The notes beneath the pieces are model-generated. The model did no database searches, was not told where the DNA came from, and saw nothing but the letters and a program-made list of their open reading frames with translations. The translations under genes were made by a program, and so were the position numbers. A stretch of 44,154 nt of DNA from contig CAMYLH010000001.1 of the NCBI GenBank assembly GCA_947259065.1, positions 1 through 44,154 on the forward strand, in the 5' to 3' direction. This DNA is from an uncultured Desulfobacterales bacterium. Its GTDB lineage: Bacteria; Desulfobacterota; Desulfobacteria; Desulfobacterales; JAFDCJ01. This document shows, piece by piece, positions 1-44,154 of this stretch. Position 1 is the stretch's first letter. Each line of letters starts with the position of its first letter.

Positions 1-49
1 ATGGCCCCTGGAAGGGGCCGGGGCCACCTCTGCTGGTGGCCGCTGATTC

Positions 50-160
50 AATTCATAAGCCGCCGGCATCGATCGAGTTTGCACCCATCACGCATGCCCG
101 CGCGGTAACCGTAGAACCCTTTAAATTCTCATCCCGATAGGTCGGGGTGGCTTATGAATT
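50..160. repeat. ~110-bp dispersed element with terminal inverted repeats (second copy at 25152-25267)
   Basis: AATTCATAAGCC (50-61) / GGCTTATGAATT (149-160); colinear with the reverse complement of the 25.2-kb copy. Confidence 0.75.
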
Positions 161-178
161 ATTATAAGGAGGGATCCA

Positions 179-1849
179 ATGACTGAGACCATGACCAATG
201 CCGACAATTTTTGGCTCTGCATGGATGAGCCCACCAATTTGATGATCATAACAGCGTTCATGGAATTTGAAGAGCCTGTGAATTTCAAACGCCTTTATGC
301 AACCATCGAAAGTCGTTTGGCGTCCTTTAAACGGTTCCAAAAGCGGGTCGTAAGACCGGTTTCAGGTGTGGGTGTTCCGAATTGGGAAAACGACAAAAAT
401 TATGATCTTAGATCCCACCTTCAACGAGTAGCCCTGCCGGCGCCGGGGGATAAGGCTGTCCTGCAGGAAATGATCAGCAATTTAATGACCACGCCACTGG
501 ACCCGAACAAACCTTTGTGGCAAGTCCACCTTATTGAAAACTATGGGAAAGGATGTGTTGTCTTTTTCCGGATTCACCACTGCATTGCCGACGGCATTGC
601 GCTGGTTCATGTCATGCTTTCCACCGCGGACACTGAACCTGACGCCCCATGGCCGCAATATCAACCTGAAAAGCGACGGGATTCCAATTCCCTTAAATCC
701 TTTTTTCCGGTTGGCAATATAATCAGCACGATAACCAGAACAATAAACACAACGAAAAATTATGGCTCAAAACTGCTGCAAGAAGGCGAAAAAACCTTAT
801 CCGATCCATCCCACCTGAAAGAGATCGCCAATACCACCACCGGTTTGACCTCGGATCTAGTTTCCATCCTTACCAAACTTACAATCATGCCTTCGGACCC
901 CAAAACACCGTTTAAAGGCAAGCTGGGTGTTCGAAAACGCGTTGCCTGGACCGAACCGATGTCGCTCGACAAGATTAAAACGGTTGGACGAGCGATCAGC
1001 ACGGCGACCCTAAACGATGTGCTAATCGCCACGGTTACCGGTGCGATGCGTCGATATCTGAAAACCAGGAATACGCCTGTAAATGAGCTTGACCTGCGGG
1101 TAGCGGTTCCGGTCAACATTCGAAAACCAGGAACTGAATTCGAGCTCGGCAACCGGTTCAGCCTGGTTTTTCTTGCTCTGCCGGTATATATTGACGATCC
1201 GATCTTGCGGCTCAAGGAAGTAAAACGGCGAATGGACCACCTTAAGAAATCGCCGGATGCCTTTATAAACTTCGGACTTCTTAGCGCCATGGGTCTCTTA
1301 CCGGCCAATATCACCAAGAGAACGGCTCATATGTTCGGCAATAAAGCTTCAGGTGTTCTCACCAATGTGCCGGGTCCGAAGCAGCCCCTTTATTTTGCCG
1401 GCAAAAAGATAAGCAATATTATGTTTTGGGTGCCCAGATCCGGCATGGTCGGACTGGGTGTCAGTATTTTCAGCTATGACGGAAAGGTTACCGTAGGTAT
1501 TGCTTCCGATGAGAGGCTCATGCCGGATCCGGAAGTCCTTTTAGAAGGTTTCGAAGAAGAATTTAACCGTCTTCTGGGGCTGGTACAGTCCGGAAAGATA
1601 TATGATGAACCACTTGTTTTGCATGATAGGTATCAAGAAACGCTAAGCACGGAAATGTCAAAAGGTGAAAAAAAATCGAGTAAGACTCATGATACAGGTC
1701 CCGCCCAATGCAAGGCCACTACGAAAAAAGGCAATCAGTGCAAAAACCGCGCCTTGCCGGGCTCCGGATATTGCGGCTCCCACAAGCGGTTAGAAAAAGA
1801 CACTAAAGTGCAGGATGTCGCGCGGATTATGAAAGCGCTGAATGAATAA
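179..1849 (+). CDS. Wax ester synthase/diacylglycerol acyltransferase (WS/DGAT) with C-terminal CCCH motif
   Basis: Intact HHCIADG (HHxxxDG) motif, PLW, TLNDV, TNVPGP; RBS AAGGAGG; tail C-x9-C-x10-C-x2-H. Confidence 0.95.
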   Translation: MTETMTNADNFWLCMDEPTNLMIITAFMEFEEPVNFKRLYATIESRLASFKRFQKRVVRPVSGVGVPNWENDKNYDLRSHLQRVALPAPGDKAVLQEMISNLMTTPLDPNKPLWQVHLIENYGKGCVVFFRIHHCIADGIALVHVMLSTADTEPDAPWPQYQPEKRRDSNSLKSFFPVGNIISTITRTINTTKNYGSKLLQEGEKTLSDPSHLKEIANTTTGLTSDLVSILTKLTIMPSDPKTPFKGKLGVRKRVAWTEPMSLDKIKTVGRAISTATLNDVLIATVTGAMRRYLKTRNTPVNELDLRVAVPVNIRKPGTEFELGNRFSLVFLALPVYIDDPILRLKEVKRRMDHLKKSPDAFINFGLLSAMGLLPANITKRTAHMFGNKASGVLTNVPGPKQPLYFAGKKISNIMFWVPRSGMVGLGVSIFSYDGKVTVGIASDERLMPDPEVLLEGFEEEFNRLLGLVQSGKIYDEPLVLHDRYQETLSTEMSKGEKKSSKTHDTGPAQCKATTKKGNQCKNRALPGSGYCGSHKRLEKDTKVQDVARIMKALNE

Positions 1850-1883
1850 CAATTGAATTCCATAGGTATAGAAAGGATAGGCC

Positions 1884-3678
1884 ATGCTACCTGAATATTT
1901 CGAATTTACACTCCCCACCAGGCTCGTTTACGGTATTGGAATTTTAGGCAACATCGACAATTCCATCAAGCATTTCGGCAACAGGCCCAGTGGATATCGT
2001 CAAAAAGGGCTTTGAAAACACCAACATCGAAATTGTCTGCAAATATGACAACGTCCCGCCCAACTCGACCATCAAAACCGTCAAAAGCTGCGCTCTGCTG
2101 GCCAAAAAGCATAAATGCGATATGATCATCGCCATTGGAGGCGGCAGCGTCATCGACACGGCCAAGGTCGCCAACATTCTCATTGTCAAAGGCGGCAAGG
2201 TAGAAGATCACATGGGCGCCTACCTTCTGGACAGAAATGAGGAGCTGCTGCCGGCAATTTTCATCCCCACCACGGCGGGAACCGGTTCGGAAGTGACCAA
2301 GGTGGCGGTAATTGCCGATCCGGATAATGATGTCAAGCTGCCCTTTGCCGAAGAGCAATTCCTGCCCCGGATGGCGATCCTTGATCCCGAAGTCACCGTC
2401 TCGATGCCGGGCAAACTGACCGCCGCAACGGGCATGGATGCCCTGACCCATGCAATTGAAGCCTATGTGGACAAGGAATGGTCGCCTGCCTCCGATGCCC
2501 TGGCGCTGCATGCAATCAAGCTTATCAGCAACAATATCCTTCAGGTCTGTGCCCATCCCGAGGACCTTATGGCCCGGGGTGCTATGCTTGCTGGCAGTTT
2601 TCTTGCCGGCGTGGCCTTTTCGCATTCCATGGTGGGCATGGTGCATGGCATCTCCCATGCGCTTGGCGGAGTTTATCATATTCCTCATGGGTTGGCCAAT
2701 GCACTGGTTTTGCCGGAAGTCATGCAGTTTAATTTAAAATCCAGACTGGCGCGTTATTCAGATATTGCCATGGCTTTGGGTGTCACATTTCCACAGGCAA
2801 TTCGTGAAAGCCGCAGCATGCTGGAATCCGGTCGGCTGGACTTTATTAAAAATAAGTTAATTCCAGTGGATTCTCTCAGGGATTGGATTGATACCCAATC
2901 TTTCAGGGCAAGGGGCCTTGCTTCAAAAGCGCTCGGCAATCTGCTATTTATCGATCAATGGTTCAGTAAGCAAGCCGCTGAAGCCGGCGTGGAAAAGATA
3001 CGGATTTTAACCCGCCAACTTTCGTATTTAACTAAAATGCCGCTTAACTTGAAAGATGCTGGGATCACCGACAACCTGGCCAAACTGGAGCAGGTGGCCG
3101 CTACCGCCATGGAAGATGGCGCCATGTTGTACAATCCCGTAGAACCCGATCGTGATGCGATAATCAAAATCGTCAAAAAATTATACTACACCCGAGTGGA
3201 ACCGCTGCCCGTATCGGAAGAAGACCTGCGTCCGCTGGCGTCAAAACGCGGCGGAAAGGAAATGAAAAATGTTTTTAAAGATACAGATGTGCTGTACAGT
3301 GTTTTTATGGCTTTTTATGAAGAGCTGAAAAATAATCCAGAAATCGGCCCTGCCCTGCAAAAAACCGATCTTTGCATTCAGTTCGTGTACAAAAACCCTG
3401 CCGCGGTCATTACAATTGATGCCGGAAAAAAGGATTTAATCATCCATAAAGGAGACTTCAAAGGAAGCCCTGAAGTCACCATGACCATGAATGCGGATTT
3501 CGCTCATAAATTCTGGCATGGCAAAGCCAATCTGGTATCGGCCTTAACCCGCCGGCAGGTGATTGCCAAAGGTAATGTCCCCAAGACCATTAAACTCCTT
3601 CCGATTTTAAAACCTGCTTATGCTCTGTATCCACGCTTTTTAAGGGAAAAGGGGCTGGGGCATCTGGTTATGGGATAA
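1884..3678 (+). pseudogene. Iron-containing alcohol dehydrogenase fused to SCP2 lipid-binding domain, frameshifted near 1980-1985
   Basis: ATG 1884 with RBS gives MLPEYFEFTLPTRLVYG (matches the paralog at 19096) but stops at 2013-2015; main frame 1990-3678 has GGGS, PTTAGTGSE, DALTHAIE, HGISH, HG and a C-terminal SCP2-like domain. Confidence 0.85.
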
Positions 3679-3706
3679 TCAACCCGCAAGCAACCTGGAG
3701 GAAACA

Positions 3707-5773
3707 GTGAAACAGATAGTCAGCATCAGCCTTGGACCCAGCAGCAAAGATTACGAATTTGAAACGGAATTTTTAGGCCAGAATTTTAACATCAAACGCT
3801 TTGGAGCCGACGGCGACATGGATAAAGCAGCGCGAATGTTGCTGGCATGGGATAACCGTGCAGACGCCCTGGGGCTGGGTAATATGAAATTTCCTAAAAC
3901 CATAGGCCCAATGCATTCGACGCAACAGCATGCTGAAAAATTAAATAAACTTTCGTCCACAATTCAAACTCCGGTAACCATGGGAAGTGCCTTGCGTGAG
4001 GTTGCTTTTGAATGGTCTCTTCGCTTTATCCAGTTTAAATTCGGCAACTATTTTAATAATGCCAGGGTGCTGTTTCTTTCCGGTCTGGACCAGCACAAAA
4101 TTGCCCAAGTCATGTCCGAATACACGGAAAATATCACCTTTGCCGATCCGGTTCTTGAAAACGGGATCCCAAAATTTTTAAATTCTATCAAAGAATTTGA
4201 ATTGTACGCCGGTGGTATTCATGAAGTACTGAATTGGGTCCCCAGCAAAAGCCTCTCATCTTCAGTCATGCCGATACGGGCCTGGAATGAATACATCATA
4301 CGAAAAGCCATGCAAAAAGCGAATATCATCGCTGTCCCGTATTATGACTTTTTTGGGTATTTAGAAAAGGCAACGCTTGAAGAACTGGGAGGTAAAACCA
4401 TCATCACTTCCACTGCTTATGATGATCGCATTGATTTTTTGAAGGAAGCGGGCGTAGATGTCGTTATTGATACAACCCCTAAAATTCTAGAGCGTGTTGT
4501 CGGGCACAATGTCCTTGAGGCTTTGATCCTTGCGGCCCTGGGAAGGAACCGGGACCAGGTCAGGGCTGATGATTTGCTGGAAATTATCAGCGATCAGAAA
4601 ATGGATCCCAGGATTGTATATCCTTCCGGGGACTCCAAAAGGGTAAACCGGTTTGCATTTGTTATCCATCCGCTTTCACAGGAATATTTTAAGAAGGTCG
4701 ATTCCATTGAAATTCTGTCAAAGGTGAGTCCTCCCGTATTCATGGATGCAGTCGAAAAGGTCATGGCCTACTCGCCGCCTATGATTTATTCAAAAGTGAC
4801 CGGAGTAAAATCACCCACTGGCGTAGAAGCGGAAGGTTGGCTTATCAGTGTGGGTGGGACTCCCCGGGAAATGCTGGCCCATAGTCCCGAGTTTACCTAT
4901 AAGCGATTGCTACAGGCCGCCAATACGGCAAAGCGGCTGGGCGCACAGATCATGGGACTTGGTGCCTTTACCAAGGTAGTGGGAGACGCCGGGGTGACCG
5001 TGGCAAAAAAAGCGGACATTCCCGTTACCACGGGCAACTCCTACAGCGCATCCGGGGCACTTTGGGCCGCCGCGGACGCCGTGCGTCGAATGGGATTGAT
5101 CAAGGTTGAAAAAGGAAAGAAAATTAAGGCCAGAACAATGGTTTTCGGGGCGACCGGCGCCATTGGTTCGGTCTGCTGCCGCTTGCTGGCAAAGGCCTTT
5201 AAAGAAGTTTGCATGGTGGGCCGTAATCCCGCCAAGCTGCTGGCTTTAAAAGAGGCGATCCACCAAGAGGACCCGGATGTTAATGTTCGAATGTCTACCA
5301 ATCCCGAAAAATTTTTGAAAGATATGGACCTCATTGTCACGGCAACCTCCGGCGCCGGTAAAGCCATCCTTGATATCATGCAAGTCAAGCCCGGCTGTGT
5401 CATTACGGATGTAGCGCGTCCCCTTGACCTGTCTCCCGAAGACGTTGCCAAACGTCCCGACGTGCTGGTAATTGAATCCGGAGAAATTGAACTGCCGGGT
5501 AATCCGGAAATGAAAAATATCGGTTTGCCCCCCAAAGTTGCCTATGCCTGTCTTGCTGAAACCATTGTTTTGGCTCTGGAAGGACGCTTTGAGATCTTTA
5601 CCATCGGGCGTGATATCGAATGGGAAAAGGTGAGAGAGATCTATAAAATGGGTCTTAAACACGGTATGAAACTTGCCGCCATTTCAGGGGTGAATGGGGT
5701 GTTTACGGATGAAGACATCGACAAGGTGAGAGAGCTTGCGCTTGCAGCCAGGAAGAATGGACTAAGGGCCTAA
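3707..5773 (+). CDS. Two-domain protein: unknown N-terminal domain plus acyl-ACP/acyl-CoA reductase (cyanobacterial AAR-like) domain
   Basis: FAFVIHP, SPTG, LGAFT, TTGNS, GATGAIG, YACLAE parallel the AAR motifs FGLIGH, SATG, LGGFT, TTGNT, GATGDIG, FACFAE; RBS GGAGG. Confidence 0.75.
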   Translation: MKQIVSISLGPSSKDYEFETEFLGQNFNIKRFGADGDMDKAARMLLAWDNRADALGLGNMKFPKTIGPMHSTQQHAEKLNKLSSTIQTPVTMGSALREVAFEWSLRFIQFKFGNYFNNARVLFLSGLDQHKIAQVMSEYTENITFADPVLENGIPKFLNSIKEFELYAGGIHEVLNWVPSKSLSSSVMPIRAWNEYIIRKAMQKANIIAVPYYDFFGYLEKATLEELGGKTIITSTAYDDRIDFLKEAGVDVVIDTTPKILERVVGHNVLEALILAALGRNRDQVRADDLLEIISDQKMDPRIVYPSGDSKRVNRFAFVIHPLSQEYFKKVDSIEILSKVSPPVFMDAVEKVMAYSPPMIYSKVTGVKSPTGVEAEGWLISVGGTPREMLAHSPEFTYKRLLQAANTAKRLGAQIMGLGAFTKVVGDAGVTVAKKADIPVTTGNSYSASGALWAAADAVRRMGLIKVEKGKKIKARTMVFGATGAIGSVCCRLLAKAFKEVCMVGRNPAKLLALKEAIHQEDPDVNVRMSTNPEKFLKDMDLIVTATSGAGKAILDIMQVKPGCVITDVARPLDLSPEDVAKRPDVLVIESGEIELPGNPEMKNIGLPPKVAYACLAETIVLALEGRFEIFTIGRDIEWEKVREIYKMGLKHGMKLAAISGVNGVFTDEDIDKVRELALAARKNGLRA

Positions 5774-5889
5774 TGCTTGGAGGATAGAGAGGTTGGCAGC
5801 GGGGAGGCCGAGATGTTTGAAGCCATTTTATAGCCTCCCGGTTTTCCAGCTTCCGAACTTATGGCTTCCATAAAAACCAGGAGACCGAT

Positions 5890-7953
5890 GTGAAACAAAT
5901 TGTAAATATCAGTCTGGGACCAAGCAACGACGATTATGAATTTAAGGGGAAATTTTTAGATCACAATTTTTATATCAGGCGTTTTGGCACGGATGGCAAC
6001 CTTGAAAAAGCTGAAGACCTGCTATTGCAATGGAATAAAAAGGCAGATGCTGTCGGTTTGGGGTATGTTAAATTTCCCTACACCATTGGACCCGGCATTC
6101 TGAATAAAGAAACCAAAGAATTGCAAAAGCTGGGATCTCAACTACAAATACCCGTGACGACTGGAGATACTTTGCGTAGCGTGGCGCATGAATGGTCTTT
6201 GCGTCATCTTCAGTTTCAATTCGGAGGTAATTATTTTACGAATGCAAGAGTGTTTTTTTTCTCGGGAATGGTGAATTCCACAATAGCAAAAGTTATGTCC
6301 GAATACACGGATAATCTCACCTTTGCCGACCCGGTCCTTGAAAACGGGATCCCGAAGTTTTTAAATTCCATCAAAGACCTTGAATTGTACGCCGGCGGAA
6401 TTCATGGCGTGCTGCAATGGGTACCCAGCAAACGCTTTTCTTCCGCGGCCATGCCTTTTCGTTTAGTAATTGAATATATTATGCGCAAAGCCGTGCAAAA
6501 AGCCCATATCATCGTGGTCCCGTATTATAATTTTTTCAGCTATCTGGAAGATTATACGGTTGATGATTTGAAGGGCAAAATTATTGTCACTTCCTCTGCC
6601 TATGATGACAGGGTTGAGTTCCTCAAGGAAAGAGGCGTTGATGTTATCATCGACACCACCCCGAAAGTTCTTGAAAAAGTTGTGGGAACGAGCGTGCTGG
6701 AGGCCATGATTCTTGCGGCTTTGGATATACCGTCAGGCCGGGTCAGACCTGACGATTTGCTGGAAATCATCAGCGAACAGAAAATGGACCCCAGGATTGT
6801 ATATCCGTCCGGCGAACCCAAGCGGGTCAATCGTTTTGCTTATGTCATCCACCCGCTTTCACAGGAATATTTGAAAAAAGTTAAACCCATTGAAATTTTA
6901 TCCGATATGGTTCCGGGAGTCATGGATACGGTGGAAAGGGTTGCAGCTTATGCGCCACCCTTTGTTTATTCCAAGGTAACCGGCATCAAATCACCGACCG
7001 GTGTTGAAGCGCAAGGATGGCTGATTGCCCTTGGCGAAACACCGGAACAAATGCAGTCCCACAGCCCTGAATTTACGACCGGCCGTATTCTGGAGGCGGC
7101 CAAAACCGCAAAACGACTGGGCGCCCAGATCATGGGAATAGGTATGCTCCCCAAGGCAATGAAAGACACCGGTGTGGAGGTGGCCAAACATGCCGTGCTG
7201 CCCATCACCACAGGAAACAGCTATGTTGCGTCAGCGGCGCTCTGGGCCGCTTCGGATGCCGTGCGCCGCATGGGGTTGATCAAGGTTGAAAAAGGAAAAA
7301 TGCTCAATGCCACAACAATGGTCATCGGCGCCACAGGCCCTGTGGGAGCGATTTGTTCCCGCCTGCTGGCAAAAGCCTTTAAACACGTCCATATGGTGGG
7401 CCGAAACATAGCCAAATTGCTCGCTTTACAGGAGTCCATTCGAGAAGAATCTCCTGAAGTAAAACTTCATGTTTCGACAAGGGCTGACAAGTACTTAATG
7501 GACATGGACGTCATCATCGCGGCAAGCTCGGGAGCCGGTAAAATCTTGGACATCATGAGAGTAAAGCCCGGCTGCGTTATCACGGATGTAACACGTCCTC
7601 TGATTTTTTCCCGGGAAGATGCGGCGAAACGTCCGGATGTAATGGTCATTCAAAGCGGAGAGATATTCCTTCCGGGAGATAATGTTGAAATGAAAGATAT
7701 CGGCCTGCCGCCAAAAACAGCATACGCCGGCCTTGCTGAAACCATTGTGCTAGCCCTTGAAGGACGCTTTGAATCCTTTACCGTGGGCAGCGACACCGAA
7801 TGGGAAAAAGTGAGAGAAGTCTATCGAATGGGCCTTAAACACGGCATGAAACTGGCTGCCATTTCAGGAGTGTCCGACGTGTTTTCGGATGAGGATATTC
7901 TCAAGGTAAAAGAGCTTGCGCTCAAGGAGATAATTAAAGCCGGGACACAATAA
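5890..7953 (+). CDS. Tandem paralog of the AAR-like protein lacking the catalytic Cys
   Basis: Colinear with 3707-5773; YAGLAE replaces YACLAE and GMLPK replaces GAFTK. Confidence 0.8.
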   Translation: MKQIVNISLGPSNDDYEFKGKFLDHNFYIRRFGTDGNLEKAEDLLLQWNKKADAVGLGYVKFPYTIGPGILNKETKELQKLGSQLQIPVTTGDTLRSVAHEWSLRHLQFQFGGNYFTNARVFFFSGMVNSTIAKVMSEYTDNLTFADPVLENGIPKFLNSIKDLELYAGGIHGVLQWVPSKRFSSAAMPFRLVIEYIMRKAVQKAHIIVVPYYNFFSYLEDYTVDDLKGKIIVTSSAYDDRVEFLKERGVDVIIDTTPKVLEKVVGTSVLEAMILAALDIPSGRVRPDDLLEIISEQKMDPRIVYPSGEPKRVNRFAYVIHPLSQEYLKKVKPIEILSDMVPGVMDTVERVAAYAPPFVYSKVTGIKSPTGVEAQGWLIALGETPEQMQSHSPEFTTGRILEAAKTAKRLGAQIMGIGMLPKAMKDTGVEVAKHAVLPITTGNSYVASAALWAASDAVRRMGLIKVEKGKMLNATTMVIGATGPVGAICSRLLAKAFKHVHMVGRNIAKLLALQESIREESPEVKLHVSTRADKYLMDMDVIIAASSGAGKILDIMRVKPGCVITDVTRPLIFSREDAAKRPDVMVIQSGEIFLPGDNVEMKDIGLPPKTAYAGLAETIVLALEGRFESFTVGSDTEWEKVREVYRMGLKHGMKLAAISGVSDVFSDEDILKVKELALKEIIKAGTQ

Positions 7954-7956
7954 ATC

Positions 7957-7985
7957 TTGATAAAAATGACGCGAAGCGTTATAAT
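7957..7985 (+). promoter_or_regulatory. Sigma70 promoter with degenerate operator
   Basis: TTGATA-N17-TATAAT; TGACGCGAAGCGTTA (7967-7981) matches 12/15 of the operator at 10470. Confidence 0.6.
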
Positions 7986-8192
7986 AAAGTCAATAATGGA
8001 CACACCAATAAATTAATGTATTGGAATTTCGACTTGTTATTGGCATCCGGCTTGTAGCGCCCACGCCCCGGAGAGAATAACGGTGCTTTTTGCAGCCATT
8101 CTATGGGTAAACCGCAATTTTTCTACGATCCTGAGGCCACCATTCCATTATTCCAATTGTGAGCAAAACGGATTTGTAGTACTGGAGGATAA

Positions 8193-10430
8193 TTGAGACA
8201 ACTCAGCACTGCGGAAGCCTCGTTTCTTGTTGCGGAATCACCTAACACCCCCATGCATATGAGCGGGATGATAATCGTTGATCCATCGACCGCTCCGGAT
8301 GGTTTTAGTTGCGAGTCAGCGCGAAAGGTTATAAAATCTCGATTGAGTTTATTAAAAACATCCCGCGATCGACTCGTGACTGTCCCGTTTAAACTTGATC
8401 TTCCATATATGGCAATGGATCCCGAATTTGACCTCGATTACCACCTTCAATATGTGCCCTTGCCCAAGCCGGGCGACTGGGAACAATTATTGGCACTGTT
8501 TAATAGATTGATTAGAAAGCCTCTCGATCTGAATCGACCTTTATGGGAATTATACATGGTCAAGGATCTGGATAATGTAGCGGATGTTCCAAAAGGATCC
8601 GTGGCCCTCATCCAAAAGATACATCATTCCATTATTGATAGACGCTCGGGAAAGGGTATTTTTTCCGTGATTTTTGACCTGGAACCGAGAGCCGAAAATA
8701 CCCCCGTTGAAAAGGAACCCTGGGAAGTTGACCGAATTCCAAGTGATTTTGAGCTGTTGGCCAGATCCTATTTTTCATTGATTTTTCAACCTTTCAAATC
8801 AACCAGACTTTTTGCTGACACTGCCAAATCATTTTTTCATGCAGGTGCTAAACTGGTTATTGATCAGGTAGGGCTCCCGCCTTTTTCTTCTACAGCTCCG
8901 AAGACATTATTTAACGGCAGGGTTTGCCGAAATCGCAATATTTCGGTAAAAATGTTTTCACTGGATACTATCAAGAATGTTAAGAAGGCTATCCCGGGAT
9001 CGACTGTCAACGATGTGGTGCTGGCGATTTGCGGAGGGGCCATGCGACGATACCTGATGAAACAAGGGGGACTACCTCATAAGCCTTTAATCGCAACGGC
9101 GCCGATTTCGATTCGGTCCGGTAAAAAAAAAGGGGAAAAAGGCAAGCAGATGGCCAGCGCTCTTGTTTCACTGGCAACGAACTTAAATGCTCCCATGGAA
9201 CGGTTTAACGCGATTTATAAGAGCATCAGAGAATCCAAGGCATACCATAAGGCTATCGATGCTGATATTCTCACGGACTACAACCAATACAGTCCATTTG
9301 CGATTGCAACGCTTGCATCGCGGTTTGCGGCTCAAACCGCTCCGGCAAGCCGGTTTGCATCTCATTCTAATTTAATGATAGCCAATGTTCCCGGACCACA
9401 GGTTCCCATCTACTTTGCAGGTGCAAAGGCTTTATTCACTATCGGATCTTCACCGATTTTGCAGGGGAACGGACCGGTTATCAATGTCCAAAGCTACCTT
9501 GGCCAAATGACATTTTGCACCACCTCTTGTCCTGACACAATGCCGAATGCGAAAACTTTCCCCGCCTGTCTCCAGGAGGAGCTTGATGCGCTTCTTACGG
9601 CGGTTGCCGGTTCCAGGTCCCGAAAATCGGCAAAACCGATTGAAACTATTTACGAACCTGTTTCCAAGGTGCTCGTCAAACCTCCCTCAAAAACGCTTTT
9701 GATGCTTGAATTCGCGCGAACACCTTGGGAGATGGGTGCTCACTACTTTGCGCGACCTATCTTGTCGCTGGCCCCAAAAGGAGATGGTCATATGGTGATG
9801 GCTATTCCGGGTTTTCTGGCGAATGATCTAACCACTAAAGCAATGCGAATGTATCTGAATAGATGCGGTTACAAAACATCCGGTTGGAAGCAGGGAACGA
9901 ATTATGGCTATTCCGACGAAGTCGGTGGGGACTTGGTGTGGCGGATTTCCAGGCTATTTGAAAAACACGGAAAAATCAGCCTTGTCGGACAAAGCCTTGG
10001 CGGGGTCTATGCTTGCGAATTGGCTCGGATGTACCCGCATATGGTCAGATTTGTAATCACGCTCGGAAGCCCATATGCAGACATTGAGAATGCCAGTAAT
10101 GTAATGTGGCTTTATAACCGCATCAATGGAAAGGACCATGGCAAAAGGTTTGACTATCAACCGCAAAGGTGTCAAATTCCGCCGCCGGTACCGACCACGT
10201 CAATCTATTCAAAAACCGATGGCATAATCACCTGGCGAAGTTCAAATATTGATAAACATAATAATGGTCAATGCGAGAGCGTTGAGATATTGGGAAGTCA
10301 CATCGGCATGTCATTTAACCCCCATTCGCTCTGGGTGGTGGCAAATCGCCTGGCCCAGCCGGAAGATGACTGGCAACCGTTTGAACCCACTGGTCGTGAG
10401 AAATACTTTTATCGTAACCGTTCACGGTGA
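8193..10430 (+). CDS. WS/DGAT domain fused to alpha/beta-hydrolase (lipase/esterase)
   Basis: N-terminal PLWE, HHSIIDR, TVNDV, NVPGP; C-terminal PGF oxyanion motif, GQSLGG, SKTDG, SHIG; RBS GGAGG. Confidence 0.9.
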   Translation: MRQLSTAEASFLVAESPNTPMHMSGMIIVDPSTAPDGFSCESARKVIKSRLSLLKTSRDRLVTVPFKLDLPYMAMDPEFDLDYHLQYVPLPKPGDWEQLLALFNRLIRKPLDLNRPLWELYMVKDLDNVADVPKGSVALIQKIHHSIIDRRSGKGIFSVIFDLEPRAENTPVEKEPWEVDRIPSDFELLARSYFSLIFQPFKSTRLFADTAKSFFHAGAKLVIDQVGLPPFSSTAPKTLFNGRVCRNRNISVKMFSLDTIKNVKKAIPGSTVNDVVLAICGGAMRRYLMKQGGLPHKPLIATAPISIRSGKKKGEKGKQMASALVSLATNLNAPMERFNAIYKSIRESKAYHKAIDADILTDYNQYSPFAIATLASRFAAQTAPASRFASHSNLMIANVPGPQVPIYFAGAKALFTIGSSPILQGNGPVINVQSYLGQMTFCTTSCPDTMPNAKTFPACLQEELDALLTAVAGSRSRKSAKPIETIYEPVSKVLVKPPSKTLLMLEFARTPWEMGAHYFARPILSLAPKGDGHMVMAIPGFLANDLTTKAMRMYLNRCGYKTSGWKQGTNYGYSDEVGGDLVWRISRLFEKHGKISLVGQSLGGVYACELARMYPHMVRFVITLGSPYADIENASNVMWLYNRINGKDHGKRFDYQPQRCQIPPPVPTTSIYSKTDGIITWRSSNIDKHNNGQCESVEILGSHIGMSFNPHSLWVVANRLAQPEDDWQPFEPTGREKYFYRNRSR

Positions 10431-10460
10431 ATGCTGAACCGGTGAACACTTAAAAAAGCC

Positions 10461-10489
10461 TTGACAATATAACGCAATGCGTTATATTG
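10461..10489 (+). promoter_or_regulatory. Sigma70 promoter overlapped by a perfect 12-bp inverted repeat (operator)
   Basis: TTGACA-N16-TATATT; CAATATAACGCA-A-TGCGTTATATTG at 10465-10489. Confidence 0.85.
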
Positions 10490-10568
10490 AACTTATGGTT
10501 GCCCCACAAAAAATGGATTCAATGGCACGTGCAAGGAAAGCGGCTGAAGGCTTTGATCGGAGGAAGTT

Positions 10569-11207
10569 ATGCACAAAATTAAACGATATGCCAATCGCAA
10601 ACTCTACGATACTACAGATAAAAATTACATCACGCTGGACCAGATTTCAGGGTTGATCAAGGCAGGTCAAGAGATCACCGTGGTCGACAACCAGACGGGT
10701 GAGGACCTGACATCAACAACTATTTCCCAAATCCTGGCCCGGGATAAAAAAATGAAAAACGGCGATGTGGTGTCCAGTGTCTTGATCCAGTTGCTTCGAA
10801 AGGGTGGGGGGACCCTGGTTGACTATGGCAAGAAGTACGTTTCACTATGGGAGAGTGGGCTGACCTTGGCCGAGGATGAAATCGATAGATTGGTCAACCG
10901 ACTGGTCAAAGACCAAGAACTTTCCGAATCCGAGGGCAGTAAACTTAAGAAAGACATTTCGAGCCGCGCCGACGACTTAAAGAAATGGATAGGGGAAAAA
11001 ATTGATCAACGAATCAATCACACCCTTAACCTAATGAACCTTGCCACCAAGGAACAGGTGGCCAATCTCACAACCAAAATCGACTCTTTGACCAAAAAAG
11101 TGGAAAAATTAGAAAGACTTAACAATAAGAAGGTCAAAAAGCCGAATTCTAAAGTCACGGAATTGAAAAAGAAAGGCAAATCGGTCCAAAAAGAAAAGAA
11201 CGTGTAA
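10569..11207 (+). CDS. PhaR-type DNA-binding domain fused to phasin-like helical region
   Basis: IKRYANRKLYDT...YITL...TGEDLT is the PhaR N-terminal signature; the C-terminal LATKEQV..L..KID.L coiled coil and Lys-rich tail are phasin-like. Confidence 0.85.
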   Translation: MHKIKRYANRKLYDTTDKNYITLDQISGLIKAGQEITVVDNQTGEDLTSTTISQILARDKKMKNGDVVSSVLIQLLRKGGGTLVDYGKKYVSLWESGLTLAEDEIDRLVNRLVKDQELSESEGSKLKKDISSRADDLKKWIGEKIDQRINHTLNLMNLATKEQVANLTTKIDSLTKKVEKLERLNNKKVKKPNSKVTELKKKGKSVQKEKNV

Positions 11208-11227
11208 GCGGAGGAAAAAACAACGGC

Positions 11228-12861
11228 ATGAATCACCCGGAACCGACCGTATCAGGCGGAATTGTATCTTTAACGAGCAATTTCCTTAATGTGTTGACAC
11301 CCATCAATGGCCACAAACCAAGCGTCACTGTCATGCGCCATCGGACGATGGATCTCCTCAAACAGGCTAAATCCCGCGGGACCCTGGACCATACTGTTCG
11401 CCAAATGGTGCTTTTGACCGGTCTGCAAAACTTTTTACCAGCCTCGTATGCCAAGTTTCAGGCCGTAGTGCTGGAAGGCATGATTTTTATGATGTCGGGA
11501 TTGCCCCTGACAAGGTTGGCCGAAAAAATCGTAGATCAGCTTGGCCTTCCCCATTCCGCCCCTTTAGGTGAGAGGTTGTATACTCTGGTAAAGGATATGC
11601 CGACGTTGCAGAAGCTTGGCCAGATAATCTGCCGAAGCCCCGGTTTGGACCCGGAATTCAAACAAGCGCTGATCGGGTTGGAGGACAACATAAAAACCGT
11701 TACCTACGGCCGGCTACAGCCGGTATTAGCCAAAGAAATAAAATCGCTCGGCCCTGATTGCGGCGTCATTCCGGAGAAACGGATTCTGGCCGAGGCAAGT
11801 GTCTGCGCGGTTGTTCCGGCTCAAGTGCGTCTTCGCAAAGGGAGACGGACCTTGGAGGGCGTCCTTAAGATGGTGAAGCCCAAGGTCAAAAGATACATGC
11901 CTGGCGAACTGGTATTATTAGACCGCCTCGTCAGGTTTTTGGATAGACGCCAAAAAGACTGGGGACTGGGAGAATTCAGTTTCAACGAAATTTGGATACG
12001 GCCCGAACCTATTATGGCTCGGATGCCACACTGGCCATACCTGAAAGATTGCCCGCATCGTCCCCGTCCATGACCGCCATGTCCCGAATCGATGGCACCA
12101 AAATTACGGATGTGGAACATCTTTCGCCAAGGCAAAGGCGACGCTTGGCCACAACCCTGGCCAAAATCTGCATTCTGCGGCCTATTCAGGATATGAGGAG
12201 CGAAAGTATCTTTCACGGTGATCCCCACGCCGGAAACTTGGCCTATAACTTCGAAGGCAAACGCCCCAAGATCATATTTTACGACTGGGGGATGCTCGGC
12301 CGTTTGCAGAGACTGGAACGCTTTACCATGGCGCTTTTGACCTTGGGACTTATCCTGGGCAACGCTAAGGCGGTTTTTTACGCGGCGGACATGATTACCA
12401 AAGGCCAGATTTCGTCGAGCAAAGCCATGAGTGCTAAGATCAAGGCGATCATTGAGGAGGCCATAACCAACCTTAAAGGACCGGATATGGGGGTTCTTTC
12501 GATCATTGAGTTTCTGTTTGAGAAATTTACCTACCAGGGGGTCATCTTCTCCGCCGACCTGTTGCTGTATGAGAAGGCCTTGGTAACGCTAAAAGGGGTG
12601 TTGGCCGACATCGATCCCACCTTCAATCGGGATGATTATATGGTCTGGGCCGCCATTACCACCTTTTTGGATGATGTCATTCGGTTGCGCCTCCTCAAGT
12701 TGGTCATGAAAGATATCTGGGCCCTATATCGGCACAGTTTATTCCTATTCCTGGATATTCAAAAAATTATTTTTGGGTTTGTTAGGGACGTTGCAGTCTT
12801 GGGGAAAAAGCTGCCGCGTGTCTTTTCAAGTAATGGCAGTCAAAAATCTTGTAAAATATGA
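11228..12861 (+). pseudogene. ABC1/UbiB (AarF) atypical kinase, split by frameshift near 11986-11991
   Basis: Frame 1 has KLGQ, AEASV, VLK; frame 2 has HGDPHAGN, DWGM; the linking Glu-containing helix is absent. Confidence 0.85.
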
Positions 12862-13016
12862 TGTCAATATAAAATGTAGATACAACATTTTTTCATTTCA
12901 CTGGGGCCCTGTGGCTTACCAAGAGGATGGCCGCAAAAAACACTGTGATTCTCTCCGAGCTGTGGGCTCTGCGAGCCGGAGGCCAATAGATTGTATAAAT
13001 TCCGATACATTTTAAA

Positions 13017-13400
13017 TTATTTGAGCTGATGAACATGGCAGTAGTCAGAACCGGCAATAGCGTTTTTCTTGCATTGATCGCCACTTTTGGTTGTAGCTTC
13101 ACATTGTTTGGGGGTTGAATCTTTTAAGTCCTTGGTTCCCCGATCCTTTTCTATTGTTTTTAATAATTCAGCTGCGATTTCGCCTACCTTCTGATTCACA
13201 GTTCGAATGAATTCATACATATTGCCAATCGTTTCATTCTGAAAATCTTCTAATCTTCCCACAGCAGCGCCGGAAAGCTTAATTTTTTTCAGCATTTCAA
13301 CCGGCTGTTTTGCAAGTGATTTGTGAATTTGTTCAACGCTTGTCGCACCATTATCAATTGCCTCTTGAACCAGATCTTTTAATTCTTGTAATTTCTTCAT
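13017..13400 (-). CDS. Small helical protein with C-terminal CCCH motif
   Basis: RBS GAGGAGG; amphipathic helices followed by QCEATTKSGDQCKKNAIAGSDYCHVH. Confidence 0.85.
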   Translation of the reverse strand: MKKLQELKDLVQEAIDNGATSVEQIHKSLAKQPVEMLKKIKLSGAAVGRLEDFQNETIGNMYEFIRTVNQKVGEIAAELLKTIEKDRGTKDLKDSTPKQCEATTKSGDQCKKNAIAGSDYCHVHQLK

Positions 13401-13462
13401 AATTCCTCCTCTAAAGTAGTAGTATTTACACGTTAAGCGTTCATAGGTTCAAATCAGCTTCC

Positions 13463-15115
13463 CTATATGGAAAGGCGAAACTCCTCAAGCATATCGAACG
13501 AATCGTCGAGGGAGAGAACATCTAAAAGCATGGTGCGCATATTTTCGGGCATTTCATTTTCATACCGAGCAAAGTCTTCCATAAACTTTCTTGCCAGCTG
13601 AACAGCCCGCAATTCGTATTCTCCCTGGTCTTTGGCCATCCTGCGAGGATTGAGAATTGCCGCCGGCACTCCCGGGCATTCTTTTGGTATTTCAAATGAA
13701 AAGACAGGATCGGTTTCGTAGGCCACATCGTTCAGTTGGCCGGAAACAGCTGCGTAGACCAATTTACGGGTTTGTGCGATTTTTATCCGCTCTCCGCCGC
13801 CCCTGGGTTCGCCCAGCCACCCGGTATTGAGAAGCCAGCAGGAGACGTTATGTTTTTTGATCTTTCCCATCAGCAGGTTTCCGTAGACATGTGCCGGCAA
13901 TGTCAATGCTGAGGCGCCAAAGCAGGTGTCAAACCGGATATCGGTTTCGACGGGACCGGATTCGGTTTCAATGAATCTTGATGTATAGCCGGATAAAAAG
14001 GCATAGACCGCAAGTTCCGGTGAAAGGCGGGCAATCGGCGGCATGACCCCCAGGGCGTCGCAGGTGAGCAGGAAGATATTCCGAGGGTGATCACAGACAC
14101 CTTCAACAACTGCATTCGGAATGTGGGTATCCGGATAAACAGCTCTGGTATTATCCGTCAGGGCGTCATCGTTCAGATCCACCCGCCGGGTTTCCAAATC
14201 GATGGATACATTTTCCAAAATACTGCCGAATTTTCGGGTGCATGCAAAAATTTCCGGTTCTTCTTCTTTTGAAATTTTCAAAACCCTGGCATAGGAACCC
14301 CGTTCAAAATCAAATAAGCCCTTGTCACTCCAGCCGTGTGCATGATCGCCAATAAGTCTTCGCTCCGGATCCACCGCAAGGGTTGTCTTTCCGGTTCCGC
14401 CCCGGCCCAGAAAGATGGCCACATCCCCATCCGGCCCTATATTCGCTGAACAGCGCAAGGGAAAAACAGACTCCAGAGGGAGAAGATAATTGAGAATGGT
14501 AAAAACTACCTGCCTGATCTCACCGCCATAGTGGGTGCCGCAGATAAATGCCGCTTTCTGTCCCAGGCTGACGATGACGAAAGCGGAAGAACCAGTGCCG
14601 TCCACCTCCGGCATGGCATGGAATCCGGGAATATGAACAACCGTAAAATCCGGATCATATGCTTCAAAGTCTACAGCATCCTGAATCGGAAGGAACATAT
14701 TTCGCACAAAAAGATTGTGCCAGGCTGTTTCTGTTATAAATCGAATGGAGGTCCGATAATCCGGATCACGGCCGGCATAACAATACTGAACATAAACTTC
14801 CTTGTTTTGCATGTAAGCAAGGAGACGATACAGCAAATTATTAAACCGCTCTTCGGATATGGGCCTATTCTCATCACCCCAGGACACTTTTTCTTCACTG
14901 GCAGGTTCTTTTACGATGAATTTATCCGTCAGAGACCGTTCCGCAAAATCTCCTGTCCGCACGACAACCGGTCCCATATGGGAGACCTGCCCTTCTCGAT
15001 TCTTGATGATTTGTTCATACAACAGAGGCGTGGGAAGATTTCTGTGAACGACTTTAAGGTACTTACGCCCAATGGCGACAAAATCCGGAATACCATCTTT
15101 TCTATCGATTAACAT
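13463..15115 (-). CDS. ATP-dependent PEP carboxykinase homolog with degenerate metal site
   Basis: Full-length PckA fold motifs (AWHNLF, CSAN, GTGKTTL, HGW, NTR, NTGW), but GEIRQ, LRCSAN, GDHAH replace GEMKK, MHCSAN, GDDEH. Confidence 0.9.
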   Translation of the reverse strand: MLIDRKDGIPDFVAIGRKYLKVVHRNLPTPLLYEQIIKNREGQVSHMGPVVVRTGDFAERSLTDKFIVKEPASEEKVSWGDENRPISEERFNNLLYRLLAYMQNKEVYVQYCYAGRDPDYRTSIRFITETAWHNLFVRNMFLPIQDAVDFEAYDPDFTVVHIPGFHAMPEVDGTGSSAFVIVSLGQKAAFICGTHYGGEIRQVVFTILNYLLPLESVFPLRCSANIGPDGDVAIFLGRGGTGKTTLAVDPERRLIGDHAHGWSDKGLFDFERGSYARVLKISKEEEPEIFACTRKFGSILENVSIDLETRRVDLNDDALTDNTRAVYPDTHIPNAVVEGVCDHPRNIFLLTCDALGVMPPIARLSPELAVYAFLSGYTSRFIETESGPVETDIRFDTCFGASALTLPAHVYGNLLMGKIKKHNVSCWLLNTGWLGEPRGGGERIKIAQTRKLVYAAVSGQLNDVAYETDPVFSFEIPKECPGVPAAILNPRRMAKDQGEYELRAVQLARKFMEDFARYENEMPENMRTMLLDVLSLDDSFDMLEEFRLSI

Positions 15116-15204
15116 GACAACTCCTCTTTAGGTAGTGTCCGTTGTTCGTTATCGGTTGGTAGTTGTTTTCGTATTCACAACTAAGAGGCTCCAAACCATC
15201 CCAC

Positions 15205-17397
15205 TCACCGAATAGCACCACTGGAAGTGAGAGCATAAATAACCAGTTTTTGCATCATCTTCTCTTTTCCGGTGGTTGGATGATCCAGTTGCATTCTTTG
15301 AAGATAAGGTTTTGCTTTTTCCGGTACGGATCTTATCGTCATGGCTTTGCCAAAACTCGATGCCTTGCCGCCCAGACCTTCAGCCATTTTTTCTTTTAAC
15401 CCCCTGAGCGCCTTTCCGAGGGCGAGCTCTTCTTTTGTAAAATCAGTGCCAAAAGGAAAGGGCGGGAAAAGTCCTTTTTTCTTGAAAGGGGCCATATTTT
15501 TTTCAATCCGCTCAGGAAGATTATTTTTGAACTGTGTGGGGATTTGATAATCATCTGGAATCTTTTGAGCACTTTTTGCTTTTTGCAGCAATTCATCCTG
15601 GAATCTGGAATCAGTGATATTCAGCAAGGCCGCAATGACATCCTTGTCACTCTTGGCCCTCAGGTCGGCGATGCCGTATTCCGTGATAACAATGTCCCTT
15701 AAATGCTTGGGGATGGTTATATGCCCATATTTCCAGACGATATTTGAACTGACATCTTTCCCTTTTAACCTTGTACTCTTGACCATTAAAATCGAACGAC
15801 CATCCGGCAAGGCATGGGCCTGGGATACAAAATTGTACTGCCCCCCGACTCCGCTGACCATCTGGCCGCTTTCCAGCCCGTCCGAGCAAACCGCGCCCCT
15901 CAGTGTGGCCATGAGGCAGGCATTGACAAACCGGCCATGTCTTCTTTGCAGCAGTTTTAGTTCTTCGTCTCCGTACCGGTTTCCATAAAGCTGGTTCACG
16001 TTGAGAACGCTTGTCATGTGAATTTGCCGGCGTTCCTCGTCTGTCATATTGTTTAGTTCATCGTAAAAACGGTTGGGACCAAGGAAAAAGCCGCCGTGAA
16101 TAAGGATTCCTTTTTTCAGTTTTGTACCCAGGCAAGTTTTAACAACCTTATCCAGGTTCTTTTCATCGTTCAAATCAGCCGGAATATGGATCTTTCCTTT
16201 AATAATATGACTTTTCTCAAAGCGCAACGCTTCCTTGAAAATACCGAATTCCTGAAGAAGCTGAAAGTTTTCCCGGGTAAGTTTGGGTCTTACTGCCTTT
16301 TCTTCAAGCAACACGGTCAAGGTCCTAGGGGTTATCTTTTCCTTGATCTTGCCTTCGTTTATAAGTCTTTGAATATGTATATTATTATAAGTCTTTCGTT
16401 TCACAACACCGCATTTTAACAAATGCAGGTACCCGTCAACCAGCATCTCAGTCGACCCCACCAGTCCCTGTTTGAACTCCTCAACTCCGCCCACATTGTA
16501 TATGGTTTTGCTGAATTTATTCACAATTTCAGATTTCTTCAGCACGGCTTGATATTGATCGTTTTGCTGCTGCCGCAACTGCAAGCCGTAGCACAGTGCA
16601 TCCCCCAGGGAGCCGATGCCGATCTGAAGCGTACCCCCGTCTTTTATTAATGAGCTCGCATGAAGCCCGATCGCGTAATCCGTGGAGGTCACCGCCATTT
16701 TCGGGGCGCTGAACAACCTGAAGTTATAGTCGGGATGGTCCAGAATATCGGTAAAGAGCTCCGGTTCCACCACCGCGTCTCCATACATAAACGGCAGGTT
16801 CTGGTTGATTTGAGCGATAATGGCAATTTTTTTTCCTGCCTTTTCCAGATTTCTCATACCGTCGACCACGTCAAGGGTGACTTCCGGGTTGCAGCTCGTA
16901 CTGAAATAGGTCTTGTTATCCATCGTACCCTTGCAGACAATTTGGGCCACCACATTGACCTCGTTTATCAATATGTCTCTGTAGGCATGGGTATAATTGG
17001 AACTGATATAATTCTGCTGGACATGTCGGATTTTGAGGTATGCACCGGCCTTGGTGTAAAATTCCTTTACCTCGACATTTGACGGAAGCTCTCCTTTTCT
17101 GAGAGCTTTGACGTACTCTAAATCAATATACCCGCCAAAGACCCTTTCAATGAAGGGCTCTATAAACCTTCGCTCCAGCTCGGTGGTCGGTGTCGGTCTT
17201 TCCAGGGATAAGGCTGTAATTATGGTAAGATTCATACCCGAGTCTTCCTTGACGCGTCTATACAGTTCGTTTGCCACATGGTTTGCCTTCCCCAGCCCGA
17301 GCGGCATGCCAAGAACAATATTCTTGCCGACCCTTTTTATCACTTCATCAACACATTTCTCGACACTCTGATAAAAAAAGGGTTTATATTTGCTCAT
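15205..17397 (-). CDS. Long-form acetyl-CoA hydrolase/CoA-transferase family protein
   Basis: PLGLGK, TLQIGIG, STEML, GVGGQYNFV, TEYGIADLR; start moved to ATG 17397 after RBS GGAGG. Confidence 0.9.
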   Translation of the reverse strand: MSKYKPFFYQSVEKCVDEVIKRVGKNIVLGMPLGLGKANHVANELYRRVKEDSGMNLTIITALSLERPTPTTELERRFIEPFIERVFGGYIDLEYVKALRKGELPSNVEVKEFYTKAGAYLKIRHVQQNYISSNYTHAYRDILINEVNVVAQIVCKGTMDNKTYFSTSCNPEVTLDVVDGMRNLEKAGKKIAIIAQINQNLPFMYGDAVVEPELFTDILDHPDYNFRLFSAPKMAVTSTDYAIGLHASSLIKDGGTLQIGIGSLGDALCYGLQLRQQQNDQYQAVLKKSEIVNKFSKTIYNVGGVEEFKQGLVGSTEMLVDGYLHLLKCGVVKRKTYNNIHIQRLINEGKIKEKITPRTLTVLLEEKAVRPKLTRENFQLLQEFGIFKEALRFEKSHIIKGKIHIPADLNDEKNLDKVVKTCLGTKLKKGILIHGGFFLGPNRFYDELNNMTDEERRQIHMTSVLNVNQLYGNRYGDEELKLLQRRHGRFVNACLMATLRGAVCSDGLESGQMVSGVGGQYNFVSQAHALPDGRSILMVKSTRLKGKDVSSNIVWKYGHITIPKHLRDIVITEYGIADLRAKSDKDVIAALLNITDSRFQDELLQKAKSAQKIPDDYQIPTQFKNNLPERIEKNMAPFKKKGLFPPFPFGTDFTKEELALGKALRGLKEKMAEGLGGKASSFGKAMTIRSVPEKAKPYLQRMQLDHPTTGKEKMMQKLVIYALTSSGAIR

Positions 17398-17563
17398 AAA
17401 GTAACCTCCGAATCGATTTTCGGGTTTCGATGAATATGGATACACTGAGAATATTTACAAGATCTATTCGTAACAGAATCGGAATCGAATATCAACAAAA
17501 CTTCCCACGAATCCAGGGTGTCGTCAAAGTCATTACATCAATCATGTCTGGACAAAAATTGAC

Positions 17564-17629
17564 TCACGCAACGCCGCAACGACGCCACGCTGTCTATAAA
17601 TTTCGTTGCGTCGTAGCGTCGTAGCGTGA
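17564..17629. repeat. Imperfect hairpin built from 8-nt ACGC(A/T)ACG units
   Basis: Three units on the left arm mirrored by three CGT(A/T)GCGT units on the right. Confidence 0.65.
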
Positions 17630-17767
17630 AAATTTCATAATTTTACTAAAATAGTGGAATTTCAAAGTGATATGCGAAAGAATGACGTGGCCCTGCCCAC
17701 GAATCCGGGAAGTACTAAAAAACTTGTATGCCCTATATCTTTCTGTTAAAGTCTAACATACTCAATT

Positions 17768-18082
17768 GTGAAAATAACTTTTAACGAAGACCCAGTTACA
17801 GGTAACTTTTTATGACTGGCAGCCCTATATTCCCGCCATGATCCCATTCCTTTCATCATAAAATATACCCGAAGCTACAACCCTGCGATTTGGAAAATTC
17901 TTGATGACTGGGGAATCGGACGTCTGCCCCTTTATATTGAAAGGGAACGTGAATTCGTCAATATTTATCGAGGCCATGATATTGCAAGAAAGCTTTCTGA
18001 TGAAGAATTTGAAAAGCTTTTGAAGTTCACGCGCGCCGCCTTTGAAATGGCCCTTCATTTTATCTCTGAAGAAGGAACTTAG
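17768..18082 (+). CDS. Hypothetical 104-aa frame with one in-frame TGA (not in the ORF track)
   Basis: GTG-KITFNEDPVTGNFL-TGA(17813)-LAALYSRHDPIPFIIKYTRSYNPAIWKILDDWGIGRLPLY...EEGT-TAG. Confidence 0.45.
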
Positions 18083-18187
18083 CTGCCTGTGGCGGGACTT
18101 TTTCGACAGGATTAACAAGATTGTTTTCTATTTTTATCCTGAACATCCTGTCTCTAGGGATCGAAAATCATGGCTCCGCAATAGGTG

Positions 18188-18730
18188 TTACAGTGCACAA
18201 GCTTGGAGTACTTCTTCTGTTGGTGGATGGTCCCCGGCTTTCTGACTGCGATAAACATAGTGTACGATATTACCGGGGCCAACCACCAACACCCCGCCCT
18301 GTTGCAAAGGTGGGCCTTGAATTCCCTTCTGCAAAAAACCGGTGCTCAGCGCACGGATTCCCGCTTTCAGTGGGTTTAATCCTATCACAGAGGTAAGACC
18401 TTTCTTAAAATCCAGGATTTTATAAGTTTCCAGAGAAGGATCGGTGAATAATGGACCCTTGTATCCGGTATCTTCCCTGAAAGGCGTGATAAAATGCTCC
18501 GGCCCGTTGCCAATCACCACCAATTGAGCATTTTTTTTCTTAAAGGCCTTCATGTTTTTATTTAGATCGGCAACCTGCCGACGGCTGATCATTCAACCGA
18601 AATGCCTGATAAATACCAGGACAACTCTTTTATCTTTCCACAATGCAGCTAGCATCTCCGGGTTTCCTTTTTCATCCAATACGATTTGCCGACCTAATTT
18701 TTGTAATGTTTGACCGTCCATATTCATCAT
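18188..18730 (-). CDS. Selenoprotein, peroxiredoxin-like AhpC/TSA (SelU/SelL/PRXL2-type)
   Basis: Reading through TGA 18595-18593 gives LWKDKRVVLVFIRHFG-U-MISRRQ...DP...QQGG; RBS AAGGAAGG; start may be 18730, 18727 or 18721. Confidence 0.9.
18567..18581 (-). promoter_or_regulatory. Bacterial SECIS element
   Basis: UCGGCA-GGU-UGCCGA stem-loop starting 11 nt after the UGA; resembles the E. coli fdhF apical hairpin. Confidence 0.85.
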
Positions 18731-18836
18731 CCTTCCTTGAAATTAATGCGCTAAGCGGACCATGGGATCGTTTCAGGAGCGCCGAGCGCCTCCTGATTTA
18801 TTGATTGAATTCAATGTTTCGTGTAACAGTAAATCC

Positions 18837-18865
18837 AAATTAACGCATTGCGTTATATTGTCAAG
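18837..18865 (-). promoter_or_regulatory. Sigma70 promoter/operator nearly identical to the phaR-like promoter
   Basis: CTTGACAATATAACGCAATGCGTTA is identical over 25 nt to 10460-10484; -10 TAATTT. Confidence 0.85.
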
Positions 18866-19095
18866 CCTTTTCCCTATTTTTTTCATGAGCCGAACACTGC
18901 AACATCGCCCTTTCGAGTTTCGCAATGAATGGGCAATTATCACCGCCCCAGCTGTCGGGCTTCAGGGGAAATACAGTTTAAAGGTTATTGACATTGAGCA
19001 ATTTACACGATAACCATCTTTTTTAAAAATCTTCTTTATTCCCGCTTTTTTTTAGGGTGAGACAGACCCATTTATTTCAGACAAGGAGGGACCTC

Positions 19096-20271
19096 ATGCT
19101 GCCGGAATTTTTTGAGTTCTATAACCCGACCAAGGTGGTATACGGCGCGGGGATTGCGTCGGATTTCCGGGCTGAACTTGATGCACTAGGGGTGGAAAAA
19201 TATTTTATCGTATCCGATAAGGTCATTCGTGATCAAGGCCTTGTAAAAAAGGTGGCGGATGGGCTCACATCAGCAGGCATCACGGTTACTGGTGAGTTCC
19301 TGGATGTGCCACCCAATTCAGCGATTAAGACGGTCAATTCATGCGCCGAGCAGGCGAAATCGTCCGGTGCTCAAGGCCTTATTGCCATCGGCGGGGGCAG
19401 CGCCATTGATACCGCTAAAGCTGCCAACATTTTAATTTCCGAAGGCGGTGATTTGGTAGAGGATTACTCAGGAATTCATACCCTTACCCGGCCGTTAAGC
19501 CCCCTGGTTGTCATACCTACGACCGCCGGAACGGGCAGCGAGGTAACAATGGTTTCAGTAATCTACGATGAGAAAAACAAGGAAAAATTGGCCTTTAGCG
19601 ATAAATTTCTCCTTCCCAGTCTGGCTGTACTCGATCCGGAGATGACGACCTCCATGCCGCCGGCCCTGACCGCATCTACAGCCATGGACGCCCTGACTCA
19701 TGCTATTGAGGCTTACGTCGGCACAGGCTGTTCGCCTGTTTCCGATATCTTTGCCGCCGGAGCGGTAGAACTCATTTTCAAGAACATCTTGCAGGCCACG
19801 GAAAATGGGGAGGACCTGGAGGCTCGCGGCAGTCTGCTGGTGGCGGCCAATCTTGCCGGTACTGCCTTTTCCCACTCCATGGTAGGTTGCGTGCATGGTA
19901 TGGCCCACGCAACCGGTGCGCTTTATCATGTACCCCATGGTATCGCCAACGCCATACTCTTGACTCACGGCATGGAATACAATTTTGATGAGATCAAAGA
20001 AAAACTTACCAAACTTGCACCTTTCATGGGTGTAGAGATCTCCGGTCTGTCAGTTGAAGATTCGGCCAAAAAGACCATCGAAGCGGTGAGAAGTCTCACT
20101 GAAAAGTTGAATGGGTTGGGTGCATTGCCCTTGAGGCTTCGGGATGTTGGCGTTCCGGAGGAGGGCCTGCCGGAGCTTGCCGAGTATGCGGTTAATGACG
20201 GTACCAGCTGGTTTAACCCGCGTGAGGTCGTCGCGGAAGAAATATTGCTGCATTTAAAAAACGCTTATTAA
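19096..20271 (+). CDS. Iron-containing alcohol dehydrogenase
   Basis: GGGS, PTTAGTGSE, DALTHAIE, HGMAH, PHG; start at ATG 19096 after AGGAGG. Confidence 0.95.
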   Translation: MLPEFFEFYNPTKVVYGAGIASDFRAELDALGVEKYFIVSDKVIRDQGLVKKVADGLTSAGITVTGEFLDVPPNSAIKTVNSCAEQAKSSGAQGLIAIGGGSAIDTAKAANILISEGGDLVEDYSGIHTLTRPLSPLVVIPTTAGTGSEVTMVSVIYDEKNKEKLAFSDKFLLPSLAVLDPEMTTSMPPALTASTAMDALTHAIEAYVGTGCSPVSDIFAAGAVELIFKNILQATENGEDLEARGSLLVAANLAGTAFSHSMVGCVHGMAHATGALYHVPHGIANAILLTHGMEYNFDEIKEKLTKLAPFMGVEISGLSVEDSAKKTIEAVRSLTEKLNGLGALPLRLRDVGVPEEGLPELAEYAVNDGTSWFNPREVVAEEILLHLKNAY

Positions 20272-20300
20272 TTCATTTGTCGTTATTAAGGAGGATATTG

Positions 20301-20714
20301 ATGGGACTATTTAATGATTCAGAGACGTTTGAAAAACTGCTCGGAGGTTTTTTCAAACTCATGGCTGATACGCCGGTGATAGCAGATAAGCTGCTCGCTT
20401 CAAATCTTATCGTCAGGTTCAGATACAGTGATCCGGATGTTGTGATAGTCGTAGACTGTTCAGGCGATAGAGTAGATGTAAGGCCTGGAGACAGGGAAAC
20501 AAAGGAAATCGTTGACATGTCCATGAGTGCCGACATCGCTCACAAGTTTTGGTTCGGCAAGGTGAACTTAATGGCAGCCCTGACACGCAAGCAGATGATA
20601 GCAAAAGGTCCCATCCCCAAAATATTGAAACTTCTTCCCGCAATTAAGCCTTCTTATGCCATGTATCCGAAGTATCTCGAGGAAAACGGCTACGCTGAAT
20701 ATAATATTTATTAG
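20301..20714 (+). CDS. SCP2 sterol/acyl-binding domain protein
   Basis: MSADIAHKFWFGKVNL..AL...KG matches the C-terminus of the 1884-3678 fusion; RBS AAGGAGG. Confidence 0.85.
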   Translation: MGLFNDSETFEKLLGGFFKLMADTPVIADKLLASNLIVRFRYSDPDVVIVVDCSGDRVDVRPGDRETKEIVDMSMSADIAHKFWFGKVNLMAALTRKQMIAKGPIPKILKLLPAIKPSYAMYPKYLEENGYAEYNIY

Positions 20715-20725
20715 GAGGGAACAAC

Positions 20726-22609
20726 ATGGGCGGATATGCAGGCAAAATACTTTACATCGATCTTACATCCGGCAATATCGAATCAAAACCCCTTGATTCA
20801 AAATTTGCTCGAGCGTACATCGGCGGTCTCGGCTTCAGTACCCGCATCTACCTGGACCTGATAAAGGATAAGCCCGAATTTGATGCCCTTTCCGCCGATA
20901 ATCCCTTCGTACTCATGACCGGTCCTTTGACCGGTATGAAAATGGACGCAGTGGCCAGGTGGACTCTCGGCACCAAATCACCGCTTACCGGTTTATGGGG
21001 AGACAGCAACATCGGTGGCTACTTCGGTGCCGAACTGAAATTTGCCGGTTATGATGGTATGGTGGTGACAGGAGAAACTGATAAGCCGACCTGTATCTAC
21101 ATCGATGATGATACGGTGCGGCTAAGGGATGCAAACAAATATTGGGGCATGGACGCATACACCGCCAACGATGAAATCATCGCTGATTACAAGGGTGAAT
21201 CAAGAAAGTCAGGCCAGGTTTTAACCATCGGTCCCGCCGGTGAAAATCTGGTAAGGTTCGCATCGCTGATCAACAAGAAGGGACATGCGGCCGGGCGCAC
21301 CGGCGTGGGGGCGGTATGGGGTGCCAAGAAACTCAAAGCCATCTTTGTCAGGGGGACCGGGAAGCTTGAAGCAGCCCACCCGGATAAACTCAAAAACCTC
21401 CGAGAAGAACTAAAAGAAGTGTATGACGGCAACATCACCATAGAGGCCTTGCGCGCATTTGGGACGGCTTCGCATATGGATGTCGGCATCATTTCCGGCG
21501 ACGTTCCCATGAAAAACTGGCAGAAGACCGAATGGGACCTATTTGATGAGATCGGTCCGGTGGTATACAGTGAAAAAATCCTGACCGGCAAAAAGACATG
21601 CCATGCCTGCGGCGTGGCATGTAAAAGAGAGGCAGAAGTAAAGGAAGGACCCTTTAAGTTTGAAAAGGGTCCGGGTCCCGAATACGAGACCATCGGCACG
21701 TTTGGGACCATGTGCTTGAACTCCAGCATAGAATCCATCGGCAAGGCAAACGAGATTTGCAACCGGTACGGCATGGATACCATTACCTGCGGAGCCACCA
21801 TCGCCTTTGCCATTGAGTGCTTTGACAATGAGCTGATAACCGAAAAGGACACCGATGGCCTGAAGCTCACCTGGGGCAACTCCGAGGCCATTGTTGCAAT
21901 GGCTGAAAAGATCGGAAAGCAAGAAGGATTTGGTGCGATTCTGTCCAAAGGCAGCGCCGCAGCTGCAAAACACATCGGTGGCAACGCATCGGACTTTCTG
22001 ACGACGGTTAAGGGTCTCGAAGCACCCATGCACGATCCCAGGTCCGCTCACGGCTATGGTTTGGCCTATGCCGTTTCCCCCAGAGGGGCGTGTCATAATG
22101 CCAGCCTCAACTATGCCCTCGAAGGCGGTATGATGTATCTGCCCGAATTCGATGATGAGCTAGGTGAAATTACAGGGATGAGCAGCGCGGGCAAAGCGAA
22201 AATTAACATCATCAGCCAGGACTTCGGGATGTTTTTTTCGAGCTGTGCAGTTTTCTGCAACCTGGGTGCATCGATCCTGAACGCGACTCAGGCTGTGGAT
22301 ATGGTAAATCATGTCACGGGATTTAACTACACCCTTGAGGAATTAATGAAACTCGGCAAAAAGATATGGTACATCAAACGAGGGTTGTCAAACCTGTTCG
22401 GAGACAGAGCAAAGGACGACAAGCTGCCCAAAAGACTTATGACACCAATGGAAACGGGTCCTACAGAGGGAAGTGTGCCGGATATGGACCTGATGTTGAA
22501 AGAGTTTTACGAGTTGCGCGGGTTAAATGATGACGGTGTTCCTAAAAAAGAGATCCTTGAGAGACTCGGCTTATCAGGCCTGGCGCAGCTTCTGCACCAT
22601 AGGCCATAG
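20726..22609 (+). CDS. aor: Aldehyde:ferredoxin oxidoreductase (W/Mo-pterin)
   Basis: KSPLTG, ELKFAGYD, IGPAGEN, AGRTG.GAV.G.K, CHACGVAC, EYET, GMDTI, HDPR, RGACH. Confidence 0.95.
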   Translation: MGGYAGKILYIDLTSGNIESKPLDSKFARAYIGGLGFSTRIYLDLIKDKPEFDALSADNPFVLMTGPLTGMKMDAVARWTLGTKSPLTGLWGDSNIGGYFGAELKFAGYDGMVVTGETDKPTCIYIDDDTVRLRDANKYWGMDAYTANDEIIADYKGESRKSGQVLTIGPAGENLVRFASLINKKGHAAGRTGVGAVWGAKKLKAIFVRGTGKLEAAHPDKLKNLREELKEVYDGNITIEALRAFGTASHMDVGIISGDVPMKNWQKTEWDLFDEIGPVVYSEKILTGKKTCHACGVACKREAEVKEGPFKFEKGPGPEYETIGTFGTMCLNSSIESIGKANEICNRYGMDTITCGATIAFAIECFDNELITEKDTDGLKLTWGNSEAIVAMAEKIGKQEGFGAILSKGSAAAAKHIGGNASDFLTTVKGLEAPMHDPRSAHGYGLAYAVSPRGACHNASLNYALEGGMMYLPEFDDELGEITGMSSAGKAKINIISQDFGMFFSSCAVFCNLGASILNATQAVDMVNHVTGFNYTLEELMKLGKKIWYIKRGLSNLFGDRAKDDKLPKRLMTPMETGPTEGSVPDMDLMLKEFYELRGLNDDGVPKKEILERLGLSGLAQLLHHRP

Positions 22610-22679
22610 AAAATTTGGGGATAGTTCTATCTTCGGCCATTTTGTTGGGTTATGCTGATAGCAGAAAAATGGCTGGCAA

Positions 22680-22739
22680 GTAGGTTGGGTTGAGGAACGA
22701 AACCCAACAAAAGATACCGGGATGCTCAACCCAACCTAC
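22680..22739. repeat. GTAG-type REP pair
   Basis: 15-bp perfect inverted repeat GTAGGTTGGGTTGAG / CTCAACCCAACCTAC with internal GTTGGGTT..AACCCAAC palindrome. Confidence 0.8.
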
Positions 22740-22853
22740 GAATAAGCCGTGGCCGATGTTAGAACCGAGCCCGGAAATTTCAACCCAGTTCGCGTAGCTA
22801 AAAACTGTCGCGTACACCAGGGGCGGCATTGGATGCCGGTCCCCATACCCGTG

Positions 22854-22915
22854 CCCAATACCTAATTTCCAGTATCCAATGACCAATATCCAGAGACCAG
22901 TAACCAGCAATCAGT
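22854..22915 (+). repeat. Degenerate heptamer tandem repeat (about 9 x NCCARTA)
   Basis: cccaata cctaatt tccagta tccaatg accaata tccagag accagta accagca atcagt. Confidence 0.7.
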
Positions 22916-23518
22916 CTACATTTCTAGTTTCCCTGTTCGCGCCGCCGTCCACAGTCAGTTGCCGGGAGGATCCACGTTGGCCACCGGATCTACCACCGCA
23001 TGGACAATCGCGGCTTTTCCCGAAGACTGCGCACGCTCAATCGCCGACTCTATCTCCGAACCTTTGCTGACATATTCCCCGTGGCAGCCCATGGCAACGA
23101 CCACTTTATCGTATCGGACCGGTGCATGCTTATGACCGAACCAGTCAGCTTGCCGGCCGAACATTCGCTGCTGAGCTGTTTTTTCCATCCCGTAAGCTCC
23201 GTCGACGGCTACAATGATAATCACCGGCAATTTGGTTCGCACCGCAGTTTCGAGTTCCTGGATATTAAAGCCAAATGCGCTGTCTCCGGTGACGCAGTAA
23301 ACCGGTTTATCCGGTTGGACCAGTTTGGCGCCGATGGCATACGGCAGACCGGTAATAAGAGGATTGTTCCCTTCCTTCGTTTTTGCTAAATCTGCAATGA
23401 CTACGTTTGCTCCGTTTTCAGCCATTTTTCTGGCAATCGCATAACCGATGCCACTATTTTTGCCGGCGCCCGTAACCAGGGCGGTTTCCCCTTTCAGATC
23501 TTGATACATATGGCTCAC
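22916..23518 (-). pseudogene. Chimera: SDR N-terminus joined to ThDP-dependent enzyme C-terminus
   Basis: ALVTGAGKNSGIG (SDR) followed by GLPYAIGAK..GDSAFGF..ELET (ThDP binding); premature TGA at 22957-22955. Confidence 0.85.
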
Positions 23519-23791
23519 CTAAACTATCTCAAAATTTCCGTCCAGCTGTGCGGGAAGATTAAACCTAAGTTGATATCCGGCGCATTATAAACGCCCCGAA
23601 TAGTTTTTTTTTGGACAGTAATGCTTGTCAACACTAATCTTACGCCTTTTCTAACTTGACTGCTGAGCCATATTTCTATAGCCTGTATGGCGGCTGCAAC
23701 TTGTTCTATCTTCTTGCATAAATTGGGCAGAAAACAGATAACAGTCTATAGCCTATGACCTTGCGTTACACTTGACATTCGGAGATTTACT

Positions 23792-24274
23792 ATGAAGCTG
23801 TCGACAAAAAGCAGATACGGCACGCGCATGATCCTGGATCTGGCCGAGCACTACGGGCAGGGTGCGATTCAACTGGGAGAAATAGCTAAACGCCAGAAAA
23901 TTTCATTAAAATATCTAGAGCAAATCATCAGGCCGTTGAAAAAAGCCGATTATGTGAGAAGTTTTCGGGGAGCGAAAGGCGGACATATGCTCAATAGGCC
24001 GCCTGATGAAATTTCGGTTGGTGAGATTGTGGCGCTGCTGGAAGGCGGCGACACGTTGATTCAATGTGATCGAAACCCCTCGACCTGCGAGCGCCAGGAT
24101 TTATGCTTGACGCGTTATCTTTGGATGGAAGCTGCCAAGGCCATGTATACAAGACTGGCCGAAATCACATTTGCTGATGTGCTATCCCTCCAAGAGACGG
24201 TGTGCAAAGAAAAATTTTTCGACTATCTGACTCCCGAAAAATGCAGCAATCCTGCCGTTTCACGGACAGAATGA
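23792..24274 (+). CDS. Rrf2 family transcriptional regulator
   Basis: STKSRYG, ISLKYLEQI, RGAKGG, three-Cys cluster C-x6-C-x5-C. Confidence 0.92.
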   Translation: MKLSTKSRYGTRMILDLAEHYGQGAIQLGEIAKRQKISLKYLEQIIRPLKKADYVRSFRGAKGGHMLNRPPDEISVGEIVALLEGGDTLIQCDRNPSTCERQDLCLTRYLWMEAAKAMYTRLAEITFADVLSLQETVCKEKFFDYLTPEKCSNPAVSRTE

Positions 24275-24335
24275 TAGTCTATGTGGCTACGGCGAATTCG
24301 GCTGGGTGACGTATATGGATTGAAACAACAACCAG

Positions 24336-24773
24336 CTAAAATTTCCTCCCGTTTTCAAGCATATACTTCAATTTTAACAAGTCCTTTTTTATCTGCTGAT
24401 TGATTTTTCGCTTTGCAGTCATTTTCAGCAGCTTGAAATACCGCATATCCAAGTCCCCGAAAGCAGTAAGTTTCGTTCCTCCTTCCACTGCTTTGAAAAA
24501 CATGCTGCATTCACCTGTAAAATCGCCAGTCCTAATTCGAATATGACATGATTTGCCGGGTGCATAATCAGTAATAATTCCTTCGGATTTGATGTGTTTC
24601 CCCCTAAACCGATTCACGCAACGATACGTAGCACCGGCTCCAAAATGATTTTCGGATGTCATTTCCAATTCCAGTGTGCCCGTCTGCCATTTGGCGTTGT
24701 GTTCAGGGTTAGTGGCAAATTCAAATACCTGTTCAACTGGTTGACTAATGATCACGCTGTTTTCAAATTTCAT
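24336..24773 (-). CDS. SRPBCC/START family protein
   Basis: I..PVEQVFEF..NPE...W start and C-terminal DL.KLK..LE helix. Confidence 0.8.
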   Translation of the reverse strand: MKFENSVIISQPVEQVFEFATNPEHNAKWQTGTLELEMTSENHFGAGATYRCVNRFRGKHIKSEGIITDYAPGKSCHIRIRTGDFTGECSMFFKAVEGGTKLTAFGDLDMRYFKLLKMTAKRKINQQIKKDLLKLKYMLENGRKF

Positions 24774-25151
24774 GATTCAGATAACCTTTTGAAATTTGGA
24801 ATAACATATTCTGCCCCGATAATGTGATAAAATAGAATTAGTAATTCCAAAGAAATTAAGTGGGATGATAATCATAATCAAGCCTGCTCGCAACGCAAAT
24901 ACGCACCAGAAGACAAGTAAAATTGATGGGTTACTCGTTTGAGGACAGCCGATAATTGCAATGGGAACTGCTTCTATAAGAATGATAAGCTCCGCTTTTT
25001 TATTTTCAAGAGAAACCAATGCCACTTCACCGCAAAAAGGAAACTATCAAATCCCCGCGAATCAATTATTTCAACGGCATCTCAAAACAGATTGTCTCAC
25101 CTAAGGTGAACGATTGCTATCAAGGACTCGCGGTAGCCGATTAAAAGCTTG

Positions 25152-25267
25152 ACTCCCTTCATAAGCCACCGGCTCCGCCGGTGAGAATTGAGAAGGTACT
25201 ACAGTCACCGGGTGATCACGGCTTATTGATCGAAAGCTGAACAATGCCAGCGGCTTATGAAGGGAGT
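25152..25267. repeat. 116-bp MITE/PATE-like element, same family as 50-160
   Basis: 16-bp perfect terminal inverted repeat ACTCCCTTCATAAGCC / GGCTTATGAAGGGAGT; internal CACCGGC-TCC-GCCGGTG hairpin. Confidence 0.75.
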
Positions 25268-25472
25268 TATTAAGCGACTTTACGCAGGCTCGGCGAAATG
25301 TCTCAGGCGATGCCTATCCTTGATGCCTGGCTCTGAAGCCATACGGCTTTTGCCGGGGTCAATTTAGGTCTGGAATCCTTATTATAATTTATTTGTACTG
25401 GAGTTTTACCGACACTTCTGATATTAATTTAGGTCAATTTATTTAAAATAGTACACAAATTGGGGTATCACA

Positions 25473-25979
25473 GTGATTGGGAAAAAAAAAAATTTTCTTA
25501 TAGTTTTAAATTGTTGGATTATCTGCCTCTTTTTGATCAGTCCGATGTCAATTGCAACCGCCCTAGAATTTCCAAGTCTTAAATCCCTGGGTTTACCCAG
25601 TTTTAAATATGGTCGGCTCAAGCGAGACCGGGATGTAAACCGCACATTTAAAACTTATAAAATCCTGCCGAATCACAAATATTATACCAGCGGCCATTCA
25701 AATATTCCATACGCAATCATCGGAGTTCAAAATCTTTATGAACTGCGACCGGGTATGTGGCACGAAATCAATCTCACCACACCTCTGCTGAGAAGCTGGG
25801 TTTCCCAAATGGATAATATCTATGGCTATCCCCCCTACGGTTCTGTCATCCTGGATAATAACGGCAAACGGTTAGGAGTCTGGTATTCGAGCAAACAGTG
25901 GACGACTGTCATAATTGAAGAAAACAATGAAATTGCTGTCCTGGCACCTGAAATACCGGGGTTTCGAGGAGGCAAATGA
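25473..25979 (+). CDS. Exported hypothetical protein
   Basis: Signal-peptide-like N-terminus; protein-like composition. Confidence 0.7.
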   Translation: MIGKKKNFLIVLNCWIICLFLISPMSIATALEFPSLKSLGLPSFKYGRLKRDRDVNRTFKTYKILPNHKYYTSGHSNIPYAIIGVQNLYELRPGMWHEINLTTPLLRSWVSQMDNIYGYPPYGSVILDNNGKRLGVWYSSKQWTTVIIEENNEIAVLAPEIPGFRGGK

Positions 25980-26087
25980 AGTCAACGCGAATGACTAACC
26001 TAATGTTGCAACATTGGGGTCTTATTCGGCCGAGCCGAAACCCTAAAAAAATTGTATGAAGCGCCAAAAGGCACTTTTTTCTATTTC

Positions 26088-27080
26088 ATGATTAAAAGCC
26101 GATCCGATATCGAGGCACGCTACCGCTCACTGCTTCAAAAAGCTGTGCGACGTGGTCATGCCGATATCGTTTTGACCACCAGCGCCTTACTTGAAAGTTT
26201 AAGCTCCAAGGAAAAAAATTGGTACAGAACTCGTACAGCTATCATTACCTTTGAAGAGTGCTGGCCGCTGGGCAGCGAACTCATTTTTAACAGGAAATTT
26301 CACAGCAAGGTCGCCGCTTTAATCAAAGTGACCCGGTCTGCGAAATCACGCGATGCCGCCGGTCTTGGCTATCTGGCAAGTGCCTTGATTGAAGGTGATA
26401 CATCAGTTCTAAACGGCACATCCGATGACAAGCATGTTAAGATTATAGCCGACGCCATCAAACGCCCGGGTGATTTCTGGCAATGGATTGCCACTCGTAA
26501 AAAGTCGGATGAACAAGCTGCCCTTGCGGCAAATGCAATGCGCTTTAAGCATGAAGGAATGCCCCGGGACAGAGCCGTTATCCAGGCGGCCGCCTATCTT
26601 GCAGTAGTCGAAAATATACCATCCCGACAGCCACAATCATCGCCGGATCAGGCTTTTCCATACTGGGTCGCATTTGACAAACATACTCCGGAAGGAAAAC
26701 TTGTGCTGCGGGATGTGGCCAGAGATCTGCACATTCCTCCGCCCCAGCTGGAATGGACCTGCTTTTATTTTGAAGGGGCTAAAACAAACGGTGAAATCCC
26801 CTCCAAATGGTGGGACCGTAACTGTCGTCGTCATTTCAAAAAAGTGGGACTTCCTATCGAAGAAGCCCATCTCCTCTGGGAACCTGCAAAACCACAGATG
26901 ATCGAGGCGTTGGCCGACTACAGTCGCAGTCTTCACAAAGAACTGTACCGCTGGAAACTTTCCAATCTCAAACAAGTTGAAGCCCTGAAACGCCAGGTAG
27001 AACTGTTTATCGAGCATTTTGAGGAGGTCCATCGGGATCAAATGGAATTATTCGACGAGGATCACCTTGACAATTCCTAA
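26088..27080 (+). CDS. Hypothetical protein resembling the RarA/MgsA C-terminal helical region
   Basis: SLLQKAVRRG, EE, DKHT..G motifs; no Walker A; ends in QMELF plus an acidic tail. Confidence 0.7.
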   Translation: MIKSRSDIEARYRSLLQKAVRRGHADIVLTTSALLESLSSKEKNWYRTRTAIITFEECWPLGSELIFNRKFHSKVAALIKVTRSAKSRDAAGLGYLASALIEGDTSVLNGTSDDKHVKIIADAIKRPGDFWQWIATRKKSDEQAALAANAMRFKHEGMPRDRAVIQAAAYLAVVENIPSRQPQSSPDQAFPYWVAFDKHTPEGKLVLRDVARDLHIPPPQLEWTCFYFEGAKTNGEIPSKWWDRNCRRHFKKVGLPIEEAHLLWEPAKPQMIEALADYSRSLHKELYRWKLSNLKQVEALKRQVELFIEHFEEVHRDQMELFDEDHLDNS

Positions 27081-27101
27081 CCGGAATGTCAAATTTGGTC
27101 T

Positions 27102-27968
27102 ATGAGCGACCATGGAATTCATATCAAGGAATTACCGCAGCTAAAAAATCCTGTGCTCATCGCCGGTTTTGACGGATGGGGAAATGCCCTCAACATCTCA
27201 AACGGTATGGCCGGCTATCTCATCCGCCGCATGAAAGCACAGCATTTTGCAGATCTCGACCCCGACACCTTTTACCGCTATGATGAGCAGCGTCCTCGAG
27301 TCAGTATTGTGGGAGGTATTCTTAAGAGCTTTAAGCCGCCGGGCGGCTCTTTCTACGCAGCTGAAACCGATGCCGGTCAAAGAGATCTTGTCATTTTGAA
27401 AGCCGACGAACCAAGTCTGCGATGGTTTCAATTGGCTGACCAATTGTTGTCTATATGTCAAAACCTGGGAATCAGTACCATTATTACTCTGGGAAGCATG
27501 TATGACAATGTACTGCATACTGATAGAATTGTTTCAGGCGTCGCATCAACTGAAGATCTGGTTTCACGGTTGATGGAGTCAGGCATTAATCCAATTGCCT
27601 ATCAGGGTCCCAGCGCCATCCATACCATCATCCACTCTGAAGGTTCCAAAAGGGAATTCGAATGCATCAGTTTGTGGTCTCATTGTCCCTACTACCTGCA
27701 GGGAACAACCCATTTTGGCCTTTTATCCCATTTAGGGGGGTTGATTGCCGAGCTGGGCAATTTTCAGTTGGAAACCCCGGATCTGGAAGCCAATTGGAAA
27801 AAGCTTAAAGAACAAATCAACCAGCTTATTGACGACAACAGTGAGCTTCAGTCTTTGATCAGCAGTCTGCGAAAGGAAAAAGTGAAAGGCACAACTACTA
27901 GCTTCAAAGGGACCATTAAAAGCGACGAAAAGATCATCAACCTGCAAGACTTTTTAGATCCAAAATAA
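27102..27968 (+). CDS. PAC2 family protein
   Basis: AGFDGWGNA, RP, EP.LRW, LG....V.HT, YQGP, PYY. Confidence 0.88.
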   Translation: MSDHGIHIKELPQLKNPVLIAGFDGWGNALNISNGMAGYLIRRMKAQHFADLDPDTFYRYDEQRPRVSIVGGILKSFKPPGGSFYAAETDAGQRDLVILKADEPSLRWFQLADQLLSICQNLGISTIITLGSMYDNVLHTDRIVSGVASTEDLVSRLMESGINPIAYQGPSAIHTIIHSEGSKREFECISLWSHCPYYLQGTTHFGLLSHLGGLIAELGNFQLETPDLEANWKKLKEQINQLIDDNSELQSLISSLRKEKVKGTTTSFKGTIKSDEKIINLQDFLDPK

Positions 27969-28106
27969 TCCGCCGACAGCCGGATGATTTGGGGTTCACT
28001 CTCCCATCAGCTCGGTTTTATTCCAACTCAGGTTCAATCAATCATTGCGCTTTCGAACCGCTGGAATTTCGGAATTTCCCTTTCACCTTTAGCAGTTTAC
28101 AGAGGG

Positions 28107-28835
28107 TTAATAGCGCCGTGAACGAGAGACGGAGCGTATCCTGCCGGGAGTGCCCTTGCCAATATGGCTGCTGCGAGGTCGGATGGAAAGCTGGCCGCGA
28201 TGGTACCGGTTATGCGAACGAAGGCCATAATCCCGACGATGCGCCTTTTTGTAAAGGTATTTTTGGCCATTGTATTTGCTACGGTGATGTTTCTCGACAT
28301 AGCCATAATGGTGTTTTGTGTTGCGGTAGCGCTTTAGATGGTCTTTATGGCGTGGCTTGGTAAAGTGAATGCTGCCGGTTTCATTACGGAAGTAGTGCCG
28401 ATTCTTGTAGTGATACGGATAATAGCCGCGGTAATAACTAGAGTACTCGTAATTTCCATTGTCATAGCGGTCATTCCAGGCTTCATTCCGGATTTTCTCA
28501 GCTTCACGCAGCGCCTCCTCTGCCTGGCGGCCGGCTTCCGCCAATCTTTGCTCGGTTTCCGCTTCGCGCCGTTCAAGGTCCCCATTTCTTTCAGCAAGCT
28601 CCAGCCGTGCAAGCTCCAATCTCTCCTCTCGTTCCGCCTCCAGGCGAGCACGATCAGCGGCCTCATCATATGGCAGCTCTTCGGTTTTCATCATAATTTT
28701 GGCTTCAGGAGGTGGCGCATAGTTGGTATAATGCGTGACACCGTTTTCATCGGTCCACTCATAGATGTCAGCATACAGGGGAGAAGCAACAAAGCAACCC
28801 ACTATAATGCATAAAAATATCTTCAATACTGTCAT
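28107..28835 (-). CDS. DUF4124-type exported protein with coiled coil and basic H/Y/R-rich tail
   Basis: Signal peptide, then ADIYEWTDENGVTHYTN..PP. Confidence 0.8.
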   Translation of the reverse strand: MTVLKIFLCIIVGCFVASPLYADIYEWTDENGVTHYTNYAPPPEAKIMMKTEELPYDEAADRARLEAEREERLELARLELAERNGDLERREAETEQRLAEAGRQAEEALREAEKIRNEAWNDRYDNGNYEYSSYYRGYYPYHYKNRHYFRNETGSIHFTKPRHKDHLKRYRNTKHHYGYVEKHHRSKYNGQKYLYKKAHRRDYGLRSHNRYHRGQLSIRPRSSHIGKGTPGRIRSVSRSRRY

Positions 28836-29046
28836 AGGAAACCTCCGTTCAGATTTTGCAAATTGGAACGGATGCAAAAAGGATAAGTTTGGCTTTCAAC
28901 CCAAATAAATGATTGACGTTACCGTCATTGAAGATAAACACGAATGCACCGGAGTAAATGATATTGAACGCAAATGATCCATTCGTTTTCCTGGATATGA
29001 TATCATTTTTCTCTCCGAGAATCTGGATTTCTAAGAAATTCGATAC

Positions 29047-29928
29047 CTATAAAAGCCCGACTGACTCAGATATTTTCCCCCAGGCCTCCTCTGCGGTTTC
29101 AACATATTCAAATAAATCAAGATCTTTGTTTGAAATGGTTCCCTCTTCTACCAGGGCATCAAAATTGATAATCCGCTTCCAAAAAGCTTGACCAAATAAC
29201 AGCACGGGAATCGGTTGCACTTTTTGAGTCTGTATTAGCGTCAAAGTTTCAAAAAGCTCGTCCAGAGTGCCAAAACCACCTGGAAAAGCCACCAGACTCT
29301 TGGCACGCATCAACAAATGCATCTTACGGACGGCAAAATAATGAAATTGGAAATTTAAATCGGGCGTTATATAAGAATTTGGCGCCTGTTCATGGGGAAG
29401 AACGATGTTCATACCGATGCTCGGCATCCCGGCCTCATGGGCCCCTCGATTGGCAGCTTCCATGATGCCCGGGCCTCCACCGGTCACCACCACCAGTTGA
29501 TCTTTGCCGGTGTTGCTGGAAATTAAATGACCCAATTTTCGTGCCTCGTCATAATATCGACTGTTTTCAAGAGTACGGCGAGCAGACTCCACTTGCTTGG
29601 TTGCCAGCGGGTCATCCTTATTGCTATTATATCCAGCCAGGGCTGATACCAATCGTGTTTCAGCAGTTTCAGGATCCGTAATCCGGGCACTGCCGTATAC
29701 CACAACGGTCGATTCGATATGTTGTTCCTGCAAAATCAGCTCAGGTTTTAGCAGCTCCAATTGAAGCCGTACCGGCCGCAATTCGTCGCGTAGGAGAAAA
29801 TCTGGGTCCTGAAATGCCAATTGATATGAAGCTGATCTGCATTGGGCTGAGTCAATGTGCCGCCGGGCCGAAAGTACGGCTTCACGAGCTGATGAAAAGG
29901 CACTTTTTGATCGTTTCTCTGCCGACAT
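29047..29928 (-). CDS. LOG family (TIGR00730) protein
   Basis: GSAR, TGGGPGIMEAANRGA, RK, PGGFGTLDE. Confidence 0.93.
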   Translation of the reverse strand: MSAEKRSKSAFSSAREAVLSARRHIDSAQCRSASYQLAFQDPDFLLRDELRPVRLQLELLKPELILQEQHIESTVVVYGSARITDPETAETRLVSALAGYNSNKDDPLATKQVESARRTLENSRYYDEARKLGHLISSNTGKDQLVVVTGGGPGIMEAANRGAHEAGMPSIGMNIVLPHEQAPNSYITPDLNFQFHYFAVRKMHLLMRAKSLVAFPGGFGTLDELFETLTLIQTQKVQPIPVLLFGQAFWKRIINFDALVEEGTISNKDLDLFEYVETAEEAWGKISESVGLL

Positions 29929-30348
29929 AGTGATTCTCCAATAATCTGTTTTGATGTTGATTTGCTGATTTTTAAAATCGGCTATTTACTAAAAGTCCAT
30001 CGATTAATACATTCAATAACGCATTTAGCTGCTCAGGACTTAGAGCTGAGCAAGCAATTATGCTGGATTGGTCAGAAAATTTATATGTTATTGTAATTGC
30101 TAATAGAAACACTAAAATTGTCAAACTTTGAGCGATAGCCTCTCTTAACAGGTTAATAGCAGGGACAACCAGCAGAGGCAAGAATTAGATTCCAGGGCAG
30201 AGACGTCTTTTTCGATGTTGAGCTTATGATATACAGAAATGTCTGAATATTCTATGACAAATTGAAAATTCTTGCGAGGGATAAAGCAGGTGATAAGCAA
30301 ACAGGTAAAAAAATTTTAGGGAATCTAAGTGGTGGCAAACGAGGAGGA

Positions 30349-30702
30349 TTATCCCGTGATATCAAGCAGGGTTCCCAACATTTTGTCATGGGTTTGCAGC
30401 ACTTTCAGATTGGCTTCATAGGTGCGCTGTGTGACCATAAGTTCAGGAATTTCTTCTTCCAGGTTTACATTAGAGCCTTCTTTTTCGATCAGCTGATTTC
30501 CCTCAAGCTCTTGATAACGATGGCCAGGAGTATTGACGCGCTCGATGTTCGCCTGTACGCCACCGTTGCTGCCTTCTTTCAGGATTGCTCTGCTTTTTTT
30601 GAATTCATCAGTGTTTACGTTGGCAATATTATCGGCTGTGACGCCCAGCCTGGTTTTATTTGCCTGTAGCGCCGAAATTGTGCTATTGACTGCGGAAATC
30701 AT
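30349..30702 (-). CDS. Orphan flagellar basal-body rod (FlgC-like) small protein
   Basis: ADNIANVNT and SNVNLEEE...YEAN motifs. Confidence 0.85.
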   Translation of the reverse strand: MISAVNSTISALQANKTRLGVTADNIANVNTDEFKKSRAILKEGSNGGVQANIERVNTPGHRYQELEGNQLIEKEGSNVNLEEEIPELMVTQRTYEANLKVLQTHDKMLGTLLDITG

Positions 30703-30726
30703 CGGAATTCTCCTTCTAAAAGATGA

Positions 30727-30763
30727 AATCCCGTCAAATGGCGAGATATCGCAAGACGGGATT
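30727..30763 (-). terminator. Strong hairpin in the leader of the flgC-like gene
   Basis: AATCCCGTC / GACGGGATT stem, followed on the minus strand by TCATCTTTT. Confidence 0.4.
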
Positions 30764-31001
30764 CGGCAAAATTCACAATCGTAGTTTTATTAGCAGCCTC
30801 GTTCCGGGTAACAATTTTGAGTGATTTGAACTGTCAAAACCCTGCAGAGACATGATTTAAAATAAAACTTCCCACAATGCCGTTGTACTCGTGCGGCGCT
30901 ATTCCTCATTACATTTGTCGTGAGAGCCCGACAGAGAAGATGCACGCACATCTGAGAAGTTTTAAATTCTAGCCGTTTGGCTAAGTTCGAGTATTTTTAT
31001 T

Positions 31002-31016
31002 TCAAATTTTGTGCCA
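31002..31016 (-). promoter_or_regulatory. Possible sigma54 promoter
   Basis: TGGCAC-AAAAT-TTGA (GG-N10-GA; -12 variant). Confidence 0.5.
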
Positions 31017-31191
31017 GTTTCTTTATTTTTTTATAATTATCTAAATTTCAAATAGTTAACTTGTTTTCTATTTTTTTAACAACCTTAAAATTGACAATTA
31101 TCGTCAACTTTTTTACCCTAAATTGTCAGATTATCGATGGATCTATCTTTAATGCAATCACAGAAACCCTATAGGAGTAAATAAGGATAAC

Positions 31192-32346
31192 ATGCAATTT
31201 GAATTTGCCACCGCCACAAAAATTATTTTTGGACCTGGAACCCTAAAAGATATCAGTGTCCCGGCTGCTGAAATGGGCCACTATGGGTTTGTCATTACCG
31301 GCCGAAACCCGCAGCGGGCAGAACCTCTATTGAAGCAGCTGAAAAAACAAGGCATCGATTTTTCGTTGTTCCGCGTACCTGAAGAACCCACAACCGACCT
31401 GGCCCTTGCCGCAGTCGATAAAGCCCGTCGTGATGGTTGTGATTTCGTAATTGGTATCGGAGGCGGCAGTATTTTGGACATTGGAAAGGTAGTAGCGGCG
31501 CTTTTAACCAATAGCGGCGAATTAATGGAATATTTGGAGGTAATCGGAGGCAGTCAGCCGCTTAATCGGCAATCCGCACCATACATCGCCATCCCGACCA
31601 CGGCCGGTACCGGAGCCGAAGTCACGCGCAATGCGGTTCTCGATTCACCTCTGCACCGAATTAAAGTCAGCATGAGAAGTCCATTTATGCTGCCCCGTCT
31701 GGCGCTGATTGACCCGGAGTTAACCTACTCGATGCCGCCTTCCGTAACAGCCGCCACCGGATTGGATGCATTCACACAGCTGCTCGAAGCTTTCGTTTCC
31801 CGCCAGGCTAATCCTTTGACAGACTGCCTTTGCCGGCAGGGAATAGAACGGGTGGCACGTGCTATAAGGAAGGTGTATCAAGACGGCAAAGATGCGCCGG
31901 CCCGCGAGGATATGTGCCTGGCAAGCCTTTACGGCGGCTTGGCACTGGCCAACGCAAAGTTAGGAGCCGTACACGGATTCGCTGGCGCTTTGGGCGGCAT
32001 GTACAATGCTCCCCATGGCGCTCTGTGTGCTGCTATTTTGCCACATGTTATGGAGACCAATATCAGTGCCTTGCATTCCCGGGCCTCATACGCCCCAGCA
32101 CTCGAGCGGTATGACGAGGTCGCCCGGATTATCACTGGAGAACCCGGAGCGCTTGCAGTTCAGGGTATCACTTGGGTACAGGAATTGTGTCAAGAACTGT
32201 ATATACCTTCATTAGCAGCTTATGGACTTCAAAAAACCGATTTTTCCGCTGTGGTAATAAAATCTCAGAATGCGAGCAGTATGAAGGGAAACCCGATTGT
32301 ACTGACAAAGGAAGAATTGTTGGAAATCCTTAATAAGGCTTTTTGA
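31192..32346 (+). CDS. Iron-containing alcohol dehydrogenase
   Basis: GGGS, PTTAGTGAE, DAFTQLLE, VHG, PHG. Confidence 0.93.
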   Translation: MQFEFATATKIIFGPGTLKDISVPAAEMGHYGFVITGRNPQRAEPLLKQLKKQGIDFSLFRVPEEPTTDLALAAVDKARRDGCDFVIGIGGGSILDIGKVVAALLTNSGELMEYLEVIGGSQPLNRQSAPYIAIPTTAGTGAEVTRNAVLDSPLHRIKVSMRSPFMLPRLALIDPELTYSMPPSVTAATGLDAFTQLLEAFVSRQANPLTDCLCRQGIERVARAIRKVYQDGKDAPAREDMCLASLYGGLALANAKLGAVHGFAGALGGMYNAPHGALCAAILPHVMETNISALHSRASYAPALERYDEVARIITGEPGALAVQGITWVQELCQELYIPSLAAYGLQKTDFSAVVIKSQNASSMKGNPIVLTKEELLEILNKAF

Positions 32347-32458
32347 ACGTATATGCTTGCAGCAGCCGTAAAATCTTGTAGATGTTGTAGCGCATGGTCA
32401 TTGATAGTTCGTTCTGTTTTGCATAATGATCCGGATTGAGTTGGGACATTGGCCGGTT

Positions 32459-32734
32459 TCATCTGAAAACAAACGGCGGGGCTTCCTCGTCCGTCGTAGC
32501 TGATTTCTTATTGCGGGTTTTGACTCTAATGTCTTTTTGTTTTCTGAAACGGCGGGGAACGCTGAATAATCCGGAAAGAAAATATTTAATAACTCCGGAT
32601 AATCCCCTTATTATTTGTAAAATCAAATAAAACAGACCTACTCCAAATGCCACCTCCACGAAATTGGGTTGATTAGCAACCCAAATGGAGAATGTGTCCC
32701 AACTATTTAACAGCCGGTTTAATATCACTTCCAT
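32459..32734 (-). CDS. Small membrane protein
   Basis: ATG 32734 after AAGGAA; one hydrophobic helix and a basic tail. Confidence 0.6.
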   Translation of the reverse strand: MEVILNRLLNSWDTFSIWVANQPNFVEVAFGVGLFYLILQIIRGLSGVIKYFLSGLFSVPRRFRKQKDIRVKTRNKKSATTDEEAPPFVFR

Positions 32735-32949
32735 GACGCAATGATTCCTTAATTCTTTTGTACCGCTGATAATTAATTTTGTCAAGAATACGAATAACTT
32801 AAATTGTTGACATTTTTCAGTCAATAATTTGACATTTTCCGTTCTTTTATTGTCCTCAAGAGCTCAAATCCGTGGCTCAGCCCGTTTGAATATCCGTTTC
32901 AGAGGGCATACTCCAGCATTCCAATGGAACAAGATCAAAGATGAGACTT

Positions 32950-32964
32950 TGGCATAAATTTTGC
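32950..32964 (+). promoter_or_regulatory. Sigma54 promoter
   Basis: TGGCAT-AAATT-TTGC (GG-N10-GC). Confidence 0.7.
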
Positions 32965-33153
32965 CTAATCTACTTAACATTCCAAATAATTGGAATCCGG
33001 CTATCCGCCAAGAGCTGTATGCTCCGAGAGAATAGGAAATGTCCTGGTGGTTATCATTCCTTCACCTGCGGGGCTTGAGATCTTCGGGGGGGCTTTCTCG
33101 AATTATGGGAACTAAGATTTCGTTTTGATTTTGAATCGGAGGTGATTTAGACA

Positions 33154-33339
33154 GTGGTTTGCGTTGATGAGTACGGAGAAAATATCGGAACTTTGCGAAA
33201 TCTATTTCGTAATTTGCAGCAAGCCGTTGTTTTTGCAAAGCAAATTATTGAGTTGGCGGATGAGGAATACACCTGCGTTGGAACGAATAAGTGGTTTTGT
33301 GAGAAAAAAAACGAGTATGTAGAAATCAAAAATTTATAA
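33154..33339 (+). CDS. Small hypothetical protein (61 aa)
   Basis: GGAGGT RBS 10 nt upstream; lies downstream of the sigma54 site. Confidence 0.55.
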   Translation: MVCVDEYGENIGTLRNLFRNLQQAVVFAKQIIELADEEYTCVGTNKWFCEKKNEYVEIKNL

Positions 33340-33605
33340 AACGCATCGGGTCTTAGTTCGTGATAGACCATTTAATTTTCAAGCATACTTTATTTCAGCA
33401 AGCTTGCCCTTTAGCTCCGGGACCGATTGTCACACCTCAATACCCTCAGATCCTTTCAGTCTCAGATGCAATCTCAACCCGGGATCACATTCGATTTTCT
33501 CTTGACATTCTTTACAGTTAGGTTAAATCGGTATCATGAAGAGACCATCTTTGATGTTGTGTCTGTTATCGCAGGCACACAGGGCTAATTTTAACGGATA
33601 ATCAA

Positions 33606-34046
33606 TTGGATAAATCAATTCTTATAGGAGATAAAATTATCGGGCGATTCGCTTTTGCATGCATTACATTCCTGTTAATTTTCAGCTGGGCACGATTTTC
33701 GGTTGCGGACAACCTTAAAAACGTGCCCAGTATTTCCATTCATCAGGTCAAAGAGCTACTCAACAATTCCAATGTGGTCATCGTAGACGTGCGCAAATAT
33801 CAGAATTGGTGGCGGAGCAACAAAAAAATTTTATCGGCTGTCAGAGAGAATCCTTCCAAGGTTGGCCAATGGGTACAAAAATATCCCAAAAATAAATCAC
33901 TGATATTTTACTGAGCTTGAAAATACGGTAAAACGAGTGCCCGTGTGGCATGGTATTTTTTACAAAAAGGGTACAGTAAGGTATTTATCATTGAAGGTGG
34001 CTGGAACGCATGGCAGCATGCCGGTTATCCGGTTGAAAAGAAATAG
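33606..34046 (+). CDS. Exported rhodanese-like selenoprotein with two in-frame UGA codons
   Basis: IVDVR...LIFY-TGA-GCT-TGA-KYGKTSARVA..LQKGY..V..IEGGWNAW..AGYPVE completes the rhodanese fold only by double readthrough. Confidence 0.88.
33921..33958 (+). promoter_or_regulatory. Candidate SECIS element
   Basis: Lower stem AAATAC/GTATTT, upper stem GTGCC-CGTGT-GGCAT with G at loop position 2. Confidence 0.7.
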
Positions 34047-34653
34047 GAGGTAGCCGCTCCGAAATACTCGCCACACAACAATCGGCCCTAAATGCCTATT
34101 GGTTGACCCGAAAATGAGCCAAGTTTACAAAAGATCCACCGTTAAGTACCGATGCATGCATAAAATTGAGTCAATTGACGATCATTGTAACTGAGTTGAC
34201 GCCCACAGAGAACTGAGGTATCTGGAGGTTAAAGAGGATTAAAACTAACTCCCCCGGGAGCCGCCTTGGTACTTCCCCTATTTTCCCTGAATTGCATGAT
34301 TTCATCAGCAATTCCATCAACCTTACCCTCGCTCGATGATAATTTTCGGCAGTCCGTGTCCGCTCAGCAATGATATGTTTTCAATAGTGCTGATAAGACG
34401 AACCATCCCTGGCGGATTACTCAAAATAAGAAAATGCAAATTTCAAGGATCAATCCGCCGTATACGGATTTACAGACGGAAATATGGACAAACTAGCCAT
34501 TTCTGAATGGATACCAGCTGATTGTAAGGTCACAGGATACAACGCGACATGAATTTATCGAAGGTGAATAAAAAGGACTGAGTTTTCTTTAAAATTGAAA
34601 ATTTATGCTTACATTGGTGATTTGGGTTGCAATATTGATAGGGAGTTTCTGAT

Positions 34654-36096
34654 ATGAATTATAAATTGAAAATTGCCCTCGGAGCAATGTTTTGGCTGGC
34701 GATGACCGGGTCTTTAATGGCCCAGGTAAGCTTTACAGAATTAGTGAGGGAAATTCGCCCTGCTGTCGTGACGGTGGTCGTCTATAATGCCAATCATCAG
34801 GTTACCGGGATCGGGAGCGGATTTTTTATCGATAAGTACGGACATTTAATTACCAACTACCATGTTATCGATGGTGAATATGCCGCAGATGTGAGAACCG
34901 CCGACGGGAACTCATATCCGATCGTACTGGTTGTAGCGGATAATAAATCAGTTGACCTGGTAAAAGTACTAGTGGATATCCCCCGGGAAAAAGTTAAATA
35001 TATAAAAGTCAGCAAAGATTTGCCTTCAATTGCCGAACAGATCATGGTGCTCGGCAGCCCCCTGGGACTTGAGCAGACTGTCAGCGAGGGCATTGTGTCT
35101 TCGATTCGAGCGATTCCATCGGTAGGAGAATTTTTTCAAATGTCAGCTCCGATTTCCCCGGGATCCAGCGGCGGTCCGGTGATCAATTTACAAGGCGAGG
35201 TCATCGGCGTGACCACTTTTCAGTTTGTACGCGGCCAAAATCTTAATTTCGCAATTGCCGGGAGTTCTTTGCTGAAACTGAAACCGGCCCGATTCGGCAT
35301 GCCGATTTCTCTGTGGACCTTTACCAAAAGCTCACGACAACCAAAGCTTGCCGAAGAACTTTGTCGCCAGGGGTACAGCTTTTCAATAAATGGCGATGAT
35401 CAGAAAGCACTTGAGCTTTTCAAGGAAGCAATTGAACAAGACCCGGAAAATGCCATGGCATGGAATGGCTTGGGCTCCTGTCAGGTCGGATTGAATAGGC
35501 CGGCAGCCGCCATAGAGTCATATAAACAGGCAATTAAAATCAATCCCAATGACGCGGACATGCATTATGCATTAGGAAATTATTATGCTAAACTCGGTCG
35601 GAACCAGGAGGCAGTTGAAACCTATGAGCAAGCGATCCGGATAAATCCTGATTTCGAATCCGCATATTTTAAGCTCGGCCTGATTTACGCCCAGCTTGGC
35701 CGGCTGGATGACGGGAAAAATGCCTTTGAAACCGTCATACGACTGAACCCTAATGCAGCTCCAGCACACTTCAACATTGGCCTTGCATATACCAAGCTGG
35801 GCCTCTACCAGGAAGCCATCAAGGCCCATCAGGAAGTCTTGCGAATCACTCCTGAATTTGCTCCAGCCCACAATAATCTGGGTGTGGTATACGGCAAACT
35901 GGGAGATTCAAGCACGGAAATTAATTCTTACAAGGAAGCCATTCGGATAGATCCCGATTTTGTACCGGCTCACTATAACCTTGGTTATGCACTCCTTCAA
36001 AAGGGTAACAAAACGGCCGCCCTTGATGAATACAAAATCCTGAAAGGCTTAGACGAAGAGGCCGCCGACAAATTGTTTAACTTTATTTATTTCTAG
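34654..36096 (+). CDS. Exported trypsin-like serine protease with C-terminal TPR repeats
   Basis: GSGF, TNYHV, DL, ISPGSSGGP; about 7 TPRs; signal peptide. Confidence 0.93.
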   Translation: MNYKLKIALGAMFWLAMTGSLMAQVSFTELVREIRPAVVTVVVYNANHQVTGIGSGFFIDKYGHLITNYHVIDGEYAADVRTADGNSYPIVLVVADNKSVDLVKVLVDIPREKVKYIKVSKDLPSIAEQIMVLGSPLGLEQTVSEGIVSSIRAIPSVGEFFQMSAPISPGSSGGPVINLQGEVIGVTTFQFVRGQNLNFAIAGSSLLKLKPARFGMPISLWTFTKSSRQPKLAEELCRQGYSFSINGDDQKALELFKEAIEQDPENAMAWNGLGSCQVGLNRPAAAIESYKQAIKINPNDADMHYALGNYYAKLGRNQEAVETYEQAIRINPDFESAYFKLGLIYAQLGRLDDGKNAFETVIRLNPNAAPAHFNIGLAYTKLGLYQEAIKAHQEVLRITPEFAPAHNNLGVVYGKLGDSSTEINSYKEAIRIDPDFVPAHYNLGYALLQKGNKTAALDEYKILKGLDEEAADKLFNFIYF

Positions 36097-36098
36097 CG

Positions 36099-36596
36099 AT
36101 GGAATTAGGAAAAGATTGCAAGCGCCTGCCCAACAGTGAGACCCATAACTGTTTCGGATGCAGCCCCGTCAACCCATCGGGGCTGCAGATGAAATTTTAC
36201 ACCAGAGACTCATCCGTCTTTTCCGAGGTGGCGGTTCCGAAGCATCTGTGCGGGTGGAACAATCTGATTCACGGTGGAGTTCTGTCAACGATTCTCGATG
36301 AAATTATGAGTTGGGCTGCAATTTATCTGTTAAAACGGATCACATTAACCAAATCGATGACGATTGATTTTCTGAAGCCCGTGTATATCGACGATGCATT
36401 GAAGGCCGAAGGCAGGGTACTGGAATTAACAGGAAAACACGAAGCGATGATGGAAGGTATCCTGTTGAACAGCGATGGTACAATCTGCACACGATCAACC
36501 GCCAATTTTGCCATATTTTCTCCTGCGGTGGCCAAACGACTGGGAATTGCGGACGAAGAACATTTGAATTGGTTTGAACGGATATATAATATTTAA
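36099..36596 (+). CDS. PaaI family thioesterase
   Basis: CFGC...NP.GL, HGG....LDE, FLKPV. Confidence 0.92.
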   Translation: MELGKDCKRLPNSETHNCFGCSPVNPSGLQMKFYTRDSSVFSEVAVPKHLCGWNNLIHGGVLSTILDEIMSWAAIYLLKRITLTKSMTIDFLKPVYIDDALKAEGRVLELTGKHEAMMEGILLNSDGTICTRSTANFAIFSPAVAKRLGIADEEHLNWFERIYNI

Positions 36597-36936
36597 TACG
36601 CTCCATTTCTGTATTTTCAAACCCTCGCTTCGGTCGCTGCCGCTTGCAATCCAAACAGACCTGGTGCGCTTTCGAAATAATTGCTGATTTTCGAAGACAC
36701 GATTGATATCGGGGCATCATAGGGTCGCAAATCTTCTGGTATCTGAAGATGGAAAATTAAGCGTCCGGTATCCGAAACCGGTTTCCAGTGGCCGGCAACC
36801 AGCGAAAAATGATCGGTCACAAGTACTTGTTCAACGTAACGAATTCAGGCTTTGTGGACCAGGTCTTCAATGTTAGAAAAAAACCGGTAAGTGGAAACTG
36901 AAATCACAGGTTTTTACACTTTTCCATAAAAAAAAC

Positions 36937-36963
36937 TAAAGAATCGTTCATATGTTCCGAAAA
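36937..36963 (+). promoter_or_regulatory. Candidate sigma28 (FliA) promoter
   Basis: TAAA-N15-TCCGAAAA versus consensus TAAA-N15-GCCGATAA. Confidence 0.5.
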
Positions 36964-36969
36964 TATTAT

Positions 36970-37052
36970 CAGGCCTGTGCAATGTATTAACACAGCGTCA
37001 TCTACCTCCTTTCTAACTGGGGTGGCTTCCGATAAGCCACCCCATACTTTTT
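36970..37052 (+). ncRNA. Candidate small RNA with anti-Shine-Dalgarno seed
   Basis: No ORF; ACCTCCTTTCTA directly precedes a terminator. Confidence 0.5.
37018..37052 (+). terminator. Rho-independent terminator
   Basis: 11-bp stem TGGGGTGGCTT / AAGCCACCCCA followed by TACTTTTT. Confidence 0.75.
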
Positions 37053-37285
37053 CAAAAGCATCAGTGGTTTAGTTATAAGTTTATAAAATACACAACTGAA
37101 TTTTTATATCAAAATATAAAGGGAATCGATTTTATGCAGAGAGATTTGTTGAGATCCCAATGCAGAGGACAATATGAAAAGCAATAAAGTATGCGAAAGC
37201 AGATCGAAAGTCAAAAGGCCCGCCTAATAGGAAACTTAAGATTGCGAATTTAATCAGCGTTGAGCCGCTCTCCTTTAAAGAAAGG

Positions 37286-39079
37286 CTAAAATCGCCTTGA
37301 TCCCCGCGATGATAACAGGGCATTCAGCTCAATAAGTGATTCAAGTTGTACCAGCACCGGGTTGGGTGTCATCATATCAAGTTGATCGGCCCGGCCTTTC
37401 ATCTTCTCGAATGCTTTTGCGGTAATGCGCTCCGGTCCGGCTGTCAAGCGGACACAGGCCTGAAAAATGAAAAAACTCAATATCAGTATAATGCCGATCG
37501 ACCACAGGGCATGAAGAAAAAAAACCCCCGCAAGATATTTTCCCAATAAAAACCCCTTTACTGTAATCCAACCGCTGTAACCCAGAATACCAAATGCCGG
37601 CAGGTTAAACACAATTTGCAGCAGTATTCCGCAAAGCCTGCGTGATACACGTTCAATCTCAGAGTCCAGGATACCGCTCCAGATCCCAGCCAATTGTTCG
37701 CTGAGTGTCTCAGCGGCCAGCAAGGCATCATCCACCCGGCGCACGGCGCCGTTAAACCCACCATCAATCAAAGACTCAGCGATATCCGGCCAGTTGCTCA
37801 TGGTAGTGAGTCGATACCTCCGCAAGCCTGCCCCCACTTGCTCATCGTTATGGACGTCGGCCGTTGCCGATTTAGATTCTTTGAAGTGTCTCCAGGCAGA
37901 AATCATGCCCATTATTTGGGTTACAGGACGGCCGAATCTTAACAGGGCGGCCATACCGGTTCCGAAAATCAGCAAACGCGCCCAAATGGCGATCATCCAC
38001 CCCATGGGTCCGACCCACCGCTGCGCCAGTTTCTGATAAACCATCAAACCGATACCGAAAAGCTGTCTCGAGTCATCATTTTTCATAGCGGAAACAGCTT
38101 CCAGAAATGCTTTCCTTTCTGCTTCGTGGATTTTTTGCCTGGCCGTCATCAGAGCAGTGCTGTACCCGATAATCTCTCGTTCGACCTCATCGAAGATATA
38201 ATCTCTCAAGCTTCTGGCATTTTCTAGCCGCCTGTCGACCACATAGCCGGCACGATTGATGCTGTCGAAGATCAGATTCTGCAATTCTTCGAATTGATCA
38301 AAATTATGCTTGGGACCTGCGGTCTGGTCCCATTGCGGATCTTTAAGATGTCGCCGGGCGGATATACACAGCGTGCGATCGACGGATGTTTGCCAGGCTG
38401 CCTGAATGTAAGCTGAAAAATCAGGCAATATCCGGTTTTTCAGTTCGGCCTCATCCTGACGATCGCATTTATTGATCACGCTCACCAATGATTCCCCATT
38501 AAATTTTCGGATAAACGGGGCCAGGAAATCAACATGGTCTTTTCTTTTGGGGTTTTCAGAATCAAACACACATAGGAGCATATCGGAGCGTGCGATGGCT
38601 TCGCGTACGAGCGGAGCGTGTTTGCGGTAGGCCATGCTGTCGGTATCCGGCGTATCGATGATGAGGACATGCTCCAATACCACGGCAGCCGGGCTTGACT
38701 TAACCTCCACGGACTCACCACCGAGGTTTGCGACCAGCTGTCCGGCATCCTGTTCGTCGCTGCCGAAAACAATGACATGGCCGGTGGTGGGTCGCTGATG
38801 TCCCGCCGGTGACAAATCATCGATCCCCGCAAAGGCATTCAGCAGGGTGGATTTCCCGGCGCCACAGGGTCCGACAATAGTCACCACCAGCTTCCGTTCG
38901 AAACGTTCGGCAATGTCATTAATCATCCGGATGGCCTCATCGCATTGTTTTGTTAGCGCTGTCGCCGGCAGCCACAGTGGCAAGTCCGCCAGCGTTGAAC
39001 TCAGCATGTTCAGGTCGTTTTTAAAACCTTCAATTTTGCCGAGAGCCTTGAGGGTGGCAGACTGTCGGGTCGGTAGCAT
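37286..39079 (-). CDS. Dynamin-like GTPase with C-terminal membrane helices
   Basis: GPCGAGKST, RPTT, DTPD, NKCD; helical stalk and hydrophobic segments. Confidence 0.8.
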   Translation of the reverse strand: MLPTRQSATLKALGKIEGFKNDLNMLSSTLADLPLWLPATALTKQCDEAIRMINDIAERFERKLVVTIVGPCGAGKSTLLNAFAGIDDLSPAGHQRPTTGHVIVFGSDEQDAGQLVANLGGESVEVKSSPAAVVLEHVLIIDTPDTDSMAYRKHAPLVREAIARSDMLLCVFDSENPKRKDHVDFLAPFIRKFNGESLVSVINKCDRQDEAELKNRILPDFSAYIQAAWQTSVDRTLCISARRHLKDPQWDQTAGPKHNFDQFEELQNLIFDSINRAGYVVDRRLENARSLRDYIFDEVEREIIGYSTALMTARQKIHEAERKAFLEAVSAMKNDDSRQLFGIGLMVYQKLAQRWVGPMGWMIAIWARLLIFGTGMAALLRFGRPVTQIMGMISAWRHFKESKSATADVHNDEQVGAGLRRYRLTTMSNWPDIAESLIDGGFNGAVRRVDDALLAAETLSEQLAGIWSGILDSEIERVSRRLCGILLQIVFNLPAFGILGYSGWITVKGFLLGKYLAGVFFLHALWSIGIILILSFFIFQACVRLTAGPERITAKAFEKMKGRADQLDMMTPNPVLVQLESLIELNALLSSRGSRRF

Positions 39080-41058
39080 TATTTCTCAACTCCCTTCGCA
39101 CATACTTTCATTGAATGCTCGATTTCATGAATCAATGGGTTTGCGTCGGCAATATTTTTTCGGGCACACCGCAAAATACCGCCGGTTATGTTTTCCTCAA
39201 AGAGGTGCTGTACGGTCTTTAATTTATGGTTTAACCAGGTTTGTATAATGGGCCCCAGCATTTCCTCGATCTGCTTACGGTCCGCTTTTTTCAACCCTGT
39301 GGTAACCGGTATCGCGAACAGTGCGTAAAGATCTTTGGCCCCGAAAAGTCCGGTCAGTTTGACTTTTATACCGGCAGCCCCGACGGGATCCCCAGTTGAA
39401 AGAACATAGGTGACTGCAACCGTTGCCGGTAATACGTTGAGCAGGGCCCAAAAAGTCTGGTTGATTTTATGCCACAGGCCCATTTTGCGGCGAAAATGAT
39501 CGGCAAGTCGTTCGAGATCCTTTTCCATGTCCCGGGAAATGGTCGTAATAGATTCTTTTTCGGCCAGAATTGATTGTAAAACAGATTTAAAATCCCTGGC
39601 ACGCAGTTTTTCCTGCTCCGATATCACTACCGGGTGGGCATCAATCAAAAAGTTGAGGCTGGAACCTGCGCCGGAGGGTTCGGCCCGAGGATTTTGTGAT
39701 TTTTCCAATCTTTTATGTGATCTGATCTTATCGATGATTTCAACCATTCGTCCGGCAACAGGATCCGTTAATGATCCACCGACGGATATCTGGCGGCTGA
39801 CCGCCTGATAGTGCATGCTGGTCACGGCCGTCACCAAATCCTCATCCACTTTTTCCATGAACAGCTTTGAGGCTGAGGGCTTTGGTATGCCCGGAGACAA
39901 CTGGTCTTTGGCCCAACCGGCCGCTCCGAGCAATAATTTCAGCGGCAATTCGATGAAACCGCCCGTTTTGCGCATCATTTTTACGTGAGCCGGGTCCGTC
40001 GCCGCCCAAACCCGGGCAAATCGCCTCATGACACGATCCATCGGAAAATGCTTCAACGCTTCGTGAACACAGTAACTCTGGGCTGTTTGAAGGGCGTCAA
40101 AATAAAGGCGCAGTTCATCAAAAGAAACTTGCGCATCGTCTTTTATAACTTCGGCATGTTTGTAAACGTCCCTTAAGATGGATGCGTATAATTCGTAGCG
40201 CAGTTTGGGCGTATCAACCGATTGAAGCGCTTCGGCAAAACTCGGTCTGTTGGCATCAACCGGTCTAAATTTCATGAACCCCTTCCCGGCCGCCACATCA
40301 TTGTCTTCATCCGTGCGATAAACACCCAGAAGATATTTGTCGGCTAGCTCGGCGTAAATGCCTTCCGCCACCGTCATGGCATGGTCCAGAACCTCTTGTT
40401 GGGTGAAACTCGGGTAAACTCGATACACCAGAAAGCATTTTCGTTTACCGATCCCGGTCCCGATCCCGGTCAGCATGTGAGCAATAAAATCGGTGTTGTC
40501 GCGGTTGTTATAATTTGAGTTGGTGAAAATGTAGATCAGAATGTCCGAAGCTTCCAATGCCATCCGAGTGACCTCCCGGTTGGTGTAGGCACCTTTTGCA
40601 CCGGTATCGAAATCCGGAGTATCCAATATCACCAGGTTATTCGCAGGGGATTGGTTCAGAACATAGAGCGGTTCCCCCGGGACCGTCAGTTCTTCCCTGG
40701 CGTTCAGGAGACTTGGCACCGATTGGAAAGGTCGCGCCAGATCTGCCAGAAGATCTTTTTGTCCGGCCCGCATCGCCGGAATGGAAAAAAGCACGCGCCG
40801 ATTCAACCCCGCGGTTCCACCGGTTGGTGCAAGATAATCTCCGATCAGAGAATTGAAAAGGGTGGATTTCCCAGAGGAGCCCCCGCCACAAATCGCGGCG
40901 ACCACCGGAAAGTCAGGAGCCAAACGGGAAAGTAGCTTGGCATCGACGATGTCGGTCCAGAAACGAATCTGTTCATGGTCGCCGCATTTCAGCAAATCAG
41001 CTAAACGGGGTATATTTTCTCTGAGTTTTTTTAACGCATCAAACAGTGCTGATTCCAT
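39079..41058 (-). CDS. Dynamin-like GTPase, partner
   Basis: GGGSSGKST, DTPDFD; TAATG stop/start overlap with the next gene. Confidence 0.75.
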   Translation of the reverse strand: MESALFDALKKLRENIPRLADLLKCGDHEQIRFWTDIVDAKLLSRLAPDFPVVAAICGGGSSGKSTLFNSLIGDYLAPTGGTAGLNRRVLFSIPAMRAGQKDLLADLARPFQSVPSLLNAREELTVPGEPLYVLNQSPANNLVILDTPDFDTGAKGAYTNREVTRMALEASDILIYIFTNSNYNNRDNTDFIAHMLTGIGTGIGKRKCFLVYRVYPSFTQQEVLDHAMTVAEGIYAELADKYLLGVYRTDEDNDVAAGKGFMKFRPVDANRPSFAEALQSVDTPKLRYELYASILRDVYKHAEVIKDDAQVSFDELRLYFDALQTAQSYCVHEALKHFPMDRVMRRFARVWAATDPAHVKMMRKTGGFIELPLKLLLGAAGWAKDQLSPGIPKPSASKLFMEKVDEDLVTAVTSMHYQAVSRQISVGGSLTDPVAGRMVEIIDKIRSHKRLEKSQNPRAEPSGAGSSLNFLIDAHPVVISEQEKLRARDFKSVLQSILAEKESITTISRDMEKDLERLADHFRRKMGLWHKINQTFWALLNVLPATVAVTYVLSTGDPVGAAGIKVKLTGLFGAKDLYALFAIPVTTGLKKADRKQIEEMLGPIIQTWLNHKLKTVQHLFEENITGGILRCARKNIADANPLIHEIEHSMKVCAKGVEK

Positions 41059-41474
41059 ATCGTTAACACGGTGAAGGTTCGCAGGTTCAGGGTTAGATTT
41101 CTTTGACTTTTCTAGTTTGATCTCAGGCTAAATTCAATACCTTAATATCCTTAAATCATTATTTTTTCATGCGAATTCTATTCAGAGTTCACATGTTGTA
41201 AGTTCAAAAGCAGCGTTAATCCCGGATCTCCGACCCTAAACCTTTGACCCATTGAACCTTTCAACTCTGAACAGCCCTATGATTCTATAACATATTGACA
41301 TTATTAAAACAAAAATAATTCTAAATTTTTAACGAAAAAAAGGAATTGCACTGAATTTGAAATTCAAGCTTGCCAAAGATAGAAGCTATTCTGTAAAGGA
41401 TAATGATCACAGGATTGATATATGGGCTAATGAAGACTTGATATAGGCAATGGTGTACATAGTTTGAATGACAA

Positions 41475-43256
41475 ATGACGGCAACTCTCGCGGAATTGGA
41501 AATCTTAACGCTTGACTGTCAGGCAACTGGAGCGAATCCGGATAAAGGGCATCTCCTCGAAATCGGCTGGCTGCCGACGCGGGCCTCTGCTGCCGATAAT
41601 CCGGTGATAACCGGCCCTCAGATTTACCGGGTGTGTTTGCCGGCCGGTGCAGCCATCCCGCGGGTGGTTCAACGGATCACTGGAATTTCAGACGGTTCCA
41701 TTGCAGCCGCCGTATCATCTAAAAATATCTGGGAGCATTTGATCGAAACGGCAAAGAAAATCACCGCCGGCAATCCGTCGGCAGCCTGTCCCTTGGTTAT
41801 CCATTTTGCCCGCTTTGAAGAACCCTTTTTACGCCAGCTTCATCAAGATAATGACCCCGAAGGCCCTTTTCCCTTCCGGATCATCTGCACGCATGAGATT
41901 GCGATCCGCTTGCTGCCCAACCTACCACGTAGAGGCATCAGAGCCATAGCTGGCTATTACGGCCATAGCATGCCCGAACTAAAACGCAGTACCGATCATG
42001 TTGTCGCAACCGCATTCATCTGGAAAAAAATGGTCGAACTATTAGACAAAGCCTGCGGCGTATCCGGGCTCGATCAGTTGGACAACTGGCTGGCGACCAC
42101 CAAACCCCCCCGTCGTTTCAAACGGAAGTTTCCGATGAATCCCGAGATTCACCGGCGACTGCCGGACAAACCCGGCATATATCGAATGCTGCGTACCAAG
42201 AATGGTGATCCGCTTTACATTGGTAAGGCCAAATCCCTCAAACAGCGGGTAAAAAGCTATTTCCGGCAAAAAACACCCCACGCGGAACATACCCTGGAAA
42301 TGCTGACCCAGGCCCGGGAGCTGGATTTTGCCATAACCGGTTCTGCCCTGGAAGCAGCCATCCTGGAATCCGATGAAATCAAACGCCGTTCACCTCCTTA
42401 TAACATTGCCTTGCGCCGACGGGAGCGTGGACTCACATTTTTCTCCAAAGACCTTTGCCGGAATTCCGCTGCTGTCGAAAAAGATTTTCCCGTGGGACCC
42501 CTTCCCGTCGGTAGATTTATCCAAACAGTTTCCGCTTTCGGCTTATGGTTGGCGCACGGTATGCAGGTAAATGACGATGACCACCTGGATATCGCACACT
42601 CAGTTCTGGCCCTTCCCCCGGAGTATACCCCTGAGATCGATTGCTTGCTGGGCGGATTTAGAATTTTTCAGGAAAATTACAGCAGCCGCATGGGGCATCC
42701 GCATCAATCTGCTTTGCGGTTTTTAACCGCCCTGGGTGCAACGCTTTGGCGCCAGCGCTTGGAAACCGCCGCACTTGCTGAAATGATCGCAGAAAAAGAA
42801 AACGATAATGCTGAGATGGATACGGACCCAAAAAAATCCGGCCAAGAGCACGTCTGGACCCCCGAGGCAGTTGCACGTTCCATCGAAAATATGGTTTTTC
42901 ACAGCGCTCATCTGATCCGGCGGGCCCGCTGGTTCTGTCTGCTGAGCGAATCCTCCCTGACCTGGTCATCGACCGATCATCGAGACAAGTTTAAAATGCT
43001 GGTGGTTTTTAAAAACGGATCCGTCCTCGAGCGAGACAAAGTGAAGACCGGAAAAAAAGCTCCGATACCCCCGGGATGCACAAAACCATTTCGGATCCGA
43101 CAAAAGGATATAAATCTGACAACCTACGATCGGCTGCGCGTCGTCACGACCGAACTGCGGCGGCTCGTCTCCGAAGGCCGGATTGTCGAATTGCGTCTCG
43201 GTCCTGGTGTGACCCTGAGTCGCCAGCAAATTATAAAAGTATTGCGATGGATATAA
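41475..43256 (+). CDS. DEDDh-like exonuclease domain plus GIY-YIG (UvrC/Cho-like) nuclease
   Basis: LDCQATG...LLEIG...TGIS; PGIYRM..LYIGKA.SL..RV.SYF..EAAILE..PPYN. Confidence 0.88.
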   Translation: MTATLAELEILTLDCQATGANPDKGHLLEIGWLPTRASAADNPVITGPQIYRVCLPAGAAIPRVVQRITGISDGSIAAAVSSKNIWEHLIETAKKITAGNPSAACPLVIHFARFEEPFLRQLHQDNDPEGPFPFRIICTHEIAIRLLPNLPRRGIRAIAGYYGHSMPELKRSTDHVVATAFIWKKMVELLDKACGVSGLDQLDNWLATTKPPRRFKRKFPMNPEIHRRLPDKPGIYRMLRTKNGDPLYIGKAKSLKQRVKSYFRQKTPHAEHTLEMLTQARELDFAITGSALEAAILESDEIKRRSPPYNIALRRRERGLTFFSKDLCRNSAAVEKDFPVGPLPVGRFIQTVSAFGLWLAHGMQVNDDDHLDIAHSVLALPPEYTPEIDCLLGGFRIFQENYSSRMGHPHQSALRFLTALGATLWRQRLETAALAEMIAEKENDNAEMDTDPKKSGQEHVWTPEAVARSIENMVFHSAHLIRRARWFCLLSESSLTWSSTDHRDKFKMLVVFKNGSVLERDKVKTGKKAPIPPGCTKPFRIRQKDINLTTYDRLRVVTTELRRLVSEGRIVELRLGPGVTLSRQQIIKVLRWI

Positions 43257-44154
43257 TCCGCATCCTGTTTCTGGCCGATACACACCTGGGTTTTGATCTT
43301 CCTTTTCGTCCCCGAATTCAGCGGCGCAGAAGAGGACCGGAATTTTTCGCCAATTTCAAACGAGCCCTGATGCCCGCTTTGCAGGGTCGGGTGGACTGCG
43401 TGGTACACGGCGGTGATCTTCTCTACCGCAGCAAAGTCCCCCCGCAGCTGGTCGCCATGGCATTTGAACCCCTCAAACAGGTTGCCGATCAGGGAACCCC
43501 GGTCTATCTGGTACCCGGTAACCATGAACGTTCGGCCATCCCCCACAGTCATCTGGCGGGACATCCGGGGATCCATATCTTTGATCGGCCGCGGACCTAT
43601 CTATGGCGAAAAGATGGTCTCACCCTGGCACTGGCAGGGTTCCCTTTTGTGCGGCATGGAATCCGCGACGGTTTTATGCATCTGCTTGATCAAACCGGCC
43701 GGCTTCATGTAAAGGCCGATATTCAGGTTCTATGTATCCATCAATCGATCGACGGGGCCACCGTTGGGCCCGCCGGCTACGTGTTTCGCTATGCACCGGA
43801 TGTTATTAAAGCATCCGATATTCCGCCAGCATTCTCCGCTGTCCTATCAGGCCATATACACCGCTTCCAGGTCCTGTCGAATGACTTAAAGGGAAAACCC
43901 TTGAACGCCCCGGTATTTTATCCGGGCGCCATCGAACGCACATCTTTTGCTGAAAAAAATGAAAAAAAAGGGTATTTGACTCTGGAATTCGAAACGGAAG
44001 GCTTAAGGTCCGGCAGGTTGAGGCAATGGCGGTTTCACGAACTACCCACACGGCCTATGGTTCAGCTCAATCTGCATCCCCGGCATATGGACGCTGCAGA
44101 GCTTAGGTCGTGGCTTGTAAGCAATATCGGCGAACTGCCTGCGGATGCCATTGT
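43247..44154 (+). CDS. SbcD/Mre11-like metallophosphoesterase, truncated by the window end (not in the ORF track)
   Basis: MDIIRILFLADTHLG, HGGDL, PGNHE, SGHIH, YPG..ER..FAE. Confidence 0.9.
   Translation, partial: MDIIRILFLADTHLGFDLPFRPRIQRRRRGPEFFANFKRALMPALQGRVDCVVHGGDLLYRSKVPPQLVAMAFEPLKQVADQGTPVYLVPGNHERSAIPHSHLAGHPGIHIFDRPRTYLWRKDGLTLALAGFPFVRHGIRDGFMHLLDQTGRLHVKADIQVLCIHQSIDGATVGPAGYVFRYAPDVIKASDIPPAFSAVLSGHIHRFQVLSNDLKGKPLNAPVFYPGAIERTSFAEKNEKKGYLTLEFETEGLRSGRLRQWRFHELPTRPMVQLNLHPRHMDAAELRSWLVSNIGELPADAI

Follow-up and report, generated by a model that had tools for sequence, protein, structure and literature searches.

A Desulfobacterales gene cluster with a predicted role in wax-ester synthesis and storage

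Gene content of the locus

The stretch of DNA that we analyzed (the window; 44,154 nt of contig CAMYLH010000001.1) comes from the assembly of an uncultured Desulfobacterales bacterium, a sediment sulfate reducer (GCA_947259065.1, labelled G000); the assembly is 80% complete. A preliminary description of the window had named two WS/DGATs, two reductases, an Fe-alcohol dehydrogenase fused to SCP2 (Fe-ADH-SCP2), a PhaR-phasin, an ABC1 kinase, a CoA-transferase, a selenoprotein and an ADH-SCP2-AOR set, and all of these were found in place with the domains assigned to them. The contig begins 178 nt upstream of the first WS/DGAT gene, WS1. In relatives, phasin and patatin genes lie at this position, upstream of WS1; neither was found in the 80%-complete source assembly.

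WS1 (179-1849, + strand), a core gene, scores 395.7 bits against the TIGR02946 cut-off of 309.95, has an intact HHCIADG motif, and carries a C-terminal CCCH tag (1709-1783, + strand) with a DUF5763/HGGxSTG-like match (E 0.001, below cut-off). The second WS/DGAT, WS2, is fused to an alpha/beta-hydrolase domain with the motif GQSLGG (8193-10430, + strand). At 355.7 against 309.95, it too exceeds the TIGR02946 cut-off, but HHxxxDG is present in WS1 only; WS2 has HHSIIDR, the same in both copies seen. The fusion was seen only in its own genus (1/70 loci), and a stand-alone homolog of its lipase lies next to the cluster in three loci. A strict CCCH pattern matched 38 of 46 WS1 orthologs and 0 of 571 unassigned neighbor ORFs. 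The same tag is found in a 127-aa helical protein (13017-13400, - strand; 5/70 loci, tag in 6/6), homologs of which also lie beside the WS/DGAT of genome G138; we regard it as a candidate granule protein. A shared operator and the CCCH tag had been proposed to tie the locus together. Both exist, but the tag occurs in these two proteins only and so does not bind the whole locus.

Fe-ADH-SCP2 (1884-3678, + strand; Pfam PF00465, PF25137 and PF02036), another core gene, and the ABC1/UbiB-type atypical kinase (11228-12861, + strand; ABC1/UbiB domain) have the domains claimed for them, but both frames are broken in the source assembly, near 1984 and near 11986, respectively. The first break is a 41-nt deletion relative to the close relative L020, and the second a 61-nt deletion relative to a close relative. 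The true ATG of Fe-ADH-SCP2 is at 1884, and the protein is intact in relatives, at 611-613 aa. Both frameshifts are likely assembly errors; when reads from four DNA runs were mapped, neither break was confirmed or bridged among the matches listed. The kinase subtype of the source genome occurs in 7/70 loci and a second subtype in 14/70, and its gene context would place the kinase on lipid bodies. Four RNA-library runs contained 90-99%-identical pieces across 3000-22900; being contigs, these are no sign of transcription.

Inside the span also lies an ATP-dependent PEP carboxykinase gene (PEPCK; 13463-15115, - strand), next to the cluster in own-genus loci only and likely a passenger. It is followed by a gene for an acetyl-CoA hydrolase/transferase-family protein (the CoA-transferase; 15205-17445, - strand), weakly linked and without a PhaR box, and by one for a SelL-related/AhpC-like selenoprotein (18188-18730, - strand). 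The latter has an in-frame TGA at 18595-18593 with a hairpin directly downstream; the TGA is kept in four of five orthologs examined, the fifth having a scrambled 5' part, and selA is present in the source genome. Selenocysteine readthrough is thus predicted from the TGA, the hairpin and the Sec machinery. The protein scored 63.4 against the NF040769 cut-off of 120 in a scan of only the portion after the TGA. Three further genes encode a second Fe-alcohol dehydrogenase (ADH2; 19096-20271, + strand), a stand-alone SCP2 lipid-binding protein (20301-20714, + strand; E 5e-4, ~40% identical to the fused SCP2) and an aldehyde:ferredoxin oxidoreductase (AOR; 20726-22609, + strand).

The reductase pair and its co-occurrence with WS/DGAT

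Sequence matches, Foldseek and VIA-align identified RED1 (3707-5773, + strand; 688 aa) as an AAR/PigE-like thioester reductase preceded by a fused, degenerate AAR-fold module, that is, two AAR folds with the catalytic Cys615 in the second only. Its best sequence match was PigE (E 1e-27; AAR, E 6e-13), confined to PigE residues 1-356, with the fused class III transaminase absent. Cys615 aligned with AAR Cys294 and with PigE Cys296 (PMC8341465), and was kept in 65 of 66 cases. The full predicted model of RED1 matched AAR at TMt 0.67-0.74 in Foldseek. For the N-terminal half, Foldseek was ambiguous, ranking AAR sixth amid binding proteins, and only VIA-align of predicted models separated AAR (Z 14.4, rmsd 4.5, 252 aligned) from the next unrelated row (Z 9.7). 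BLASTP of the two halves against each other gave no significant similarity, and no NAD_binding_4 or HMG-CoA reductase domain was found in RED1 or RED2. Scores against TIGR04058, the cyanobacterial AAR family, were 70.4 (RED1) and 44.1, far under the cut-off of 449.7.

RED2 (5890-7953, + strand) is a full-length paralog, ~70% identical to RED1, without the catalytic Cys. RED2-class proteins have Gly at this position in 35/36 cases, Ser in 1/36 and Cys in 0/36. Of the two AAR-like reductases first proposed, RED1 thus retains both the AAR fold and the catalytic Cys, but RED2 does not have the Cys; by these residues RED2 is likely a conserved pseudoenzyme, and RED1 likely the one enzyme of the pair. 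Complex prediction with the C-terminal halves of both proteins scored 0.00, which is evidence neither way. A small ferredoxin gene adjoins the reductase in 39 of 71 loci and was not found in the source assembly, so either NAD(P)H or ferredoxin could be the electron donor.

We compared gene content using 70 reductase loci with 10-kb flanks (71 for the ferredoxin count) and an evenly drawn sample of 151 Desulfobacterales genomes. In this sample, in which kin are not independent, 27 genomes have the reductase, 25 have WS/DGAT, 24 have both and 123 neither, and the reductase and WS/DGAT sets each span 21 genera. The exceptions are three genomes with the reductase and without WS/DGAT, and one with the reverse. 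Carriers listed include delta proteobacterium NaphS2 and a Desulfosudis oleivorans genome. G154 (with the same coordinates as L081) is the sole single-contig genome with the reductase and without WS/DGAT, and there Ser replaces the Cys. In 44/70 loci the reductase has WS1 within 10 kb, and in most loci WS1 immediately precedes the reductase genes. Those recurrent neighbors to which a name could be given are proteins associated with lipids or granules: phasin, PhaR, patatin, hydrolase, ABC1 and ACBP. No WS/DGAT was found within 10 kb of betaproteobacterial and actinobacterial homologs of the reductase. A search for alternative reductases of the NAD_binding_4 and HMGR/FcrA types, beside which carriers may still have Acr1-type SDRs, gave strong NAD_binding_4 (FAR/AcrB-like) matches in 7/50 carriers and HMGR/FcrA-like matches in 7/50, together 11/50; neither type was found in the other 39/50, nor in the 80%-complete source assembly.

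The conserved core comprises WS/DGAT, RED1, its Cys-less paralog RED2, Fe-ADH-SCP2 and PhaR-phasin. Checked across relatives, this core is co-conserved, but the peripheral genes are not. Because 10-kb flanks under-sample genes 8-17 kb from RED1, the CoA-transferase and SCP2 were re-tested genome-wide. The CoA-transferase was found in 19/49 carriers; only G070 and G077 have it on the same contig as the reductase, and G041 shows own-genus linkage. Close orthologs of the SCP2 of the AOR triplet were found in only 11/49, and the ADH2-SCP2-AOR triplet is itself conserved, usually away from the cluster. The idea of one complete, co-inherited system was not supported: in other carriers, genes for the CoA-transferase, PEPCK, the selenoprotein, the WS/DGAT-lipase fusion and ADH-SCP2-AOR mostly lie away from the cluster or were not found, and calling the wax-ester system complete is an overstatement.

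PhaR-phasin and the shared operator

The remaining core gene (10569-11207, + strand) encodes the DNA-binding domain of PhaR joined to a phasin-like domain (PF07879 and PF05597, both above cut-off; 29/70 loci). Its PHB_acc_N domain scored 81.8 bits against 25, and the protein scored 67.6 against the TIGR01848 equivalog, under the cut-off of 109.45. The operator, ATRAYGCRNYGCRTYAT, contains a GC-N3-GC palindrome that is found before phasin and before phaR itself. One site, with one mismatch, lies upstream of the WS/DGAT-lipase gene (7966-7982) and is also present in L020. A perfect site lies upstream of phaR-phasin (10469-10485), directly downstream of a TTGACA hexamer, and fits the core YGCRNYGCR of the S. 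meliloti PhaR motif given in PMC12542648. The third (18840-18856) lies between the divergent selenoprotein gene and ADH2-SCP2-AOR, and a counterpart precedes ADH2 in G041 and G088 too.

At ≤1 mismatch these are the only three sites in the window, against 0 in 100 shuffles, and the whole assembly has five, including these three. The consensus was refined from window and ortholog sites, making the ortholog test the fairer one: with ≤3 mismatches, a box lies upstream of 24/24 phasin, 18/40 WS1 and 7/31 phaR orthologs, compared with 5/519 of the other ORFs. A strict palindrome search had returned only 11 sites in the loci; the regulon emerged once mismatches were allowed. In some genomes the box is also found at selenoprotein and ADH-SCP2-AOR genes. 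The shared operator is thus genuine and matches the PhaR box. We also considered a 102-nt inverted repeat (8015-8116 / 12910-13011) as a regulatory link and rejected it, because 12950-12984 behaves as a multicopy repeat.

The earlier statement that no phaC is present is true of the window only. The source genome has a class III phaC-phaE on contig C93 and a second phaC on C903, both PhaC_N matches, and phaC-like genes (PhaC_N match) occur in 32/49 carriers as well, so the coat proteins could bind PHA too. No PhaR box was found at the phaC-phaE of the source genome. PhaR is present in 25/25 WS/DGAT genomes of the even sample; six of these 25 (93-99% complete, all with PhaR) gave no match to a PHA synthase (PF07167 or TIGR01836). 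In genomes with both, a separate PhaR paralog adjoins phaC (e.g., G031, G137, G155, G169, G190 and G208). Synteny and the conserved box argue for PhaR-phasin as the putative coat, as first suggested.

A proposed pathway and its alternatives

Taken together, gene content, predicted folds, catalytic residues, co-occurrence and box conservation suggest that the core is probably a PhaR-controlled cluster, conserved across Desulfobacterales, for producing wax esters and storing them in lipid bodies coated with phasin. RED1 would load a long-chain acyl group, taken from either CoA or ACP, onto Cys615 and release it as the aldehyde, using NAD(P)H; Fe-ADH-SCP2 would convert this aldehyde into the alcohol while its SCP2 domain carries the chain; and WS1 would join the alcohol to a second acyl-CoA to give the wax ester. 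Neither RED2 nor the N-terminal module of RED1 would take part in catalysis; they would serve as scaffold or regulator. PhaR-phasin would keep the boxed promoters off until titrated by lipid bodies, as PhaR is with PHA granules. Recycling of wax by the lipase or patatin, ADH2-SCP2-AOR and the CoA-transferase would be a less certain arm, which is not co-inherited. The synthesis route, in which an AAR-fold reductase and Fe-ADH replace a classical FAR and supply WS/DGAT, had been put forward in the preliminary description; co-occurrence, synteny, catalytic residues, fold, and the fact that FAR and FcrA types were not found in most carriers all support it. The antioxidant and reversible electron-sink roles suggested there are more speculative.

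The same genes could be mainly catabolic, with environmental wax esters hydrolyzed, the alcohol oxidized to acyl-CoA by ADH and then by AOR or by RED1 acting as an acylating aldehyde dehydrogenase, and WS/DGAT only buffering toxic intermediates. The redox steps of ADH and acyl reductase are both reversible in principle, hydrolases are frequent in the cluster (a 582-aa hydrolase in 27/70 loci, patatin in 16/70), ADH2-SCP2-AOR is a conserved triplet, and an acyl-CoA synthetase-like gene, judged on its N-terminal sequence only, adjoins the cluster in G137. However, phasins and the PhaR box suggest an intracellular store, and it is WS/DGAT that the reductase follows almost 1:1, compared with 11/49 carriers for the SCP2 of the AOR triplet, and we consider this reading unlikely. 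We find it distinctly unlikely that WS/DGAT makes triacylglycerol (TAG) or another neutral ester while the alcohol goes elsewhere, e.g., into ether lipids: WS1 immediately precedes the reductase genes in most loci, and phosphatidate phosphatase and glycerol acyltransferase are absent among the recurring neighbor families scanned, although WS/DGATs are described as bifunctional, with TAG also a possible product (PMC3594298), a 2026 preprint places Desulfobacterota among predicted TAG storers, and alkyl ether lipids of sulfate reducers are already in print.

If PhaR-phasin, phasin and ABC1 instead served the PHA granules of a phaC located elsewhere, the cluster would be a PHA-granule accessory, in keeping with the phaC genes of the source genome and most carriers. 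The six WS/DGAT genomes with PhaR and without a PHA synthase match, the PhaR paralog beside phaC where both occur, and the unboxed phaC-phaE make this highly improbable. The slimmest chance falls to an AAR-fold protein that does other thioester chemistry and yields a specialized lipid rather than storage wax. Such chemistry has reportedly been proposed for the carmabin TAD domain, which has the same fold as RED1 and ranks beside AAR in both fold searches, and the extra dead module and pseudoenzyme lack explanation. Against it, the top sequence matches are the thioester reductases PigE and AAR, the recurring partner is an ADH or SCP2-ADH, and no transaminase or PKS/NRPS family is among the recurring neighbors scanned.

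The wax-storage reading has partial precedents. Like the Acinetobacter/Marinobacter systems (Acr1 plus an aldehyde reductase, or FarA/AcrB, with WS/DGAT) and the FcrA route (PMC11948995), the locus pairs an HHxxxDG WS/DGAT with a fatty acyl reductase, and the Acinetobacter/Marinobacter route is a precedent for the two-step aldehyde path. Its reductase, however, is a double AAR fold rather than an SDR, NAD_binding_4 or HMGR protein, and the locus adds a dedicated Fe-ADH-SCP2, PhaR control and a host from a sulfate-reducer order. Cyanobacterial AAR (TIGR04058; PDB 6jzq, 6jzu, 6jzy) shares its fold with both RED1 halves and its catalytic Cys, TTGN motif and Rossmann glycines with the C-terminal half, but RED1 is only ~22% identical, under the family cut-off, twice as long, and accompanied by a conserved Cys-less paralog; its partner is an ADH, and no aldehyde-deformylating oxygenase was seen adjacent to RED1/RED2 among the scanned window ORFs. 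The N-terminal thioester reductase of PigE (NF053554; PDB 4ppm sequence; PMC8341465) matches RED1 best, with the Cys aligned, but RED1 has no transaminase domain and lies in a lipid-storage gene context. The PhaR/AniA-phasin PHA circuit described in PMC12542648 shares PF07879 and, ahead of phasin and regulator genes, a YGCRNYGCR palindrome flanked by AT-rich arms; here, by contrast, WS/DGAT, patatin, selenoprotein and ADH-SCP2-AOR genes have the box in front of them as well, and the regulator carries a fused phasin domain and occurs in genomes without detectable phaC. An engineered AAR, ADH and WS/DGAT pathway in Synechococcus, reported to yield wax esters and lipid bodies (PMC3594298), has the reaction order proposed for the locus. 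That pathway is synthetic, without coat or regulator, and the locus would be its natural counterpart. Its ADH is said to be of a different family.

A 2023 paper describes wax ester/TAG accumulation as unreported in Deltaproteobacteria, which make up 5-14% of WS/DGAT sequences in Subantarctic subtidal sediments (PMC10351704); in another, FarA, AcrB and FcrA were found in 1%, 31% and 26%, respectively, of bacteria with WS/DGAT, and the enzyme that reduces the aldehyde in the two-step route is described as unknown (PMC11948995). The literature, searched mostly outside subscription journals, yielded no report of the cluster or of wax/fat storage in sulfate reducers. The cluster supplies testable candidates for both gaps, Deltaproteobacterial wax/TAG storage and the two-step aldehyde reductase, suggests that PhaR-phasin feedback extends beyond PHA, and offers new candidate enzymes for producing fatty alcohols and wax. 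More speculatively, about one in six genomes of the order might carry an unrecognized wax-ester organelle program: a new fatty acyl reductase class with a live AAR module and dead partners, Fe-ADH-SCP2 as the dedicated reductase for fatty aldehydes that has long been sought, a PhaR paralog that has switched from PHA to the sensing of wax bodies, and an AOR arm that makes the store a reversible carbon/electron buffer in anoxic sediment.

Cluster core and proposed route

The reading that we consider fairly probable, with its chemistry deduced from the genes throughout, is a wax-ester route in which RED1 (3707..5773, +), a reductase, would convert acyl-CoA or acyl-ACP to aldehyde, Fe-ADH-SCP2, with visible GGGS and Asp/His metal-ligand motifs, would convert aldehyde to alcohol, and the WS/DGAT WS1 (179..1849) would convert alcohol to wax ester, which would be stored in phasin-coated bodies with feedback via PhaR. 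The same three-step logic was engineered in Synechococcus, giving wax esters and lipid bodies (PMC3594298, available text); in the cluster the steps are deduced from genes.

The cluster core is real, conserved and well delimited. Pfam and NCBIfam confirmed every gene named in the preliminary description, although a PEPCK gene omitted there interrupts the span. Across 70 loci, with flanks of up to 10 kb and many on short contigs (L089, too short, was left out), the core families neighboring the reductase were WS1 (44 loci), PhaR-phasin (29) and Fe-ADH (28), along with a 582-aa hydrolase (27), a phasin-like protein (23), an FFLEELY protein (22), a patatin (16), a second PhaR (15), two ABC1 families (14 and 7) and a 127-aa protein (5). 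The proposed complete system thus recurs as a core, but not as a whole, with selenoprotein (3), CoA-transferase (1), AOR (1) and PEPCK (0) rarely beside the reductase. The FFLEELY-motif protein (NF047641; L033 2469-3125 and 21 other loci) recurs in the cluster, and therefore a lipid-storage context can be given to its family.

In an even draw of the order (151 genomes; completeness 85% or more, plus the source assembly G000), 27 of the 151 carry the reductase, 25 a WS/DGAT and 24 both. Three genomes have the reductase without WS/DGAT (G154, with Ser in place of Cys, G173 and G180); in G138, which has WS/DGAT without reductase, WS/DGAT still adjoins PhaR, ABC1 and 127-aa homologs. Within its own genus the cluster is patchy (2 of 22 other genomes). 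Of 50 carriers, 7 have strong FAR/AcrB-like matches (E < 1e-30), not counting a further 21 with only weak, shorter ones, and 7 have HMGR/FcrA-like genes; because the union is 11, neither type was found in 39, including G000.

The peripheral genes are accessories rather than a co-inherited unit. CoA-transferase occurs in 19 of 49 carriers, on the reductase contig in only two, and close orthologs (at least 70%) of the stand-alone SCP2 in 11 of 49, beside the reductase in one. ADH2-SCP2 lies inside the cluster in G137, and an own-genus contig (L105) has the window's ABC1-to-AOR gene order. The selenoprotein retains its TGA and downstream hairpin, with selA in the genome. In G049, G055 and G056 (L100 282-2399, L099, L108), the ADH2-SCP2-AOR triplet (19096-22609 in the window) has a PRK07201-type (AcrB-like) reductase 9-16 kb away.

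RED1 and its paralog RED2

RED1 residues 315-655 match the N-domain of the thioester reductase PigE (E 1e-27) and the cyanobacterial acyl-ACP reductase AAR (E 6e-13), and Cys615 aligns with AAR Cys294. Reduction of thioester to aldehyde by PigE is supported in lysate, with the catalytic Cys named and purified PigE inactive (PMC8341465, available text). The predicted full-length model (pLDDT 87.8) has AAR as its top fold match, as do the N-terminal 308 residues modeled alone (pLDDT 91.7; Z 14.4, rmsd 4.5, 252 aligned), followed by the carmabin TAD domain (13.3) and the next match (9.7). Sequence comparison suggests that other lineages have this N-terminal module as a separate protein or in a split form. 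All Cys residues of RED1 are confined to its C half. By the membership tests applied, RED1 lies outside AAR, PigE and the fatty acyl reductases FarA, AcrB and FcrA.

Among 102 reductases collected from the loci, the catalytic Cys is kept in 65 of 66 RED1-class proteins. The preliminary description of AAR-like reductases in the plural holds in this respect for RED1, but not for RED2 (5890..7953, +), usually directly downstream of RED1 and predicted to be a conserved full-length pseudoenzyme because all 36 RED2-class proteins lack the Cys. Of 71 loci (L019-L089), 39 have a small ferredoxin-like gene adjoining the reductase, as does L111 (10420-10695); in many carriers it is just upstream. None was found in G000 or the loci of its two genus relatives. 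Many ~300-aa proteins of the representative library (P0182-P0270) match the entire N-terminal module of RED1.

Operator, tag and proposed stored product

The shared operator proposed earlier was borne out: allowing at most one mismatch, ATRAYGCRNYGCRTYAT matches three sites in the window (7966, 10469, 18840), five in the assembly as a whole and none in 100 shuffles. Its core equals YGCRNYGCR, the PhaR motif for which S. meliloti provides experimental support, and AT-rich arms flank it (PMC12542648, available text). When orthologs were scanned for a fixed 17-mer, tolerating at most three mismatches and with one site able to serve two divergent genes, the box lay upstream of phasin (24/24), WS1 (18/40), phaR (7/31), the second patatin (4/5), the selenoprotein (2/4), the WS/DGAT-lipase fusion at 8193..10430 (2/2) and ADH (2/30), and before 0 of 96 reductases and 5 of 519 other ORFs. 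The window's WS1 promoter region is mostly lost at the contig end; in the close relative L020 a site lies ~200 nt upstream of the ortholog. An ADH2-SCP2-AOR triplet distant from the cluster in G088 has a perfect box in front, and such regions have one in only 2 of 11 cases. Upstream of CoA-transferase (17560-17640), ACGC/GCGT units form an imperfect inverted repeat that does not fit the box.

The CCCH tag, also described as shared, is present, but in G000 marks only two plausible proteins, WS1 and the 127-aa protein. It occurs in 38 of 46 WS1 orthologs (a near variant in four more), 6 of 6 small proteins and no other neighbor, and is weakly similar to DUF5763, HGGxSTG and the GvpO N-terminus; our guess is a zinc-binding localization tag.

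The electron-sink role, like the mobilization and antioxidant arms, is hypothetical, being proposed only because AOR and ADH are in principle reversible. We consider it unlikely that the cluster runs in the catabolic direction. That WS/DGAT makes TAG, with the alcohols used elsewhere, is quite improbable; a preprint uses marker genes to predict that Desulfobacterota store TAG (10.64898/2026.07.24.740503, available text). The window indeed has no phaC, but G000 carries class III phaC-phaE, at which no PhaR box was found, on contig C93 and a second phaC on C903. Among the 151 genomes, PhaR-family genes occur in 79 and PhaC_N in 61. PhaR is present in all 25 WS/DGAT genomes, and PhaC_N gave no match in eight, two with sub-cut-off TIGR01836 homologs; neither model found a PHA synthase in G032, G138, G141, G142, G200 and G218 (93-99% complete). 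In several of the genomes that have both systems, phaC adjoins a PhaR of its own; a second PhaR of G000, 154 aa long, is encoded on C508. The six PhaR genomes with no synthase found and the separate phaC-side PhaR favor a coat and a sensor that serve the WS/DGAT product specifically, though they may also bind PHA; that the cluster is a PHA accessory is highly improbable. Least probable, and very much so, is a reductase performing other thioester chemistry.

The cluster likely works like bacterial wax ester storage, but with a reductase outside the families tested. PMC10351704 (available text) states that Deltaproteobacteria had not been reported to accumulate wax or TAG and could not analyze their gene context, and PMC11948995 (available text) has no known reductase for many of the bacteria that carry WS/DGAT. 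PMC6222795 (available text) contributed nothing specific. We found no description of the cluster in the literature searched.

Assembly quality and remaining genes

G000 comprises 4.7 Mb in 929 contigs (completeness 79.7%, contamination 5.5%), the window being contig C1. The host is probably a sulfate reducer, judging by the relatives that carry the closest named reductase homologs: Desulfobacterales bins (93-94%) and, at 93%, the Olavius Delta 1 endosymbiont. Fe-ADH-SCP2 (ATG at 1884) and ABC1 have their domains but lack 41 nt near 1984 and 61 nt near 11986, respectively, relative to L020. Assembly error is likely for both, because IleRS, an essential gene, carries a frameshift as well and near-tandem 20-mer duplications are abundant (102, 55 out of frame, counted in this assembly alone); reads mapped over the two breaks gave no proof of it. 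Strain mixing and local assembly errors are evident from contigs C213, C701, C36, C93 and C903, where rpoB is present twice and IleRS, a thiolase and a phaC are frameshifted.

A chimeric ORF at 22955-23518 (-) joins an SDR N-terminus to a TPP-enzyme C-terminus; because G042 has separate genes there (296-aa SDR, 577-aa TPP enzyme), ~2 kb is missing, whether really or by assembly error. As a guess, the TPP enzyme adjoining AOR may be an aldehyde-producing lyase. Multicopy extragenic repeats lie at 12950-12984, 8015-8116 and 22617-22780, and the repeat after AOR has very high depth among RNA-library contigs. The window also encodes a third Fe-ADH (31192-32346), a trypsin-TPR protein followed by a hotdog thioesterase (34654-36596), two tandem dynamin-like GTPases (597 and 659 aa; 37286-41058, -) and a DEDD exonuclease-GIY-YIG fusion (41475-43256).
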